Source: an uncultured virus (IMG/VR IMGVR_UViG_3300042484_001250) (Duplodnaviria; Heunggongvirae; Uroviricota; Caudoviricetes). From it: DNA of 64,000 nucleotides. A program made the translations under genes and the position numbers. Positions 1 through 64,000 of the stretch are shown here, piece by piece. The stretch covers positions 62,001-126,000 of the IMG/VR virus record IMGVR_UViG_3300042484_001250; one strand, given 5' to 3'. The notes beneath the pieces are model-generated. The model had not been told where the DNA came from. It did no database searches and saw nothing but the letters and a program-made list of their open reading frames with translations. Within the stretch, counting starts at the first letter, position 1; the number at the start of each line of letters is the position of its first letter.

Positions 1-129
1 ACTGGTACACCATACAAATTAACTTTCACATCTAATGTTCCTTTAACAAATACCGCTGGTTTATTCTATACTGAATTAGCAGATGCAGTTGATGGAAAAG
101 GAAATAAGATTGGATTAAATGTAGAGTAA
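1..129 (+). CDS. 3' end of a cohesin-domain secreted protein (partial), paralog of the next gene
   Basis: Frame 1 reads TGTPYKLTFTSNVPLTNTAGLFYTELADAVDGKGNKIGLNVE*, which aligns with the C-terminus of 129..2063 (EYKLTFT...TNTIGL...DAVNVSG); TAATG stop/start overlap. Confidence 0.75.
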   Translation, partial: TGTPYKLTFTSNVPLTNTAGLFYTELADAVDGKGNKIGLNVE

Positions 130-2063
130 TGAGAAAACTACTTGTTGTAATATTAATATTATTATCCAGTAGTATATCCATAGCACAATCCATTACACAA
201 CCGCTCTCTAAAAAGTTTGAATTAAACGTAAGTGGGCAGGCGTGTAGTGGATTTGTTTTGAATGGGTTTACTTCTACTGATATTTTATTGGCATCAATAG
301 GGTTTATCAATCCACCCGCGGGTACAACATTTAACATAACCACAACAACTGGTTTAACACCAGCATCTGGATTTACTTTAACTGGTAATAAAGCTAGATT
401 AGTATTTACAGGTACACAAGCAAACATAAATGCAGCATTAGCAACGTTAAGAATAAATACAGGTACAACTGCTGGTAGTGTTCAGATATCGGTATCGGCA
501 ACTGTAAATCCACCAGGATATTATTATAATCCAATCAATGGACACTTTTATTTACCAGTAACTCCGGGAGCATCTTATACGGCAGCTAGAGCAGCATCTC
601 TATTAACTACATTTAAAGGTCAAACGGGATATTTGGTAACGATTACTTCTGCCGATGAAAATGCATTTATATTTGCTAATGTACCACAAGCTAATATATG
701 GTTTGCGGCAACGGATGAAGTTAAAGATGGAACTTGGGTAATTGATGCTGGGCCTGAAAAGGGAACGATAATGAAAACATCAAATGGACAATTTACAGGA
801 AACGTTTCGGATGTGTATAATAACTGGGCACCTGGTGAACCAAATGGAAATAATGGTAGCGAAAATTATGCGGTAACAAATTGGAATGGACAATCAACTT
901 GGAACGATTTATCAAATAATTGGACTAATCCATACATAATTGAATATGGAACTTGGACTAACCCTAGTGCACAAACATTTACAAACTTCTTTTCGGCAAA
1001 CGTAATAAACCCAATAGATGTACCAACCTCAAAGGTTAATTTTTATTTTGGTGGTGGTATAAATCCAGCACAATGGACAGTAAAAAGCTATACTGCAAAT
1101 GGTACAACTGCTGTAAGTGCAACTACTGGTTTAGCTTTGGGAGCAAATGGTAGTGTAAATAACATTAGTGATTTTAACAAAACTAAAACGGATATGGTAA
1201 TGTACCTATCCAAATTACCATCTACTACATTATCTAATTTGTATGGAAGTGTATTAACTGTGGGAGATGCTTATTTAGCATTTCAAGAGTTAGCAAATAG
1301 AGGATTAAGTGGAACTGAAAGTAATACTTTTACAAGTGGAGTACAATTCTTAAACGCAGATGTGGATGGTAATAATATATTTAACGAATTGGATTCATAT
1401 AGAATATTACAACACGTTATAGGTGGTACACCAATAGTTTCAACTTGGAGTGAAGATAATTTATTTAGGTTAATAAATAAAACTACATTTGATGGGATAA
1501 CCAAAGCAAATTGGGCAACTATAAATGTACCATACAAAGCAAACTATCCATTGGCAGTTGATGCTGGTATAAGTGATTATGTTTATAATGTGGTTGTTGC
1601 ACCAAAGGGGGATGTAAACCTTTCACATACAATAGCACAAAATAGACCGGCAACTCAAAGTACAAATCGTACAATGAATTTAAGTATGCCTATGGAAGTA
1701 TCAACCTATGTATCAAGCGAAATAGTGGATGGTAAGGTAGTAGTAACTATAAAAGTTAATACATTGGGGCAATTGGTAAAAGGGATTCAATTAAAGTTAA
1801 ACTATGATAGTGATATTTTAAAATATGAAAATACCGAATATACAACTTCTGGTAATCCTTTAAACTTTTCAAATGATATTGGCAACTGCATAAGTTTTGG
1901 TTCTTTAATTTATAATAGTAATGGTTTATTAAACAATAATACGGAATACAAATTAACATTTACACCAAAAGAAGTCATAACTAATACAATTGGTTTAACA
2001 TCAATTGAGGGAATTGATGCGGTGAATGTGAGTGGTTCAACTCTTAAAATTAAAAACTTATAA
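129..2063 (+). CDS. Secreted protein with C-type lectin, dockerin-like and C-terminal cohesin-like domains
   Basis: Signal peptide ending SIA|Q; CTL motifs GHFY, GYLVTITSADEN, YNNWAPGEPN, WNDL; EF-hand-like ADVDGNNIFNELD and GDVNLSH; cohesin-like VKGIQLKLNYDSDILKY. Confidence 0.75.
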   Translation: MRKLLVVILILLSSSISIAQSITQPLSKKFELNVSGQACSGFVLNGFTSTDILLASIGFINPPAGTTFNITTTTGLTPASGFTLTGNKARLVFTGTQANINAALATLRINTGTTAGSVQISVSATVNPPGYYYNPINGHFYLPVTPGASYTAARAASLLTTFKGQTGYLVTITSADENAFIFANVPQANIWFAATDEVKDGTWVIDAGPEKGTIMKTSNGQFTGNVSDVYNNWAPGEPNGNNGSENYAVTNWNGQSTWNDLSNNWTNPYIIEYGTWTNPSAQTFTNFFSANVINPIDVPTSKVNFYFGGGINPAQWTVKSYTANGTTAVSATTGLALGANGSVNNISDFNKTKTDMVMYLSKLPSTTLSNLYGSVLTVGDAYLAFQELANRGLSGTESNTFTSGVQFLNADVDGNNIFNELDSYRILQHVIGGTPIVSTWSEDNLFRLINKTTFDGITKANWATINVPYKANYPLAVDAGISDYVYNVVVAPKGDVNLSHTIAQNRPATQSTNRTMNLSMPMEVSTYVSSEIVDGKVVVTIKVNTLGQLVKGIQLKLNYDSDILKYENTEYTTSGNPLNFSNDIGNCISFGSLIYNSNGLLNNNTEYKLTFTPKEVITNTIGLTSIEGIDAVNVSGSTLKIKNL

Positions 2064-2962
2064 TGAAAAAGTTTATAATTACTCTTATCTTTATACTTAC
2101 AGTACAAATGTGGGGATATTCTCAAACTGTATCAATACCGGATACTATGCAACTATCCGCAAAGGAATTATTTGATGAAAGTGATGATTGGAATGATTTG
2201 GGTATATTAGAATCTTATATTGATTTTTCAAAAGATGTTCTATCATCATCTAATCTATCAGTTGGTATAATTGGAAGGCAAGTATCAACTACTATAAATT
2301 TAGGATATAGTAAGTGGTCTAAAAATGGTATGTATGGGCATTCATTTTCAACATCAATAAATCCAATATGGAAATACTATGGGTTGGGTTATGGATTTAG
2401 TAAAAATACGGATAAAAGAACAACAACTTTACAATCATTTTATTCAACCGATTTTGATTTTCAAAAAGATATTAACCTTTCATTCATAGATGTTTATAGA
2501 ACTAAAAAGTGGGGAACATTTGGATATAGTTTAATAGCATCAAAAACATTTTGGGGTTCTTATGAGGGAGAATGGGAAGGAAAATATACAATAGATTCGG
2601 ATGGCAACTTTTTAGATTTAATATATCCAACTATTCCTGCATCATCTCAATTAACTTATAAAGGAATGTTGATGTACACTTATACATTTAAAACAAAGAT
2701 GATTGATATATCGCCACAACTATTTGGTATGAGTGATGTTTATGTAGATTTTAAAGATGGTACTGAATCTGATTTGGCTTATGTAAATGATTTCAATTTA
2801 GACTTGTATTATGGTACATCTTTGGATTGGAAAATAACTAAGAGATTCGTATTGAATACTAACATTAGATTTAATAAGACTTGGGATAGATTATCCGAAT
2901 CCGCTGGTTATAAAAAGAGTAACCCAATAATGTTTATGATTGGAACAAACTTTCAATTTTAA
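2063..2962 (+). CDS. Putative outer-membrane beta-barrel protein
   Basis: Signal peptide (GYS|Q), alternating amphipathic strands, C-terminal GTNFQF BAM-type signal. Confidence 0.65.
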   Translation: MKKFIITLIFILTVQMWGYSQTVSIPDTMQLSAKELFDESDDWNDLGILESYIDFSKDVLSSSNLSVGIIGRQVSTTINLGYSKWSKNGMYGHSFSTSINPIWKYYGLGYGFSKNTDKRTTTLQSFYSTDFDFQKDINLSFIDVYRTKKWGTFGYSLIASKTFWGSYEGEWEGKYTIDSDGNFLDLIYPTIPASSQLTYKGMLMYTYTFKTKMIDISPQLFGMSDVYVDFKDGTESDLAYVNDFNLDLYYGTSLDWKITKRFVLNTNIRFNKTWDRLSESAGYKKSNPIMFMIGTNFQF

Positions 2963-2965
2963 GGT

Positions 2966-3310
2966 ATGAAGTGGAGTAAAATTATAATTTGGTGTTGTGT
3001 ACTTTCTATAATATCTTGTCAAAACGAAGATATGGTAGAGCCACAAATAATTGATATTTTTAAGGTAGAGCAATCTATGGTATCAAATAAAAGTGAAATT
3101 AGTTTTAATGTGCAAAAGGAAGGGATATACATTGTAACTATGGTAGATAAAAATACCAATCAAGTTCTAAGTAGAGAAAAAATAAAATGTATTATAGGTA
3201 AAAATAAAATAAAGGTTTATACGAAAACAATACCAAGTCAATATTTATATTTGACATTGGAAGATAGTTTTGATAATCAGTTAGGAAAAACAACAATAAC
3301 AATAAAATAA
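2966..3310 (+). CDS. Lipoprotein with Ig-like (FlgD-Ig/T9SS-CTD-like) domain
   Basis: Lipobox IIS|C followed by QNED; GIYIVTM...GKNKIKVYTKTIPSQYLYL pattern; paralog of next gene. Confidence 0.6.
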   Translation: MKWSKIIIWCCVLSIISCQNEDMVEPQIIDIFKVEQSMVSNKSEISFNVQKEGIYIVTMVDKNTNQVLSREKIKCIIGKNKIKVYTKTIPSQYLYLTLEDSFDNQLGKTTITIK

Positions 3311-3312
3311 AG

Positions 3313-3684
3313 ATGAAAAAAGTATTAGGATTATTAGCAATGATTTGCATAGTTGCAAGTTGTACCAATGAAGATTTGTTAGTACCAACAACAACGGAAG
3401 TAACTGAAAAATTACAAATAGTTGGCAATATGGGTATTAAAGTAGAAACTCCATTTGTAAAAAATGAAGTTGCTATGAATGTAAAAGCTGAAACTGCTGG
3501 AACATATGTAGTAAAGATATTAAACATAGCAAACAAATCAGTATCAAAAGAAGAAGTAACTATAAAAGCTGGTAACAATCTATTAAAGATTTATGCAAAC
3601 GCTTTACCATCTTCAGCATATAGAATTGGTCTATTCGATTTAGAAGGAAACTTACTTGGGATAGCAGATTTTAACAAGTTATAA
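3313..3684 (+). CDS. Lipoprotein with Ig-like (FlgD-Ig/T9SS-CTD-like) domain
   Basis: Lipobox VAS|C followed by TNED; AGTYVVKI...AGNNLLKIYANALPSSAYRI pattern. Confidence 0.6.
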   Translation: MKKVLGLLAMICIVASCTNEDLLVPTTTEVTEKLQIVGNMGIKVETPFVKNEVAMNVKAETAGTYVVKILNIANKSVSKEEVTIKAGNNLLKIYANALPSSAYRIGLFDLEGNLLGIADFNKL

Positions 3685-3711
3685 TTAAAACAAATATAAA
3701 TAAAGAATAAA

Positions 3712-4041
3712 ATGTCAGAGGAAACAGAAAACTCAGGAGGAGGTTCATTAAAGAGTATTTTAATTGGACTTGCTAGCACAATCGCATTGGGAGTTGGTGG
3801 TTATGTAACCAAGCAACTAACAGGTGAAAAAGATGAACCGGCAGCAGCAACATCAGCACCAGCACCGGTAATTAACATTACTAACTCAAACCAACAATCA
3901 CAGAGAGCAGCCGGAGGCGGTGGAACTAAAGTGATTGAGAGAGTAATAGAAAAACCAGCAGCTCAAACTCAACCAGCACCTGCTCCTAAACCAAAGAAAA
4001 AAGAAGGAGACGAGTTCAAAGAAGAAAAACCTCAATGGTAA
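3712..4041 (+). CDS. Single-pass membrane protein with Pro/Ala/Gln-rich tail
   Basis: Hydrophobic ILIGLASTIALGVGGYV, then a low-complexity linker. Confidence 0.55.
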   Translation: MSEETENSGGGSLKSILIGLASTIALGVGGYVTKQLTGEKDEPAAATSAPAPVINITNSNQQSQRAAGGGGTKVIERVIEKPAAQTQPAPAPKPKKKEGDEFKEEKPQW

Positions 4042-4047
4042 TATAAT

Positions 4048-4383
4048 ATGGAGAATCAACAACCTGATGGATTTAAGCAACTCTTAAATCAAATGATGAA
4101 ACGTAGGTGGTTAATTACATTAATTGTGTTAATTACTTTTATGTTTACTACATTTGGAATTATGATTTCTATTCATATAGATACGGCTGTTGGACAAGAA
4201 TGGAAAGAATTATTACTTTTATTATTAGGGGCATTTATTGGTTCTTATGGTAAAATTATAGATTACTGGTTTTCTGATACTGATAAAGATAAGATGTTAG
4301 TTCAGAAAATGGATGAAGAAGATGGAGTATCTCTTTCAAATACCGGTGGAGCAGCAGAATCATCGGAAGAAGAATTAGGTTAA
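4048..4383 (+). CDS. Small two-TM membrane protein (holin-like)
   Basis: Two hydrophobic helices, IIDYWFS motif, acidic C-terminus ending EEELG. Confidence 0.55.
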   Translation: MENQQPDGFKQLLNQMMKRRWLITLIVLITFMFTTFGIMISIHIDTAVGQEWKELLLLLLGAFIGSYGKIIDYWFSDTDKDKMLVQKMDEEDGVSLSNTGGAAESSEEELG

Positions 4384-4457
4384 ATTTTATAATAATAAGT
4401 TATACCCAAATACGTTTTAATAATTGGTTATATAAAATAACAATTAAATAAAAGATT

Positions 4458-4745
4458 ATGGGATTTTTTAAAGAATTATTCAGCGATGATAACCAAATCA
4501 ATGAGAAATCAGTAGTTGGATTCGCATCATTCGCAGTAATGGTAATATGTATCGCTGTTGATTTAGTGACTGGATATTTGGGAAAAGAATTAGTGATTAA
4601 CGAATATGTGTTTAACGCATTTCTAACACTAACATTAGGTTCATTTGGTATCGGTTCAGTTGATAAGTTTATCAACAAAAAAGCAGAAAACGATAAAGCT
4701 AAAATTGAAGCAGATAGTTCAACCGATGAGGAAGAATTAGGATAG
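4458..4745 (+). CDS. Small two-TM membrane protein (holin-like)
   Basis: Two hydrophobic helices, LGSFGIGSVDKF, charged tail ending EEELG. Confidence 0.55.
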   Translation: MGFFKELFSDDNQINEKSVVGFASFAVMVICIAVDLVTGYLGKELVINEYVFNAFLTLTLGSFGIGSVDKFINKKAENDKAKIEADSSTDEEELG

Positions 4746-4746
4746 T

Positions 4747-4781
4747 AAAAAAGGGAGAAAGTTTTTTTCTCCCTTTTTTTT
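4747..4781. terminator. Intrinsic terminator, probably bidirectional
   Basis: AAAAAAGGGAGAAA-gtttt-TTTCTCCCTTTTTTTT stem-loop with A- and T-tracts. Confidence 0.85.
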
Positions 4782-4782
4782 A

Positions 4783-4790
4783 TATTTATA
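4783..4790 (+). promoter_or_regulatory. Putative phage late promoter TATTTATA (representative copy)
   Basis: The same octamer recurs 17-28 nt upstream of most operon starts (see findings). Confidence 0.7.
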
Positions 4791-4813
4791 CATAAACAAA
4801 AACAAATTTATGT

Positions 4814-5533
4814 ATGAAAAAATTATTAGGATTATTAAGTTTATGTTTGTTAAGCAGTGTTGCAATAGGACAAACGGTAGGTAAAACTCAAACGGAAAAC
4901 TATAAAGCATCGTTTGAAACCAAAGTAGACATTAGTGAGTTAATGGATTATGATGGACCTACTATTCCAGTACAAATACTTAAATGTGGAATCAGCGATG
5001 AAATTTTGGAACAGTATCCGGAACTTAAAGAGAAGAAGGTGGGCTTGGGTGTTGCTAATATATCTATGGAATACCTTGAAAATCTCAATCGTTTTACTTT
5101 TACTGAAGATAAGACAGAGCTGAAAAACAGAATGGTGAAGCAATTCCAAGCTTCTCAATCGGGTATCACTCAAGACAAATTAGATGGTAGAGGTAAAATA
5201 CGTTTAGCGCATTACTTTGTTACAATCGAAGTATATGATTTCTCCGTTTCCGAAGATGAGACAGTTAATCTAAAAGATGGAGTAAAGAATAAGATGGTTA
5301 CTCGTCTGGGTTTGCAAGTTCGTTTTACTGATGCCGAAACTGGTGAAGTATTTGGAGCAAGTGGTTTAGGTGAAGCAACTACAACCAGAGAGTTATCTTT
5401 AATATCAGATGCAACAATTGATGATGTTAAATTTAACCAATCAACAATCGGAACATCTACAAAGAAAGCATTAGATATTGCTTGTAGTAGAATTCTTCTT
5501 CGTATGATTAAGAAGGGGAAGTTCCCAAAATAA
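4814..5533 (+). CDS. csgG: CsgG/HfaB-family protein
   Basis: Signal peptide; YLENLNRFTFTE, AHYFVTIEVYDFS and LGLQVRFTDAETGEV match the CsgG/TolB-N-like fold pattern; no lipobox Cys. Confidence 0.65.
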   Translation: MKKLLGLLSLCLLSSVAIGQTVGKTQTENYKASFETKVDISELMDYDGPTIPVQILKCGISDEILEQYPELKEKKVGLGVANISMEYLENLNRFTFTEDKTELKNRMVKQFQASQSGITQDKLDGRGKIRLAHYFVTIEVYDFSVSEDETVNLKDGVKNKMVTRLGLQVRFTDAETGEVFGASGLGEATTTRELSLISDATIDDVKFNQSTIGTSTKKALDIACSRILLRMIKKGKFPK

Positions 5534-5539
5534 TTTATT

Positions 5540-6280
5540 ATGACAAAAAGAGAAGTAGTATATAATGCCAGTTTGGCAGTATTAGCCTATTCCCAAAAAG
5601 AACAAATTAAGTGGAGTGATTATGGGTTAGAGTTAGTGAAGTGGATTGAGAATAAAAAATCAGATACACAGGGTTTTGTAGCAACAAGAGATAAATCAAT
5701 CTATGTTGTATGGAGAGGTAGTGAATCAAAGAAGGATTTCCAAAACGATGCTTCAATTGATAAAGTACCATTCTTAAACGAAGGTGAGAAAGTTCACATT
5801 GGATTTAAGAGTTGTTGGGAATCGGTAGTAGGTGATACCTATGATGCAATTGATATTGCATTAGAAAACCTACAAGGAGAAACTACGGATATTGTAGTTT
5901 GTGGACATAGTTTGGGTGGAGCAGTGGCAACATTGTATGCACACTCAATTAAAAAACACTATCCACATTACAACATTAAATCCGTAACAATTGGAAGTCC
6001 AAGAGTTGGTAACAAAGTATTCAAAGATAATTACGATTCGTATGAGATTGATACTTTGAGAGTAGTACATAATAATGATTTGGTAACACATACACCATAC
6101 ATTAGATTTTACCACGTAAACTATCAATTACGATTGGATAATAATGGTAATGTATTAAAGAGAGATACATCATTAAACGCATTGTGGTTATACCTAAAAG
6201 CATTATTTTCAGGTAAAAATATCAAAGACCATATGTGTGATGGATATATGACTGCATTACAAAACTGGGTAGCAAAATAG
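5540..6280 (+). CDS. Lipase class 3
   Basis: WRGS oxyanion motif, VHIGF, GHSLGGA nucleophile elbow, GSPRVGN, NDLVTHTP, DH. Confidence 0.92.
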   Translation: MTKREVVYNASLAVLAYSQKEQIKWSDYGLELVKWIENKKSDTQGFVATRDKSIYVVWRGSESKKDFQNDASIDKVPFLNEGEKVHIGFKSCWESVVGDTYDAIDIALENLQGETTDIVVCGHSLGGAVATLYAHSIKKHYPHYNIKSVTIGSPRVGNKVFKDNYDSYEIDTLRVVHNNDLVTHTPYIRFYHVNYQLRLDNNGNVLKRDTSLNALWLYLKALFSGKNIKDHMCDGYMTALQNWVAK

Positions 6281-6281
6281 T

Positions 6282-6590
6282 ATGTCAACAATAAGGGTTA
6301 CATTATATGAAGATGAGGAAGTATTAGTGGAATGTGATTATCTTTTCAATAAAACTAAAATTGCTATGCATATAAGTTTTAATGAGGAAGTATGGTCACA
6401 TTCTTTTTTTAAACGGATGATGGATATTTATGAGGGTATTCTTCAAAACTTTAAGAATGAGGGTTATAACGAAATATACGGAGCACCCCCAAAAGGAAAT
6501 ATTAAAGCAAAGAAGTTAGCACAAATGTTTGGATTCAAAGATTGGTTTGAAAACAATGAGTTATACTTAATGAGAATGGAAATAAACTAA
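6282..6590 (+). CDS. Small GNAT-like acyltransferase
   Basis: C-terminal NIKAKKLAQMFGF resembles GNAT motif B (NxxAxxxxxxxGF). Confidence 0.45.
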   Translation: MSTIRVTLYEDEEVLVECDYLFNKTKIAMHISFNEEVWSHSFFKRMMDIYEGILQNFKNEGYNEIYGAPPKGNIKAKKLAQMFGFKDWFENNELYLMRMEIN

Positions 6591-6602
6591 ACAACTAAAA
6601 TT

Positions 6603-7403
6603 ATGGGAAGCGCTGGAAAAGCAATCGAAAAGGCATTTGTAGATGCCGGAAATGCAATTAATGATAATGTTATTCAACCAATTGGAAATGCGGTGGTGGA
6701 TGCGGGTAACGCAATTAATGATGCTGTTATTCAACCAATGATTGGTGGTGTTAATACCGCAATTGGTAGTGTAGAAGATGCATACAACTATTCAGTAGCA
6801 TTTGCTACCGATAGTGCACATAGAGTAGAAAGTGCAGCTTGTACTATTGCAAGTACTACCGAAGAATTTGCAAAGGTGGGGTTCGATGTGACTCAAAACG
6901 AATTTGTTCAATTATCTAAACAAGCTGAACAACAAATCGTAGCGGGTGTTGAAATTGTGGCAGCAGGTGCGGTAGCTGCATACAATTGGGCAGATGCAAA
7001 TGCTTGTACAATTGGAATAACTGCGGCAATCTCTATGGGTTGTGTTGCAGCATTTACACCGGCTCAACCTGCTGGAGCAGCAACTTCAACCACATTGTCT
7101 TTAATGGCTACACCTGTTCTTTATACGGCAGATATGGCAGCTAAAATGGCAGTATCAACTGAAATGGGAAAAATAGTTGCTGATGGATTTTTATCAATAC
7201 CCGGTGTTGGTGGAAATGTTGATACACAATTATTAAGAAATGTATGCTCAAATTGTATCTATTATAGTTTAGATTCAGCTGCATTATGGGCAACGCCTGC
7301 TGGAGTTGGTATCGCAATCGGAGCTGCAGTAGCACCAGTTGTTGCATCTTTAGTATGTACTAGAACTTGCCCTAATGGATTTAGTAAAGCATTGGGTGCA
7401 TAA
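6603..7403 (+). CDS. Ala/Gly/Cys-rich hydrophobic protein with MG N-terminus
   Basis: MGSAGK start, duplicated VDAGNAINDxVIQP, several hydrophobic helices and Cys residues. Confidence 0.6.
   Translation: MGSAGKAIEKAFVDAGNAINDNVIQPIGNAVVDAGNAINDAVIQPMIGGVNTAIGSVEDAYNYSVAFATDSAHRVESAACTIASTTEEFAKVGFDVTQNEFVQLSKQAEQQIVAGVEIVAAGAVAAYNWADANACTIGITAAISMGCVAAFTPAQPAGAATSTTLSLMATPVLYTADMAAKMAVSTEMGKIVADGFLSIPGVGGNVDTQLLRNVCSNCIYYSLDSAALWATPAGVGIAIGAAVAPVVASLVCTRTCPNGFSKALGA
6639..6737 (+). repeat. Imperfect 45-bp tandem duplication encoding VDAGNAIND[NA]VIQP
   Basis: gtagatgccggaaatgcaattaatgataatgttattcaacca versus gtggatgcgggtaacgcaattaatgatgctgttattcaacca. Confidence 0.85.
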
Positions 7404-7410
7404 TACAAAC

Positions 7411-7427
7411 TTAACAATTTGTTAATA
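7411..7427 (+). promoter_or_regulatory. Candidate Pho-box/OmpR-family operator
   Basis: TTAACA (7411) and TTAATA (7422) at 11-bp spacing; 7411-7425 is also a palindrome (TTAACAA-T-TTGTTAA). Confidence 0.4.
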
Positions 7428-7487
7428 CTAAAAGTATAATTTTATTAAGGTAGTTTCCTATATATTGATGAAAATTAAAACATCAAT

Positions 7488-9971
7488 ATGAGGAAACTAC
7501 TTTTATTATTAACGTTACTAATTCCTACAATATCCTTTTCACAAACCTTATCGGGTAAAACAAAATCAAATAAAGAAGAACTCATTGGAGTTACAATTTG
7601 GCTAACTAACAAAGATACAAATAAAAAAGTTGGAAGTACATCTGATATTGAATCCAAATATCAATTCCAAAATGTAGTAGTTGGAAACTATTCAATTAAA
7701 GCATCATTTGTTGGATATAAAGAATACACAAAAGATATTACAATTAATGGAGATACCAATTTAGATATCCTAATTGAAGAAGATACAAAGGTATTGCAAG
7801 AAGTTGTGGTAAAGCAAGTAGCAAAGAAAGAAACTGCAACTGCACTTATCAATACACTTAAAGCATCTTACATTGTAGCAGATGGTTTATCAATTGAATC
7901 AATAAAGAAAACACCAGATAGAACTGTTGGAGATGCACTTAAAAGAGTTAGTGGTGTAACAATCCAAAACGATAAGTTTGTTTTAGTTAGAGGTTTAGCT
8001 GATAGATACAACTTGGCTCTACTAAACAAATCAATCCTACCATCAACCGAACCTGATAGAAGAGCATTCTCATTTGATATTATCCCAACATCACTAATAG
8101 ATAATATCATCATCAACAAAGGAGCATCTGCAAACCTACCCGGTGATTTCGCAGGAGGTTTAGTACAAATAACAACAAAAGAAGTTAGTGGTGATTTCTT
8201 TAATATATCATTGGGGGGCAGTTGGGGTTCACTATCAACGGGACAGGATTTTAGGTTGGTAGACGCTATACAATTCCCAACATCATTTCCATCAACAAAT
8301 GGATATAGAATTGCGGGATTAGGTGATAGAAGAGCATACACTAAACTAATAGGTTCTCCGCAAACCGAAACATCAACATCTATTCCAAACTTAAATGGTA
8401 ACTTATCATTTGGTGTTGTTAAAAACAAATGGAACATCTTATTCAGTTCAACTGCAAGAAACACATACTCTGCCAACACAACTAAAAGAATTGATTACCA
8501 ATCATCAACTGAATTAGCATACAACTATAAAGACCAGAACTATTCAAATGTACAATCATTAAATGGATTATTAAATATAGTTTATTTAGGTGAGAATCGT
8601 TATAGTTGGAAAACACTTGCTAACTACCAAAACGAAAAATCATTTTTAAGTAGAGTTGGTGAGAACTACGATAATGTTCAGTATGTAGATAGTAAATCAT
8701 CCAACTCAATTCAAAAGTTAGTATTCAATACACAATTCGAAGGTAAGTTTAAAACATTTGATTTTAATTTAGGATACAATCTTATGTTAAGAGACCAGCC
8801 CGATTATAGAGTAACACCTTACATATCATCTTTATATACAACAACTCCTTACTCAATAGCATGGAGAGACACGTATCGTTTTTGGAGTGTAATGGATGAA
8901 AACTCATTCAATGGGGGATTGAACAAATCCATAGGAGATGTTCGTTTAGGAGTGGGTTACTTGAAGAAATTTAGAAACTTCAAAGCAAGAATATTCAGAT
9001 ACGAATCAACTGATTTATTAAATGAGATTACAAACAATACTGATAGATATACTGCCGATTTTGATTTGGCAAATGCATATGTGATGTATGAAAAAGAAAT
9101 TGATAAATTAAAAATAAACACAGGTTTTAGAACGGAATACAATTTATTTAAAGTTCAAACATCTGATTTTGGTGGACAACGGATTTCAGTAGATAGAGAG
9201 TATTTGGATTTACTACCATCATTAAACGCAACCTATTCTACATCGGAAAAAAAAAAGGTTAGATTATCCGTAAGTAAAACATTAGCAAGACCAGAGTTTA
9301 GAGAGGTAGCTAATTTTGCATATTATGATTTTGTTAGAAACGCACAACTATTAGGAAATCCAAACTTACAAAAAACGGATATATTCAATTCAGATATAAA
9401 GTTTGAGTTGTATCCTAAATCAGGTGAGAACATATCAATCGGTTTCTTTGGTAAAAAGTTCTTCAATCCAATTGAGCAAGTTGTAGCAGATGGTTCAGTT
9501 CCATCAAACCTTTTACTAACATATAAAAACCCAAAAGAAGCATTGGTATATGGAGTTGAGATTGAACTTCGTAAGAAATTAAATGATTGGATAGATTTAT
9601 ATTCAAACACATCGTTTATCAATTCGGAAGTACAAATCGGTTCAGTAAAAAGACAATTGCAAGGACAATCAAACTATGTAGTAAATGGTGGATTGAACTT
9701 ACATAAAAACAACAATACATTCAACATATCATACAATAGAGTTGGAGATAGAATATCAGCAGTAGGATTTCAAGGATACCCTGATATATTTGAAAACTCT
9801 CGTGATGTAGTTGATATTGTTATTCTTCGTAAAATTAAAAACGGAGAAATTAAATTAGCAGTATCGGATATATTCAGACAACCATTTGAGTATTATCAAA
9901 AACCAAATAGAACTTTAATTAAAACAAACAACGAAACAACAGTTTCACTAACACTAAATTACAACCTATGA
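7488..9971 (+). CDS. TonB-dependent outer-membrane receptor with N-terminal carboxypeptidase-regulatory-like domain
   Basis: Signal peptide (SFS|Q); ASFVGY and LQEVVV N-domain; plug ALKRVSGVT, VRGLADRYN, DIIPTSLID; barrel LARPEFRE, GNPNLQ; ends LNYNL. Confidence 0.93.
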   Translation: MRKLLLLLTLLIPTISFSQTLSGKTKSNKEELIGVTIWLTNKDTNKKVGSTSDIESKYQFQNVVVGNYSIKASFVGYKEYTKDITINGDTNLDILIEEDTKVLQEVVVKQVAKKETATALINTLKASYIVADGLSIESIKKTPDRTVGDALKRVSGVTIQNDKFVLVRGLADRYNLALLNKSILPSTEPDRRAFSFDIIPTSLIDNIIINKGASANLPGDFAGGLVQITTKEVSGDFFNISLGGSWGSLSTGQDFRLVDAIQFPTSFPSTNGYRIAGLGDRRAYTKLIGSPQTETSTSIPNLNGNLSFGVVKNKWNILFSSTARNTYSANTTKRIDYQSSTELAYNYKDQNYSNVQSLNGLLNIVYLGENRYSWKTLANYQNEKSFLSRVGENYDNVQYVDSKSSNSIQKLVFNTQFEGKFKTFDFNLGYNLMLRDQPDYRVTPYISSLYTTTPYSIAWRDTYRFWSVMDENSFNGGLNKSIGDVRLGVGYLKKFRNFKARIFRYESTDLLNEITNNTDRYTADFDLANAYVMYEKEIDKLKINTGFRTEYNLFKVQTSDFGGQRISVDREYLDLLPSLNATYSTSEKKKVRLSVSKTLARPEFREVANFAYYDFVRNAQLLGNPNLQKTDIFNSDIKFELYPKSGENISIGFFGKKFFNPIEQVVADGSVPSNLLLTYKNPKEALVYGVEIELRKKLNDWIDLYSNTSFINSEVQIGSVKRQLQGQSNYVVNGGLNLHKNNNTFNISYNRVGDRISAVGFQGYPDIFENSRDVVDIVILRKIKNGEIKLAVSDIFRQPFEYYQKPNRTLIKTNNETTVSLTLNYNL

Positions 9972-11170
9972 AAAAATTATTAGTATTGTTCGCAAGTTTA
10001 ACAATCTTTGGATGTTCTAAAGATTTGGGTGGAGAAGTTACACCAATCAATGTACCAACCTCAACAACTTTGAGTGGTAATATCACATCAACTACAACTC
10101 TTACATCGGATAAAGAGTGGGTATTAAAAGGATATGTTTATGTAACCGATGGTGCTAAAGTTATCATTCAACCTGGCACAATTATCAAATCTGATATAAG
10201 TGAGAAAGGTGCATTGTGTATTGAAAGAGGAGCACAAATTGTAGCAGAAGGTACTGCATCAAAACCAATCATATTTACATCTGGTAGACCCGCAGGAGAA
10301 AGAACTCCCGGTGATTGGGGTGGTATTGTAATATTGGGTAGAGCAAAAACCAATAGAACATCCGAACCAACTATCGAAGGTGGTATTGGTAGAGCATATG
10401 GTGGAACAAACGATTTAGATAATAGTGGTATCTTAAAATATGTTCGTATTGAATACGCTGGTATTGCGGCAATGCCAAACTCTGAAATCAACGCATTAAC
10501 ATTGGGTGGTGTTGGTAGTGGAACAATCATTGAGAATGTTCAAACTATCTACGCTAACGATGATGCATTTGAGTTCTTTGGTGGAACTGTAAATGCAAAA
10601 AACTTATACGCATATGGAACTGCGGATGATGATTTTGATTTTGATTTTGGATATAGAGGTAAAGTATCTAATTCAGTTTCTAAAAGAGACCCACAATTTG
10701 TAGATAATGGTGATGCAGGAAATGGTGTAGAGTGTGATAATGATGGTACAGGTTCATCAGCAGAACCATTCACACATCCTATATTAGATGGTGTAATTTT
10801 AATTGGACCAAATGATGCAGCATCTTTACCAAACCATAATTTAGCAATGAGATGGAGAAGAGCAACTCAATTTGAGGTTTACAATTCTACAATCATTGGA
10901 TATATGAAAGGTGGGTTCTCAATGGAAAGTAACGAAACTGCACAATTCTACAAAGATGGTGTAAGTAAATTTCAGAACAACAAAATTGGTTCATTTAATT
11001 TATTAAACTTTATCAGTAAAGCAACTACTATTATTACATCTGATGCGGTTAAAACAAAGGCGTTGAGTGAGGGTAATACTGAAATAACTTTAACTGCTAG
11101 TGAAATAGAAACTTTATCTAAACCAAATTGGACGAATGGTTGGACAAAATTCCCAACAAAAGGAAATTAA
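9968..11170 (+). CDS. TBDR-associated beta-helix lipoprotein
   Basis: Lipobox IFG|CSKD; GDWGGIVILG, SGILKYVRIEYAG, DDAFEFFGG and DDDFDFDFG motifs; ATGA-type overlap with the TBDR. Confidence 0.75.
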   Translation: MKKLLVLFASLTIFGCSKDLGGEVTPINVPTSTTLSGNITSTTTLTSDKEWVLKGYVYVTDGAKVIIQPGTIIKSDISEKGALCIERGAQIVAEGTASKPIIFTSGRPAGERTPGDWGGIVILGRAKTNRTSEPTIEGGIGRAYGGTNDLDNSGILKYVRIEYAGIAAMPNSEINALTLGGVGSGTIIENVQTIYANDDAFEFFGGTVNAKNLYAYGTADDDFDFDFGYRGKVSNSVSKRDPQFVDNGDAGNGVECDNDGTGSSAEPFTHPILDGVILIGPNDAASLPNHNLAMRWRRATQFEVYNSTIIGYMKGGFSMESNETAQFYKDGVSKFQNNKIGSFNLLNFISKATTIITSDAVKTKALSEGNTEITLTASEIETLSKPNWTNGWTKFPTKGN

Positions 11171-11239
11171 ATGATAACAATAATATAACAATAGAAAGAA
11201 TATAATTGTGATATTTATATATACAAACTAAACAAATAA

Positions 11240-12280
11240 ATGTCATCCTCAAAAACCCTGTTTATATTAAAAAGAAAACAAAACTATAATCTTTCAACCG
11301 ATTATAGTATTGGTTTAAGTACCGGCCTGTACAATTCAGCTCAATTTATGAATCAAATGCTATTAGATGGCGGGTTTGATTCTCAAATGGTAGTTGTAAA
11401 TGATAATAACGATATAGATAGAGAAGTAACTCTACACAAACCAACCCACGTTATTATTGAAGCTCTTTGGGTTGTTCCATCTAAATTCGAAGTTCTTTGC
11501 AAATTACATCCAAACGTTAAATGGGTAATTCGCTTACATAGCGAAATACCATTTTTAGCAAATGAAGGAATGGCAATGGATTGGATTGGGGAATATAGTA
11601 AATTTGATAATATTATTATTTCTTGCAACTCACCACAAACTACCAAAGATATTGAGTTTTATATGAGTACAAAATTAGGTATTAAAAAACATATAGATTT
11701 TTTACCAAATTTTTATCCACAACAATACAAAACTAAATCATTCAATAAGAAAGGTGATACGATTCACATAGGATGTTTTGGTGCAATTAGACCTCTAAAA
11801 AATCATCTTATACAAGCATTTGCAGCAATTAAGTTTGCAGATGAAATTGGTAAAAAATTACATTTCCATATCAATTGCGATAGAGTTGAACAAAAAGGAG
11901 AACCAATATTAAATAACTTAATAAGTATGTTCAATCATTTGGAACATAAAGGTCATAAGTTAGTTCATCATGAGTGGAGTGTTAGAGAGCAATTTATTCA
12001 ATTATGTTCTACGATGGATATTGGAATTCAGATATCATTTAATGAAACTTTTAATATTGTAGGAGCTGATATAGTTTCACAAGGAGTTCCTTTGGTATCT
12101 TCACCTGAAATCCCTTGGGCTAATTCATTATTTACTGCAAGACAAACTAATACTGATGATATTGTAGATTCACTATTATGTACTTACGCATATCCAAAAA
12201 TAAATGTATTATTAAATCAAAGGGGTCTTGAAAAATATACAAATAAAACAAAACATATTTGGTTTAAGTTTTTCAAATGA
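11240..12280 (+). CDS. GT-B fold (GT4-like) glycosyltransferase
   Basis: FGAIRPLKNH and ETFNIVGAD (ExFxxxxxE-like) motifs. Confidence 0.75.
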   Translation: MSSSKTLFILKRKQNYNLSTDYSIGLSTGLYNSAQFMNQMLLDGGFDSQMVVVNDNNDIDREVTLHKPTHVIIEALWVVPSKFEVLCKLHPNVKWVIRLHSEIPFLANEGMAMDWIGEYSKFDNIIISCNSPQTTKDIEFYMSTKLGIKKHIDFLPNFYPQQYKTKSFNKKGDTIHIGCFGAIRPLKNHLIQAFAAIKFADEIGKKLHFHINCDRVEQKGEPILNNLISMFNHLEHKGHKLVHHEWSVREQFIQLCSTMDIGIQISFNETFNIVGADIVSQGVPLVSSPEIPWANSLFTARQTNTDDIVDSLLCTYAYPKINVLLNQRGLEKYTNKTKHIWFKFFK

Positions 12281-12308
12281 TATTTATAGTTATAAAATAA
12301 TTATAGCT

Positions 12309-13118
12309 ATGAAACAAATATTATTATTTTTTTTGTTATTACCAACATTATTGTTAGGGCAGATATCCTCTTGGAGAAGTGGTGCAACAACCGCACCACA
12401 ACAAAGGAGTAGTGTAAATGTACCATCCAATAGAGAATACTCACAACCAAATCGTAATGATAATGTGAGTAGATGGAGAAGTACACCACAATATAGGCAA
12501 TATCCAAACACACCATATTTTCGTAATAGAGAAGTTTGGGTAGGTGGGATGTACCCTTGGTTTAATGGATTTGGATATTACAATATGTATCCATATTATT
12601 TCTATGATGATTTTGGATATAGACAAAGAGGTAGAGTTCGTATCTATAACGATGGTAAGAGGGATACTATAAGTGTTAAACCAATGCGTTGGGCATTTGG
12701 TTTACAAACATCAAAAGGTAATCAAATTGGTGGTTGGTTGGCAATAGGACATGTAAACTATGTCTTATTAGAATACCAGCAAACAAATCAAATACATTCA
12801 GCATCTTATTTCCCACTTGGACATTTAGGTATTGTTGATTTTCCATTAGTAGAAGATTGGATATCTAACAAAGTATTCTACGCAGGTATTGGTAAGAGGT
12901 ATGGTAGAAACGGAATGCACATATCTTTGGGTTTGGGAAATGAAGAAGTAAGATTTCAGGGAAAAGATAAAATAGGATACATAACATTCCCAAAATATAA
13001 TTCGGACTTTATGACAATGAAATTTGGTATAATACACGACTTCAAATATGTTACTCTTAAATTAGATTATGACCCTATACGAAGAAATGGTATTGTTGGG
13101 GCTGGTATAAATCTGTAA
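12309..13118 (+). CDS. Secreted protein with Arg/Tyr/Gly-rich N-region and small C-terminal beta-barrel
   Basis: Likely start ATG 12309 (MKQILLF...LLG|Q) 20 nt after TATTTATA; amphipathic strands, ends GAGINL. Confidence 0.6.
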   Translation: MKQILLFFLLLPTLLLGQISSWRSGATTAPQQRSSVNVPSNREYSQPNRNDNVSRWRSTPQYRQYPNTPYFRNREVWVGGMYPWFNGFGYYNMYPYYFYDDFGYRQRGRVRIYNDGKRDTISVKPMRWAFGLQTSKGNQIGGWLAIGHVNYVLLEYQQTNQIHSASYFPLGHLGIVDFPLVEDWISNKVFYAGIGKRYGRNGMHISLGLGNEEVRFQGKDKIGYITFPKYNSDFMTMKFGIIHDFKYVTLKLDYDPIRRNGIVGAGINL

Positions 13119-13148
13119 GTTACACTTTTTAATCAAAACAGCATATGA

Positions 13149-14753
13149 TTGAAAAAGTTAAAAGTTTTATTAAGTGTATTATTCATATTCTGTCTAGCTT
13201 CCAAAGCTAACGGACAAACAACATTTACACAAACATTTATAGATAAGTGTACTGGAGAAGTAAAACTCGCCACTACTACTTATGTCAACGGAAGAGCATT
13301 TGTATCTTTCTATGACCAAATGAGAGTATTTACACCGGATGAAGTTACAAGTGGTGTAATGCAAATGTGGTTACAATCCGTATATGTTGCATATTCAACG
13401 CAAGGGTGTGCTACAAACCAGGTAGTACAACAAACTATACAACAAACAGTAAACCAAGCAGTTCAGCAGGCAGCAGCTCAAGCGGCTCAACAAGCAGCTT
13501 CGGCAGCAGCAACACAGGCTGCATCTCAAGCAGCTTCGGCAGCAGCTTCGCAAGCAGCCTCATCAGCAGCAGCTTCAGCAGCACAATCAGCCGCAAGTTC
13601 AGCTGCATCATCTGCCGCTTCTTCTGCAGCAAGTTCAGCTGCAAGTTCAGCTGCATCATCTGCCGCTTCTTCTGCGGCTAGTGGAGCGGCTTCATCGGCA
13701 GCTGGTTCTGCCGTTAGTGGAGCAGCAGCTTCGGCAGCTGGTGCCGCAGTACCACCACCCCCACCAACCCCATCCGCACCTGCTCCTTCTGCTTCGGCTC
13801 CGTCTGGTGGAGGTTCAACCACACCGGCATCAAATAGTTCTTCTGGTGGAGGAAGTGGCGGTAGTAGTTCATCACCAAAAGCAGAAGCAAAAGCAGAAGC
13901 TAAAGCTGAAGCAAAAGCAGAAGCTAAATCCGAAAGTAAGAGTGAATCTAAATCAGAATCAAAATCCGAAAGTAAGAGTGAGGAAAAGAAAGAAGAAACT
14001 AAATCGGAATCTAAAAAAGAAGAGAAGAAAGAAGAATCTAAAAAGGAGGAAAAGAAAGAGGAGAAAAAAGAAGAAAAGAAAAAAGAAAAAATAGCACCAA
14101 TAAATCCATTATTATTAGCATCGGATTTAAGTGTAGTAGAATCATCTCCATCTAAATTTGATGCTATCTTAACAACCGGTGTATCTCGTTCATCAATGGC
14201 TGGGGATGAAAGTTATTCAGCAACATCTATGATATGGAGTAACTTAAAACAATTTGCAGTAAGTGGTGGTTATACTAAAATGAACTTTAAAGATGGCTCA
14301 TTGAATTCTATGAACTCATACTCCGTAACTGGAGCATATCTAAATAGAACCTATATGAGTTTGGTTGGATTGACCGTAATTATACCAAACCCAAATATTG
14401 GTGTATATGGATATAATGTTGGTTTAGTTAATTTATTCTCACCAAAAGCAGATGGTGGATATGGATATAGTGTAAGTAATTCTGGTGTTGTATTTTGGAC
14501 TAAACCATATCAAACTACAAAAAAACTAACTCTTTCACCACAAATATTTACAATGTTACCTGGTGGTAGTTGGGATACAACTAACGGAGAATTCACTTAT
14601 AGTTCTGATGTTGGGTTTTTATTGGGTACTTCAATTGATTACAAAATCAGTAAACGTTTTGGATTTAGTTTTAATTACAAAATCAATACGTCTACTGCTG
14701 CAGGGGCTCCGATATTAAGTAACTTTTTAATTGGTTCTAGATTGATGCTTTAA
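13149..14753 (+). CDS. Secreted protein with Ala/Ser- and Glu/Lys-rich stalk and C-terminal beta-barrel (paralog of 2063..2962 barrel)
   Basis: TTG start, signal ANG|Q; LSPQIF and GTSIDYKISKRFGF match ISPQLF and GTSLDWKITKRFVL of 2063..2962. Confidence 0.65.
   Translation: MKKLKVLLSVLFIFCLASKANGQTTFTQTFIDKCTGEVKLATTTYVNGRAFVSFYDQMRVFTPDEVTSGVMQMWLQSVYVAYSTQGCATNQVVQQTIQQTVNQAVQQAAAQAAQQAASAAATQAASQAASAAASQAASSAAASAAQSAASSAASSAASSAASSAASSAASSAASSAASGAASSAAGSAVSGAAASAAGAAVPPPPPTPSAPAPSASAPSGGGSTTPASNSSSGGGSGGSSSSPKAEAKAEAKAEAKAEAKSESKSESKSESKSESKSEEKKEETKSESKKEEKKEESKKEEKKEEKKEEKKKEKIAPINPLLLASDLSVVESSPSKFDAILTTGVSRSSMAGDESYSATSMIWSNLKQFAVSGGYTKMNFKDGSLNSMNSYSVTGAYLNRTYMSLVGLTVIIPNPNIGVYGYNVGLVNLFSPKADGGYGYSVSNSGVVFWTKPYQTTKKLTLSPQIFTMLPGGSWDTTNGEFTYSSDVGFLLGTSIDYKISKRFGFSFNYKINTSTAAGAPILSNFLIGSRLML
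13456..14090 (+). repeat. Coding tandem repeats (AASS/AASQ)n, (KAEA)n, (KSES)n, (KKEE)n
   Basis: 12-bp-period repeats visible in both DNA and protein. Confidence 0.9.
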
Positions 14754-14890
14754 GAAATAACTTCTTTATCTATATGTAGAGGTTCAGTATGTTGTCTTTG
14801 TTTTCTAACACCATAATGAGTTGTTGTTTTAGCAATTGTAGCTCCTAAAGAACCACAAATTAGAATTATTGTAATTAATAAATTTATCAT
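14750..14890 (-). CDS. Small membrane protein, 46 aa (not in ORF track)
   Basis: MINLLITIILICGSLGATIAKTTTHYGVRKQRQHTEPLHIDKEVIS*; minus-strand ATACTTATA promoter-like motif at 14929-14937. Confidence 0.6.
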   Translation of the reverse strand: MINLLITIILICGSLGATIAKTTTHYGVRKQRQHTEPLHIDKEVIS

Positions 14891-15072
14891 TTTTTTGTAT
14901 TATTTGTATTGTTTTATCACTTTTCTAATATAAGTATTGGAAAAATACTAAAAATATAATAAAAATAGGATTTTCCCAATAAGTTGAAAAAGGTTCTTTA
15001 TATAATACAAAAATATTATAATTTTATTGATTATTAAGTATTTAATATTTATTGGTGTAAAAAATATACATT

Positions 15073-15699
15073 ATGAACACGTTTCTTAAATTAGGTGTAA
15101 TCGTTATAGCAATCGCAGTTGGGATATTTATATTCCGTGAATGTTCTTCATCGGATACACCGGGTGAAACTGTGAATGTGGATGGTAAAAAATATGAGTT
15201 GATAAAACACAAAATTGATACTTTTGTTGTTGAGCATACTCAAATTAAATATAAAAGAGGACAGGATATCTACCACGAAACAATTGTGGAAAAAGAGAAA
15301 AGAGTAGAAGTACCAATTTATATTAAAGCTGATAGTGAAAGAATTGTCAGAGAGTATCATCAAAAAGTTTTGTATAAAGATAAGTTAGTATTAGATAATG
15401 ATTTGGGAACAATTGAATTAACCGATACTATATCTATGAATAAAATTATTGGTAGAAAGTGGAACGCTCAAATAAGGGAAAGAACCATAACTGATACCAA
15501 AATAGTAAAAGAGTTACCAAAGAATCAGATTTACGTTGGAGCACAAACTATAATTGGAAATTCGAATGTATTGGTTGGTCCACAACTTACATTGAAAACT
15601 AAAAAAGATAATATGTATGGTGCCGGAATGTTAATTGATGGTGATGGTAAAAAGTACTTAGGAGTTTCAGTTGGTTGGAAAATTAGACTTAAAAAATAA
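15073..15699 (+). CDS. Membrane-anchored protein with C-terminal amphipathic beta-strands (spanin-like candidate)
   Basis: N-terminal TM, extended DT/TI-rich region, ends YLGVSVGWKIRLKK. Confidence 0.5.
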   Translation: MNTFLKLGVIVIAIAVGIFIFRECSSSDTPGETVNVDGKKYELIKHKIDTFVVEHTQIKYKRGQDIYHETIVEKEKRVEVPIYIKADSERIVREYHQKVLYKDKLVLDNDLGTIELTDTISMNKIIGRKWNAQIRERTITDTKIVKELPKNQIYVGAQTIIGNSNVLVGPQLTLKTKKDNMYGAGMLIDGDGKKYLGVSVGWKIRLKK

Positions 15700-15700
15700 A

Positions 15701-16507
15701 ATGCTCAACGAGTGTATCATTGTATCGAAAGAAGTTGGTGATAAGTTTATCTTAGCAAAGAATAGAGATAGAGCTTACAAACCAAAATTAGAAATTATCC
15801 ACACTATCATAAATGGTGTGGAAGTTGCATACATTCACGATATGATTACCGATTGGAGTGAAGGTATGAATGAGTTTGGAATTGGTATTGTGAATTCAGC
15901 TCTAATGGTGGGTCACGATGAGGCAGAAGCAAAGTTAGTAAAGAAGAGTGGTAAACCATCCAAAGATGGGAAAAAGATTAGAACTGCACTTTCACAAAAA
16001 ACTTTAAGAGAAGCAATCAAAGCAGCAGTATTAACCGATGGTGGTGTTAATGGACATACATTTGTTTCATCCCCAAGGTATATGGTTAGTATTGAGAAAA
16101 CATCAAAACATAAACCTAATATTATTTTACATAATATGGAAAATCCAGTTGTTCGTACAAATCACGGACATATGTTTACTAATGCTGGATACACACATGG
16201 AGAAAAATACTTATCATCTAAAATGAGAAAAATATCGGCTGAAAAATCAGTTGATAAAGTTGAAGATTGGAAAGAGATTGCAAATGCAATGAGAAAAGAA
16301 TTCTTTCCAAAACAATCTCAACTTAATATGGCAAGAAAAGCCAAAGAGATGTTCACATCATCTCAAACTGTACTTAACCTTACTGATAGAATATTACAAG
16401 TAGAATATTTTACTGATAACGTTGAGGAATTTGTTGGTATAACTAATAAGTTACCAAAGGACTACAAAGCTAAAATTAGTATTGTGGTTAAACCAATTCA
16501 ATCCTAA
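15701..16507 (+). CDS. Ntn-hydrolase (C45/NRDE-like cysteine nucleophile)
   Basis: Start ATG 15701: MLNE-CIIV; AKNRDR, SEGMNEFGIGIVNSAL and VRTNH motifs. Confidence 0.75.
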   Translation: MLNECIIVSKEVGDKFILAKNRDRAYKPKLEIIHTIINGVEVAYIHDMITDWSEGMNEFGIGIVNSALMVGHDEAEAKLVKKSGKPSKDGKKIRTALSQKTLREAIKAAVLTDGGVNGHTFVSSPRYMVSIEKTSKHKPNIILHNMENPVVRTNHGHMFTNAGYTHGEKYLSSKMRKISAEKSVDKVEDWKEIANAMRKEFFPKQSQLNMARKAKEMFTSSQTVLNLTDRILQVEYFTDNVEEFVGITNKLPKDYKAKISIVVKPIQS

Positions 16508-16558
16508 CTTTTTATAGTTTAGATATTTATATACAAACAATATATAAATAGAATTACT

Positions 16559-16951
16559 ATGTCAACCGAATTCGAATTATTCAAAGGTAAAACATTAGGT
16601 TCACTTTTTGAGGATATCTATAATAACCAAACACAAAAGAAAGCCAAAATATCCGAACTAATCATTGAACTAAAAAAAATGGTTAGGCATGCTGGGGATA
16701 TGGCTGTTATAGGTCCTTTAATTAGAGACCTTATAGATACTTCCGTTAAGAATGATGACCAATTAGTTAAATTAGCAAACCTTGCTCAAAAACTAATAGC
16801 ATCGGAAAAGAAATCGGAGGGTGATGATGGATTCCTTTCAGCATTTGAAAAAGAACAACTACTTAAAGATATTGAAGATACTCAATTGGAATTAGAAAGA
16901 GTTGATGAATTGGAAAACGAAATAGAAGAACTTAAACTAAAAGTAAAATAA
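16559..16951 (+). CDS. Helical hypothetical phage protein
   Basis: ORF preceded by TATTTATA; coiled-coil character. Confidence 0.7.
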   Translation: MSTEFELFKGKTLGSLFEDIYNNQTQKKAKISELIIELKKMVRHAGDMAVIGPLIRDLIDTSVKNDDQLVKLANLAQKLIASEKKSEGDDGFLSAFEKEQLLKDIEDTQLELERVDELENEIEELKLKVK

Positions 16952-16952
16952 A

Positions 16953-18191
16953 ATGACATTACAAAATTCAAGTGTTGTATCTACGCAAATAACACAAACA
17001 GGACCGATAACTACTAGCGTAAGTAAGGGAATGGGATTTGTATATAGTGTTATATTAGATGAAACACATCCTGCTATAAAAGATAGTAATGGTAATAGAA
17101 AAATATCATATATAGGAGCAATTGAATATAGGTTTGCAAATAATGTAGCATCTGATGATGCAAATTTACCAATTGCATTTCCATTTGATAAAAATTTTAA
17201 AAATTTACCGGTTGTAAACGAAAGTGTTGAAATTTATCAAAATGGTAGTGTGTCTATGTATAGGCGTGTTGGACAAGATATAACACCAAATATAAATTCA
17301 GACCAAAAAGCTATAACAAAACATTATGGTGAAAAAACAAAATTAGATAATAAAGGTAATGATTATAATAAAGTACAAACCACTGGTATAGTTAAAACAA
17401 ATGTAAACGAATCATTGCAATTAGATGGGTTTGGAAAATATTTTAAAACAGAAAGGGGAATACACAGATTAAAATTATACGAAGGTGATAGTTTGGTTGA
17501 AACACGGTTTGGACAATCTATAAGATTCTCTGGATACAATAATCCTAAAAATGTATTCTCACCAACTGTAATAATTAGAAATGGCGAAAGTCAGATAACA
17601 AGAAAAAAACCAATAACAGAATCTATATTAGAAGATATAAATAAAGATGGCAGTATCATTGCTATGACATCTGACCAATATGAGTTATCGTTTTTACCTG
17701 GTACTGTTAGTGAAACTGGTACAACTGATTTTCAAACAGCTCCAACATCATTTCAACAATATCCATCTAAATTAATTGGTGACCAAATTCTAATCAATTC
17801 TGGAAGATTGATATTTTCTGCAAAAAGTGCGGAAATGATATTTTATTCTAAAAAGAATTATGGGTTTATATCAGATGGTGCCATGTCAATTGATAATGCA
17901 TTGGGGATTGATGTTAGTGTGGGTGGTGATATAAATGTATTAACTAACGATAGGAGTGTTCATTTATATACAGGAAATGGTTCTATTATATTGGGTAGTC
18001 AGGGATTAGAACCATTGGTAAAAGGACAAACTTTAGTAGATATATTGGGTGAGTTAATAGATACAATTGTAGCACAACAATATCTAACTCCATCCGGCCC
18101 AACTAAAATAGGTCCTGAAAATGTACCAAAATTTGCATCTATAAAGTCAAAACTTAATTCAATGTTAAGTAAATTAAATCAAACTGCTTAA
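16953..18191 (+). CDS. Baseplate central spike/hub, T4 gp5-like (no lysozyme domain)
   Basis: OB-like N-region (LPVVNESVEI), EGDSLVETRFGQSIRF, beta-helix-like repeats, LTPSGPT tip; located before gp25/gp6. Confidence 0.6.
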   Translation: MTLQNSSVVSTQITQTGPITTSVSKGMGFVYSVILDETHPAIKDSNGNRKISYIGAIEYRFANNVASDDANLPIAFPFDKNFKNLPVVNESVEIYQNGSVSMYRRVGQDITPNINSDQKAITKHYGEKTKLDNKGNDYNKVQTTGIVKTNVNESLQLDGFGKYFKTERGIHRLKLYEGDSLVETRFGQSIRFSGYNNPKNVFSPTVIIRNGESQITRKKPITESILEDINKDGSIIAMTSDQYELSFLPGTVSETGTTDFQTAPTSFQQYPSKLIGDQILINSGRLIFSAKSAEMIFYSKKNYGFISDGAMSIDNALGIDVSVGGDINVLTNDRSVHLYTGNGSIILGSQGLEPLVKGQTLVDILGELIDTIVAQQYLTPSGPTKIGPENVPKFASIKSKLNSMLSKLNQTA

Positions 18192-18195
18192 ATAT

Positions 18196-18771
18196 ATGGC
18201 AACGATAATTCAACCACCATTACCAAAATTTGATACTACATCACTAAATGCGGATTTGGCTAATAAAATAAAAGCGCCTGAATTGCAAGAAATACCTGAT
18301 GGTAGTGGTAATTTACGTTCTATGATAAAAGACCAATCTATGCAATTGGGTACTAATATAGAAGGTACTTTAGACCAATTTGGAGAAAACATAGAAGCCG
18401 AAGCAGAGAGAAAAGCTGCAGAATTAGAAGCTGCTGCAAAACAAATAGAAGCGGCAGCATTAGCAGCTGCTAAAATGATTGAAGAAGAATTAAAAAGAAA
18501 AAAAGAAGAAGCAAAGAAAGCAATTGAAGATGCAAAAAAAGAAGCAAAGGAGGCATTTCAAAAAGCACTAACCGCAAAAGAACAGGCGGAAGATATGATA
18601 GCAAAATTACGTGGATTTAAAATACCCAGATTAAAAAAATTAAAACCCATACCAACAAAAGATTTACCAGCACCTCCTCAATATGCTAAATATATGGATG
18701 CTGATGCAAAACGGGAATACGCCGAAAATGCTAAAAGTTCGGCAACAAAAGGAGAACCACCAATAGTATAA
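18196..18771 (+). CDS. Ala/Glu/Lys-rich coiled-coil protein
   Basis: Heptad-rich central region, Pro-rich ends. Confidence 0.65.
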   Translation: MATIIQPPLPKFDTTSLNADLANKIKAPELQEIPDGSGNLRSMIKDQSMQLGTNIEGTLDQFGENIEAEAERKAAELEAAAKQIEAAALAAAKMIEEELKRKKEEAKKAIEDAKKEAKEAFQKALTAKEQAEDMIAKLRGFKIPRLKKLKPIPTKDLPAPPQYAKYMDADAKREYAENAKSSATKGEPPIV

Positions 18772-18774
18772 ATT

Positions 18775-19839
18775 ATGTCTTGGGAAATATTTAAACAAAA
18801 TATTGTAAGAATTTCAAATAGACCAGGTAGTATACCTGATATAGATACTGTGGCTAGGGCTTATGCAGTTGAATACGATGCTGCAATTAAAAGAGGATTT
18901 GATACTTTAAATAATATAGCAATTCAGCAAGGTGATGTTGCAACAATGGAAAGATTGTTTAAAATTGCTTTACAAAAAGGATTATCATCAACAGGTCCAT
19001 ATGATTTAGTTGGTGAAATGGGAAAGGGTGTAATTGCGTATTGGAGTGCACCAGGTGGGCCTGCTAGTATAGCTGATAATGCGGATGGTATTGATGCGGT
19101 GGAGGCTGAAGCAATTCAAACCGATATTAATAGAGAATACCCAAAAACTCAATTAGAGTATGAAAGACAGTTTCCATCAAAAGAAGCCGCAATGGCAAAT
19201 AATAGTAATGTTTCACCAAAAGAAGCATTAGATTCTGTAAACGATTTTAATAATGAAAAATCCCAAAGTAATGCTGATACTAAATTAGTTGGAAGGGGTG
19301 ATACTGCATTATTTAATAAATGTGGAAATGGAATATGGCCTGCATTGGGAACTGCTCCAAATTTTGAAATAAGAAGTATAGAAAATGCTGACTCAGATTG
19401 TCCTAGAAAATGGTACAAAACAAATCAAGAATATCTAACAAAAAATTGTACTCAAATAATGTTTCCAACTGCCAAAGGTAGTTCTAAAATATTAGTTCAT
19501 AAAAATTTGGCAGCAATTATAAAACCCGCATTAGAAGAAATAAAAGCAAAAGGATTGCAAAGATATATTGAAAATTGCGGAGGTGGGTTGGCTATTAGAA
19601 ATGTAACTTGTGGTACTAGATTATCAAATCATAGTTGGGGAACTGCGATTGATATGAATACGGGAATATACCCATATGGTGTAAAATTTAAATCAGATGG
19701 AATTTATAGTGGTAAGAAAAAACTTAGAGAACTTAATGAATTTGATAAAGGATTCCAACAAGTAGCAGCAATATTTAAATCAAAAGGAATGACATGGTTA
19801 AGTAATAATGACCCAATGCACGTTTCTATATATGAATAA
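18775..19839 (+). CDS. Baseplate-associated protein with C-terminal M15 family peptidoglycan peptidase
   Basis: SNHSWGTAIDMN (SxHxxGxAxD) and DPMH zinc ligands. Confidence 0.85.
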   Translation: MSWEIFKQNIVRISNRPGSIPDIDTVARAYAVEYDAAIKRGFDTLNNIAIQQGDVATMERLFKIALQKGLSSTGPYDLVGEMGKGVIAYWSAPGGPASIADNADGIDAVEAEAIQTDINREYPKTQLEYERQFPSKEAAMANNSNVSPKEALDSVNDFNNEKSQSNADTKLVGRGDTALFNKCGNGIWPALGTAPNFEIRSIENADSDCPRKWYKTNQEYLTKNCTQIMFPTAKGSSKILVHKNLAAIIKPALEEIKAKGLQRYIENCGGGLAIRNVTCGTRLSNHSWGTAIDMNTGIYPYGVKFKSDGIYSGKKKLRELNEFDKGFQQVAAIFKSKGMTWLSNNDPMHVSIYE

Positions 19840-19849
19840 TTATTAAGAT

Positions 19850-20686
19850 ATGGGAGCTATAATGAGAAACTTTCCAATACCACTTATACCAGCACCAGGC
19901 TCAACTGCCAATGTTGCTGTAATAAATAATGTGGTTTTAAGTCCGGGAGTTTGGGGACCACCACAACCATCGGTAGGAGCAAGACAGGGAGATACTTTAT
20001 CCGAAGAGGAAAAAGCTGGTGCACAAGAAGATTTGGATGTTGCAAAAAAAGATTTGCAAGAATTTCAAAATGACCCAACACCCGAAGGACAGGCTAAAGC
20101 ACAAACTGCAAGAGAACAAATAGCATATCAATCGGAAAGATTGGGAAGTGGTGAGAATGCATCTTCATCGGATGTATCAAATGAACCAAAGCAAGAGATT
20201 ATAGCAGATTTGCCACCTGATATGGAAATAGGATTAAAAATAGTTCAATATGCTTTAAGAGATTTAGGAGTAACTGAAAATCCACTACCACCGGGAAAAC
20301 CTGAAAATTCCGGTCCAAGAGTTTTACAAATGTTAAAAGGTGTTGGATTTAATACACCCGCATATTGGTGTGCTGCTGCGGTATCTGCTTGGTATAAGAG
20401 TGCTGGTGCAAAATCACCCAATAGTGCATCATGTGATGTTTGGATGAGTTGGGCAAAACGAAATGGATTGTTTAGTAGCAAACCTGCAATTGGAGCAGCT
20501 ATTTTATATGGTAGTTCGGCAGATGCACATCACATAGGAATTGTTGAGGCAATAAGTGGGGATAGAGTAACTACAATAGAAGGTAATACTTCTGGTGGTG
20601 GTTTTAGTAGAAACGGAGTAGGTGTATTCCGTAAATCAGCAAGAATTGCAAAAGCAGTTGGATTTGTATTACCAATAAAAAAATAA
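19850..20686 (+). CDS. Baseplate-associated protein with C-terminal CHAP domain
   Basis: YWCAAAV, HIGIVE and TIEGNT motifs. Confidence 0.88.
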   Translation: MGAIMRNFPIPLIPAPGSTANVAVINNVVLSPGVWGPPQPSVGARQGDTLSEEEKAGAQEDLDVAKKDLQEFQNDPTPEGQAKAQTAREQIAYQSERLGSGENASSSDVSNEPKQEIIADLPPDMEIGLKIVQYALRDLGVTENPLPPGKPENSGPRVLQMLKGVGFNTPAYWCAAAVSAWYKSAGAKSPNSASCDVWMSWAKRNGLFSSKPAIGAAILYGSSADAHHIGIVEAISGDRVTTIEGNTSGGGFSRNGVGVFRKSARIAKAVGFVLPIKK

Positions 20687-20690
20687 TAAA

Positions 20691-21623
20691 ATGTCAGCAG
20701 TTAGACCTACGGATAATACTGGAGTAATAGTTGATGAGTTCATTCGTTATGCAACTCAACATTTAACTACTGTAACCGGCGTTATATCAACAACATCTTT
20801 ATATCCACCTTTGGGTACACCCGGACCGGGTATTATAAATTGGACAGGTTATACAGTTCCCCCAGCAGCACCATCAATACCTATTGGTCAAGTTGATACA
20901 TCTGCAATAGAAATGACACCTGAACAAGAAGCAATAGCTGAAAGAGCATCACAAAGGGGAGCTGATTTAAATTCTGCAACCGCAGCTGCACTATCTGGTG
21001 TGGAATATACAGGCGGTTCTTCTGGTGGAGGTGGTGGAGGTGGTAGTGATTCTGGCGGTGTAGTATCTTTATCCGCAGATAAATTGCCGGTTGATGGTGT
21101 TGAAAAAATACCTAATTACAAAACAAGTGTAAAAGTTCCACCCGAAATAGTTGTTGCTATGAGAAAATATGGAGTGGGTAGAAGTCCTTTGGAAAGAGCA
21201 CACTTTTTAGCACAATGTGCTCACGAAAGTGGAGGATTTATTTATAGAGAAGAATTGGCAAGTGGAGCTGCATATGAAGGTAGACGTGATTTGGGTAATA
21301 CACAACCTGGCGATGGTGTACGATATAAAGGTAGGGGATATATTCAATTAACGGGTAGAGCAAACTATACAAAATTTGGACCTGTTGCTGGTGGTGATTT
21401 TGTAGGAAATCCAAGAGTAGTTGCACAGCAATATTATGCTGATACCGCTTGTTTATTTTGGAAATCAAATAGTTTAGGTCCAAAATGTGTTAATTCATCG
21501 ATTGATACTATTAAAGTTGTAACTAAAAGAATCAATGGTGGTTATAATGGATTGAACGATAGAGTAAGTAGATTTGCAGTTTATTGGAGAGAATTACAAA
21601 GAGACCCGACACTTTGGGCATAA
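20691..21623 (+). CDS. Baseplate-associated protein with C-terminal GH19 lysozyme/chitinase
   Basis: FLAQCAHES, YKGRGYIQLTGRANY and TKRINGGYNGL motifs. Confidence 0.92.
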   Translation: MSAVRPTDNTGVIVDEFIRYATQHLTTVTGVISTTSLYPPLGTPGPGIINWTGYTVPPAAPSIPIGQVDTSAIEMTPEQEAIAERASQRGADLNSATAAALSGVEYTGGSSGGGGGGGSDSGGVVSLSADKLPVDGVEKIPNYKTSVKVPPEIVVAMRKYGVGRSPLERAHFLAQCAHESGGFIYREELASGAAYEGRRDLGNTQPGDGVRYKGRGYIQLTGRANYTKFGPVAGGDFVGNPRVVAQQYYADTACLFWKSNSLGPKCVNSSIDTIKVVTKRINGGYNGLNDRVSRFAVYWRELQRDPTLWA

Positions 21624-21678
21624 ATCCCAAAAATAAACAAATCAAATATTTATATTAACAACAACGAAAGATAATCAA

Positions 21679-22185
21679 ATGAATACGGATAAATTATTAA
21701 AAGCTATTCAAATTCTTATCAAAGAGGAGTTAAAACAACAACTCCCTGCTTTGATTAAAGAAGGAGTGAAAGCGGAAATGAAAAAGGTTTTAGCGGAAGG
21801 AAATACTAAACCACAACCTAAAAAAGAAAGTGAAGGATTTTCAATGGCTAAAGCAATATTGGGGAATGATACTATTAAGGAATCGGTTGAAACTAAAGTA
21901 GTAGAAACTAAACAATTTAGTAAAAACCCAATTATTAATCAAATTTTAAATGAAACAAGAGGTGGTATCCCACAAGGTGATGGTGGTTTTAGAACAATGA
22001 ATTTTGGACAAGGTGATATGGGGTCTGTTGTAGGTAGAACTGCAGTAGCTGATAAAATGGGATATGGTGATTTAGCTAGAGGACCTCAACCAAGTGGATT
22101 AGGTGTTCAAACTGGGGTGCCTGAATTGGATAAAGCATTGAACAGAGATTATTCAGAATTAGTAAAACGATTTAATAAAAAATAA
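21679..22185 (+). CDS. Hypothetical virion protein with LxE motifs
   Basis: LIKEE, LAE and ILNET motifs; late-type promoter. Confidence 0.65.
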   Translation: MNTDKLLKAIQILIKEELKQQLPALIKEGVKAEMKKVLAEGNTKPQPKKESEGFSMAKAILGNDTIKESVETKVVETKQFSKNPIINQILNETRGGIPQGDGGFRTMNFGQGDMGSVVGRTAVADKMGYGDLARGPQPSGLGVQTGVPELDKALNRDYSELVKRFNKK

Positions 22186-22607
22186 TGGCAGTATTATTAG
22201 GTCAAAGGATGGTTAAAGATACAATTGCATATAACGATTATGCTATTGGTATTACATTGCCATTACAAATAGGAAATAATGCATTTAATCAATCATTTAA
22301 AACAATTGACCAAGTAAAAACAAATATTAAAAACCTTTTATTAACAAAAAGAAAAGAAAGAGTAATGCAACCGGAATTGGGTAGTGGCTTACAAGAATTA
22401 CTTTTTGATTTTAATGATGACTTTTTAGCTGATGAAATAGAAGAAGTTATTACAAACAGTATGGAAAAGTGGTTGCCATACGTTACTATTGAAGAAATTG
22501 ATGTTAGACAGACTGATGAATTTAAGGATACCAATCGTGTTGAAATTTCATTAACATTTAGTATAACAAATAATGTAGGTATGGAGACAGTAACCTTTAC
22601 AGTATAA
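22185..22607 (+). CDS. gp25: Baseplate wedge subunit, gp25-like
   Basis: NIKNLLLTKRKERVMQPELGSGL...WLPYV. Confidence 0.9.
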   Translation: MAVLLGQRMVKDTIAYNDYAIGITLPLQIGNNAFNQSFKTIDQVKTNIKNLLLTKRKERVMQPELGSGLQELLFDFNDDFLADEIEEVITNSMEKWLPYVTIEEIDVRQTDEFKDTNRVEISLTFSITNNVGMETVTFTV

Positions 22608-22611
22608 AAAA

Positions 22612-24648
22612 ATGGCATTAACTACAATAAATAAGAATTTTAAAAACAAAGGAAAAGATATAAAATATCTAAATAAAGACTTTGCTGCATTTAGAGAAAA
22701 CTTAATTGAATTTTCTAAAACATATTTTCCAAAAACATATTCTGATTTTAATGAAACATCACCTGGTATGATGTTTATTGAATTAGCATCGTATGTTGGT
22801 GATTCATTATCTTATTATGTAGATGATACTTTAAAAGAATCATTAATGCCATACGCTGAAGATATTCAAAGTGTAATTGCATTATCTCAATTTTTGGGAT
22901 ATAAACCAAAAGTAACATCTCCAGCAATAACAAATGTATCGGTATATCAATTAATTCCATCAATTGGAAGTGGTGTTAATAACAAACCAGATGAAACATA
23001 TTTTCTTAGAATAAAAGAAGGTATGCGATTACAATCTACTGAAAATGATATTTTATTTAGAACAACAGACGTAGTTGATTTTAATGATGAAAACAATAGA
23101 GAGATTACAATTTACGAAAGAGATGTAAATACTGGAGAACCTACTTTTTATTTGGTTAAAAAATATGTACAAGCAATATCAGCTATCACATCGGAAAGAA
23201 CATTTACGTTTGGAGCATATCAACCATTTCAATCAATAACATTAGATGAAACGAACATTATTCAAATATATGATGTTAGGGATTCGAATGGAAACAAATA
23301 TTATGAAGTTCCATATTTGGGACAAGAAATGGTGTATATTGAACAACCAACAACAGAATCAAATGATGCTGAATTATATCAATTTAAAACAACAGTTCCA
23401 TATATTCTTAAAACTATAAAAACACCAAGAAGATTTGTAGCAAAAGTAAATCAAAATAGTACAACTACATTACAATTTGGAGCAGGTGACCCATCCGCAT
23501 CGGATGAACAATTAATACCAAATCTTAAAAATGTAGGACTTGGTTTACCAAACTCAATTAGTAGATTGGAAGAATCATTTGACCCAACTAATTTTTTAAA
23601 AACAAAAACGTATGGAACATCTCCATCAAACACAAGTATTATTGTTAAATATTTTGTAGGTGGTGGTATTAGTTCAAATATAGTTAAAGGTGATTTGACT
23701 AGAATAGTTGGAATAGAATATGAAGATGATATTGATTCATTTACAAATGCACAAATAGCAACATATAATAGTATTAAAAATTCAGTAGCAGTTGATAACG
23801 AAATACCCGCAACAGGTGGTAGAGATGGTGAAACTATTGAAGAGATTAGACAAAACGCATTGGCAAACTTTGGTGCACAAAATAGAGCAGTAACTGCAAA
23901 AGATTATCAAGTTAGAGCATTATCATTACCATCAAAATATGGTGGTGTTGCTAAAGCATTTGCAACTGCAGATGGTACATTGGATAATAATTCACCTGCT
24001 TCTATATTAGCATCACCAAATCATTTACAAGAGTTTACGGATTTGGTTATGAGTTTTGTTAATAAGCCTGATTCAGAAGAACCAACTATACAATCCGTTA
24101 AGCAAGATATTACAACATATTTAATTGGTAAAGATTCCAACTTAAAGGAAAAAAATAATCCGTTTGCAATTAACCTCTATTTGTTGGGATATGATTTAAA
24201 CGGAAATCTTACAAATCTTAATAAAGCAGTAAAAGAAAATCTTAAAACTTATATGAACGAATACCGAATGTTGACAGATGGTGTTAATATAAGTGATGGG
24301 TATATTATAAATATTGGTGTTGAGTTTGATATTATCATATATAACAACTACAACAAAAGTGAAGTACTTACTAAATGTATTACTGAATTGAAAGATTATT
24401 TTAATATAGATAATTGGACATTCAATCAAACAATTAATTTAAGCGAAGTAGAATTACTAATAGCAAACGTTGAAGGTGTATCATCAGTACCAATGATGAA
24501 AATAACAAATAAATGTGGTGGAAATTATTCACCAAATTCATATAACGTAGATGCTGCAACTAAAGATAAAATTGTATATCCATCGTTAGACCCATCTATT
24601 TTTGAAATTAAGTTTCCGGATTCAGACATTAAAGGACGAGTAAGATAA
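22612..24648 (+). CDS. gp6: Baseplate wedge subunit, gp6/Baseplate-J-like
   Basis: DFNETSPGMMFIEL, TLQFG and ATGGRDGETIEEIR...AQNRAVTAKDY motifs. Confidence 0.9.
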   Translation: MALTTINKNFKNKGKDIKYLNKDFAAFRENLIEFSKTYFPKTYSDFNETSPGMMFIELASYVGDSLSYYVDDTLKESLMPYAEDIQSVIALSQFLGYKPKVTSPAITNVSVYQLIPSIGSGVNNKPDETYFLRIKEGMRLQSTENDILFRTTDVVDFNDENNREITIYERDVNTGEPTFYLVKKYVQAISAITSERTFTFGAYQPFQSITLDETNIIQIYDVRDSNGNKYYEVPYLGQEMVYIEQPTTESNDAELYQFKTTVPYILKTIKTPRRFVAKVNQNSTTTLQFGAGDPSASDEQLIPNLKNVGLGLPNSISRLEESFDPTNFLKTKTYGTSPSNTSIIVKYFVGGGISSNIVKGDLTRIVGIEYEDDIDSFTNAQIATYNSIKNSVAVDNEIPATGGRDGETIEEIRQNALANFGAQNRAVTAKDYQVRALSLPSKYGGVAKAFATADGTLDNNSPASILASPNHLQEFTDLVMSFVNKPDSEEPTIQSVKQDITTYLIGKDSNLKEKNNPFAINLYLLGYDLNGNLTNLNKAVKENLKTYMNEYRMLTDGVNISDGYIINIGVEFDIIIYNNYNKSEVLTKCITELKDYFNIDNWTFNQTINLSEVELLIANVEGVSSVPMMKITNKCGGNYSPNSYNVDAATKDKIVYPSLDPSIFEIKFPDSDIKGRVR

Positions 24649-25715
24649 TGATATATTTTTTAACAGCATCTAAAGATGCAACATTGTATTTACAGCAACC
24701 CAATCAAAATACTGGGCTTGATGAGATATTGGAAATAAATAAAGTATATTATGGAAATATAAAAGATATAACCCATGCTTTACTTAAATTTGAAATGGGG
24801 TATCTATCATCTTCAATTGTAAGTGGTGATGTATCAATGAGTAATGCAACTCTTATTTTGAGAGAAACCGAAAGTAATGAGATACCATTAGATTACACAA
24901 TATTTGCAAATGCATTATCTGGCAGTTGGGAAATGGGTAAAGGTAATCGATTTGATGAAATTGAAACCGCCGGTGTAACTTGGAATTATAGAGATGGTGA
25001 TAATAGTGTTGAATGGTTAGAAAACACTTTTAACACAAACACAACTGCTAGTGTAAATAATGGAACTGGTGGTACTTGGTGGACTAATTATCAGGCATCT
25101 CAAGGATATAGTTATCAAACTGCTGATATTGAAATGGATGTTAAATCTATTTTAAGAGGATGGGTAAGTGGTTCTATTCCAAACGATGGTTTTATTTTAA
25201 GGAGAGATGTTGACAAAGAAAGAGATACAAATGATTACGGTCAACTTAAATTCTTTTCAAAAGAAACGCATACAATTTATCAACCAAAAATTAGAATAGG
25301 TTGGGATGACCAAAAAATTGTAACTGGTTCACTAACCGAATTAACAACCGAAGATATAAAAGTTAGTATATCTAATTTAAAGAAAGAATATAAATTAAAT
25401 AGTATTCCAAAATTAAGAGTGTTGGGTAGAGAATTATATCCATTAAAAACATTTACAAGCACATTTGCATATAATGATGTTAAGTATTTACCCGAAACTA
25501 CATATTATCAAATAAAAGATTTACATTCAAACGATGTAATAATCCCCTTTTCGGAATATTCAAAAGTAAGTTGTGATTCAATTGGTAACTATATAAATTT
25601 AAATCTTTCCAATTGGGAGGTTGATAGAAAATATAAAATAGAATTTAAAATAGATAGAGATGGTTCTATTTCTTATTTTGATGATAATATAATATTTGGT
25701 GTAATTAAGTACTAA
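24648..25715 (+). CDS. Structural protein with DNRLRE/CBM-like beta-sandwich domain
   Basis: KDATLY...NTG, WEMG...VTWN and NDGFIL...KFFSKE...PKI pattern; baseplate context. Confidence 0.5.
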   Translation: MIYFLTASKDATLYLQQPNQNTGLDEILEINKVYYGNIKDITHALLKFEMGYLSSSIVSGDVSMSNATLILRETESNEIPLDYTIFANALSGSWEMGKGNRFDEIETAGVTWNYRDGDNSVEWLENTFNTNTTASVNNGTGGTWWTNYQASQGYSYQTADIEMDVKSILRGWVSGSIPNDGFILRRDVDKERDTNDYGQLKFFSKETHTIYQPKIRIGWDDQKIVTGSLTELTTEDIKVSISNLKKEYKLNSIPKLRVLGRELYPLKTFTSTFAYNDVKYLPETTYYQIKDLHSNDVIIPFSEYSKVSCDSIGNYINLNLSNWEVDRKYKIEFKIDRDGSISYFDDNIIFGVIKY

Positions 25716-25716
25716 G

Positions 25717-26805
25717 ATGATAAAAACAGGTTTACAAAATGAAGCAATAATATCCGAACTTTTAGTTAGTGGTTCGCAAATCATTGATACTAAAAATGAT
25801 TTTGGAGTTTATATGTTTGAAGATAAAGAAACTTCGGATGGTATTGTATTTGGTAAATTACAAAAACCAAAATATAATGAAACAGAAATAATAAAATCAA
25901 TTGATACAACTATTGTAGAATTATTACCATTAGAAGTACCAAATTTACCAGAAACTGTTCTTAAATTTATCTATGATGCTAAAGTTGCGGAAGTTGCGGA
26001 TTTGACGGAAAATATTAGAGAACTAAATACTGAAATATCATCTTTAGAGGGAACTATAAGTGGTTTAGAAACCGAACTTGAGGCAATGAGAATTGATATG
26101 GATAATAAAGATTTGTTACTTGCGGTTGCGGAAAACAATGCACAACAATCAACAACTAAAGTTCAGAGTTCAATACAAGAATTACAAAACGCTATCCAAA
26201 GAGCAACTGCTGAATCTGTACAAAGAGTTTCGGCATATGCTAGAAATGAATCTTTAAAAGGACAGGTAACACAATATGAAGAGCAGGTAAGTACATCTAC
26301 AAAACAAATAATTTCATTAAATGAATCAATACGTCTGCAAAATAATACCATTTTTGAAAAGGATAGTGCAATAGATGCATTAAGTAGAGATAACTCCGCA
26401 CTTCAAACAAATTTAATAAGAAGTACTACCGCCAATAAGAAGGGAAAAATTATTTGTAACATGCTTTATGAGCAAGGATTTATACCTCAACACATATGGG
26501 CAGCAGATGAGGCATTTGGTGAGATGATGTTGAAAGAAAATAGACACGTTGCTATGGGTTACTTAATGTGGGCACAATCTGTTGTGGATTATTTTACTAA
26601 AAACTCACAATATTCTAAGTATCTATATGTAGCAGTTAAACCTTGGTCAGAACATATGGCACACATAATGGGTGTATTACCAAACGATAATTTAATTGGT
26701 AAAGGATTGCACTTTGTAGGTTGCCAATATTCATTGATTATTTATAATGTAGTTAAATTAAAAAGAAAATATAAAAAGAAAAAATTATCATTGGGATGGC
26801 TATAA
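25717..26805 (+). CDS. Coiled-coil structural protein with C-terminal KIIC domain
   Basis: Long heptad region followed by KIICNMLYEQG...WAADEAFG...GYLMWA. Confidence 0.65.
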   Translation: MIKTGLQNEAIISELLVSGSQIIDTKNDFGVYMFEDKETSDGIVFGKLQKPKYNETEIIKSIDTTIVELLPLEVPNLPETVLKFIYDAKVAEVADLTENIRELNTEISSLEGTISGLETELEAMRIDMDNKDLLLAVAENNAQQSTTKVQSSIQELQNAIQRATAESVQRVSAYARNESLKGQVTQYEEQVSTSTKQIISLNESIRLQNNTIFEKDSAIDALSRDNSALQTNLIRSTTANKKGKIICNMLYEQGFIPQHIWAADEAFGEMMLKENRHVAMGYLMWAQSVVDYFTKNSQYSKYLYVAVKPWSEHMAHIMGVLPNDNLIGKGLHFVGCQYSLIIYNVVKLKRKYKKKKLSLGWL

Positions 26806-28304
26806 GAACATTTAAAGAGATTATAGATAATAAAGGATATCGTATTGAAGCCAGAGATAGAGAAATTTTTGAGCAGGGAAACCTACAATCTTTTTTTGGA
26901 TTAGGTGACCAAGATGCTATTGAGTTTATTATGTACGATACAAATGATAATCAACTTCCTCAAAAAAATGGAAATTTGGTTACATATGTTACACTATCAA
27001 CCCAAAACATAAAAGATTACATACTATTACCAGAAGGTACTATATTCCAAAGATATCAGTTTCCAAAAGAATATTTTGTAGATATTGAACGATTGATTAA
27101 AGAAGCTGGATACGATAGTGGTATTTTTAAAACTCAAATAACTTTAATAAATAAAAGAGTTGGTAGTGAGCAAAAATACAATAAACTTTGGATAAATGAA
27201 ATATCACCATCAAGAACTGAAATTAGATTAGTTCCATTAAAAAAAGGATTAGAAACTAATCCAGAATTAAGAGAACGATTTAATTTAATGATAAGAGATG
27301 GTAATTTTAGAGATGATACTATATATTTTGTATTTAAATTTATTGAAAATATAACTCCTACAAAAATATCATCTTATATGAGAGATAGATATTCAGAGAA
27401 ATTTTTAGTTAGATTAAAAACAGAATTTAAAATACAGGATTTTGAAACATTTGTAAGTAGAGTATATGATACATTTGTAGAATCTTCTGCCTATGAATTT
27501 ACAAATAGAATATCTGAATTAAATAATGTAAACTATGGAAAACCAAAAAATAGTAGACCTTCAATTGAATTAACTAAAAGTACCATTGTATCAATTTGTC
27601 AAAGATTATTAATAGCATCTTTAGATTATCATTTGTTAAGACCTGATGTTAAAACAACAACTACATTTGATGCAGGTAATGATGCTAGTTATGATGAAGT
27701 GGGTAAAGTTTTACAAAGATTAAATTCAGATACTAGAATTGATACAAGAAGTCCTATTATTGAATTAGTAAAGCAATCTCCACCAGTACTTACGCCTGTT
27801 CAAGAAAAAATACGAATTGTAATTAGAAAGGAAACTCCTATTGATAAAACACTTCCAATATCAACACCTGTTGATTTTCCGGTCGTAGAACCCGAACCAC
27901 CAAGACAAGAACCTGAAGTTATTGTAATGAGAAAATATATGGTTTCTAATTTGGCAAGACAAAGAGATGGGGCTGGTCAAATGGTAGTTGTTAGATATCA
28001 GAACGAATTTAAAGATGGTAAACAAATACAATTGCAAGGTGGGGATTCAATTGATATTTGTGCTTTGCAAAATAGTATAAATATTGAAGACCCTGATGTT
28101 AGGATGATGGTAAAAGATGTAGGTCCTTGTGATAAAGCCTATGAACGAGTATCACCAGCAATCCCTACCGATGAACCTCGTGGAGGCGCAGCCGCTGGAA
28201 GCGGTGGTGGGGGTACGACCGGTGGGGTGATTGGGAGAAATGATAGATTTGAAACTGGTAATACTACATTCTTTGAAGACCCATCCGTACAAAATATGAT
28301 ATAG
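26796..28304 (+). CDS. Baseplate/tail structural protein
   Basis: LWINEISPSRTEIRL motif; within baseplate operon. Confidence 0.6.
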   Translation: MAIRTFKEIIDNKGYRIEARDREIFEQGNLQSFFGLGDQDAIEFIMYDTNDNQLPQKNGNLVTYVTLSTQNIKDYILLPEGTIFQRYQFPKEYFVDIERLIKEAGYDSGIFKTQITLINKRVGSEQKYNKLWINEISPSRTEIRLVPLKKGLETNPELRERFNLMIRDGNFRDDTIYFVFKFIENITPTKISSYMRDRYSEKFLVRLKTEFKIQDFETFVSRVYDTFVESSAYEFTNRISELNNVNYGKPKNSRPSIELTKSTIVSICQRLLIASLDYHLLRPDVKTTTTFDAGNDASYDEVGKVLQRLNSDTRIDTRSPIIELVKQSPPVLTPVQEKIRIVIRKETPIDKTLPISTPVDFPVVEPEPPRQEPEVIVMRKYMVSNLARQRDGAGQMVVVRYQNEFKDGKQIQLQGGDSIDICALQNSINIEDPDVRMMVKDVGPCDKAYERVSPAIPTDEPRGGAAAGSGGGGTTGGVIGRNDRFETGNTTFFEDPSVQNMI

Positions 28305-28357
28305 GATAATTTAAAATAAAATATTTATAAAATAACAATACAATAATAAAATAATAA

Positions 28358-31300
28358 ATGGCTGCACCAAAACAAATAGGATATGATGATTATGGAAATC
28401 CATTATTGGATGAATCTGGCGCACCTTTATTTATTGGTGAGGGTAGTGGTGGGAATCCAATAGGTTCACCAGCATTCGCACCCACTCCACCACCTGCTAC
28501 TCTTCCCCAGTCCACATCATATACATTTCGTCTTGAAAACATAACTGGTGATGATGTAGTATTTTCTTATCAAGCTCCTAATTCTGTTTATAAAAATGTA
28601 ACTGTTTTTGCATATTCAAACAGAGAAGTTTGTGCTATACCAGACACATTTACATATCCACCTGGTTTAGATGTTACTCAATTAAGTCCCTGTGATAATC
28701 CAACTGGTGGAACTCCATCAACACCGGGTGGAAGTACCGAACCGATTGATGGTATTGGGCGAACTCCTGCACCTGTATCTGCAACTAAATTTAATCTTAG
28801 AATTATAAGTGCAAATGCTGCTGGTAGTACTCAAAAATATGTAATAAATGGAAAAGAATATTCCGAAGCAACTAATTATGAGTTTGATATAAATGATTTT
28901 AAGAATGCAGTTGAAATTATACCAAATTACAACAATAAATTATATAATTTAAAAAACGCGTTTAGAATACATACACAACGTAGTGGAACATTAGCTATTT
29001 TTGAAACTCTAACAAAGTATGGTTCTGATAATTCTGGTTCCGAAATTAATAGATTTTTTGATACATTCCCAACAGATATTACAGTAACATTTGATTATGA
29101 ACCATTTGCATTACCACCCCCAACAAATGATTCTGTTGAATTACAACTTGAATTGGATGGTCAAAGTGAGTCTGCAGTAGTTTTATTAGATAGTGGAGTG
29201 GAATATCTTGTAAAATCTGGATATTCGGTAATAAATGTTAAATTAGGCAGTACTTTTAAATTATATTCCAATGGTAGCGATTATAATGTAACAAGATTAC
29301 TTGGTATAGAATCACAAGGTGATAGAGATGTTACTGCATTTGATTTAAATGCCAATGCAACAACACCCTCACTTGAATTAAGTTATAGAGTAAAACAATC
29401 AGTAAAAGTTTTCATAACAACTAATTCGGTACAAAGGGTTGAAAGTAGACCAAAAATAGTTCCTGGTATTAGTTTTACTGCTGGTGATAGTAGAGAATAT
29501 AATACAAATTCTGAAACTGGTGTTGCATTTACAATCGGAAAATCTGGCGGTGTAAGCAGAATTAGAGTATCTGTAAATAATCAAGAATACACATTTAGTG
29601 ATTTAGGCAGTGATGGTGAAACAATAATTTATTTACCTGATGCAGCATTCCCAACACCTGGTCAATATAGAATTATAATGGTCCCATCCAATGGAAATGG
29701 TGATGGGAATCCAATAGAAGGACTTGTAAGTGCATTTGCAGATTTTTGGGTAGGTGTTCCTGATATTAGAGATATTGTATATCCATCGGTATTAAGAGGA
29801 CCTGATTATACTGGAACTAATGTTGATTTTGATTTAAGTTATAAAACAGTTAATGCTGATTTTGTTAGAATATCAAAAGAGGGTAGTTCACAATATATTC
29901 AAGGACCTGCATCTGGTACTATAAAATTAAATGTACAACAAATTTTAGATTTAGATAATACTCTTACTTCGGAAGATGAAGATAAGATTTCATTTACTTT
30001 AAAATTAGTTGCATATAACATAAGTGGGTTATCACCTGTTATAAGTAGAGAAGAATTTATTACAATTCTATTTGATAAGGGTGATTTAATAATCCCAAGA
30101 CCATTAGCAATGAATAGAATTGCCGATGGTTTCTTTTCACAATTTAATACAAATGTATTTGCAGATGAAACTTCAAAATATTTAACACACTTATTACATT
30201 TAGGCGATGGTGATAACAAAGTAGTTACTACGTGGGTTGGAAGTGATAATAGTTTAATATTAAAATTATACGAACCATTAACAACGGCAGTACAAGCAAA
30301 TCAACAAGTTTGGATTTCAAAATTACAATCAAATCCAATTGTTGAAACTGTAACTTTAAAAAACGAAGTAGATGAATTTTGCCCTCCATTAAAAGGACCT
30401 AATTTCAGTTTAGATACATCCGTTGGTATTGGATATAAAGTGTTTGATGAATTGACTGCAAGTGGTTCATATACTTCAAACGATATTGTAAACAAATATT
30501 TGGAGGGTAATGGAATTGATACATCTAAATTAAATATATCATATGCAAGTGGTTCTGTTTATTTGTTTAATAATTTTGTAAATTTTAGTTCTGCTGAAGA
30601 AAGAGTAAATAACTTTTTTTATAAAGTACAATTAATAGAAACTTATAAAGATAAATATACAAGATTAATAGCAGATACATTTACAAATCCATACATAGAT
30701 TTACAATCAAATTTATTAGCAGAATATGACGCTACAAATGCAGATGTATTTTTAACAACATATAGTTCTCAAAACAATGCAAATTTAATAACTGAAGATA
30801 CTATATTTGATTTAATTCAATGGGAGATTAATCAACCAAAAGGTACTGCTCAAATTTCCGAAGCTAAAAATATATTAGAAAAAGCAAATGTTTTAATTAG
30901 AGGACTTGATGGATTTGAAAAATGGTTATATACGGATTTAATATATTCAGATAGTTTATCATACCCAAAAACTACTTCAACAAACGGTCTTACTGGTTTA
31001 ACTACTTATGTTTTAAAACCAACTACCGATAGTGAAGTTACTGCTTGGTATGAATCTTTAATTAATTTGGCGTATGAATTTGACAAATACAATCCAAATT
31101 ATTTAGTAAACAATATACCTGAATTTATAAAAGAAGATTATGATAATAATGATTTCATACTTTTCTTAGATATGATTGGGCAACATTTTGATATTATTTG
31201 GGTTTATATTAAAGCATTATCTGGAAACAAATTATTAGAAGAAAAACAATTTAAAGGAGCTACAAATAATCTTATATATTACCTATTGGAATCAATGGGT

Positions 31301-33721
31301 TGGGATGGTAAGAGAGCGTTTGATTCACAATTCCTTTGGGAGTATGCGTTTGGAACTGATAGAGAAGGTAATCAAAAATATGGAATGCCATTGGAAGATG
31401 CAAACAATCAAGTTTGGAGAAGAATCCTAAACAACCTACCATATTTATTAAAACATAAAGGTACATCCAGAGCTATGAAAGCAGCTATGGCTTGTTATGG
31501 TGTTCCCCAATCCATGTTAACAATTATGGAATATGGTGGACCGCAAGACCCAACAAAAGATGGTACTACTAAATTTACATTTGATGATAGAACTGCTGCA
31601 ATTAAATTAAACTCTGGTTCATATAATTCTTCTGTTGTTGTTCCTTGGAAATCAATAAATGGTTCATATCCACAAGGTATTGAATTTAGAATAAAACCTG
31701 ATAACGTACATAATACAACTATTATATCATCATCTCAATTTAAATTAGATATAATACAAACAACAGGTTCTTTTGCAACTTTACGATTTGGATTGGGTGG
31801 TAATGCAATATCAGCAGGACCTTATATAGAAACGCCATTTACATCTGCATCCGTATCAACTACTTATTTTACAGCATCTATTGAATATGTGCTGGGGCCT
31901 GATACTGTTAGTGGTAGTTCTAATTTTCCATTATCTACCGAATATTATAGTAATGTTTTAATAAATAGATATCAATTAGGAGGTCAATTTTCATCCGCAT
32001 CACGTTATGAGGTATTACTAAAAACATCCGATGGACAACGAATTGTGAATTCCGTGAGTATGTCTTTTGTTAGTACAAAGGAATATTGGGAAAGTGGTTC
32101 TAATTTAACAATAGGTAAAGATTTTGATGGTAACTTAGATGAGTTTAGATTATGGAGAGTTCCACTGCAACCATCTAAATTAGAAAATCACACATTACAC
32201 CCAGATGCTATAAATGGAAATTCATATACTTCATCAACGGCTGATTTATTATTTAGATTAGATTTCGAATATCCAAAAAATAGAATATTAGACCCATATA
32301 TTAAAAACGTTGCTATAAACACAACATATGGTGAAAATTATGCTACGGCTAGTAATATGTACCCCGCTACACTATATCCGTATCAATACACTCCATATGA
32401 TAGAACTGTAACAGCAACTGTACCATCGTTGGGATTAAATTATTCCAATAAAATTCGTTTTGAAGAACAAACTTTAGTTGGAGATTTATCTCATAAAGTA
32501 AGAGCAACTCAAAAAGCGTTTGATAGAGCACCAATAGATTCAAATAGATTAGGTATATTCTTATCTCCAATTAAGGAGTTAAATATGGATATTGTAAGAG
32601 CATTTGGTGATTTTAATATTGATAACTATATTGGTGACCCATCGGATGATTATAAAGATAATTATACAGAATTAACTAATTTAAGAACTTATTATTTCCA
32701 AAGATTAAATAGAAACATATACGAATACATTCAATTGGTTAGATATATTGATAAATCTTTATTTGATGTATTGGAAGATTTGGCACCAGCTAGAGCAAAG
32801 GTATCTAAAGGTTTATTAATTGAACCGCATTATTTAGAAAGAAGTAAAACTAAATGGAGTAAGCCTGAATCCGAAAGAGGTGATTATGAAACATTAATAA
32901 ACACATTTGAAGATAAGAAAATTGAATTAACTTATGAATCTAAAGATGCTTTAATAGATGCATCTACTCAAGTTAATTTAGAAGGAGATACTCCAAACTA
33001 TGATACTATAATAAATGCAGAAGATGTATATACATTGGAAGCAACTAATCCAAACTACGATACATTAATAAATACTAATGATAATATTATAATTGAAACC
33101 GAATATCCAACATACCCACCTACTGGTTCTGTTAATATTGATTGTAACTTGGGTTCAAAAATATTAGCTGAAGTAGATTCGTTTACAACTACTATTATTG
33201 GATTTGACCCTAACTCAATTGCTAATGCAGGATTTGGATTATATGCAGAAAATGGTAATAGTATTATTAGAAAAATAGAACCGGTATTTGGAAACTTTGA
33301 AACAACTGGTAGTAGAAGTAGTGTATTTTTAGTAAAAGAGCAATACAATACAAAAATATCAACTCAATTAAAAGGTTGGCCTACAATTGGTGCTTTACCT
33401 GGTGAGCAAGTATATTATGAAGATGTAGATGTAACAAATTACAGATATAAAGTTTCAATTTTACCATTTAGTGGAAGTATTAACGTTGGAAACGATACTG
33501 TTGAAGTAGTGGCATTAAATGGATATTTTCCATCACACTATAAATTTGTAAATAATTTATCGGAAGGAATGCAACGTTCTTACTTTAAAGGTTCTTTACA
33601 AACATCGGGTTCAACGCCAGATGGTTTAGCTGCAGTTGAAACATTTACAACTAATCCTAACATACTTAGAGTATCTAAAACAGGTAGAGGAAGTGGTGAA
33701 CCAATACTTGTTGTTGACTAA
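28358..33721 (+). CDS. Large baseplate wedge/tail protein with LamG-like domain (gp7-like)
   Basis: FLDMIGQHFD, NNLPYLLKHKGT (P2 gpI/gp7-like), FDGNLDEFRLW (LamG-like). Confidence 0.65.
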   Translation: MAAPKQIGYDDYGNPLLDESGAPLFIGEGSGGNPIGSPAFAPTPPPATLPQSTSYTFRLENITGDDVVFSYQAPNSVYKNVTVFAYSNREVCAIPDTFTYPPGLDVTQLSPCDNPTGGTPSTPGGSTEPIDGIGRTPAPVSATKFNLRIISANAAGSTQKYVINGKEYSEATNYEFDINDFKNAVEIIPNYNNKLYNLKNAFRIHTQRSGTLAIFETLTKYGSDNSGSEINRFFDTFPTDITVTFDYEPFALPPPTNDSVELQLELDGQSESAVVLLDSGVEYLVKSGYSVINVKLGSTFKLYSNGSDYNVTRLLGIESQGDRDVTAFDLNANATTPSLELSYRVKQSVKVFITTNSVQRVESRPKIVPGISFTAGDSREYNTNSETGVAFTIGKSGGVSRIRVSVNNQEYTFSDLGSDGETIIYLPDAAFPTPGQYRIIMVPSNGNGDGNPIEGLVSAFADFWVGVPDIRDIVYPSVLRGPDYTGTNVDFDLSYKTVNADFVRISKEGSSQYIQGPASGTIKLNVQQILDLDNTLTSEDEDKISFTLKLVAYNISGLSPVISREEFITILFDKGDLIIPRPLAMNRIADGFFSQFNTNVFADETSKYLTHLLHLGDGDNKVVTTWVGSDNSLILKLYEPLTTAVQANQQVWISKLQSNPIVETVTLKNEVDEFCPPLKGPNFSLDTSVGIGYKVFDELTASGSYTSNDIVNKYLEGNGIDTSKLNISYASGSVYLFNNFVNFSSAEERVNNFFYKVQLIETYKDKYTRLIADTFTNPYIDLQSNLLAEYDATNADVFLTTYSSQNNANLITEDTIFDLIQWEINQPKGTAQISEAKNILEKANVLIRGLDGFEKWLYTDLIYSDSLSYPKTTSTNGLTGLTTYVLKPTTDSEVTAWYESLINLAYEFDKYNPNYLVNNIPEFIKEDYDNNDFILFLDMIGQHFDIIWVYIKALSGNKLLEEKQFKGATNNLIYYLLESMGWDGKRAFDSQFLWEYAFGTDREGNQKYGMPLEDANNQVWRRILNNLPYLLKHKGTSRAMKAAMACYGVPQSMLTIMEYGGPQDPTKDGTTKFTFDDRTAAIKLNSGSYNSSVVVPWKSINGSYPQGIEFRIKPDNVHNTTIISSSQFKLDIIQTTGSFATLRFGLGGNAISAGPYIETPFTSASVSTTYFTASIEYVLGPDTVSGSSNFPLSTEYYSNVLINRYQLGGQFSSASRYEVLLKTSDGQRIVNSVSMSFVSTKEYWESGSNLTIGKDFDGNLDEFRLWRVPLQPSKLENHTLHPDAINGNSYTSSTADLLFRLDFEYPKNRILDPYIKNVAINTTYGENYATASNMYPATLYPYQYTPYDRTVTATVPSLGLNYSNKIRFEEQTLVGDLSHKVRATQKAFDRAPIDSNRLGIFLSPIKELNMDIVRAFGDFNIDNYIGDPSDDYKDNYTELTNLRTYYFQRLNRNIYEYIQLVRYIDKSLFDVLEDLAPARAKVSKGLLIEPHYLERSKTKWSKPESERGDYETLINTFEDKKIELTYESKDALIDASTQVNLEGDTPNYDTIINAEDVYTLEATNPNYDTLINTNDNIIIETEYPTYPPTGSVNIDCNLGSKILAEVDSFTTTIIGFDPNSIANAGFGLYAENGNSIIRKIEPVFGNFETTGSRSSVFLVKEQYNTKISTQLKGWPTIGALPGEQVYYEDVDVTNYRYKVSILPFSGSINVGNDTVEVVALNGYFPSHYKFVNNLSEGMQRSYFKGSLQTSGSTPDGLAAVETFTTNPNILRVSKTGRGSGEPILVVD

Positions 33722-33774
33722 TTGGAAAATAAAAATAAGTTATATTTATATAATATAGAATAAACGAATAAAAA

Positions 33775-34404
33775 ATGGCATATTTAGATAATACAGAAAT
33801 AACAGTAGATGCAATACTTACCAAAAAAGGTAGACAAAAATTAGCATCTGGACAATCTCTAAACATCACAAAATTCGCATTAGGTGATGATGAGATTGAT
33901 TATACATTGTATGAGCCGGCACACCCAAAAGGTTCGGCATATTATGATTCTGCTATCAGAGCAATTCCGGTAACGGAAGCAACTCCTGATGAGACTCAAA
34001 TATTAAGATACAAATTAGTAACTCTTCCAAAAGGAACAACTCAAATACCAATAGTTAAATTGGGTGTAACAGCAATTTCAGTAAATCAAACTGAAGGTGG
34101 TGTATCGTTATCACCAACAACATCTCCTGCTGGAAATACAAACGCTGGATACACTGTGGTGTTGGCTGACCAAAGAGCTGGTACATTGACAGTAACCAAT
34201 GGAACAACTGGAACTGGTACGGTACCTGTTTTCTTAGGTGAAGAAATTACAACAACTGCACAAGTAGTTAGTGGTTTAGAATTTAGATTTACTCCAAATC
34301 CTAACTTAACTATTGATGTTGCAACTACATTGACAGTATATGGTAATGATACGGGTGGTTCTGAAACAATTCCAGTAACTGTGATATACAAACAAAGAAT
34401 ATAA
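33775..34404 (+). CDS. Baseplate/tail-fibre attachment protein
   Basis: ILTKKGRQKLA...ITKFALGDDEIDY, a tail-collar-fibre-like N-motif. Confidence 0.55.
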   Translation: MAYLDNTEITVDAILTKKGRQKLASGQSLNITKFALGDDEIDYTLYEPAHPKGSAYYDSAIRAIPVTEATPDETQILRYKLVTLPKGTTQIPIVKLGVTAISVNQTEGGVSLSPTTSPAGNTNAGYTVVLADQRAGTLTVTNGTTGTGTVPVFLGEEITTTAQVVSGLEFRFTPNPNLTIDVATTLTVYGNDTGGSETIPVTVIYKQRI

Positions 34405-34416
34405 TAAAATAAGACA

Positions 34417-35667
34417 ATGGCAATAATTAATGATATTAATATAACCTCACAAATTGCAGCATTGGCAAATGGTGGAAATTTGGATACCAACGCTTTGGTA
34501 TCTTTATTAAACTCGGCATTACCAGCTGGACAACAATTATCTTCAGGTGGTACTACCAACGCAATTGGTATCTACAAAAGATTTGGTGAGTTTGATAAAG
34601 TAAACGCAAAAGTAGAAGTTGTAACAACTGGATTATGGTCTAACGATTCTGGTTCATTAACTACATTTTTTACATCATCAACGCAAGTTGCACAAAATAG
34701 TGGACAATACTACTATAATGTATATGATAAAAATACAGCAACCGATTCAACTACTGAAGTTCAATTTGCAGTAGCATACGGACACGTAGATGGTAGTGGT
34801 TCAATGACATTGAATTTAAACGATAATTCATTACAAGCATCCAAAGCAACTTATGCACAATATCGTTCAATTTTATTAGACCCAACAGATACTAAATTCT
34901 CATTTGAAAATAGTTCTACAACTTTAGTTGATTCGAATGATATATATGTTATCAATTTAAGTAGAAATAGATTTAGAGAGAAAATGGATGCTGGAAACTG
35001 GTCATTACCACTTTCTGGTTCTAATGGTTTATTTACTTTTATTGATAATAGTGGTAAGAAATTTAGTGATGAGAGTGGATTAAGTGGACGAGTATTTAAA
35101 GTTGTTGAAGGTAACTTAAATTTAGGTACACAAAGTGAAGCAACTATTACAAGTACAACCGATGCAACATCTGGTGAAGGATATGGTTTATTTTATCCTG
35201 ATAGAGGTATTATTGTTCTTAATCCAAGAGCAATTGGTAATAAGGTAGGAAACGTTTGGAACGAAGCATTTCAAACTGTAGGTCATTTAGCACCTGGTGG
35301 TGCTGGAGCAACATCTGCACCTGATAATTCAACATCAACTGCGGCTGAACAATATTATCATAAGAGATTGTACTACGCAATTAAAAATGGTAAAGATTTT
35401 GAAGCAAGAAGAACTGAAAATGTATCAACACAACATTTCTTTGTAAGAGCAACAAATAGAGAGTTTAACTACTCCAACAATCCAACATATGTAAATGTAG
35501 ATGGTACATTTAGTGAAACAACTTTTAAAACTGACCCATATACTTACATTACAACGATTGGTTTAATGAATGATTCAAATGAATTGATTGCGGTGGCTAA
35601 AACATCTCAACCAATTGCAAAATCATTTGATAAGGAAGTTTTAATTAAAGTTAAATTATCATTCTAA
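34417..35667 (+). CDS. Baseplate/tail structural protein
   Basis: C-terminal EFNYSNNP and YITTIGLMNDSNELIAVAK; paralog of next gene. Confidence 0.6.
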   Translation: MAIINDINITSQIAALANGGNLDTNALVSLLNSALPAGQQLSSGGTTNAIGIYKRFGEFDKVNAKVEVVTTGLWSNDSGSLTTFFTSSTQVAQNSGQYYYNVYDKNTATDSTTEVQFAVAYGHVDGSGSMTLNLNDNSLQASKATYAQYRSILLDPTDTKFSFENSSTTLVDSNDIYVINLSRNRFREKMDAGNWSLPLSGSNGLFTFIDNSGKKFSDESGLSGRVFKVVEGNLNLGTQSEATITSTTDATSGEGYGLFYPDRGIIVLNPRAIGNKVGNVWNEAFQTVGHLAPGGAGATSAPDNSTSTAAEQYYHKRLYYAIKNGKDFEARRTENVSTQHFFVRATNREFNYSNNPTYVNVDGTFSETTFKTDPYTYITTIGLMNDSNELIAVAKTSQPIAKSFDKEVLIKVKLSF

Positions 35668-35690
35668 TAGAATTAATTAGATAAAGTATA

Positions 35691-35720
35691 AGACCCCCAA
35701 TTCGTTGGGGGTTTTTCTTT
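35691..35720 (+). terminator. Intrinsic terminator
   Basis: ACCCCCAA-ttcg-TTGGGGGT followed by a T-tract. Confidence 0.9.
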
Positions 35721-35754
35721 TTATTAATATTTATATAAAAGTAAAACAAATCAA

Positions 35755-36726
35755 ATGCTTAAACCAATACCAAAATCAGATATCATTGTTAGACCTATAA
35801 CAGTTTACAAAGAATGGTCTTTGGATGAAAATGATGTATTTCCAATATTTGCTTTAAGTGGAAGTAGTGGTAATTTCGATGATGAGTTTGATGAAACAAG
35901 TAATGGATTTTCTAAAAAAAGTTTATACGCATCAATAAAATCACAATTTTACAGAAATTCTTCAACTGCATCAATTTTAACAGAAGTTGGTTTACGAAAA
36001 TCATATGCATCTACCGATGAAAGAAATTTAGAAGATGAGGTGGTGGTATTTTCAATTCCACAAATATACATTGGTGAGGGTATTAAAATTGGTAGTGTTG
36101 TTTTATTAGATGATGATACTAATAGAACTTTAACGGATGATGGTTATTCAAACCTTATAGATTCTGGTAGTAATATTAAAGGTAATATATTTTATGATAG
36201 GGGATTAATAGTTGTGGCTAAAGATATTACATCCGGCTCAAACTTTAATACTTTTAGATTAAATTATCGTTCTACTAAAACAATTTATGAAAACGAAATA
36301 TTCATATCGGTTTTAGAGCATGAATTTAATTATTCTCAAAATCCATCTGCTGTATATGAAGATGGGGCAACTTATGATATGATAACCGTTACTAATAGAA
36401 ATGATGTAACTGGAGCTAACACATATTCAAAACCAATTTATAAAAGTGGTGTAAAATATGTAAAGAAAAAAACCAATTTACCAAATGGTGATGGTTCTTT
36501 GGATTTTAGGATACAATCAAATATAGACCCAACAAAATATGGTAGTTGGGATGATTATGATGAATATATTTCAACAGACCCTACCGGTTCATATTTAGCA
36601 CCATATATTACAACAATTGGATTATATGATGATGATTTAAATATGGTTGCTGTTGCAAAATTACCACAACCAATAAAATCATTGCCTGATTTTCCAGTAA
36701 ACTTTATTATAAGATTTGATACTTAA
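35755..36726 (+). CDS. Baseplate/tail structural protein (paralog of 34417..35667)
   Basis: GNIFYDRG, EFNYSQNP and YITTIGLYDDDLNMVAVAK motifs. Confidence 0.6.
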   Translation: MLKPIPKSDIIVRPITVYKEWSLDENDVFPIFALSGSSGNFDDEFDETSNGFSKKSLYASIKSQFYRNSSTASILTEVGLRKSYASTDERNLEDEVVVFSIPQIYIGEGIKIGSVVLLDDDTNRTLTDDGYSNLIDSGSNIKGNIFYDRGLIVVAKDITSGSNFNTFRLNYRSTKTIYENEIFISVLEHEFNYSQNPSAVYEDGATYDMITVTNRNDVTGANTYSKPIYKSGVKYVKKKTNLPNGDGSLDFRIQSNIDPTKYGSWDDYDEYISTDPTGSYLAPYITTIGLYDDDLNMVAVAKLPQPIKSLPDFPVNFIIRFDT

Positions 36727-36766
36727 AAAGTTATTGTGTTATATTTATAATTAAACAATTAAAACA

Positions 36767-36955
36767 ATGGCATCTATATTAGAATTATTTGGTGAAAACG
36801 GTCCAAAAACTTCACAAATTAATAAAAAAGGTAAAGATAAAACTCCAATATCAGAAGATGGTGGAATGAATTTAGCAAACGAAGCAAATTTAGCAAAAGC
36901 TAGACAAGGAAAATTAAATTCAAAATTCTACTCTGATTCGGTAGTAAAGAAATAA
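36767..36955 (+). CDS. Small hypothetical protein
   Basis: 62-aa ORF 17 nt after TATTTATA. Confidence 0.6.
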   Translation: MASILELFGENGPKTSQINKKGKDKTPISEDGGMNLANEANLAKARQGKLNSKFYSDSVVKK

Positions 36956-36956
36956 A

Positions 36957-37364
36957 ATGAATTGGTTATATGAGGGAAATATTGTTACGGAGGAAGACGT
37001 GCCTGTTGGTGCGGTGGGATTCGTATATAAAATAATTCACACTCCAACTGGTAGATACTATATAGGTAAGAAATCACTTACATCAACTAGAAAATTAGCA
37101 CCACTCAAAGGACAAAAAAGAAAAAGAACAGTAACCAAATCTTCGGATTGGGAAAAATACTATTCTTCAAACGATTGGATTAAAGAGCAAGTAAAGGAAG
37201 GTAAAGCTGACGAGTTCAGTAGAGAAATCATCCAATATTGTTTCTCTAAGAAATCATTAACATATTACGAAATCTATTGGCAGTTTCATTATAATGTACT
37301 TGCCGATGATAATGCAATAAACGAAAACCTAATGGGTAAATTCTATCGTAGGGATTTACTTTAA
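36957..37364 (+). CDS. Stand-alone GIY-YIG endonuclease
   Basis: GFVY...RYYIGKK, conserved E (YYEI) and N (INEN). Confidence 0.8.
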   Translation: MNWLYEGNIVTEEDVPVGAVGFVYKIIHTPTGRYYIGKKSLTSTRKLAPLKGQKRKRTVTKSSDWEKYYSSNDWIKEQVKEGKADEFSREIIQYCFSKKSLTYYEIYWQFHYNVLADDNAINENLMGKFYRRDLL

Positions 37365-37375
37365 ACACAAAAGTT

Positions 37376-37576
37376 ATGACAATACCTGAAATATCAAAAA
37401 AATACGGAATCTCCGAAGCATATTTAAATGCAAAAGATGATGCAGTACAAATTGCGGCAGCATCTATATTAGATTTAAAAGCTATGGTTGAGCAAAATCA
37501 TCCAAAAGAAGTTATCACAAAGAAAATGCAGTTTTTAGCAGATTTCTTATATGATGTAAAAAATTCCAATCATTAA
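37376..37576 (+). CDS. Small hypothetical protein
   Basis: 66-aa ORF in operon position; HTH-like start MTIPEISKKYGISEAYL. Confidence 0.6.
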   Translation: MTIPEISKKYGISEAYLNAKDDAVQIAAASILDLKAMVEQNHPKEVITKKMQFLADFLYDVKNSNH

Positions 37577-37608
37577 TTTGGAATTGTAAAATAATCTTCG
37601 TATATTTG
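37577..37608 (+). promoter_or_regulatory. Bacteroidota housekeeping-sigma promoter upstream of primase
   Basis: TTTG (37577)-20 nt-TATATTTG (37601), matching the -33/-7 TTTG...TAnnTTTG consensus. Confidence 0.8.
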
Positions 37609-37627
37609 TAAGATTATAATCCAAATT

Positions 37628-38566
37628 ATGCTATCTGGTAAAAATAAAATTGTAGTTATATCGATTTTAGACACAACGCTTGGTGTTGGTTCATCTCTTA
37701 AAGGAAATGAGCAACAACACCATTGTCCATTTTGCCATCATCACAAAAAGAAACTACAAGTCAATTTAGATACACAGCAATGGCATTGTTGGGTGTGTAA
37801 CTCCAAAGGTCGTTCCATCTCATCTCTTCTTCGTAAACTAAATGTTGATAGGAGGGATTTGGATAGATTACATAAAATCTATGGAGATGAACCAGCATAC
37901 TCACCAACGGAAGAGTATGTAATCAAACTACAATTACCAAAGGAGTTCAAACAATTACATTTTAAACCATCGGGTCTATTTAATCCAATTTACACCAAAG
38001 CAATCCATTACCTAAAACAAAGAGGTATAAAGGATTCGGAGATTGTAAAATATAACATTGGATATTGTGAAGATGGATTATATGGGGGTAGGGTTATTAT
38101 ACCATCCTATGATGAGAGTGGTGAGTTAAACTATTTTATTGCTCGTTCTTTTTATGAGGATGAAAAGATGAAATACAAAAACCCACCTGTCAATAGAGAT
38201 GTTATTGTATTTGAGAATCAAATAAATTGGAATGAACCTATCACATTAGTTGAAGGAGCATTTGATGCATTTTCCGTAAAGAGAAATGTAATTCCTTTAT
38301 TGGGTAAATTCCTATTAAGTAAATTGAAGAATAAGATTTTTGAAAAAGGTGTAAAAGAAATCACCATAATGTTAGATTCGGATGCTATTGAAGATTCCAC
38401 AAAGCATTCAGAATGGTTTATTAAAAACGGAATTAAAGTTAAGAATATAATACCTAACGGCAAAGATGCCGGAGAGTTGGGATACGAAAGAGTAAACGAA
38501 CTTATTAAAACTACTACTGAAACTGGTTGGGATGATTTAGTCCTTGCCAAATTAAACAACGTATGA
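37628..38566 (+). CDS. dnaG: DNA primase (zinc-binding plus TOPRIM)
   Basis: CPFC...HCWVC zinc domain, GRVIIP, KYKNP, VEGAFDA and MLDSD motifs. Confidence 0.9.
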   Translation: MLSGKNKIVVISILDTTLGVGSSLKGNEQQHHCPFCHHHKKKLQVNLDTQQWHCWVCNSKGRSISSLLRKLNVDRRDLDRLHKIYGDEPAYSPTEEYVIKLQLPKEFKQLHFKPSGLFNPIYTKAIHYLKQRGIKDSEIVKYNIGYCEDGLYGGRVIIPSYDESGELNYFIARSFYEDEKMKYKNPPVNRDVIVFENQINWNEPITLVEGAFDAFSVKRNVIPLLGKFLLSKLKNKIFEKGVKEITIMLDSDAIEDSTKHSEWFIKNGIKVKNIIPNGKDAGELGYERVNELIKTTTETGWDDLVLAKLNNV

Positions 38567-41500
38567 GTATAAAAAGAATATATCACATTGCAGATGTTCA
38601 TATCCGTAATGTAAAAAGACACAACGAATATAGACAAGTATTTGAAAAAATGTTTGAGGAGATTCGTAAGAGGGGAACTGAAGATTCACTCATTTATTTA
38701 GCTGGAGATATTGCCCATGCTAAATTGGAAATGAGTCCTGAATTATTAAAAGAAATTAGTTGGTTATTTACGGAGTGTTCTAAGCATTGTGAAACTATCC
38801 TTATTGCGGGAAATCACGATTGTAATATGAACAACTCCGATAGATTGGATGTTCTGACTCCAATCGTAGATGCATTGAATCTACCAAACTTTCATTACCT
38901 TAGAGATACGCAAGTATATTCAATTGGAGGAATTGATTTTTCAGTATTCTCTATTTTTGATAAAAGAGATAATTGGATTACAGCAGATAAACTATTTGGT
39001 AACAAAAAGATTGCACTATTTCACGGACCATTAGATACATCCACAACCGATGTAGGATATGTGGTAAGTAGTAGACACTTTAAGCCGGAGATATTTGATG
39101 GGTTTGATTTGGCTCTATTAGGTGATATTCATAAGAGACAAGAAATCATATCGGAAGCTGGATGTAAGATTGTATATGCTGGTTCATTGGTACAACAAAA
39201 CTTTGGAGAGAGTTTAGATAAGCACGGATTTGTAGTTTGGGATATGGATACTCTAAACTATGAAGAGGTTGATATCCAAAACGAATACGGATACTACACT
39301 ATGAATGTGGATAATGGTATTGTGCCGGATGTAACGGATATGCCATTAAAACCTCGATTGAGAGTTAAGTTATCCAACACCGATACTGCGGATACTAAAA
39401 GAGTGGTAACGGAAATTAAGATGAAGTACAACGTAGATGACTTCACAATCATTCGGACAGACTCATTCTCAAAGAGTAAGACGGGTAATAGAAGTAGTAA
39501 GTTGGACTTCGAAGATATATCGGATATTAACCACCAGAACTCTCTCATATCGGAGTATGTTAAACGAATGATGCCATATACTACCGAAGAGGATTTGAAG
39601 GGCTTAGAAACGATAAATAGAGATGTAAATAGTAGAATCGTAACGGAAGATATTCATAGAAACATTCATTGGAAACCTGTAAGATTTGAATTCAGTAATA
39701 TGTTTTCGTATGGGGAGGATAATGTAATTAACTTTGATAAGGTAGGTGGATTGATGGGATTGTTTGCACCAAACGCAGCTGGTAAATCCTCACTATTTGA
39801 TGCAATATCATTCTGCCTTTTTGATAAGTGTAGTAGAGCATTCAAAGCAGGAAACATTCTAAACAATCGTAAGGATACCTTTAGTTGTAAGTTGGAGATT
39901 GAGATTGATGGGGTAAGGTACTTTATTCAAAGGGAAGCAAAGACAGTGAGTAAAGGTAAGAGTGTTAAGGTAGATGTACAATTTTGGAAAGAGAATGGTG
40001 ATGGTACGGAAATTCTAAATGGAACGGAACGTAGAGATACCAATAACATCATTGAACAATATGTTGGTAGGTATGAAGATTTTGTACTAACTGCCTTATC
40101 ATTGCAAGGAAACAACGCCCTATTCATTGATAAATCTCAAAGTGAAAGAAAGGAATTACTTTCTCAATTTATGGGATTAACTATCTTTGATAAATTATAT
40201 GAAACGGCTAGTGAAGATATTAAAGAGGTAACAACACTTATTAGAAATTTTAAGAGGACCGATTTTACTTCCGAATTAGCAGAAAAACAAAGTGAACTCA
40301 AAGAAAAGAAAGAAGAGTTTGATACATTGGATACTGAATCTAAAGAGTTGGAAACTGAAAAGAGTGAGTTGGAAAAAGAAATTATCCAGTTATCACAACA
40401 ATTGACTCCAATGGATGGTAATTTAAACATTGATAGTTTGAATACCAAAAAATCAAATTTAGACCAAAACATTGAGAAGCAGATTGAAAAGATGACAGAT
40501 AAGGCATCTAAGTTGGAAGAGTATGAATCTGCATTAAAACAAATTGGAGAGGGTATTGAAGAAAGTAAATTGTATGATGATACTGCAATTGATTATATGT
40601 ACACAAAATTTACAACTCTACAATCCACATACACATCATCACTACACTCTATTGATAAGTTACACATATCATTGGATGCCAACAAAGAAAAGTTATCTCA
40701 TTTAGAAAAGCATGAGTATGACCCTAATTGTAACTTTTGTATGAACAACGTATTCGTAAAGGATGCAAAGGAAACTGAAAAGATAGTTGGGGAGCAGTTG
40801 ATTGTATTGGAAGAATTGGAAAGAGGTTCAAAAACAATTACTCAAAATCTACAATCATTAAAGGATGTTAAATCTCAATATGATTTGTGGATTTCTTTAA
40901 CCGAAAAACAAAAGAAAGGTAACACATTATGCGATAGTACCAAATTGGAGTTAGAGCAGATGGAAACTCAACTACAACTATTCCAACATCAATTGGAAGG
41001 AGTTGAGGGGGATATCCAACGTTACAATGATAATTTGGAAACCATTTCTAAAAACAAAGAGATACAAACTAAAATATCAGAACTAACAACATCTAAAAAA
41101 GAAATTGAGGGTAAGATAGAAAGTGCTAAAAAGAAACTTTTAAAGTTATCATCCGATACCGGTTCTATTAACACATTTATCAAAGATATGAAAGCTAAGA
41201 TGGGGGAGGTTAAGGATTTGGAAACAAAGAATCAATTGTACACATTTTATTTAGATGCGGTTAAGAGAGATGGAATTCCATACGAATTGATTACTAAGGC
41301 TCTGCCTGTAATCGAAGAGGAAATTAACAACATATTAGGACAGGTTGTTGATTTTGGAATCGTAATGGATACGGATGGTAAGAACATCAACGCTAAGATA
41401 GTTTACGATGACCAGGAATGGGCATTGGAAATGTGTAGTGGTATGGAGAAGTTTGTTAGTGGATTGGCAATTAGAGTTGCACTTATTAACATATGTAACT

Positions 41501-41706
41501 TACCTCGTCCAAACTTCTTAGTAATCGATGAGGGATTTGGTACGTTAGATAGTGATAACCTGTCATCCCTATTTATGATGATGCAATATCTCAAAACTCA
41601 ATTTGATTTCATTTGGATGATTTCGCATTTAGAACAAATGAGAGATATTGTAGATGGTTTAATTGAAATCAAAAAAGATAATGGGTTTAGTAAGATTAAT
41701 TTTTAA
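38563..41706 (+). CDS. sbcD-sbcC: Fused Mre11/SbcD nuclease and Rad50/SbcC ATPase (gp47-gp46 fusion)
   Basis: ADVH, AGD, GNHD, FHG and GDIH phosphoesterase motifs; NAAGKSS Walker A, CNFC hook, CSGMEK signature, IDEGFGTLD, ISH. Confidence 0.95.
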   Translation: MSIKRIYHIADVHIRNVKRHNEYRQVFEKMFEEIRKRGTEDSLIYLAGDIAHAKLEMSPELLKEISWLFTECSKHCETILIAGNHDCNMNNSDRLDVLTPIVDALNLPNFHYLRDTQVYSIGGIDFSVFSIFDKRDNWITADKLFGNKKIALFHGPLDTSTTDVGYVVSSRHFKPEIFDGFDLALLGDIHKRQEIISEAGCKIVYAGSLVQQNFGESLDKHGFVVWDMDTLNYEEVDIQNEYGYYTMNVDNGIVPDVTDMPLKPRLRVKLSNTDTADTKRVVTEIKMKYNVDDFTIIRTDSFSKSKTGNRSSKLDFEDISDINHQNSLISEYVKRMMPYTTEEDLKGLETINRDVNSRIVTEDIHRNIHWKPVRFEFSNMFSYGEDNVINFDKVGGLMGLFAPNAAGKSSLFDAISFCLFDKCSRAFKAGNILNNRKDTFSCKLEIEIDGVRYFIQREAKTVSKGKSVKVDVQFWKENGDGTEILNGTERRDTNNIIEQYVGRYEDFVLTALSLQGNNALFIDKSQSERKELLSQFMGLTIFDKLYETASEDIKEVTTLIRNFKRTDFTSELAEKQSELKEKKEEFDTLDTESKELETEKSELEKEIIQLSQQLTPMDGNLNIDSLNTKKSNLDQNIEKQIEKMTDKASKLEEYESALKQIGEGIEESKLYDDTAIDYMYTKFTTLQSTYTSSLHSIDKLHISLDANKEKLSHLEKHEYDPNCNFCMNNVFVKDAKETEKIVGEQLIVLEELERGSKTITQNLQSLKDVKSQYDLWISLTEKQKKGNTLCDSTKLELEQMETQLQLFQHQLEGVEGDIQRYNDNLETISKNKEIQTKISELTTSKKEIEGKIESAKKKLLKLSSDTGSINTFIKDMKAKMGEVKDLETKNQLYTFYLDAVKRDGIPYELITKALPVIEEEINNILGQVVDFGIVMDTDGKNINAKIVYDDQEWALEMCSGMEKFVSGLAIRVALINICNLPRPNFLVIDEGFGTLDSDNLSSLFMMMQYLKTQFDFIWMISHLEQMRDIVDGLIEIKKDNGFSKINF

Positions 41707-41863
41707 CAGAAGGTAATATATTTTTTGGTTGAGGTTTTGGTAATACTTTTTCTTTTATCAAAGCTTCAACTAAACCATTTAATTTATAACCTTTATCTTT
41801 ACAAAATTCTTTTAACATAAGATGTACTTCTGCATCAATTTGTATCATTGCATATTTTTTCAT
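41696..41863 (-). CDS. Ribbon-helix-helix DNA-binding protein, 55 aa (not in ORF track)
   Basis: MKKYAMIQIDAEVHLMLKEFCKDKGYKLNGLVEALIKEKVLPKPQPKNILPSVKN*; beta-alpha-G-alpha RHH pattern. Confidence 0.75.
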   Translation of the reverse strand: MKKYAMIQIDAEVHLMLKEFCKDKGYKLNGLVEALIKEKVLPKPQPKNILPSVKN

Positions 41864-41965
41864 AACGATTATTTAACTTTCTTTAATTTTATTTATATTT
41901 CTTTAGATAAGTATTAACATAAATATTTATCGTAATATTTATATTGAGAACTAATAGAAATTTCA

Positions 41966-44900
41966 ATGGCAAGAATTAAAAAATACGCTAGTAACCAAAC
42001 AACAAATTTACAGCCACAATTAACTGAATATGGTACTTTTGTCACAGACCAGTTACCATCATCAATATATTTTAGAATATCTGAATTTAAAGATACATTT
42101 ACAGGTGGTAAAAACGGATTTCTTATTGAAGGTTCTGAACATTTATTAGAATCTACTGAAATAAAAATAGAAATAATAGATGTAAATGGTAATCCAATTT
42201 ATTATGAACCAGGTGATGGTATACCTGAATATTATGAAGGACTATCTAAATTAGTAGCTGTTTACATTTATGAGGATACTCCAATTGGTATTGCCAACAT
42301 AACTATATTAGGAGAATTAAAAACTTATATAGATAGTGAAGGAAATGTACAACCAATACCAGAAGAATGGAAAGGTATTTATAATGTAAAATGGCAAAAA
42401 GAATTTAAAGTAAATCGTTTAATAGCAAACGAAGATAGAGTTAGATTTTATAAAAGACCTCAAGTATCAATTACAGAATTAATAAAACCATTATATTCAA
42501 ATGTAGTTGCTCAAAAAACAAATAATGGTACTGTTAGTGGTATTCCATTAGCACCATTAGAAAATCAACCATTATCCGAATATAGTTTACCAACATCCTA
42601 TTTATTAACTATAACCGATAATGGTGTATATAATGCTTGGAGTAGTTCGGTTGTTGGAAATACTATAAGTGTACCATCATTGGGATATACAACAACTGCA
42701 GATGATATAATAAATAAAACTCAATTAGTTGTAACAAATCCATACACAGATTCCAATGGATTGGTTCAGCCATTTGTAAGTGCACCATATACTACAACTT
42801 TTAATTATTTAGAAGGTGTTAATGATTTAGCAACTGCATTAACTGGTTCATTTGCAAAAATAAGTCTTACTGATTTAACATCATTTGTAGGAGATGTTGC
42901 TAGAGTTAAAGTATTTAGAAAATCGCAATCAGACTTATCCGACTTTCAATTTATTCAAGAAATTCAATTGGAAGCAAATGAATTACTTTTGGATTTGGAT
43001 ATACCAACTAAAAATCAAGAAAACTACGGAATATTTACATCGGATATTATTAAAGATTATTGGGTAACATCTTCTAATAATTTAACAGCAACATTTAATC
43101 AAAGTTATTTATATAATTCGGTTAAATTAAATAGTAATTCTTCGGTTTACAAATTCCATACATCAAAATCAATATCAATTACCGAAGATGTTGAATATAC
43201 TTTGGATTTTAAAGTTAGAAGTGAAACATCAACTGGTAATGGTTATATTAAAGCATTTTTAAGTGGTTCTAGAGATGGTACAAACGGTAAAGTACAAGTA
43301 GAACAACAAATAATAGCTGTACCAGCACAAACGGCAGTTTTACAAAAATCAACTGTAACTAAAAATATAATTGCCCAACAAATGGCAACTGCTAGTTTGT
43401 ATTTTGAAGTTAGTGGAAACGATTGGTATGTGTCTGATGTTAGTTTAAAAGCATCTCAAGAAAGTTCATTTTCACCCGATGAAATAACATTTATACAATC
43501 AGTTCCAAGAACATTACCGGAGGAAACATTTATATATCGTTTTGAATTCTATGATATTAATAACAACTATATACCTGTAAATGTAGAAGAAACAAAAACA
43601 TTTAACGGAGGTAATTTACAAACAATTAGAAAAGGTTTACAATTACTACCATCATCTTTATATTTTCAATTTGATTCTGGTTCAAATCCAGTTCCCCCAA
43701 CTTCTATAAACATTCAAGTTGTAAAAACTTTATTAACTGGTTCTGTACGATACACATCTCAATCATTTGATTATGATGGAAGTACTCATACGGCTTTACA
43801 ATATGCAGGTGGGCAGTATCCTGGTGTTTTAAATCAAACAAATCCTGATAATGTAGTATTAACTGTTGGAAATTTTACTGGTAGTAGAAGTGATAAAAAT
43901 GTACAATATTTAGAAATAACCGGTGAAGTGGAAGGATTTACTGATACTATTATTATAACAAAAGTATTAGATGGATTTGGTGGTGTAAACTATATTATTA
44001 GACCTTATAGAGGAACTCAAATCAGAAATAGTAGTACTGCTTCTTTGGAAATTCAAGCGGTTAGAATTGATGGTATAAATGAGATTATTTTAAATGATAC
44101 AATTGGAAAACCAAAAGGCTGGCCTACTTATCAACTTCACGTATTGTCAGCATCGTTAGACCCATTGAACGAACCTGAAAGGTTTATCAATTTACAAAAA
44201 GCAGTCAATCAAAATTATATTAAAGGATTATCTGTTGGGGAATTGGGTAGTAAACAAATAAACTACAATGCAATATTCAATAGAGATTCTATAAATAAAG
44301 TAAGAGTAGTTTATATATTATCGTCTGGTTCAATAACACAACAACCTGCTTTTATAGCATCCGCATCTGTATTGACATCTATAAATTTAGAGGATTTGCA
44401 AGATGGTTTGGATTCTGGATTTATGGTATATAATACGGATACGTTTACTATCAATCCAAGAACTCAAACAATATTTACACCTGTATCGGCAAGTGTTACG
44501 GGTTCATTTTATAAAAGAGGAACTAACGTAGAACCATTTACCGCATCATTTGAGGTGTTCCCATCAATGTCTTTAAACATAGATTTTGAGCCGGAATATT
44601 GGATGTATTATGTAACTGGTAAATTTCATCCAAATATTTCAGTAGTAGCAATTGATGAAAAGAAAAGAGAAATACCATCAAGAGCAGTTTCTAATCATAT
44701 ATACTCACCATTATCACAAAGTAAAACATTAACCGTAACATTAACTTATACCGAAGATTATACATCATCATCTATAAGTTTGGATAAGACATTTACAATT
44801 GTACCTGAAGGAAAGCCGGGTGATGAGAGTATTGTATTTGAAGTAGTACCTACCAATGTAACCTTAAACTCAAATGCAGAAGGTACTGTTTTAGATTACA

Positions 44901-47900
44901 AACCATCTATAACTGATATTAAATTAAAACAAGGTAGTAGATATTTGATATTTACTGGAAGTAGAGCAGCTGGTACATTCCACATTGCATCATCCTCAAT
45001 AAGTTCACAAAATATCACACCTGGTAATGTACACTTTACATCATCATTTGGGATACCATATACTGCATCATTAATTGTATCTCAATCTTCAAATCTTACT
45101 GATTTAAGTGGTAGTATAACATATCCATTGATTATACATCCGTACTATACATCATCAATCTACACACAAAGTATTGTTCAAAACTATACCAAAGCAGTTG
45201 ATGGACCTCCACCAATTGATGTAATAATAACTCCAACTAATATTACATTAAATGCCGATGAGAATGGTTTTGTATCAACTTTAGCTCCCGCACAAACTAC
45301 AATTCAATTAAGAGAAGGTAGTAAATTTTTAACATTTAATAGTAATTCAGCAGAAACACCTGGTACTTTTAAATTTGGTAGTACACCTACTCAAAATATT
45401 ACAATAAGTACTTTGCAGGGAAATGGTACTAATTCGGCAACTGCATCATTTAGTTTATTTAATTATCCACATGTATCGGCAAGTGTAAATTATAATATAA
45501 TTGCATTTCCATATTCATTGGGACCTGGTCATAGATTTACATCATCAGTATTTAATAGAACTCAAACTATAACGAAGAATGTGGCTGCAACTGCTGCTAG
45601 AACTATTAATTTAACATCAACTGCATATACTATAACTTATGATTCGGATGGGCAAGTAGTTAATCCAACAGATGGTATTACATTAGTTGCAACTGCATTT
45701 AATACAACTGGTTCTAGATTTTATCAATTTTTTAAAGATGATGTAGCTCAAACACCAATACAAACTACGGCAACTAGAAATGTAGCTCCTGAAGATGCAG
45801 TTGCTGTTGGTGAAGTTGCAACTTGGAAAGTAACATTAAGAGATGGTAGTAATTCAGCATCGGCACCAATTAGAGCACAAGCCTCTGTAACAATTGCTGG
45901 TGTTGGGGATGGTACTAAAGCATATAACGCAGTTGTAAATCCCGAAAACACTTCTATTGTTTATAAAGTTTCTGGTGAGTTGGAAATAGCTAATACATCT
46001 GCAGTAATAACGGCAACAAAAGGTGGAGAAGCTCTAACACATAGACCATCTGGTTTTAGTGCACAATCACAAGACCCATTTGGAAATAATATAGGTTCAT
46101 TAGGTGAGTATCAGGTAACTATTCATTCTAAATCAAATCATATAGTTTTGGGTGATAGTAAAGTTAGTGGTAGTGTATTGAATGGTAGTACTAACGCAAC
46201 TATTAGTAATTTAGCAGGATGGGTAAATCCGATTGGAAATCCAACGGGACAGATTGTTTATAGAATTAATTTTGAAAACGGAAAACAAATAACTTTTAAA
46301 ACACAATCAATTGCAATTCAATACGAAGGAGACACTGGACCTGGTATTGTAATGAGAGGTGTGTGGAATCAAACTACTAATTACATAGGTTCGGTTGAAA
46401 CAACAAACTATCGTAGAGATGCGGTAATTTGGCCTGACCCTGGTAACTCTGGTGGTAACACTAGATATTATGCGGCAATTAGTGGTAGTGGACCAGGTAC
46501 CGCAACTGGATATCATGAACCTGTTTACTCACCATCACCTGTTGATAGTGCATGGTGGCAATACTTAGGTGACCAAGAATTCTTTGTGGCAGCTAAGATT
46601 GCAATATTCGATGAATCATTTGTTAAAAATACAATTAATATTGGTAACAATGCTGGTAGTCCTTTTGCAAACATTGTATTAGCTGGGGGTAGAGATGACC
46701 CTTATATGGCAATTGGACAAAACGGAACTGTTGGTGGAAACGGAATTCAATATGACCCATCTACACACCCTACTATAATTGGATATGATAAGATTGGTAT
46801 ATTTGCTGGTATGTACAATGGTGCAACATACGAACCACGTTTTTCATTAAGAGGAAGTGGTGGTAATTATTTAAGATGGAATGGCAGTACTTTGGATATT
46901 AGTGGTGCGATAACGGTAACTGGAGGTGATGCGGCAACACAAACATATGCATCTCAATCGGCAGCAACTGCGTTATCATCGGCATTGACAACTGTAAACG
47001 CATTGGCCGCCGGTACTTACAATATTGGTACAACTACATTCATTACAAACAATTTTATATCTGCACCGGTAATTGCTGGAACTGCTGGATATATACAAAA
47101 ATTATTTAGGGTTGGCGATGATACAGCTGCATCAATTTATTTAGATGCTAGAAATATAGCCGATGGAGCAGCTGATAATTATCGTAGAATATGGATTGGT
47201 AGTGGTGCATATGGTATTTATGGTGATTCAAATACTTCATTTTATGTAGATAGTAATAATAGATTTTCGTTAGGTGATAAATTAACATTTACTGGTGGTA
47301 ATTTAAGTGTAAGTGGTAATATAACTTCAACCGGTGGAAGTATTGGTGGATGGACTATAGATTCCAATTCAATTTTTAGTGGAACAAAGGGTACTAATGG
47401 TGCTTATACCGCAGCGGCAGGTAGTGTAACAATATCATCAGAGGGATGGATTTCATCAAAAAATTTCAGAATATCATCAACAGGCGCTGTAAATGCAGAT
47501 GTTATTGATGTGAGTGATGTGTTAGCTTCATCGGCCTATTTTGGTACTGCTCGAGGAAATTATACAATTGCAATTGATACCAATGCTATGACATTAGCAG
47601 GATATTCACGATTCGATTTGGGAGCAGTTGCTGGTATTGTGGGTACATATACATCATTCATTGCATTTACTGATGGTGGTGGTACTCCATCGGGTACCAT
47701 ATTAAGTTCATTTGGTGCAACTGGATTAACTGTAAATGGTGCAATTACCGCAACTGGAAATATTACTGCTTATTACTCTGATGAAAGATTAAAAACAAAA
47801 TTGGGTAATATTACTAACGCAATTGATAAGATATCACAATTAAACGGATTTTACTATACAAATAATGAGTTAGCAAATTCATTTGGATATACCGATGATA

Positions 47901-48136
47901 AAACTCAATTGGGTTTATCTGCGCAAGAAGTACAAAATGTATTTCCTAATATTGTATCACTAGCACCATTTGATATGAAGGTATATTTACCAAATGAAAC
48001 TAAAACCGATACACCACCCGAATCTAAATCTGGAGAAAACTATTTAACAATTGATTACTCCAAATTAGTACCTGTATTAGTTGAGGCAATAAAAGAATTG
48101 AAAGCGGAAATTGAAGAATTAAAAAGAAATAAATAA
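41966..48136 (+). CDS. Large tail fibre with C-terminal Peptidase_S74 intramolecular chaperone
   Basis: GNITAYYSDERLK...GLSAQEV...IDYSKLVPVLVEAIKEL; Ig-like repeats; GGSIGGWTI. Confidence 0.88.
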   Translation: MARIKKYASNQTTNLQPQLTEYGTFVTDQLPSSIYFRISEFKDTFTGGKNGFLIEGSEHLLESTEIKIEIIDVNGNPIYYEPGDGIPEYYEGLSKLVAVYIYEDTPIGIANITILGELKTYIDSEGNVQPIPEEWKGIYNVKWQKEFKVNRLIANEDRVRFYKRPQVSITELIKPLYSNVVAQKTNNGTVSGIPLAPLENQPLSEYSLPTSYLLTITDNGVYNAWSSSVVGNTISVPSLGYTTTADDIINKTQLVVTNPYTDSNGLVQPFVSAPYTTTFNYLEGVNDLATALTGSFAKISLTDLTSFVGDVARVKVFRKSQSDLSDFQFIQEIQLEANELLLDLDIPTKNQENYGIFTSDIIKDYWVTSSNNLTATFNQSYLYNSVKLNSNSSVYKFHTSKSISITEDVEYTLDFKVRSETSTGNGYIKAFLSGSRDGTNGKVQVEQQIIAVPAQTAVLQKSTVTKNIIAQQMATASLYFEVSGNDWYVSDVSLKASQESSFSPDEITFIQSVPRTLPEETFIYRFEFYDINNNYIPVNVEETKTFNGGNLQTIRKGLQLLPSSLYFQFDSGSNPVPPTSINIQVVKTLLTGSVRYTSQSFDYDGSTHTALQYAGGQYPGVLNQTNPDNVVLTVGNFTGSRSDKNVQYLEITGEVEGFTDTIIITKVLDGFGGVNYIIRPYRGTQIRNSSTASLEIQAVRIDGINEIILNDTIGKPKGWPTYQLHVLSASLDPLNEPERFINLQKAVNQNYIKGLSVGELGSKQINYNAIFNRDSINKVRVVYILSSGSITQQPAFIASASVLTSINLEDLQDGLDSGFMVYNTDTFTINPRTQTIFTPVSASVTGSFYKRGTNVEPFTASFEVFPSMSLNIDFEPEYWMYYVTGKFHPNISVVAIDEKKREIPSRAVSNHIYSPLSQSKTLTVTLTYTEDYTSSSISLDKTFTIVPEGKPGDESIVFEVVPTNVTLNSNAEGTVLDYKPSITDIKLKQGSRYLIFTGSRAAGTFHIASSSISSQNITPGNVHFTSSFGIPYTASLIVSQSSNLTDLSGSITYPLIIHPYYTSSIYTQSIVQNYTKAVDGPPPIDVIITPTNITLNADENGFVSTLAPAQTTIQLREGSKFLTFNSNSAETPGTFKFGSTPTQNITISTLQGNGTNSATASFSLFNYPHVSASVNYNIIAFPYSLGPGHRFTSSVFNRTQTITKNVAATAARTINLTSTAYTITYDSDGQVVNPTDGITLVATAFNTTGSRFYQFFKDDVAQTPIQTTATRNVAPEDAVAVGEVATWKVTLRDGSNSASAPIRAQASVTIAGVGDGTKAYNAVVNPENTSIVYKVSGELEIANTSAVITATKGGEALTHRPSGFSAQSQDPFGNNIGSLGEYQVTIHSKSNHIVLGDSKVSGSVLNGSTNATISNLAGWVNPIGNPTGQIVYRINFENGKQITFKTQSIAIQYEGDTGPGIVMRGVWNQTTNYIGSVETTNYRRDAVIWPDPGNSGGNTRYYAAISGSGPGTATGYHEPVYSPSPVDSAWWQYLGDQEFFVAAKIAIFDESFVKNTINIGNNAGSPFANIVLAGGRDDPYMAIGQNGTVGGNGIQYDPSTHPTIIGYDKIGIFAGMYNGATYEPRFSLRGSGGNYLRWNGSTLDISGAITVTGGDAATQTYASQSAATALSSALTTVNALAAGTYNIGTTTFITNNFISAPVIAGTAGYIQKLFRVGDDTAASIYLDARNIADGAADNYRRIWIGSGAYGIYGDSNTSFYVDSNNRFSLGDKLTFTGGNLSVSGNITSTGGSIGGWTIDSNSIFSGTKGTNGAYTAAAGSVTISSEGWISSKNFRISSTGAVNADVIDVSDVLASSAYFGTARGNYTIAIDTNAMTLAGYSRFDLGAVAGIVGTYTSFIAFTDGGGTPSGTILSSFGATGLTVNGAITATGNITAYYSDERLKTKLGNITNAIDKISQLNGFYYTNNELANSFGYTDDKTQLGLSAQEVQNVFPNIVSLAPFDMKVYLPNETKTDTPPESKSGENYLTIDYSKLVPVLVEAIKELKAEIEELKRNK

Positions 48137-48882
48137 TGGCACTACCAGCATCAGGACAAATTTCAATGGATAATATGAACACCGATAGAGGAATAGCATC
48201 TGGTACTCAAATTAATTTGGCAACTGCTGGTACTGCTTATAGTGTTTCTTATAATACAAGTGGAACTAACGATTTACAATTTTCTGAATTTTATGGATTA
48301 AGTATAACACCTGTATATACATCATATAGCAGTAGTCTATCTACTGGTGCTGAAGCTGGTTGCTATGCTGGAGATTTTTATACCGATTTTACTATAACAT
48401 TGTTAGACCAATTTGGAAATCCAATAAGTTTAGGTTACGATGTTGATTTTGGAATAAAATTCCTTTTAAACGATGTACAAGATGTTGGTGGTGGTTATTA
48501 TCCTGACACAATTACTAATGTAAGAATCTTTGCAGGATTTCCAACAGGATATCGAAGATTTTATGATAAACGATATCTAAATTGTAACTTTAGTTCATTA
48601 TGTGATGGTAGTTGCTATGAAGAATCAACTGGTATGTATATATTTGAAGGACCAATAACAGTAACTACAACAACTACAACAACTACAACAACCGCAGCAC
48701 CCATATATAGTGGATTGATTTTGTGTGGTGAAACCAATGTAGATTATTATTATACAGGCACTATATCATCTGGTGACCATTTATATAGTGGTGCTGGTAA
48801 TTGTTATGTATCAACCGGTACAATAGGTTCAATATTTGGTAAAGTTGAAATATTTGGCACAATAAATGGTTGTAGTTGTTAA
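48136..48882 (+). CDS. gp38-like fibre-tip adhesin with poly-Thr linker
   Basis: MALPASGQISM...QFSEFYG attachment-domain pattern directly after the S74 fibre; T10 tract; Cys-rich C-terminus. Confidence 0.65.
   Translation: MALPASGQISMDNMNTDRGIASGTQINLATAGTAYSVSYNTSGTNDLQFSEFYGLSITPVYTSYSSSLSTGAEAGCYAGDFYTDFTITLLDQFGNPISLGYDVDFGIKFLLNDVQDVGGGYYPDTITNVRIFAGFPTGYRRFYDKRYLNCNFSSLCDGSCYEESTGMYIFEGPITVTTTTTTTTTTAAPIYSGLILCGETNVDYYYTGTISSGDHLYSGAGNCYVSTGTIGSIFGKVEIFGTINGCSC
48664..48693 (+). repeat. (ACTACAACA)n repeat encoding ten Thr
   Basis: actacaacaactacaacaactacaacaacc. Confidence 0.9.
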
Positions 48883-48888
48883 TATATT

Positions 48889-49848
48889 ATGGTAAACACT
48901 ACTAAAAAACTACGTTATATATGCGCTCAACCTGCTATTACTTATTACATTTGGCAGGTTGAAGTAATGTTAAACAATTTTATGCAGATGGGTATCAATT
49001 TAAATAATATTGATATTGTATGCTGGCAACAAAATGATGAACTACCTGAAGAATGGAGTAAACTATCTAACAATTATGAAGCTAGATTCTTTTTTTATAG
49101 GGATACTAGAGAAACTCATCATTACATTTCATCAATCCGTCCTAATATTTTAAAGCAACATTGGAAAGCGCATCCTTATCTTAAAGATGATACCATATTT
49201 TACCACGATTGCGATATTATATTTACCAAAAATATAAAGGAATGGATAACGGATGAGATGATAAATGATGATAAATGGTATGGTTCGGATACTAGATGGT
49301 ACATATCACACTCTTATATCAAATCTAAAGGTGATGATGTAATACAAAAGATGTGTGAGTTAATGGAATTGCCTGAAACACTTATTGAAGGTAATGAACT
49401 AAACGCAATTGGTGCACAATATCTAATGAAAGGTGTTGATTATGATTATTGGAATAGAGTAGAATCGGATTCAGAAATGCTATTCAAAGAAATTACCGAA
49501 CAATGTAATGAAAAAGTAAAGAAAGACCCTACACACCACCCTTTACAAATATGGTGTGCAGATATGTGGGCTGTATTATGGGGAGGTTGGAGATTGGGAT
49601 ATGAGACAGTATGTCATCCTAACTTTGATTTTAGTTGGGCTACGTCTGGTATAGATGATTATTATAAAATGAACATCATGCATAACGCAGGTGTAACAAA
49701 CTCAACATCAGGTATGTTTTACAAAGCAGACTATATAAATAAACTACCATATAATGAAAACATAATTATTGATAAAAATTATGCATCTTATTATTATTGG
49801 AAAGAAATATGTAGAACTTCTAAAAAATCAGTATTAACAAAAAAATAA
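48889..49848 (+). CDS. GT-A glycosyltransferase resembling peptidyl-Ser/Hyp O-glycosyltransferases
   Basis: YISSIRP, HDCD (DxD), GAQYL, WCADMWA and IMHNAG motifs. Confidence 0.6.
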   Translation: MVNTTKKLRYICAQPAITYYIWQVEVMLNNFMQMGINLNNIDIVCWQQNDELPEEWSKLSNNYEARFFFYRDTRETHHYISSIRPNILKQHWKAHPYLKDDTIFYHDCDIIFTKNIKEWITDEMINDDKWYGSDTRWYISHSYIKSKGDDVIQKMCELMELPETLIEGNELNAIGAQYLMKGVDYDYWNRVESDSEMLFKEITEQCNEKVKKDPTHHPLQIWCADMWAVLWGGWRLGYETVCHPNFDFSWATSGIDDYYKMNIMHNAGVTNSTSGMFYKADYINKLPYNENIIIDKNYASYYYWKEICRTSKKSVLTKK

Positions 49849-49910
49849 TAAATAATCGTTTTGATAAATAAAAAAACATATATTTATATATAAACATATA
49901 GAATAAAATT

Positions 49911-50195
49911 ATGGCACAACGTAGTGAACAATTAGCAGAAGAAACTTATAATAAATTAAGAAATCTGCAAGACGAAATAAATAATTTAGTTGTAACAATT
50001 GGACAAGCGCATTTGCAAATAAGAGATGCTGAAACTCAATTGAAAAACTTTAAATTCTCATTGGAAAATTTAGAAACTCAATTTGATGAAAAAAATGAAG
50101 AATTAAATGAGGTATTGTATGTAATGGAAAAGGCATATCCAAAAGGAGAGATTGATTTAATTAATGGTACAATCACTTACGAAGAAGCTGAATAA
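49911..50195 (+). CDS. Small coiled-coil protein (fibre chaperone/prefoldin-like), paralog of 53611..53973
   Basis: Heptads followed by YPKGEIDLINGTI. Confidence 0.6.
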   Translation: MAQRSEQLAEETYNKLRNLQDEINNLVVTIGQAHLQIRDAETQLKNFKFSLENLETQFDEKNEELNEVLYVMEKAYPKGEIDLINGTITYEEAE

Positions 50196-50198
50196 AAA

Positions 50199-50230
50199 TT
50201 AGGAAATACCAAAAAAGTTTCGTATATTTG
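50199..50230 (+). promoter_or_regulatory. Bacteroidota housekeeping-sigma promoter for the glycosyltransferase operon
   Basis: TTAG-20 nt-TATATTTG, with the same CG-TATATTTG context as at 37599. Confidence 0.7.
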
Positions 50231-50235
50231 TTATA

Positions 50236-52416
50236 ATGAATAATACACGTAAAAAATTGTTATACGTTGCTCCTCACTTATCTACTGGAGGACAACCACA
50301 ATATCTATTAAAGCAAGTTGAACATTTCTACAAAGATTACCAAATAAAGGTAGTTGAAGTTAGAAATAGTGGGGGTGATGCATTTGTGGTTCAAAAAAAC
50401 AAAATCAAAGCATTAGTTCCCGTACACACTTTATATGAGGATAAATCGGATATACTAAAAGTTATAGATGATTTTGAACCTGATATTATTCATTTTCAGG
50501 AAATACCACAACACGATTTAGATTACGATATATTGGATAAAATATGGGATGATAATCGTAAGTATTTTATTATAGCAACAACACACGGCTCATTTACAGA
50601 CCCCGATGCAATTATTTACCAACCCGATAGATATGTGTTAGTATCTGAATGGAGTAGAAGAAAGTTTGAACATTTGGGTGTTGATACTATGTTGTGGGAA
50701 TATCCAATTGAGGATATTAAATACGATAAAGATAAAGCAAAGGAGGTATTAGGATTTGAAAAAGATTGGAAGCACGTTCTTAATGTAGGATTGTTTGCTC
50801 CCGGCAAAAACCAAGCTGAAATATTTGAGGTAGCTAGATTGTTGGAAAAATATAAAATAAAATTTCACTTTGTAGGAAACCAAGCTGGAAACTTTGAGGA
50901 TTATTGGAAACCTTTGATGGATGATAAACCATCTAATTGTGTAGTGTGGGGGGAACGAAATGATGCTGATAAGTTTTACGCAGCAGCTGATTTCTTTTAT
51001 TTCTCAACACTTTGGGAATTGAATCCATTATCAATTAAAGAAGCACTATCATATAAACTACCATGTATCTTTAGAAGGTTACATACTTATTTGGATACCT
51101 ATGATAATAATCCATTGGTAACTTATATTGATGGGGATGTACCTGCAACTAAAAAAATTATATTAGAACAATTAAAACCTGATTTTGGTGAAATAGAAGG
51201 GTGGTTCTACTATAATCATATGTATAAAGATATAGTTCAAGCTGGATATGATGGGTGTGAATTTGTAGAAGTTGGTGTGTGGAAGGGCAAATCTACCAAT
51301 TATATGATTCAGAAAATAAAAGAGTCTGGTAAACGTATTCACTTTACAACTGTTGATACGTTTAAAGGAACTGAATCGGAACCTTGGCATAACCCAGTGG
51401 TTCAACATTATAATGGAGATTTATTTCCTGAATTTATTGATAACACATTATTATCAAACAACTATGGGTTATTTGATATTATAAAAGATAATTCCGTAAA
51501 TGCAGCAAATCAATTTAAGAATAATAGTATTGATTATATAATGATTGATGCCGGGCATACTTACGAAGATGTTACAACTGATTTAAAAACTTGGTATAAA
51601 AAAGTAAAACCGGGTGGTATTATTAGTGGTGATGATTATACAATAACCGATGGTGTAACCAATGCTGCAAACGATTTCTTTTATGGGCAATTTGATAAAA
51701 CGTATTATAGGGCATTCTTACGAAAGAAACCTAGAATTCAAATCAAACATTTATTAACATCTCCATTTAACGCAAGAGAATATATTAGTATTGCTTCCAT
51801 AAAACAATTACAAAAATATGGAATTGATTACACTCAAAGTGTAACTGAAGTGTATAAAGATATTCCACCTACCGAACATTGTAGGAGACCCGAACATATA
51901 AGTAAAGATAATAAGCCGGGTGAGTTATGGCCTGGCGCTGGATTGGGTTGGATAACTGGTGGACATTATGGGTGTTATTTAGCACATAAGAACGCAGTTG
52001 ATAGCTTGGATGATAAATACGATTACACTCTTATATTCGAAGCAGATGCGTTCATTTACACCGGTTTGGAAGAGTTTGTAGATATAGTTCACAAAGCGTG
52101 TTTCATTTCGGAAAGAGACGATGTGTACTATATTGGATTGGCAAATAACCCATCTCGTTCAAAAGAAAAGGTAGATGAATTATTTTCACAAACCGCACAT
52201 AACCAAGACCTTGCACATGCTTATTTGGTTAGAAACAAAGATAAACAATGGTGGAAAGATAGGATAGCAGATTGTGAATGGGATGTTGGTGATTTATGGT
52301 ATAATCACGTATTTGCTAAATATCCAATGAAAAGATATACTACAAACAAAATGTATAGTAATCAGACGGAGGGATTCTCATTATTAGACCAAACAATTAA
52401 AACTTGGAACGTATGA
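50236..52416 (+). CDS. Multidomain GT4 glycosyltransferase, class I SAM methyltransferase and GT25-like glycosyltransferase
   Basis: HLSTGGQPQ, GKNQ, ELNPLSIKEA (GT-B); VEVGVWKGKS, IDAGHTYE, VKPGGIISGDDY (Methyltransf_24-like); GCYLAH...LIFEAD...AHAY (GT25-like). Confidence 0.85.
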   Translation: MNNTRKKLLYVAPHLSTGGQPQYLLKQVEHFYKDYQIKVVEVRNSGGDAFVVQKNKIKALVPVHTLYEDKSDILKVIDDFEPDIIHFQEIPQHDLDYDILDKIWDDNRKYFIIATTHGSFTDPDAIIYQPDRYVLVSEWSRRKFEHLGVDTMLWEYPIEDIKYDKDKAKEVLGFEKDWKHVLNVGLFAPGKNQAEIFEVARLLEKYKIKFHFVGNQAGNFEDYWKPLMDDKPSNCVVWGERNDADKFYAAADFFYFSTLWELNPLSIKEALSYKLPCIFRRLHTYLDTYDNNPLVTYIDGDVPATKKIILEQLKPDFGEIEGWFYYNHMYKDIVQAGYDGCEFVEVGVWKGKSTNYMIQKIKESGKRIHFTTVDTFKGTESEPWHNPVVQHYNGDLFPEFIDNTLLSNNYGLFDIIKDNSVNAANQFKNNSIDYIMIDAGHTYEDVTTDLKTWYKKVKPGGIISGDDYTITDGVTNAANDFFYGQFDKTYYRAFLRKKPRIQIKHLLTSPFNAREYISIASIKQLQKYGIDYTQSVTEVYKDIPPTEHCRRPEHISKDNKPGELWPGAGLGWITGGHYGCYLAHKNAVDSLDDKYDYTLIFEADAFIYTGLEEFVDIVHKACFISERDDVYYIGLANNPSRSKEKVDELFSQTAHNQDLAHAYLVRNKDKQWWKDRIADCEWDVGDLWYNHVFAKYPMKRYTTNKMYSNQTEGFSLLDQTIKTWNV

Positions 52417-53561
52417 TATACGAAAATTTAAAAAGAAATATAAATAATATAACCGAAGTAAAAAACAGCGTATCGGTTAATTTTGTTAAAGGTGCATTTG
52501 TAGAAATAAAAGGACCTTACAAAGCAGAGTACACCGTTGATTTTATAGATAATAGGAGTGGTAAACGTATATTTGCATCTGATATTGGAAATAATTGTTG
52601 GACACGGTGTACTAAAGAATATTTTGTAGAATGGAAAATACAAATTTATCAAAATGGAAAACTTTGGTATGAACATTTATATGATGCAACTGATAAGAGA
52701 GTTTACATCCCATTGGATTCAAAAGCATTGGGTGATACAATGGCTTGGTTTCCATATGTAGATGAGTTCCGTAAAAAACATAATTGTAAAGTTGTAACAT
52801 CTACTTTTATGAATGATTTATTTGTAGATGAATACCCTGAATTAGAATTTATTAATCCCGGTGAAGCAGCTGAAAACCTTTATGCAATGTATTCGGTTGG
52901 TTTATTTTACAATGATAATAACGAACCAAACTTACAAAAAAACCCAAATGATTTTAGAAAACAACCATTGCAAAAAATGTGTTCGGATATTTTAGGATTA
53001 GATTATGTGGAGGTTAGACCTAAAATAAAACACAATCCAATTGAAATAAATTCAGAATTAAAACAAATTACTATTGGTGTATTTGGTACGGCTCAACCTA
53101 AATTTTGGAATAACAAAGATGGCTGGCAGTATGTAGTTGATTGGTTAAACTCAAAAGGATACACAGTCAAACTAATATCAAAAGAAGGAGATGATTATAT
53201 GGGGAATAAATTACCAACGGGAATTGTTAAACATCCAAACGGTCCTTTGAGTGATGTAATTGATGAACTTAGAAAATCAAAAGCATTTATAGGAATTGGT
53301 AGTGGGTTGAGTTGGTTAAGTTGGGCAGTTAATACTCCAACGGTATTGGTGAGTGGATTCTCATATGATTGGGCAGAAATGCAAGATTGTGTAAGAATTG
53401 GTGCACCTGAAGGAAAGTGTAGTGGATGTTTCAATCGGTATAGATTAGATGCTGGTGATTGGAATTGGTGTCCTGACCACAAAGGTACGGATAGACAATT
53501 TGAGTGTACCAAATCAATAACACCACAATCGGTAATAAAAGAATTAGAAAAATTCTTATAA
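52413..53561 (+). CDS. Autotransporter strand-loop-strand O-heptosyltransferase (Aah/TibC family)
   Basis: ATGA overlap start; KEYFVEWKI, ALGDTMAWFPY, FIGIGSGLSWLSW, SGFS; four-Cys CSGCFN...WCP...FEC. Confidence 0.85.
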   Translation: MIYENLKRNINNITEVKNSVSVNFVKGAFVEIKGPYKAEYTVDFIDNRSGKRIFASDIGNNCWTRCTKEYFVEWKIQIYQNGKLWYEHLYDATDKRVYIPLDSKALGDTMAWFPYVDEFRKKHNCKVVTSTFMNDLFVDEYPELEFINPGEAAENLYAMYSVGLFYNDNNEPNLQKNPNDFRKQPLQKMCSDILGLDYVEVRPKIKHNPIEINSELKQITIGVFGTAQPKFWNNKDGWQYVVDWLNSKGYTVKLISKEGDDYMGNKLPTGIVKHPNGPLSDVIDELRKSKAFIGIGSGLSWLSWAVNTPTVLVSGFSYDWAEMQDCVRIGAPEGKCSGCFNRYRLDAGDWNWCPDHKGTDRQFECTKSITPQSVIKELEKFL

Positions 53562-53610
53562 AAATTAAAAAACAATATATTTATATATAAACAAACAAAA
53601 CAATAATATT

Positions 53611-53973
53611 ATGGCATTAAATGTTCCACAAATACAAAACGTAGAGATTGCAACTGCAAAATTGGATGAAGATGTAATTAAACAAATTCAAGAATTAAAC
53701 CAAAAATCTTCTATATTAATTAATGAGTTTGGTTCAATATATCTTAGAAAACAACAAATTCAAGAAGAATCACTTCGTATGGATGAGTTTTTAGAAAAAG
53801 CTAATGATGATTATAAAATGTATCAACAACAATTAAACGAAATTGGAGAGCAAATTGATGAAAAATATCCACAAGGTAGAATTAATATCCAAGATGGTAC
53901 TGTTCAATATCAACCAGGTGCACCAACTCGTAAGCAATTAGCTGAGCAACAATCTCAACAAGCTAATCAATAA
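53611..53973 (+). CDS. Small coiled-coil protein (paralog of 49911..50195)
   Basis: Heptads followed by YPQGRINIQDGTV. Confidence 0.6.
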   Translation: MALNVPQIQNVEIATAKLDEDVIKQIQELNQKSSILINEFGSIYLRKQQIQEESLRMDEFLEKANDDYKMYQQQLNEIGEQIDEKYPQGRINIQDGTVQYQPGAPTRKQLAEQQSQQANQ

Positions 53974-54019
53974 AAATTTATTCTATATTTATATAGTATA
54001 AAGAGTAATACTATATTTA

Positions 54020-57000
54020 ATGAGTGAATTATCTAACTTTTTAGTAGAAAGCATATTAGGGGAATCTGCCGAAATGGAAAACGTAATAGTTGTCTATTCT
54101 GGTAGATTTCAACCTTTTCATAAGGGGCACTTCGCCACATACAAACAACTTGTATCAAAATTCGGAAAAGATGATGTTTACATAGCAACATCCAATAAAA
54201 CCGATAACCAAAAATCTCCATTTGATTTCAGAGAGAAAAAAACCATAATGACTAAAATGTTTGGTATCCCATCAAACAAAATAGTTCAGGTTAAAAATCC
54301 ATATCAACCTACGGAAATTGTAAGTTCATACGATGCAGCTAAGACTGGTTTAATAGTTGTAGTTGGTGAGAAAGATGAACAACGTTTGGGTGGAAATTAT
54401 TTTACTCCATATAAAGGTAAGGTAGAGATGGGATATTTGGATAAGGGATACGTTTATGCTTCACCTGCTCAATCAAATCCTATAAGTGGAACTGATGTTC
54501 GTAATTGGTTAAGTAAAGGAACTGATGACGAAAAGAAAGAGGGATTCTTAAAAGCATATCCAAAATTTGATGCAACTGTTTTCAAATTTATTACTCTAAA
54601 ATTAGCAAAACTTTCTGAAGATATTAACTTAGATGTGAATGTAGGTGATACTCTTTTGATGGGCAAGTTTAAGAACAAAAGAGTAGTTGTAAAAAATATT
54701 GATAAAGATGAGCATGGTATGCCAACTATCAATGGTAAGAAAGCAACTACATTTAGAATCCCACCAAAATCAAACCTATTTAATGAATCATCTAACTTTG
54801 GTATGGCTGGTGCTGAACCAGGTGAACCAAACCCAAACTACGTTGCCGATGGACAAGCTCGTATATTAGATAAAGGGAAACCTGAAGGTTGGTTTAGACA
54901 AGGTGGATACACCCAAATAGATAAACCAAAGGGTGATTGGATGCGTGGTAAGGGTAGAAAAAAAGAATCGGAATCAACATTTAGAAAAGTAACATATTCA
55001 CTTAAAAACTATAAAGAATCTGAACTAAATCCAGCGCAAGACCCATACCATACTGAAGATTGGGTAGAAACTGAACCAAAGAAAAAAATTAAAAAACCAA
55101 AAAGATTTTGGGAAGATACTGAAATGGATGTAAAAATATCATTAATATCTGAAGAAGAATTAAACGAAATTGCTGAAGATTATATAACCGCATTGGATGA
55201 AATGGGATTGGGTGGAGGAGCCGGTGTTGGTTTATCTTTACCGGGTGGATACATAAATGGTGCTCCGAAAGCAGATGATGTTGCCAAAGTAAGTAAGAAG
55301 TTGAAGAATAAAGGTATGAGTGGGTATGAGGAGGTTGATGAAGAAACTATTTTAGAATATAGTGGAAATGGTGCATTCTACAACGATGGTAATGCAACAA
55401 GTGGTACAATGTGGAATGCTGATTGGGATGATTACAATAATGCAGAATACTATTTAGATAATTTAGAGGGTTGGTGTTTTTATCACGAAGACCCATCTGA
55501 ATATGAAAAGAAAAAATCAGTAGACCAAAAGTTACCAACGGATGACCAAAACGATGGAAAAACTGATAAGTACAATCGTATATTAAAATACAACTTTCCT
55601 AAACCAGAAGATTTAACGGAGATGGCTAAATCTGATTTAGACCAGGTTGAGAAATATGCTGACCAACAATTATCTCCCGAAGATATTGAATTGGGAAAGG
55701 AAACTGACCATTTTTTCCAAAGATTAAATGACCCTCGTAATGGTAAACAAATATCAGCAGCCGAATTAACTGGTTTCTTTAAAAGATTGGCAAAAAATAA
55801 AAAGAAATTTTTAGATTTTGTAAAACAATATAAGGAGTTTGTAGTTAAAGATAAGAGAACAAACATCAATATTCCATTTATGACAGTAGCAAACAAATTG
55901 ATTGCTAAAACCATAATGAGAAAGGATGATTTCAAATCTTCAACACCAGTTTATGTATCCGAACAATCTTTGAGTGAAATTACAAAAGGTATCTACGGAA
56001 AGAAAATAAAAATCAATGGTGAAATAATTGAATTACAAGTTGAGTTAGTTGGGGCTGATAATAAAACAAATGAATTTATTACAAAAATAGTTCATATTGA
56101 TAAAAAATATCAAAACAAATATCCAATTGGTTCTACACTAAAAGTACCGGCACGAATATTTAGATTACCCGGCGGTGGTTGGTACAAAGTTAAAAATAAA
56201 GCATTTGAAGCAATAACTTCAAAAAATCATAAAGCAGATGGAACTGCTGACCACAATTTTACACAACATCATAAATCATCATCATATACACCTGATTATG
56301 GTTATCCTGCTGAATTAGATACAATTGATTTTGATGATGATAGAGAAATAGAACCTGGTCATCAAACGGATACAAAAGATAAACAAAACAAAGGATACGA
56401 ACCTGTTAAAAAAGTAAACGAAAGTAAAGATTTAATAATTGAAGGTGGGGCTTATGGACACATGCACCATCCGTTTGATATTGAAATGAACCTTACGTTC
56501 TCTGACCTAAAGAACATCGTTAAGAAAGCACTTACTGGAGATTTGGATGTAGCAAGAGAAAAAACCGATGGACAAGCATTGGCAATTAGTTGGGTAAATG
56601 GAAGATTAGTTGCTGCTAGAAACAAATCACATCTAAAGAATAAAGGTGAGGGTGCTATGACAATAGGACAGGTAGCTGATAAGTTTGCTGGTAGAGGCGG
56701 ACTAACCGATGCTTACAACTTTGCTATGAGTGATTTATCAAAAGCAATTGGTTCATTATCCGAACCACAAAGAAAAAAAGTATTTAATGATGGAAGTTCG
56801 TTTATGAATTTGGAAGTAATATATCCAACATCGGTAAACGTAATTCCATACAACCAACCACTATTAGTATTTCATGGTACATTTGATTATGATATCGATG
56901 GTAATATAAGTGGTGAGAATCAACAATCAGCACGAATATTAGCTGGTATGATTAAGCAAGTAAATGCAAGTGTTCAATCCAAATACACAATACAAGGACC

Positions 57001-57634
57001 ACCAATGCAGAAATTACCAAAGAGTGAGAATTTAACAAAACTACAATCAAAGTATATGAGTATGATATCTAAACTACAAAGTGAGTTTGGGTTATCTGAT
57101 TCTGATGGGGTAGCTGATTATCATCAAGCGTGGTGGAGTAACTTTGTGGATAAAAACGCAAAAGGATTAGATGCACAAGAAAAGATTGGTTTGGTTAAGA
57201 GATGGGCATTTGGAGATAAAGGATTCAGAATAGCAACAATACAAAACCCTAAATTAAGAAGTTGGGCAGACAATACTGAAAAGAAAGACCAAGCTAAAAT
57301 AGCAAAAGATAACCTAATGAAATTTGAAGAAATATTCTTAGGTGTTGGTGCAGATGTACTTTCATTTATGGAATCAGTACTTACCGCAAATCCAACGGAA
57401 GCAACTAAACAAATGGTAGCTAGATTACATAAGACGGTTGATGATGTTAGAAAGTTGGGAGACCCTAAGAAGTTGGATAAACTTAAATTAGAATTACAAA
57501 GATTACAGGCATTAGGTGGATTTGAAAAGATAGTTCCAAATGAAGGTATCGTATTTGTATATAACGGAAACACTTACAAATTAACAGGAGCATTCGCTCC
57601 ACTTAATCAAATATTAGGTCTTTTTTACGAATAA
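54020..57634 (+). CDS. Multidomain head-associated protein: N-terminal HxGH nucleotidyltransferase, C-terminal ligase-like nucleotidyltransferase domain (DUF6267-like)
   Basis: GRFQPFHKGH, ISGTDVR; GGAYGHMHHPFD, EKTDG, EGIVF...YKLTG; many [LIV]xE motifs between domains. Confidence 0.75.
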   Translation: MSELSNFLVESILGESAEMENVIVVYSGRFQPFHKGHFATYKQLVSKFGKDDVYIATSNKTDNQKSPFDFREKKTIMTKMFGIPSNKIVQVKNPYQPTEIVSSYDAAKTGLIVVVGEKDEQRLGGNYFTPYKGKVEMGYLDKGYVYASPAQSNPISGTDVRNWLSKGTDDEKKEGFLKAYPKFDATVFKFITLKLAKLSEDINLDVNVGDTLLMGKFKNKRVVVKNIDKDEHGMPTINGKKATTFRIPPKSNLFNESSNFGMAGAEPGEPNPNYVADGQARILDKGKPEGWFRQGGYTQIDKPKGDWMRGKGRKKESESTFRKVTYSLKNYKESELNPAQDPYHTEDWVETEPKKKIKKPKRFWEDTEMDVKISLISEEELNEIAEDYITALDEMGLGGGAGVGLSLPGGYINGAPKADDVAKVSKKLKNKGMSGYEEVDEETILEYSGNGAFYNDGNATSGTMWNADWDDYNNAEYYLDNLEGWCFYHEDPSEYEKKKSVDQKLPTDDQNDGKTDKYNRILKYNFPKPEDLTEMAKSDLDQVEKYADQQLSPEDIELGKETDHFFQRLNDPRNGKQISAAELTGFFKRLAKNKKKFLDFVKQYKEFVVKDKRTNINIPFMTVANKLIAKTIMRKDDFKSSTPVYVSEQSLSEITKGIYGKKIKINGEIIELQVELVGADNKTNEFITKIVHIDKKYQNKYPIGSTLKVPARIFRLPGGGWYKVKNKAFEAITSKNHKADGTADHNFTQHHKSSSYTPDYGYPAELDTIDFDDDREIEPGHQTDTKDKQNKGYEPVKKVNESKDLIIEGGAYGHMHHPFDIEMNLTFSDLKNIVKKALTGDLDVAREKTDGQALAISWVNGRLVAARNKSHLKNKGEGAMTIGQVADKFAGRGGLTDAYNFAMSDLSKAIGSLSEPQRKKVFNDGSSFMNLEVIYPTSVNVIPYNQPLLVFHGTFDYDIDGNISGENQQSARILAGMIKQVNASVQSKYTIQGPPMQKLPKSENLTKLQSKYMSMISKLQSEFGLSDSDGVADYHQAWWSNFVDKNAKGLDAQEKIGLVKRWAFGDKGFRIATIQNPKLRSWADNTEKKDQAKIAKDNLMKFEEIFLGVGADVLSFMESVLTANPTEATKQMVARLHKTVDDVRKLGDPKKLDKLKLELQRLQALGGFEKIVPNEGIVFVYNGNTYKLTGAFAPLNQILGLFYE

Positions 57635-57692
57635 TTTTTAACCTTTTTTCCAAAAAGTATATACTTATATATACGAATATATAGGAAATAAT

Positions 57693-58382
57693 ATGGCAAA
57701 AGAATTCAATCGAAAGTACATGCATCCGACTCGTAGAAAGTTATCGGATATGGTATTACGTGGGCAGGAATATGAAACAAATGCACAAATCTCATTATCA
57801 GTAAATCCGGAAGCTAATATTACAAGAGAAGTTGGAGAAACTTGGACTGATTCAAACGGAGTTCAATGGGAACAAAAAAAATGGGGTAAGGAGCAGATAT
57901 CATCATTAAGTGATACAATGGCTGGAGTTAGAAACTATTTAGCAGAACTTAATAGATGTAAAGGTGTTGGATGCAAAACAATCAAATTAGGTAGAGTTGA
58001 TAAAAAGTTAATATCCAAAACAGGATATTGTATAACGTGTCTTGCTATAAAAGAAACTCAAATAAAAACTGATGGATTGTGGGATGCATACGAAACCTAC
58101 AAATTAACATCAAATATGATTGACCATGGTACTGACGTACTTGCTCAATTTAATCAAGCATATAACGATGCAAAGCAGGAATATGAGTATGTAAACGAAA
58201 ATGGTACAACTGAAAAGTGGACTATGGAAAGGCCTGTTGAGGAATTAAAAGCTGAAATATTATTAGAAATTACAAACGTAGAAGCTGAAGTTATACAAGT
58301 TACAAAATTAAGAAATGAAGCTTGGGAATTACTAAAAGATAAAAATTATGATTTAGTAAAACCACCTAAAGATTTAGTATGA
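57693..58382 (+). CDS. Zinc-finger protein coupled to terminase
   Basis: REVGETWTD...W, CKGVGC...CITC; ATGA overlap with terL. Confidence 0.65.
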   Translation: MAKEFNRKYMHPTRRKLSDMVLRGQEYETNAQISLSVNPEANITREVGETWTDSNGVQWEQKKWGKEQISSLSDTMAGVRNYLAELNRCKGVGCKTIKLGRVDKKLISKTGYCITCLAIKETQIKTDGLWDAYETYKLTSNMIDHGTDVLAQFNQAYNDAKQEYEYVNENGTTEKWTMERPVEELKAEILLEITNVEAEVIQVTKLRNEAWELLKDKNYDLVKPPKDLV

Positions 58383-59971
58383 GTAACGGAATACAACAAA
58401 AAAAATCTCTAAAGCAAATTATTGCAGAAGAATACAAAAAGTGTGCTAGTGACCCTATCCACTTTATGAAGAAATATTGTATGATTCAGCATCCGGTGAA
58501 AGGTAAAATACCATTTCACCTATTTCCGTTTCAAGAGAAAACATTAACCGAATTTAAGAACAATCGTTTTAACATCGTTCTTAAGTCACGTCAAACTGGT
58601 ATATCCACATTATCAGCAGGATATGCTTTGTGGAGTATGTTATTCAATACGGATTTCAACGTATTGGTTATTGCAACAAAACAAGAGGTTGCAAAGAACT
58701 TAGTAACAAAAGTAAGAGTAATGTACGAACTATTACCATCGTGGTTAAAGGGTGGTGCATTGGAAGATAACAAACTCTCACTCAAATTACAAAATGGTTC
58801 ACAAATCAAAGCAATTGCTTCCTCACCTGATGCAGGACGTTCGGAAGCATTATCACTTCTAATATTTGATGAGGCAGCTTTCATTGATGATATCGATGAG
58901 ATTTGGAAAGCAGCTCAATCTACTCTATCAACGGGTGGGGCGTGTATTGCCCTTTCAACTCCCAATGGTGTAGGTAATTGGTTTCATCAAACGTGGAGTG
59001 ATGCGGAATCATCTATAAATCCATTCAATACAATCAGATTACATTGGACAGTTCATCCAGAAAGAGACCAGACGTGGAGAGATGAGCAAGAAAGATTGTT
59101 GGGAAGAAAAGGAGCCGCACAGGAATGTGATTGTGACTTTATTTCATCTGGAGATAACGTAATTGACCCAGAACTCTTAATGTTCTACAAAGAAACTTAT
59201 GTTCAAGACCCTGTTTCAAAAGGTGGTATAGATAATAACTTTTGGAGATGGGAATATCCTACATCAAATGCATCTTATATGGTTGTAGCTGACGTTGCAA
59301 GAGGAGATGGTGCCGATTATTCTACATTCCACATTATGGATATTGTAACGGCAACGCAAGTTGGTGAATACAAAGGCAAGATAGATACAAAAGATTTTGG
59401 AAATTTGTTAGTAGCAATATCAACTGAATATAATGATGCTTTATTAGTAATTGAAAACGCAAACATTGGTTGGGCAACAATACAACAGGTAATAGATAGG
59501 GGGTATCGTAACCTATTCTATATGAGTAAAGATTTGAAATATGTAGATGTTGAAAATCAATTAAACAATAGATACAGAGCAGAAGATAGAGGATTAGTTG
59601 CTGGTTTTTCAACAACATCAAAGACAAGACCTTTAATCATATCAAAGTTGGATGATTATTTTAGAGAAAAGACGGTTATAGTACGTTCTTCTCGATTGAT
59701 TGATGAATTGTTCACATTTATATATTCAAGTGGTAGAGCGGAAGCTATGAAGGGTTATAACGATGACTTGGTGATGGCATTCTCTATTGGATTATGGGTA
59801 AGAGATACTGCGTTAAGATTAAGACAAGAAGGTATTGATTTAACAAAAATGGCAGTAGCTGGAATTACTGCAAATACATACGAAGGTGTGTATTCACCAT
59901 CTAATATGGATGAGAATCCTTGGAAGATGAGAGTAGGTGAAGGGTTCGAAGATTTAACCCAATGGTTATAG
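58379..59971 (+). CDS. terL: Terminase large subunit (gp17-like)
   Basis: KSRQTGIST Walker A, LLIFDEAA Walker B, STPNG, ADVARG, GYNDDLVMA. Confidence 0.97.
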   Translation: MSNGIQQKKSLKQIIAEEYKKCASDPIHFMKKYCMIQHPVKGKIPFHLFPFQEKTLTEFKNNRFNIVLKSRQTGISTLSAGYALWSMLFNTDFNVLVIATKQEVAKNLVTKVRVMYELLPSWLKGGALEDNKLSLKLQNGSQIKAIASSPDAGRSEALSLLIFDEAAFIDDIDEIWKAAQSTLSTGGACIALSTPNGVGNWFHQTWSDAESSINPFNTIRLHWTVHPERDQTWRDEQERLLGRKGAAQECDCDFISSGDNVIDPELLMFYKETYVQDPVSKGGIDNNFWRWEYPTSNASYMVVADVARGDGADYSTFHIMDIVTATQVGEYKGKIDTKDFGNLLVAISTEYNDALLVIENANIGWATIQQVIDRGYRNLFYMSKDLKYVDVENQLNNRYRAEDRGLVAGFSTTSKTRPLIISKLDDYFREKTVIVRSSRLIDELFTFIYSSGRAEAMKGYNDDLVMAFSIGLWVRDTALRLRQEGIDLTKMAVAGITANTYEGVYSPSNMDENPWKMRVGEGFEDLTQWL

Positions 59972-60021
59972 TGTTTTAATATTTTTACATATTTATTGTA
60001 TATATCAAAATACTATTTACT

Positions 60022-60459
60022 ATGATTAAGTTAAAATCTTTACTAAACGAAGATGAGTATATAGACCAAGCATATGCTATGGGTGATACTCCGCAAGATA
60101 ATCCAATTGATGATTATGATGAATTGGATGTTGAGCAAGAAGATATGGATGACTTTATTGCATACTTACAACAATACTCAAACGAATTGAATGAGACAAA
60201 TTGTAATTGTGTGTTTGAAGCAGAATATCAGGGAAGAGAAGTAAAGTTAGGGAAACCGATGCAAGGCGATGTAAAGAAATTTAAGGTCTACGTCAAAAAC
60301 CCAAAAACAGGTAAGGTGATTAAAGTGAATTTTGGACAGAAGGGAATGGTTATTAAAAAAGACAATCCAGCAAGACGAAAATCATTTAGAGCAAGAATGA
60401 ATTGTGATAATCCCGGTCCAAGAACAAAGGCAAACTATTGGAGTTGTCGAAAATGGTAA
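60022..60459 (+). CDS. Internal head protein with acidic propeptide and basic C-terminal domain (DUF6321-like)
   Basis: MIKLKSLLNE...VFE|AEYQGREVKLGKP...SFRARMNC...YWSCRKW. Confidence 0.65.
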   Translation: MIKLKSLLNEDEYIDQAYAMGDTPQDNPIDDYDELDVEQEDMDDFIAYLQQYSNELNETNCNCVFEAEYQGREVKLGKPMQGDVKKFKVYVKNPKTGKVIKVNFGQKGMVIKKDNPARRKSFRARMNCDNPGPRTKANYWSCRKW

Positions 60460-60470
60460 AATAGAAAATT

Positions 60471-62234
60471 ATGGCAGAATTAAATGATGATAGAAGTTTT
60501 TTTGGTAGACTAAAGAAATTGTTTGCAACACAAGCCGTTGTCCGAATTGATAAAGATGGGAAACGTAAAGTTGTTGATACAGATGATAGACAGTACAATA
60601 CAAACTTTATTAATTTAAGAGATAGATATACAAAGTTACAAAAATCATTCTACGAACAACAAGGTGGTGCTCAATCAATGGCATATTCGCAAGTTCGTAG
60701 AGAATTATTCAGAGATTATGATGCAATGGATAATGACCCGATACTTTCATCGGCATTAGACATTTATGCGGATGAATCAACTACAAAAGATGAATATGGT
60801 GAGGTATTAACAATCAAATCATCTAATGAAAATGTAAAAGAAGCATTACACAACTTATTCTACGATATAATGAACGTAGAGTTTAACTTGTGGCCTTGGG
60901 TTCGTAATATGGTTAAGTATGGTGATTTCTTTTTGGCATTGGAAATTGGTGAGAATCAAGGAATTGTAAATGTAAAACCATATTCTGTCTACAATACTGA
61001 GCGATTAGAAAATACTGACCCATCAAATCCTAACTATGTTAAGTTTAAAGTAGAGTTGGATGAGATTGGAAAGAAGGAATATGAGAACTATGAAATGGCT
61101 CATTTTCGTTTACTTTCAGATACAAACTTCCTACCATATGGTAAATCAATGATTGAGGGAGCAAGAAGAATTTGGAAACAATTAACTCTTATGGAAGATG
61201 CGATGTTAATCCATCGTATTATGAGAGCTCCTGAAAAGAGAGTATTCAAAATTGATATTGGTAACATTCCACCGCAAGAGGTTGATAACTATATGCAAAA
61301 AATTATCAACAAAATGAAGAAAACTCCATTCGTTGATAGAAATACAGGAGATTACAACTTAAAATACAATATCCAAAACCTTACGGAAGATTTCTTTTTA
61401 CCTGTTAGAGGTGGAGATAGTGGTACATCAATTGAAAATATTAGTGGTTTAGAATATACTGCAACGGAAGATATTGATTACTTAAAAAACAAATTATTTG
61501 CTGCATTGAGAGTACCAAAGGCTTACTTATCTTATGATGAGAACGTAAATGGTAAAGCAACTCTTGCGGCAGAAGATGTTAGATTCGCAAGAACTGTTGA
61601 AAGAATTCAAAGAACAGTAGTAAGTGAATTAACTAAAATAGCAATCGTTCACTTAGCAGCTCAAGGTATTGATGATGCTGAAATGGTAAACTTTGAATTA
61701 ACTCTTACAAACTCATCTACAATCTATGAGCAAGAGAAAGTAAATCTTTGGAGTGAGAAGGTGAGATTAGGAACTGATATTAAAAATATGAATATGTTAT
61801 CTACCGATTGGGTATATCATAATGTATTTAATATGAGCGAAGATGAAATAAATACGGAGAGAGCTAAAGTAATATTAGATATCAAAGATAGATTTAGACA
61901 TAACTCAATTGAACAGCAAGGTGAAGACCCAGCAAATCCACCAAAACAACAAAATGTGGAGCAAGAGATAGAGGAGTTGAAATTGGGTATGAGTCAAGAC
62001 AAAGGTGGTAGACCAAGAGAAGGTAACACATATGGTAAAGATAAACACCCATATGGTAGAGACCCATTGGGTGATAAAGAAAATCACGGAGAAAGAAAAA
62101 GAGAAAATAGAAACATATCAACTGCAAAATTAGCAAAAGAATATATAAATGGAATATCAGCTAAAAGAAAGGTTTTGATTGAGAAATCTGGTATGTTAGA
62201 TGAAAAAAATTTATTAGATGACACAAAAATTTAA
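60471..62234 (+). CDS. gp20: Portal protein (T4 gp20-like)
   Basis: SALDIYADE, MEDAMLIHRIMRAPEKRVFKIDIGN, EDFFLPVRG and AALRVPK motifs. Confidence 0.95.
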   Translation: MAELNDDRSFFGRLKKLFATQAVVRIDKDGKRKVVDTDDRQYNTNFINLRDRYTKLQKSFYEQQGGAQSMAYSQVRRELFRDYDAMDNDPILSSALDIYADESTTKDEYGEVLTIKSSNENVKEALHNLFYDIMNVEFNLWPWVRNMVKYGDFFLALEIGENQGIVNVKPYSVYNTERLENTDPSNPNYVKFKVELDEIGKKEYENYEMAHFRLLSDTNFLPYGKSMIEGARRIWKQLTLMEDAMLIHRIMRAPEKRVFKIDIGNIPPQEVDNYMQKIINKMKKTPFVDRNTGDYNLKYNIQNLTEDFFLPVRGGDSGTSIENISGLEYTATEDIDYLKNKLFAALRVPKAYLSYDENVNGKATLAAEDVRFARTVERIQRTVVSELTKIAIVHLAAQGIDDAEMVNFELTLTNSSTIYEQEKVNLWSEKVRLGTDIKNMNMLSTDWVYHNVFNMSEDEINTERAKVILDIKDRFRHNSIEQQGEDPANPPKQQNVEQEIEELKLGMSQDKGGRPREGNTYGKDKHPYGRDPLGDKENHGERKRENRNISTAKLAKEYINGISAKRKVLIEKSGMLDEKNLLDDTKI

Positions 62235-62301
62235 CAAATAAAAAAAGGTTTATATTTATATGTGTTACTATACGGTCGTAAGTTAAATATAGGGTAAATA
62301 A

Positions 62302-63183
62302 ATGAAAAAAATAAAGCACAGTAAATTCAAAAATACTGGAGTGTTATTTGAATTATTAGTAAGACAAATAACATTAGAGGTATTGAATGGAGATAAAACG
62401 GAAAATGCTAAGAAGATAGTTAAGGAGTTTTTTGCTCCCGGAACGGAACTTAATAAAGAGTTACGTTTGTATGAACTACTTTTAAAAGAAAAATATAATA
62501 CGGAGAGTAGAGCAGAGAAATTTGTAGATACTGTATCCCAAGCTCACTCAAAATTAAATGAGGGAAAACTAGCTAAAGAAAAATATGGTTTAATTAAAGA
62601 AATTGGTGCTAAATTCGAAATAGAGCAATTCTTATCATCGCCAATTACCAACTACAAAGTATTAGCTTCAATTTATAAAGTATTTGAATCTAAAAAATCG
62701 GAAAACTACGATATTAAAGATATATTCAATTCGAAGATTACCCTAATTGAAAACATCATAGCAAGACCTGCTAAAGTAGAAGCAGTTAAAAATGTTGAAT
62801 CGATTAAGTTAATGGAAACTTATTCTCAACAAGAAAAAGATTTACGTTTATTGACTTATAAGATATTGGTTGAAACTTTCAATAAAAAATATACTAATTT
62901 AGATACAAAACAAAAAGGCTTGTTGAAAGAGTATATTAACAATATGAGTAACACAACTAAATTCAAAGATTATGTTGTTACCGAAGTTCCTAAAATCGCA
63001 AAAGAACTTAGATTAATTGAAACTAAAGTTTGTGATAAAGTAACTAAAATCAAATTATTAGAAACAATTTCAGTATTAGAAAAAATGAAGATTGGAAAGA
63101 CTGTTTCCGATTCTCAAGTTTCATCTATTATGCTTTCTTATGAATTAGTTAAAGAATTAAAGAACAAAGTAAATGGAAAATAA
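62302..63183 (+). CDS. Head-module protein
   Basis: KHSKFKNTGVLFELL motif; directly after portal. Confidence 0.65.
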   Translation: MKKIKHSKFKNTGVLFELLVRQITLEVLNGDKTENAKKIVKEFFAPGTELNKELRLYELLLKEKYNTESRAEKFVDTVSQAHSKLNEGKLAKEKYGLIKEIGAKFEIEQFLSSPITNYKVLASIYKVFESKKSENYDIKDIFNSKITLIENIIARPAKVEAVKNVESIKLMETYSQQEKDLRLLTYKILVETFNKKYTNLDTKQKGLLKEYINNMSNTTKFKDYVVTEVPKIAKELRLIETKVCDKVTKIKLLETISVLEKMKIGKTVSDSQVSSIMLSYELVKELKNKVNGK

Positions 63184-63739
63184 ATTAAGAGAAATAATCA
63201 GAACATTAGTCAAAGAGATTCAATCCGAAGATGAATTGGAGGAAATGACTGGAACTGGTGCAGTTGCTGGTTACAACACTCCTGCTGCATTTTCTAAACC
63301 CGGTCAAACTGGAAAGAAAAACAATAGATTAGCTAAAGTTACTGGTGGGACTGTTGTAGATGATTTAGAGGAAGGTAAATTAAAAGAAGATATTGGTGTA
63401 TTGGATTTAGACCCACATAAATTAAAACCAACAGCAACTCCATCAAAAAAAGAAAATGATAAAGATGAAACTATGGCAGATGTATCTTCTATGGAATTGG
63501 TTGAAAATCGTTGGTTAGAATTAAAAAGAGAAGATGCTTCTCCACAAAAGAAAATAGCTGTGGGATTGAGAAGTGTAAAATCTCAATTATCTGAAATTGA
63601 AAAGTTTGTTAATTGGTATTCAAGATTAAAAACTGAAAACAATTTGGACAGAACAGGTTACTACAAAAGAACATATAGTAACTTAAATACTATCAAAGAA
63701 AGATTAAATAAAATAGCGGAGAAAATCCACTCAATGTAA
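63173..63739 (+). CDS. Prohead core-like protein
   Basis: Multiple LxE motifs; GAVAGYNTPAAF. Confidence 0.55.
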   Translation: MENKLREIIRTLVKEIQSEDELEEMTGTGAVAGYNTPAAFSKPGQTGKKNNRLAKVTGGTVVDDLEEGKLKEDIGVLDLDPHKLKPTATPSKKENDKDETMADVSSMELVENRWLELKREDASPQKKIAVGLRSVKSQLSEIEKFVNWYSRLKTENNLDRTGYYKRTYSNLNTIKERLNKIAEKIHSM

Positions 63740-63740
63740 T

Positions 63741-63947
63741 ATGGCAGGTATAACAAAACAAAAACTAAAAGAATTAGTTAAGGAAGTAATGGTAGAAGAA
63801 ACTGAATATCAGGCATTCTTCCAAAAGGCATTAGATAAAGCTGGTAAATCTATTCCATCTATGAGTGATGATGAAAAGAAAGCATTCTTTGATAAAATTG
63901 ATGCAGCATGGAATGGTAAAGGTGAAAAATCCGAATCCGTAAAATAA
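63741..63947 (+). CDS. Small prohead core protein
   Basis: LKELVKE...EYQAFFQKAL...EKKAFFDKIDAAW; position before the putative protease. Confidence 0.6.
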   Translation: MAGITKQKLKELVKEVMVEETEYQAFFQKALDKAGKSIPSMSDDEKKAFFDKIDAAWNGKGEKSESVK

Positions 63948-63954
63948 TAACAAA

Positions 63955-64000
63955 ATGAAGAATCTTTTAATAGAAACCAAATTATTCGAAGGAAAGGTGC
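63955..64000 (+). CDS. 5' end of next gene, possibly prohead protease (partial)
   Basis: MKNLLIETKLFEGKV...; T4-like gene order portal-core-protease. Confidence 0.35.
   Translation, partial: MKNLLIETKLFEGKV

Follow-up and report, generated by a model that had tools for sequence, protein, structure and literature searches.

The question raised by this locus is why three adjacent genes in the window (the whole 64,000-nt stretch of DNA that was analysed) each join a short N-terminal piece, through a linker, to a different C-terminal enzyme, and whether the three N-terminal pieces (N1, N2 and N3) are successive fragments of one structural domain, which we call the anchor domain. In the reading that we favour, to which we give a probability of about 0.72, the three genes are fission products whose N-terminal pieces would reassemble as one anchor, tethering three hydrolases at the tail tip or baseplate. 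The features of the region are as follows.

16953..18191, + strand: spike-like protein, 412 aa, no muralytic domain found
18196..18771, + strand: coiled-coil-like protein of 191 aa, encoded between the spike-like gene and the anchor and variable among relatives
18775-19839, + strand: gene 1, 354 aa, N1 with linker and Peptidase_M15_4
18775..19050, + strand: N1, anchor fragment 1 (aa 1-92 of gene 1; four predicted helices)
19051..19839, + strand: gene 1 linker, Peptidase_M15_4 cargo and stop codon
19850-20686, + strand: gene 2, 278 aa, N2 with linker and CHAP
19850..19975, + strand: N2, anchor fragment 2 (aa 1-42 of gene 2; one predicted beta-strand and loops)
19976..20686, + strand: gene 2 acidic linker, CHAP cargo and stop codon
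20691-21623, + strand: gene 3, 310 aa, N3 with linker and GH19
20691..20879, + strand: N3, anchor fragment 3 (aa 1-63 of gene 3; one predicted helix and two predicted strands)
20880..21623, + strand: gene 3 Gly/Ser-rich linker, GH19 cargo and stop codon
21679..22185, + strand: p168, a conserved 168-aa protein with no Pfam or PHROG match
22185..22607, + strand: gp25-like baseplate wedge protein (GPW_gp25, E 1.5e-11; phrog_261, E 2e-22)
22612..24648, + strand: gp6/J-like baseplate wedge protein (phrog_6, phrog_219 and phrog_10646, E 1e-16 to 1e-17)

An earlier note on this DNA had described three open reading frames with M15, CHAP and GH19 C-termini; these lie on the + strand where it had placed them, and the N-terminal pieces that it quoted are correct. 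Each of the three proteins contains a recognisable peptidoglycan hydrolase catalytic domain above the Pfam cut-off: Peptidase_M15_4 (PF13539) at aa 280-351 of gene 1 (nt 19612-19827; 33 bits against a cut-off of 25), CHAP (PF05257) at aa 171-246 of gene 2 (nt 20360-20587; 30.6 bits against 26), and Glyco_hydro_19 (PF00182) at aa 180-266 of gene 3 (nt 21228-21488; 31.5 bits against 25.5). Genes 2 and 3 also matched the PHROG endolysin families phrog_9589 (E 4e-21) and phrog_181 (E 1.8e-40), respectively, and tblastn of the three proteins against INPHARED gave matches via the catalytic domains only. The genes are separated by gaps of 10 nt (genes 1/2) and 4 nt (genes 2/3) and occupy successive +1 frames. 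On the upstream side of each break there is low-complexity linker, and on the downstream side the anchor residues follow directly, with each downstream piece beginning at its own ATG exactly at the homologous anchor residue. Hint and intein families gave no match on the three proteins at E<=0.01 in Pfam, which reported only M15_4, CHAP and GH19; a split intein with protein trans-splicing was rejected as a candidate, as no intein halves flanked the breakpoints at this threshold.

Collinearity was assessed with a profile of natural intact domains and not with the joined window pieces; the profile comprised 13 intact domains from other contigs, none of them from the window, and was searched against the 432 six-frame ORFs of the window. 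N1 matched profile positions 1-92 (E 7.5e-38), N2 matched positions 92-132 (E 4e-13), and N3 matched positions 129-191 (E 5.9e-24), the next best of the 432 ORFs reaching E 0.48. The pieces cover profile positions 1-191 in order, with overlaps of at most 4 positions, and are thus collinear, essentially non-overlapping, and jointly span the whole domain; the earlier note's claim that they read as one continuous domain was borne out by this ordered match to the intact relatives. The residues invariant among intact domains, namely YW at the end of N1, PGxW in N2, and HL and WxGY in N3, are all kept in the window pieces. A contiguous full-length homologue in relatives, which the earlier note had proposed as a check, was also found, in the form of single ~186-aa proteins adjoining the spike-like gene (free-standing examples are L073:2181-2741, L074:4592-5149, L075:2196-2756, and L079:1499-2062). 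The existence of such intact single-protein relatives, either free-standing or fused to one enzyme, supports gene fission, by which the three window genes would derive from one gene for a ~186-aa structural protein.

The AF2 model of the 186-aa L075 protein is one compact domain (pLDDT 80.7, pTM 0.78), in which N1 corresponds to helices H3-15, H21-38, H53-69, and H77-89, N2 to strand E111-120, and N3 to helix H136-151 and strands E155-162 and E176-180. Both breakpoints fall in loops of this model, after helix 77-89 and after strand 111-120. Because N2 contributes a single strand to the model, it is unlikely to fold alone. Complex prediction with ESMFold2, run without alignments on window residues 1-96, 1-46, and 1-66, gave an ipSAE of 0.00 in both runs, a result that we weigh neither for nor against assembly. 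Pfam and PHROGs assigned no family to the intact anchors, Foldseek of the anchor against the PDB returned nothing at E<=0.001, and the best result of a wide VIA-align search was to an unrelated protein, its Z of 5.3 lying inside the range that the tool itself describes as noise. The anchor profile matched only a Fab light chain among PDB sequences (E 0.15), BFVD contained only uncharacterised proteins of uncultured phages, and the ESM Atlas only virus clusters named "hypothetical protein." The intact domain also gave nothing at E<=0.1 by tblastn against 50,697 phage records (INPHARED), where no cultured relative was found.

We then compared the states of the anchor among 82 IMG/VR loci, which were told apart by exact sequence alone; many of them are almost identical, and the counts therefore overstate the number of independent observations. 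An intact single ORF was present in 16 of the 82 loci, as a free-standing domain of 185-187 aa in 4 and with one enzyme in 12. The commonest state, in 60 loci, was a two-way split into N1N2 plus enzyme (gene A) and N3 plus enzyme (gene B), with the distance from the gene A stop to the gene B start lying between -1 and 15 nt in 59 of the 60 and a TAA-T-ATG junction in 25. Three loci, including the window's own phage, displayed the three-way split, one had an in-frame insert between N2 and N3, and N2 was not found in two. N2 stood directly after N1 within the same ORF in 77/82 loci, and all three segments were present and in order in 80/82. The wider family comprises 433 cluster representatives (50% identity) that match at E<=1e-3. 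Among the best 150 of these, 79 had an intact single ORF (28 with the full domain alone and 51 with a C-terminal extension), 40 had N1N2 plus an extension, 5 had N1 only, 2 had N2N3, and 7 carried an in-frame insert where N2 meets N3, a site at which L080 also has a natural in-frame insert.

The same three genes were found at 100% identity in four IMG/VR contigs with four dataset ids (L001, L002, L003, and L005), which indicates that the stop codons are not an assembly artefact. A second three-way split was observed in L131; its spike-like protein shares only 41% identity with that of the window, and its cargo differs, consisting of M15_4, an uncharacterised 310-aa part, and Phage_lysozyme. 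In a quick tree of the spike-like protein, not of the anchor, with SH-aLRT support only, the three-way state of the window was nested among two-way relatives, and the three-way state required at least two changes, a count that holds for the spike-like protein, the history of which mosaic recombination could decouple from that of the anchor. The same two breakpoints are used repeatedly across the family.

The closest relative, L004 (~90% identity), is split at the same two breakpoints. Between the window and L004, dN/dS was 0.29 for N1, 0.10 for N2, and 0.135 for N3, values that come from few substitutions (7 synonymous and 8 nonsynonymous in N1; 6 and 2 in N2), compared with 0.25 for the spike-like gene and 0.06 for CHAP. 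N2 is 98% identical between the two, and the spike-like protein 83%. These substitution patterns indicate that the pieces are under purifying selection. Gene 1 of L004 is a 104-aa ORF made up of N1 and a 13-aa tail homologous to the start of the window linker, with no enzyme, pointing to loss of the enzyme and retention of the N1 fragment. Across relatives, the enzymes swap freely between anchor pieces: the linker and M15 domain of window gene 1 follow N1N2 in L018 and L127, and they follow N3 in L024 and L123. A Pfam match was present in 59 of 104 longer representatives, and in these 59 the cargo, tallied by hand, comprised CHAP (21), VanY (11), Phage_lysozyme (7), M15_4 (5), GH19 (5), GDSL (3), M23 (2), DUF2272 (2), M15_3 (1), C39_2 (1), and SH3_4 (1), nearly all of which are wall-active families.

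The three genes lie within a tail/baseplate structural module, with the spike-like gene on one side and the gp25-like and gp6/J-like genes on the other. The order of spike-like gene, anchor, p168, and gp25 was kept in all loci inspected for synteny, and p168 separated the anchor from gp25 in every fetched locus that was long enough to include this part. Relatives of the spike-like protein in the fetched loci were 41-83% identical and always directly upstream of the anchor gene or genes. The 191-aa protein, which has a sub-threshold Apolipoprotein-type Pfam match only, is missing or of other length in many relatives, and L006 has N1 immediately after the spike-like gene. The ORFs of 16000-25000 showed no holin-like neighbour.

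The earlier note had placed the genes beside a gp5-like spike that lacks its own lysozyme. The second part of this statement agrees with our searches, in which the 412-aa protein had no Pfam or PHROG match, so that no lysozyme or other muralytic domain was found; as to the gp5-like identity, the resemblance to central spikes is weak. The AF2 model of this protein was poor (pLDDT 57), and its residues ~20-245 weakly matched the P1 baseplate protein 9vzk_q (Z 6.9, rmsd 3.6, 121 aligned), with other weak central-spike matches to A-1(L) 8kea_D, phiKZ 6orj, and VgrG. Foldseek ranked VgrG with bound effectors (9jg9) first, though weakly, T4 gp5 (1wth) appeared there as no more than a weak match, and phmmer against PDB sequences returned nothing meaningful. 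In light of the poor model and the weak structural matches, we call the 412-aa protein spike-like only. A tail lysozyme of the T4 gp5 type was rejected as a candidate, the spike-like protein being without a Pfam or PHROG muralytic domain and the enzymes being carried on separate proteins.

We propose that the ancestor was a single ~186-aa structural protein of the baseplate module, with its gene between the spike-like gene and p168/gp25. This anchor could stand free, could bear one C-terminal hydrolase on a long flexible linker, or could be cut at either of two loops, with each cut yielding a new C-terminus that would take on its own linker and enzyme. The window phage would use both cuts, N1 carrying an M15 metallopeptidase, N2 a CHAP peptidase/amidase, and N3 a GH19 glycosidase. 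Expressed from tightly coupled cistrons, the N-terminal pieces would re-associate non-covalently into a single anchor fold, which would take its usual site in the tail tip or baseplate, so that every copy would hold three different hydrolases, in equal numbers, to digest the wall locally as the tail penetrates. The three-way state probably originated from two gene A alleles (N1N2-M15 and N1N2-CHAP), brought together by recombination or duplication, after which one gene A copy would have lost N2 and the other, in complementary fashion, N1. We infer reassembly, presence in the virion, a 1:1:1 stoichiometry, and a function in entry and not in lysis, with the gene neighbourhood suggesting the virion location of the pieces. 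We consider it reasonably probable that the locus encodes a natural three-piece split display scaffold, in which repeated cuts at two permissive loops represent an adaptive fission that multiplies cargo sites and displays up to three enzymes at 1:1:1 on the tail tip, and not a defect in need of repair.

It is possible, though in our judgement unlikely, that only one piece (for example, N3 or N1) still anchors, and that the others are vestigial leaders whose enzymes act or dock independently. The small size of N2 (only ~42 aa) and the free movement of cargo domains between pieces would suit such leaders, but the presence of all three segments in order in 80/82 loci, the higher identity of N2 than of the spike-like protein between the window and L004 (98% against 83%) together with its dN/dS of 0.10, the survival of N1 as a 104-aa ORF after enzyme loss in L004, and the retention in the window pieces of residues that are invariant in intact domains all argue against it. 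A role in lysis, with the three genes being endolysins sited in the tail module and the N-terminal domain serving regulation or export, strikes us as very unlikely. An enzyme-free anchor occupies the same baseplate position in 4/82 loci and in 28 of the best 150 representatives, the genes stand between the spike-like and gp25/gp6-like genes, and the ORFs of 16000-25000 include no holin-like neighbour; the endolysin label that PHROGs attach to the catalytic domains is what speaks for lysis.

Recoding, by which a ribosomal frameshift, readthrough, or bypass would join the genes into a polyprotein that has the enzymes inserted in frame within the anchor, would find precedent in the natural in-frame inserts at N2|N3 in L080 and in 7 of the best 150 representatives; a seven-A run (20677-20683) also spans the overlap of the gene 2 and gene 3 open frames (20679-20686), and the three genes are in successive +1 frames. 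Against this, gene 1 ends with its stop codon at 19837-19839 and a TAA at 19844-19846 closes the frame of gene 2, so that the two frames do not overlap and no simple frameshift can join genes 1 and 2. Furthermore, gene B occupies each of the three possible frames with respect to gene A (28, 18, and 14 of the 60 two-way loci), meaning that no conserved recoding signal is evident, and an ATG of its own opens every downstream piece, precisely at the homologous residue; we regard recoding as highly improbable. An origin of the split in sequencing or assembly error, for which the metagenome-like data and the AT-rich genome (32% GC) might be cited, is effectively refuted by the four contigs from four dataset ids at 100% identity, by the same two breakpoints in L004 at ~90% identity, and by the placement of the pieces in three frames, each with its own ATG and its own enzyme.

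The anchor is a so far undescribed structural family, large and unannotated, in aquatic phage metagenomes, with 433 representatives that have no Pfam or PHROG name. To our knowledge, no equivalent of a three-way split anchor carrying lysins has been described, and the titles and opening lines of abstracts returned by a full-text literature search describe no split anchor of this kind. One may view the family as a platform into which wall hydrolases are plugged, attractive for phage engineering and lysin mining, and its graded states (whole, with cargo, two-way split, three-way split, and with an in-frame insert) form a useful series on how far a fold tolerates fragmentation. If the pieces reassemble, they would be a natural counterpart of engineered split-protein scaffolds, and a rare case of gene fission that adds function, in the form of cargo attachment points, and is not merely tolerated.

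Among known systems, the tail lysozyme gp5 of phage T4, studied by Kanamaru et al. in 2002, reportedly has its hydrolase inside the spike protein, with the chain cut by proteolysis after assembly. The window resembles T4 gp5 in placing a hydrolase on a structural tail-tip protein made of associated chain pieces for wall penetration, features that here we deduce from the genes; however, the cuts in the window are genetic, producing separate cistrons, whereas the T4 cut is proteolytic, and up to three enzymes sit on a separate ~186-aa carrier, whereas the T4 enzyme is in the spike. Virion-associated peptidoglycan hydrolases are modular proteins with CHAP, M23, lysozyme, or M15 domains encoded in tail modules, often with several specificities per virion, and phi29 gp13 is a tail-associated lysin with two catalytic domains. 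The window genes are similar in being tail-module genes for modular wall enzymes with linkers to a structural part, but the known examples place the domains on one polypeptide, while here one structural domain is spread over three polypeptides with one enzyme each. In the contractile T6SS and eCIS devices, evolved VgrG or PAAR proteins at the tip bear C-terminal toxin domains, and the anchor is likewise a conserved, putative tip module with exchangeable C-terminal enzyme cargo that is swapped between lineages. The anchor displays no detectable relation to PAAR or VgrG by Pfam, Foldseek (E<=0.001), or VIA (best Z 5.3), although a distant relation is possible, and we know of no T6SS or eCIS in which the carrier domain is itself split.

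The NrdA of Aeromonas phage Aeh1 offers a further comparison. It is encoded by genes-in-pieces, the split having arisen when a homing endonuclease gene inserted, and its pieces must reassemble non-covalently to regain function, with added tails needed and without splicing or recoding (PMC3045599). In both cases what was one phage gene has become a set of adjacent genes, with reassembly in the window being our proposal. The split gains nothing for Aeh1 NrdA (PMC3045599), whereas the window split would add cargo attachment points, and the material between the pieces in the window, unlike that in Aeh1, is enzyme cargo fused to the upstream piece. The anchor also differs from NrdA in that its split is seen repeatedly, at two fixed loops, throughout a large family and yields three pieces within ~186 aa.

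An earlier note on this DNA had described three adjacent genes, each joining a short N-terminal piece to a different peptidoglycan hydrolase. We recovered all three as open reading frames, separated by 10 nt (genes 1 and 2) and 4 nt (genes 2 and 3), and Pfam placed one catalytic domain at the C-terminus of each, in accord with their endolysin-type PHROGs families:

18775-19839, + strand: gene 1, 354 aa; Peptidase_M15_4 at aa 280-351 (33 bits; curated Pfam cut-off 25)
19850-20686, + strand: gene 2, 278 aa; CHAP at aa 171-246 (30.6 bits; curated cut-off 26)
20691-21623, + strand: gene 3, 310 aa; Glyco_hydro_19 (GH19) at aa 180-266 (31.5 bits; curated cut-off 25.5)

Upstream are the genes for two proteins, one of 412 aa and one, coiled-coil-like, of 191 aa; downstream are those for a 168-aa protein (p168) and for two wedge proteins, one gp25-like and the other gp6/J-like (Pfam and PHROGs). 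The window (32% GC) is part of a large tailed phage genome, and its genes include a large terminase, portal, primase, SbcCD-like nuclease and long tail fibres. Four further reading frames were recorded:

28358-33718, + strand: giant 1787-aa ORF downstream of the baseplate genes; no PHROG match at all
36957-37361, + strand: 135-aa ORF with PHROG labels NAD synthetase and homing endonuclease (phrog_447, E = 8e-32; phrog_314; phrog_7363); possibly a free-standing homing endonuclease; the primase gene lies just downstream
38563-41703, + strand: 1047-aa ORF; SbcD-like nuclease subunit at aa 2-346 (phrog_100), SbcC-like subunit at aa 317-1046 (phrog_77)
41966-48133, + strand: giant 2056-aa ORF; tail-fibre family matches only in the C-terminal ~300-900 residues

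SbcD and SbcC are usually separate subunits, and since both match the 1047-aa ORF they appear to be fused here in one polypeptide.

The earlier note's central inference was that the N-terminal pieces (N1, N2 and N3) are parts of one domain, here called the anchor, and it had suggested looking for a contiguous homologue of the joined pieces. Queries with the 412-aa protein and with gene 1 drew 153 related loci from IMG/VR, which we then searched with the pieces by local tblastn. N1 and N2 were contiguous within a single ORF in most relatives, and N1, N2 and N3 were all contiguous in some, including free-standing proteins of 185-187 aa with nothing else on the ORF:

L073: 2181-2741
L074: 4592-5149
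L075: 2196-2756 (186 aa)
L079: 1499-2062

Free-standing anchors occupy the same site as split ones, in the order spike-like gene (encoding the 412-aa protein), anchor, p168, gp25. We searched all 432 six-frame window ORFs with a profile of 13 intact domains (alignment A1), none of them from the window, and it matched genes 1-3 only, the next best ORF having E = 0.48:

Gene 1: profile positions 1-92, E = 7.5e-38
Gene 2: profile positions 92-132, E = 4e-13
Gene 3: profile positions 129-191, E = 5.9e-24

The suggested homologue was thus found, and the existence of natural intact forms supports the reading of genes 1-3 as one domain fissioned into three genes.

After exact duplicates were dropped, 82 loci remained, many of them near-copies, which we classified with the intact-domain profile; in 80 of them all three segments could be recognised in the expected order. 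Searched with A1, 1.84 billion cluster representatives yielded 433 proteins at E ≤ 1e-3, of which the best 150 were also classified.

Anchor architectures in the 82 loci (cargo, the C-terminal enzyme part)
Two-way split, N1N2 + cargo / N3 + cargo: 60
Intact domain + one C-terminal cargo: 12
Intact free-standing domain: 4
Three-way split: 3 (L001, identical to the window; L004; L131)
N2 not found: 2 (L009, L126)
In-frame ~250-aa insert between N2 and N3: 1 (L080)

Anchor architectures in the best 150 of 433 cluster representatives
Full domain + C-terminal extension: 51
Full domain alone: 28
N1N2 + extension: 40
N1N2 without extension: 5
In-frame insert at the N2/N3 site: 7
N1 only: 5
N2N3: 2
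Truncated or extended N-terminus: 12

In the two-way forms, piece 1 ended at profile position 126-148 (median 132) and piece 2 started at 127-130. The counts among the best 150 representatives therefore indicate that the same two sites have been used repeatedly, in several combinations. The L080 anchor lies in one 478-aa ORF (4047-5483), and its insert, of the type seen in seven of those 150, is rich in Lys, Glu and Pro and matches no Pfam family. At L009 (8806-10392), within an otherwise two-way clade, the gene-A (first-gene) ORF stops after N1 (profile positions 1-87), with ~1.2 kb and no detected N2 between the end of N1 and N3; gene disruption, an insertion or a sequencing error might explain this.

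AlphaFold2, run on the 186-aa L075 protein with A1 as alignment, gave a single compact model (mean pLDDT 80.7, pTM 0.78) with helices at 3-15, 21-38, 53-69, 77-89 and 136-151 and strands at 48-50, 111-120, 155-162 and 176-180. The N1/N2 break falls immediately past helix 77-89 and the N2/N3 break in the loop behind strand 111-120, so that N2 contributes about one strand; independent folding of such a piece is difficult to picture. The modelled fold appears to be without a clear counterpart: Foldseek returned nothing from the PDB at E ≤ 0.001, the best Z of a wide VIA-align search (5.3) was within noise, and the profile matched no PDB sequence. All proteins returned by BFVD, the ESM Atlas and a homologous-protein search were viral, uncharacterised or "hypothetical", and free of Pfam domains; the anchor has no Pfam or PHROGs family, and the intact anchor had no match at E ≤ 0.1 in 50,697 deposited phage genomes. 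The anchor is an undescribed protein family.

By our tally, 59 of 104 longer representatives carried cargo with a Pfam match (CHAP 21, VanY 11, Phage_lysozyme 7, M15_4 5, GH19 5, GDSL lipase 3, M23 2, DUF2272 2, and M15_3, C39_2 and SH3_4 1 each), and 45 had none at E ≤ 1e-3. The enzymes are carried on long low-complexity linkers. Window-type linker and M15 occur behind N1N2 in L018 and L127 and behind N3 in L024 and L123; CHAP lies behind N1N2 in L021 and L022 and behind N3 in L127; and VanY, lysozyme and GH19 are each found on either gene. Cargo is exchangeable between pieces, and the anchor thus acts as a conserved platform with the enzymes as swappable passengers.

The earlier note had also placed these enzymes on a spike lacking its own lysozyme. 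Neither Pfam nor PHROGs gave a muralytic domain in the 412-aa protein. In a poor AlphaFold2 model (pLDDT 57), residues ~20-245 weakly matched central-spike chains of the phage P1 baseplate (9vzk_q; Z 6.9, rmsd 3.6, 121 residues aligned), cyanophage A-1(L) (8kea_D), phiKZ (6orj), the PVC and AFP spikes, and VgrG (Foldseek E 0.009-0.1). A spike-like protein without its own lysozyme is a reasonable, weakly supported assignment. Of the flanking genes, p168 (21679-22185, + strand) is well conserved (41-95% identity across loci) and in every case separates the anchor gene(s) from gp25; it has no Pfam or PHROG family match and is a candidate partner of the anchor or spike. The coiled-coil-like gene (18196-18771, + strand), which separates the spike-like gene from the anchor, varies greatly: L006-L010 lack it, in L011 and L015 its length is ~450 aa, and its product is 77% identical to the window's in the nearest relative, L004, and only 24-40% elsewhere, where detected.

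A second three-way split occurs in L131 (N1 + M15_4; N2 + a 310-aa part of unknown type; N3 + Phage_lysozyme), whose spike-like protein is only 41% identical to the window's; its sister L126 has GH19 on N3. The spike-like protein gave a quick maximum-likelihood tree of 68 rows, with branch support by SH-aLRT alone and without a completed careful search. In it the window and L004 were nested among the two-way relatives L147 and L048, with L126 and L131 on a distant branch, and the three-way label required at least two changes (all labels together, 10). Because phage genomes are mosaic, this tree may miss the anchor's own history, and we therefore regard independent origins of the N1/N2 break in the window/L004 and L131 lines as likely, though unproven. 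The window's state could plausibly have arisen if gene-A alleles N1N2-M15 (as in L018 or L147) and N1N2-CHAP (as in L022) were set in tandem, after which the first copy would have lost N2 and the second N1.

The best-supported reading, to which we give a probability of about 0.7, is that N1, N2 and N3 would come together in the baseplate to re-form the anchor fold, so that each anchor would tether three different wall hydrolases. It is unlikely that only one of the pieces functions and the rest are relics. Between the window and L004, the closest distinct relative (spike-like protein 83% identical, same two breaks), Nei-Gojobori dN/dS, from small counts, was 0.29 for N1, 0.10 for N2 (6 synonymous, 2 nonsynonymous differences) and 0.135 for N3, compared with 0.25 for the spike-like gene, 0.13 for gp25 and 0.06 for CHAP. 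Gene 1 of L004 encodes just 104 aa: N1 and, behind it, a tail of 13 residues that is homologous to the beginning of the window linker; the M15 enzyme has evidently been lost and N1 retained as its own ORF, which fits a structural need and disagrees with a mere leader peptide. That the enzymes serve lysis, with a role outside the virion, we consider improbable.

Recoding of the genes into a polyprotein seems slightly less probable still. In 59 of 60 two-way loci, gene A's stop and the ATG of gene B (the second gene) are -1 to 15 nt apart (TAA-T-ATG in 25, overlapping in 4). Spacing of this kind is typical of translationally coupled genes, and coupling would help to keep synthesis equal and to let the products assemble close to one mRNA. 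Relative to gene A, gene B occurs in each of the three frames (28/18/14 of the 60), and a frameshift or readthrough arrangement is therefore not conserved. Genes 1 and 2 of the window have non-overlapping frames (stops at 19837-19839 and 19844-19846), and those of genes 2 and 3 overlap by 8 nt within a seven-A run (20677-20683) that could be a slippery site, though nothing supports this. Four identical contigs, each with a different dataset id, exclude an artefactual split.

Tethering of three hydrolases by a rebuilt anchor would work like a virion-associated peptidoglycan hydrolase. T4 gp5, a structural protein, has its lysozyme built in, and its chain stays assembled after being cut; the window's arrangement resembles it in spirit, but here the enzymes are outside the spike and the cuts are genetic. 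In type VI secretion, evolved VgrG and PAAR proteins likewise exchange C-terminal cargo, although we detected no relation to those families. Full-text searches of openly accessible literature returned no paper that presents a split anchor of this kind in its title or at the start of its abstract. The split NrdA of phage Aeh1, also a gene in pieces, was caused by a homing endonuclease and adds nothing (PMC3045599). The anchor splits, by contrast, provide additional sites for cargo, occur repeatedly at fixed loops and divide a ~186-aa domain into as many as three pieces.

Follow-up and report, generated by a model that had tools for sequence, protein, structure and literature searches.

The window, by which we mean the whole stretch of 64,000 nucleotides analysed here, belongs to a 133-kb partial record of an uncultured phage and carries baseplate and tail genes followed by genes with similarity to glycosyltransferases. 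By gene order and identity it falls into the same broad lineage as Immutovirus immuto (NC_055915; terminase 57%, portal 49% and wedge 38% identical to those of the window), Mel-JY01 (PP395634) and RM378 (NC_004735), and about 9,500 IMG/VR stretches match the wedge patterns of this lineage. The genes of interest, many of which encode repeated copies of the tripeptide motif [S/T]-[G/A]-S, are the following:

22185..24648, plus strand: gp25-like and gp6-like inner wedge proteins (PHROG/Pfam), used as internal controls
24648..25715, plus strand: peripheral baseplate-region protein of 355 aa, a beta-sandwich with a CBM-like domain; 5 motifs (24663, 24918, 25044, 25167, 25323)
28358..33721, plus strand: large baseplate-region protein of 1787 aa; 16 motifs (29033 and 30455-33605)
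33775..34404, plus strand: conserved Thr-rich baseplate-region protein of 209 aa, a motif-free control (0/0.4; family 3/10.0)
34417..35667, plus strand: baseplate-region protein of 416 aa; 3 motifs (34648, 34795, 35014)
35755..36726, plus strand: baseplate-region protein of 323 aa; 5 motifs (35857, 35965, 36163, 36232, 36583)
41966..48136, plus strand: tail fibre of 2056 aa with a C-terminal Peptidase_S74 chaperone; 22 motifs (42842-46481)
48889..49848, plus strand: protein of unknown function (phrog_4417) with a DxD motif, an HPAT/GT95-like lead
50236..52416, plus strand: fusion of a GT4 domain and a methyltransferase, adjoining the TibC-like gene
52404..53561, plus strand: Aah/TibC-family glycosyltransferase (4RAP, E 4e-56; TIGR04414)

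Expected motif counts were derived from each protein's own composition, and figures are written as observed/expected; chance alone gives about one site per 350-residue protein, and many sites confined to a single sequence are thus to be expected. The 11-ORF baseplate and tail block at 22185-48882 (7,076 aa, replication genes excluded) contains 53 [ST][GA]S tripeptides against 15.2 expected, and elsewhere in the genome the plus-strand ORFs (31,765 aa) contain 22 against 34.0, meaning that the enrichment proposed in the initial annotation persists after correction for composition. SGS (23 against 4.2 in the block) is the sole tripeptide among 8000 to pass the Bonferroni threshold (1e-6). Every peptide quoted in that annotation was found in the sequence, and the motif is indeed rare in the non-tail proteins it had named, i.e. 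the primase (0/0.2), the Mre11-Rad50 fusion (2/0.8), the terminase (0/0.7) and the portal (0/0.3). Two of its formulations have to be narrowed. Serine at the second position, which it had placed beside glycine and alanine, does not form an equal class, being not enriched in the window (SSS plus TSS, 13 against 10.3) and weak in the family (1.91x), and a distribution throughout the structural proteins is too broad a description in view of the wedge protein at 22612 (1/0.9), gp25 (0/0.1) and the proteins at 26796 (0/0.3), 33775 and 48136 (0/1.0).

The excess is carried by five proteins and recurs in their families: 5/0.5 for the 24648 protein (dereplicated family 235/44.0), 16/3.2 for 28358 (family 575/122.4), 3/1.4 for 34417 (family 141/29.2), 5/0.6 for 35755 (family 76/13.2) and 22/6.4 for the 41966 fibre (family 192/33.9). 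None of 2000 shuffles matched the observed number for 24648, 28358, 35755 or 41966; for 34417 alone the excess was not significant by shuffling (p 0.16), though one of its sites is retained in 18 of 20 aligned relatives (a separate homologue listing for this protein, of close matches only, was left out). Shuffling within 30-residue windows reached a maximum of 11 for 28358 (observed 16) and 16 for 41966 (observed 22), ruling out composition or local low complexity as the cause. A repeat at the DNA level is likewise ruled out as the origin by the mixture of serine codons, with motif serines divided between TCN and AGY.

Scanning each position in turn across 111,822 dereplicated residues revealed the grammar of the motif. 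At the first position, Ser (5.35x) and Thr (4.61x) stand out, with every other residue at or below 1.11x; at the second, Gly (6.06x) is followed by Ala (3.56x), Gln (2.32x) and Ser, while the turn residues Asp (0.56x) and Asn (0.60x) are depleted; and at the third, Ser reaches 5.02x as compared to 1.02x for Thr. Proline directly after the motif is down to 0.14x. The sites themselves turn over quickly: in an alignment of 36 sequences of the 24648 family they occupy 74 columns, only 2 of which are filled in at least half of the sequences. An AF2 model of the window's 24648 protein (pLDDT 89; closest PDB fold 8WAB, E 1e-6) puts the two best-conserved sites, Ser176 and Ser228, in loops. With Ser or Thr at the first position, Gly or Ala at the second, Ser alone at the third, avoidance of a following proline, mixed serine codons and shifting locations, the motif behaves like a site read by an enzyme.

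It could also be an inherited, enzyme-free structural habit of beta-rich outer proteins, with their turns, strand caps and Ser/Gly-rich linkers, in which case the glycosyltransferase cassette discussed below would act on DNA or the host surface. This is unlikely. Some sites do occupy conserved columns, and the baseplate block of the cassette-free genome G028 shows a roughly twofold excess of the looser [ST][GA][ST] (17/9.0), but the excess survives both composition and 30-residue local shuffles, alanine replaces glycine while asparagine and aspartate are depleted, and threonine is tolerated at the first position and not at the third. Moreover, the motif-bearing fibres of different genomes are non-homologous to one another and each bear the motif, whereas T4 and the lineage member LR756508 build the same types of parts without it; T4 outer proteins have 12/18.9, i.e. 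no excess.

On the outward-facing virion proteins of the lineage, the motif is four- to five-fold too frequent. Matched outer orthologs give 34/10.0 in immuto, 45/8.7 in Mel-JY01, 37/7.4 in G001 and 35/10.0 in G010, and inner protein sets give 2/5.2 and 2/5.8. Wedge, tube, tape measure and portal show no excess; the dereplicated gp25-like and gp6-like wedge families stand at 7/8.4 and 17/32.6, and no motif occurs in the tube in immuto, Mel-JY01 or G001. The restriction extends to single domains. In relatives, the sheath has 28 sites, of which 26 map onto residues 88-345 of T4 gp18, the solvent-exposed part of the sheath protein (PMC3004832), and the capsid has 21, of which 20 map onto residues 132-240 of gp23 (5.8 expected from the composition of this region), the I-domain region protruding from the capsid (PMC9546572); RM378 has one site each in sheath and capsid. 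In the 41966 fibre, all 22 motifs lie within residues 1-1510, leaving 0/2.2 for the last 546 residues.

Which enzyme might read the motif? The initial annotation had pointed to the Aah/TibC-like gene as a heptosyltransferase acting on the motif serines. The encoded protein is a true family member (TIGR04414, 293.2 bits with a cut-off of 200) that keeps the catalytic Asp (Asp111, corresponding to TibC Asp110), the four iron-finger cysteines (Cys339, 342, 356 and 368) and the sugar-binding residues Thr226, Lys230 and Trp305; its gene lies 4 kb from the fibre gene, and TibC genes also occur in the motif-rich G000, G001, Mel-JY01 and G023. However, in the 4RAP alignment a Val occupies the position of Arg286, which is required for TibC activity (PMC4358343), and no HldE-like gene was matched in the 133-kb record. 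In G001, HldE-like halves with scores below cut-off do adjoin the TibC-like gene; among 80 TibC loci, the nucleotidyltransferase half was present in 25 and the kinase half in 6. No autotransporter domain was found among 48 window proteins. Co-occurrence then fails in both directions: the complete genomes of immuto and RM378 and the partial G008, G009, G010 and G026 have no TibC match and are motif-enriched, and the TibC carriers G028 (1.12), G033 (0.90) and LR756501 (1.33, specificity 1.01) show no position-specific excess. G006 and G007, rated 97-100% complete, were not counted as TibC-negative because both lack the 24648 gene. This double dissociation rules out TibC as the lineage-wide cause and makes heptosylation of the motif by the enzyme at 52404-53561 very improbable. 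As a side observation, TibC tends to co-occur with collagen-like Gly-Thr/Ser-Ser fibres.

The neighbouring genes fare no better. The HPAT/GT95-like lead at 48889 stems from PF23452, found on 10% of the members of some look-alike clusters, and the gene was rejected as the cause: a search of 77 phage records gave no match in immuto or Mel-JY01, and the carrier MA9V-3 shows no motif excess (13/12.4). The GT4 fusion at 50236 matched neither the GT4A nor the GT4B profile at E 0.01 and is thus distinct from the core GT4 pair described next. The window encodes glycosyltransferase genes other than that core.

The distribution that does follow the motif is that of a GT4-GT4-GT2 cassette (GT4A, GT4B and GT2a), which was not found in the window's 133-kb partial record; the nearest record to bear it is G001, whose terminase is 82% identical to the window's. 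Seven of nine carriers are clearly enriched (whole-proteome ratios 2.0-3.3, Ser-over-Thr specificity 1.45-3.2), and none of five records without GT4B, LR756508 among them, is (0.90-1.33 and 0.68-1.13, respectively). Three cultured phages have both motif and cassette. GT4A and GT4B occur together in 80/80 loci, and all three genes are kept from RM378 to G001, even though the GT4B of RM378 is distant (E 3e-11; hhalign 94%). The carrier G041:C17 (38/32.5, sheath 2/1.3), not clearly enriched, is a 93-kb fragment that includes neither baseplate nor fibres. A GT4B of G023 suspected to be broken, with one TAA flagged, has an intact ORF in a strongly enriched genome (3.30).

LR756508 is a phage of the same lineage that has retained the lineage's baseplate, sheath and capsid genes as well as GT4A but is missing GT4B and GT2a. 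In its outer orthologs the motif is largely lost (9/5.2, p 0.08), with remnant sites at a conserved column and a small excess remaining genome-wide (207/155.3, p 4e-5); since GT4A is kept while most sites are gone, GT4A alone was rejected as a marker. A search for further motif-poor relatives of LR756508 returned only 3 near-identical short contigs. Because most carriers belong to one lineage, the co-occurrence rests on this single loss within it. The second carrier without clear enrichment, G040:C1, belongs to an otherwise different lineage. Specificity there is confined to the block of fibre genes next to the cassette (89/49.7); the phage's own baseplate is unspecific ([ST][GA]S 44/23.9, [ST][GA]T just as elevated, 57/29.2), and no de novo gain of the motif was seen in its native baseplate genes as compared to G028. 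The idea of close bacterial GT4B genes was rejected: of 33 GTDB loci, 26 are phage-like contigs in bins, and the remaining 7, which match at 25-27%, have ordinary bacterial surroundings, no GT4A and no clear motif excess nearby.

The cassette is located among replication genes, near polymerase and clamp-loader genes, and has variable sugar genes downstream. This location makes DNA a possible substrate, in line with the structural reading outlined above, and DNA-modifying phage glycosyltransferases are known (PMC12619734). A search for Tet_JBP gave no match in five carriers, but none in any control genome either, and is thus uninformative. Alternatively, another enzyme of the lineage core could read the motif for phosphorylation, phosphoglycerol or phosphocholine transfer, or proteolysis, the cassette being merely co-inherited. 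The signature indicates selection for a recognised site and not which chemistry takes place there, and LR756508 may have lost further genes along with GT4B and GT2a. Yet the retention of all three genes from RM378 to G001 and the presence of the cassette beside motif-rich fibre genes in G040:C1 make such a modification improbable.

Finally, phage proteins might have adapted to a host glycosyltransferase, as the cultured relatives immuto and RM378 infect Flavobacterium and Rhodothermus, respectively, and Bacteroidota possess a general O-glycosylation system with the sequon D-[ST]-[AILVMT]. That system is periplasmic, however, and the five proteins show no excess of its sequon (14 against 20.1) or of N-X-S/T (72 against 67.5). 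Moreover, the Chryseobacterium phage MA9V-3 shows no motif excess and Mel-JY01 is recorded from Microcystis, all of which renders a host enzyme highly unlikely.

Taken together, [S/T]-[G/A]-S is probably the acceptor signal, or sequon, of a phage-encoded O-glycosylation system. The earlier idea of a sequon for the phage's own glycosyltransferases would therefore stand in its general form, without the Aah/TibC-like gene and without a virion-wide reach. We infer that the conserved GT4-GT4-GT2 cassette, found in relatives and not in this partial genome, forms the core of the system. During infection, its GT-B enzymes would act in the cytoplasm, reading the tripeptide where exposed loops present it and attaching the first sugar to one of its two hydroxyl residues; the GT2 enzyme, together with the variable sugar-pathway genes downstream, would then lengthen the glycan. 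If a denser coat is selected for, new sites would arise in any outward-facing loop, and loss of the second GT4 and of GT2 would let the sites decay. More tentatively, and with somewhat less confidence than doubt, we suggest that the myophages of an ancient and abundant aquatic lineage, ranging from RM378 and immuto up to lake phages of 270 kb, O-glycosylate their proteins by a sequon-directed system of their own. A conserved core would read the motif, a hypervariable downstream sugar locus would provide strain-specific glycans, so that virions would fall into 'serotypes' whose fibres each bear dozens to hundreds of sites, and a separable TibC-branch enzyme would serve proline-free Gly-Thr/Ser-Ser collagen-like fibres. 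If so, soluble phage enzymes that read a signal of three residues would establish a new O-glycosylation sequon, making glycosylated surfaces predictable from sequence alone in a very common group of aquatic phages. It would also give a role to the core glycosyltransferases of these phages, have consequences for how hosts are recognised and how particles decay in water, and lend itself to glyco-engineering as a compact tag.

Several known systems invite comparison. Like the BAHT enzymes Aah and TibC (TIGR04414, 4RAP, PMC4358343), of which the window has a member with catalytic Asp and iron-finger, the proposed system would O-glycosylate serine in the cytoplasm; TibC, however, acts along a repeating beta-helix (PMC4358343), whereas the sites described here are spread over unrelated folds and occur independently of the gene. 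The chlorovirus capsid (PMC9614988) resembles our prediction in carrying a virus-made particle glycan at non-host sequons, but it is N-linked and belongs to a eukaryotic virus, while an O-linked glycan is proposed here. In fold comparisons, GT4B matches the chlorovirus GT-B protein B736L (3OY2), whose activity is unassigned, better than any other structure (E 1e-16, 14% identity), but many unrelated GT4 enzymes score nearly equally. For the moraphages, to which we liken the window by gene order and identity, the available part of PMC12619734 lists four core putative glycosyltransferase groups and describes no motif, substrate or sequon. Glycosylated phage virions have so far been reported for a few mycobacteriophages: phage glycosyltransferase clusters were proposed to glycosylate virion proteins as a shield (Freeman et al. 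2023, via PMC12619734, PMC10877033), and the glycans are reported to lie at the C-terminal ends of capsid and tail-tube subunits (PMC12619734, PMC10877033). A similar role is proposed here for a cluster whose core cassette was found in G001 and other relatives; the 133-kb record, in which that cassette was not matched, has other glycosyltransferase genes. As far as those accounts go, glycans sit at the C-terminus and include the tail tube in mycobacteriophages, while, comparing motif and not glycan, the lineage described here has motif-free tubes in immuto, Mel-JY01 and G001 and many internal motifs on baseplate, fibres, sheath and capsid, so that terminal sites there contrast with a short linear motif here.

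The enrichment of the tripeptide [ST][GA]S (Ser/Thr-Gly/Ala-Ser) that the initial annotation had claimed for tail and baseplate proteins is borne out by counting: the 11 open reading frames (ORFs) of the baseplate/tail block hold 53 motifs against 15.2 expected from composition, with SGS (23 vs 4.2) the sole tripeptide among 8000 to pass Bonferroni correction, and the remaining plus-strand ORFs hold 22 against 34.0. The window genes at issue, named by their start where a number is given, are:

gp25-like wedge gene and gp6-like wedge gene, beside a run of unnamed baseplate-region genes
24648, 28358, 34417 and 35755, motif-rich proteins of the baseplate region
41966, motif-rich tail fibre of 2056 aa
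primase and Mre11-Rad50 fusion
three candidate sugar-transferase genes
terminase and T4-type portal

Four of the five motif-rich proteins exceed every one of 2000 composition shuffles, the exception being 34417 (p 0.16), and shuffling within 30-residue windows leaves the two long proteins (28358 and 41966) short of what is observed. The wording 'throughout structural proteins' goes too far: the wedge, gp25, 26796, 33775, 48136 and the C-terminal 546 residues of the fibre are without the excess. Serine at the middle position, originally part of the motif, drops out, SSS and TSS not being enriched in the window.

None of the genes of the 133,285-base record, of which the window is positions 62001-126000, matches the capsid, sheath, tube, polymerase or helicase genes of relatives, and the record is therefore taken as partial. 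Of the annotated records, those closest to it are Flavobacterium phage immuto, Microcystis phage Mel-JY01 and the uncultured phage LR756508, with Rhodothermus phage RM378 more distant; the viral record G001 matches the window's phage at 82% in terminase and 78% in primase. The window encodes a TonB-dependent receptor, which would fit a Bacteroidota host. Host-like secreted or outer-membrane proteins form a cluster (window 129-13118 plus genome 40421-43681 and 60504-62129) that includes two TonB-receptor-like genes, a C-type lectin domain and a lipase. In 8 such proteins, hand-picked post hoc, the Bacteroidota O-glycosylation sequon D-[ST]-[AILVMT] falls short of expectation (3 vs 14.5). Just before the gp25 gene, three consecutive genes (18775-21623) share a common type of N-terminal region and differ in their cell-wall enzyme domain (peptidase M15, CHAP and GH19).

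The motif excess is lineage-wide. In 80 close loci, whose rows are not independent, the five families reach observed/expected counts of 46/5.9, 740/165, 347/83, 357/41 and 711/123, as against 2/29 for the control 33775 and 17/30.5 for Mre11-Rad50. A second set of 80 loci was selected by wedge alignment (wedge 37-45% identical to that of LR756508); 16 lack all four baseplate families, and 63 of the other 64 lie above the expected motif count, the exception being a 114-residue fragment; in three of these 64 (L113, L180 and L182) the 28358-like protein shows no enrichment. After dereplication, the five families are 4.7-5.7-fold enriched and the wedge 0.52-fold; an estimated ~9,500 IMG/VR stretches match the wedge patterns. 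Motif density is extreme in fibre-like proteins of G001 (198 in 2,759 aa; G001:C1:200001-208278, L101) and of the record G026 (147 in 2,236 aa; G026:C1:13291-20000), which are made up of repeats such as IASGSVTASVSP.

A position scan of 111,822 dereplicated residues defines the motif further. Position 1 takes serine (5.35x) or threonine (4.61x), every other residue staying at or below 1.11x; glycine (6.06x) and alanine (3.56x) lead at position 2, followed by Q, S and M, while D (0.56x) and N (0.60x), which usually stand in for glycine in turns, are depleted; and position 3 takes serine (5.02x) rather than threonine (1.02x). Proline rarely follows immediately (0.14x), and the serines are drawn from both codon blocks. 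By these rules the motif resembles a site read by an enzyme. The majority of sites shift in position: they occupy 74 columns in 36 sequences of the 24648 family and 155 columns in 22 sequences of the 28358 family, with two columns filled in at least half of the rows in each. Chance alone yields ~1 site per 350 residues, so some single-sequence sites are noise. An AlphaFold model of 24648 (pLDDT 89) places the two sites of highest conservation in loops and an unconserved one (residue 6) in a strand. The best PDB matches of this predicted model (24648-25715) are the carbohydrate-binding modules 8WAB and 7VBO, and the protein may therefore itself bind sugars.

Where relatives are complete or long, the excess is present in sheath, capsid, fibres and peripheral baseplate proteins and absent from wedge, tube, tape measure, portal, terminase and protease: the outer sets reach 34/10.0 in immuto, 45/8.7 in Mel-JY01, 37/7.4 in G001 and 35/10.0 in the partial relative G010, and the inner sets 2/5.2 and 2/5.8. 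By an alignment to T4 that is loose in both the sheath and the capsid regions, 26 of 28 sites in four sheaths fall within gp18 88-345 (1585 of 3001 residues), given as the solvent-exposed part in PMC3004832, and 20 of 21 sites in six capsid proteins within gp23 132-240 (5.8 expected). PMC9546572 places an I-domain linker at 132-160 and has the I domain form surface protrusions; the domain's end is our own estimate. Sixteen outer proteins of T4 itself give 12/18.9. Judged from these comparisons, the motif faces outward on the virion.

The Aah/TibC-like gene (52404-53561), proposed initially as the source of the modification, is a genuine family member that keeps the catalytic Asp and the iron-finger cysteines, with Val at the Arg286 position when the alignment is read against PMC4358343; no HldE-like gene was found in the 133,285-base record. 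Its distribution relative to the motif rules it out as the cause of the lineage-wide excess. Complete genomes lacking TibC are enriched (immuto, structural region, SGS 35/9.4 and TGS 30/8.0; RM378, 84/37.9), as are the partial records G008, G009 and G010, where TibC is absent across an intact fibre-to-terminase interval. Conversely, TibC-bearing G028 (complete), G033 and LR756501 (476 of 735 kb read) have whole-proteome ratios of 1.12, 0.90 and 1.33 with collagen-like runs masked, and no Ser-over-Thr preference.

TibC-like genes tend to be accompanied instead by proline-free Gly-Thr/Ser-Ser collagen-like fibres. Long Gly-X-Y fibres, Thr/Ser-rich where inspected, occur in TibC-bearing G001, Mel-JY01, LR756501, G028 and G033, and none was found in immuto, RM378, LR756508 or G008-G010. 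Among 16 repeat-selected records (one TibC-selected record left out), 10 have TibC, although 13 are <90% complete, and only 2 have GT4B, a glycosyltransferase discussed below. Counter-examples are LR756504, with TibC and no collagen-like pattern, and G026 and G037, with the repeat and no TibC; close TibC homologs have a repeat within 10 kb in only 2 of 80 surrounding loci. The partial record of the window's phage lacks such a fibre, and its close relative G002 shows the pattern. The pairing is a lead to the function of 52404-53561. The maximum, 3,516 residues of Gly-X-Y run, is reached in a single G028 protein. A possible third protein O-glycosyltransferase is encoded at 48889-49848 (phrog_4417, DxD motif, HPAT/GT95-like lead); 77 phage records have homologs of it, the majority being Firmicutes phages, and in several the homolog adjoins the major tail gene. 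In one carrier, Chryseobacterium phage MA9V-3, the structural block is TTT-rich (47 vs 6.5).

A three-genome comparison of immuto, Mel-JY01 and G001 yields a common glycosyltransferase cassette, GT4-GT4-GT2, which in immuto comprises:

gp181, GT4A
gp180, GT4B, forming an adjacent GT4 pair with gp181
gp178, GT2a, a short GT2

Variable glycosyltransferase, epimerase, aminotransferase and acetyltransferase genes follow it. GT4B is modelled as a GT-B fold (best match, chlorovirus B736L); its loci contain GT4A in 80 of 80 and GT2a in 37 of 80, many being short. By tblastn, GT4B matches only immuto and Mel-JY01 in a collection of 50,697 phage records, and RM378 has a distant copy at the same location. 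Among records picked through searches rather than as a random sample, the motif excess goes with this cassette: 7 of 9 with all three genes are clearly enriched (G023 3.30, G001 3.15, G026 2.92, RM378 2.22, Mel-JY01 2.20, immuto 2.06, G008 2.01). The others are G041:C17 (1.17), a fragment without baseplate or fibres, and G040:C1 (1.62), of another lineage, whose Ser-over-Thr specificity is confined to the fibre block beside the cassette. Five GT4B-free records (LR756508, G028, G033, G037 and LR756501) range from 0.90 to 1.33. Most informative is LR756508, a single event: it has the same baseplate, sheath and capsid genes and retains GT4A, and neither GT4B nor GT2a was found over all 484 kb. 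Its outer orthologs stand at 9/5.2, with remnant sites, and a small genome-wide excess persists (1.33, specificity 1.13). The cassette is absent from the window's own record; judging from G001, where it sits in the replication region that this record lacks, the window's phage presumably carries it.

A phage of the G028-type lineage (G040:C1:149050-207006) has the cassette encoded on the other strand, adjoining motif-rich fibre genes that resemble their G001 and immuto counterparts, an arrangement suggesting that cassette and fibres were transferred together. A divergent GT4A/GT4B pair (35%) also occurs on a 28.7-kb GTDB contig (L626) whose gene order departs from the main lineage, immediately following two ORFs of structural type, both motif-rich (22/7.1 and 8/2.6). 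A sugar-pathway cluster of G001 includes a RuBisCO-large-chain-like gene (Pfam E 6e-33; G001:C1:128335-129525, L097:8335-9525) adjoining a nucleotidyltransferase, a cupin and a UDP-GlcNAc 2-epimerase.

Taken as a whole, the motif is probably, though by no means certainly, a sequon for O-glycosylation by enzymes that the phage encodes, and the enzymatic role passes from TibC to the GT4-GT4-GT2 cassette. Soluble GT4 enzymes would recognise the tripeptide of exposed loops in the cytoplasm and attach the first sugar at its first or third residue; GT2a and the variable genes would then lengthen this sugar into a coat, possibly for shielding, hydration or adhesion. No earlier report of the motif was found in the literature searched, most subscription papers lying outside its reach. 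For moraphages, PMC12619734 describes four core glycosyltransferase groups, naming virion glycosylation among the roles that they might have. Importantly, cultured phages put the sequon reading within direct experimental reach. In the N-X-S/T sequon, the acceptor is the first residue; by analogy only, the freedom between serine and threonine at position 1 of our motif, together with its fixed serine at position 3, is reminiscent of that arrangement.
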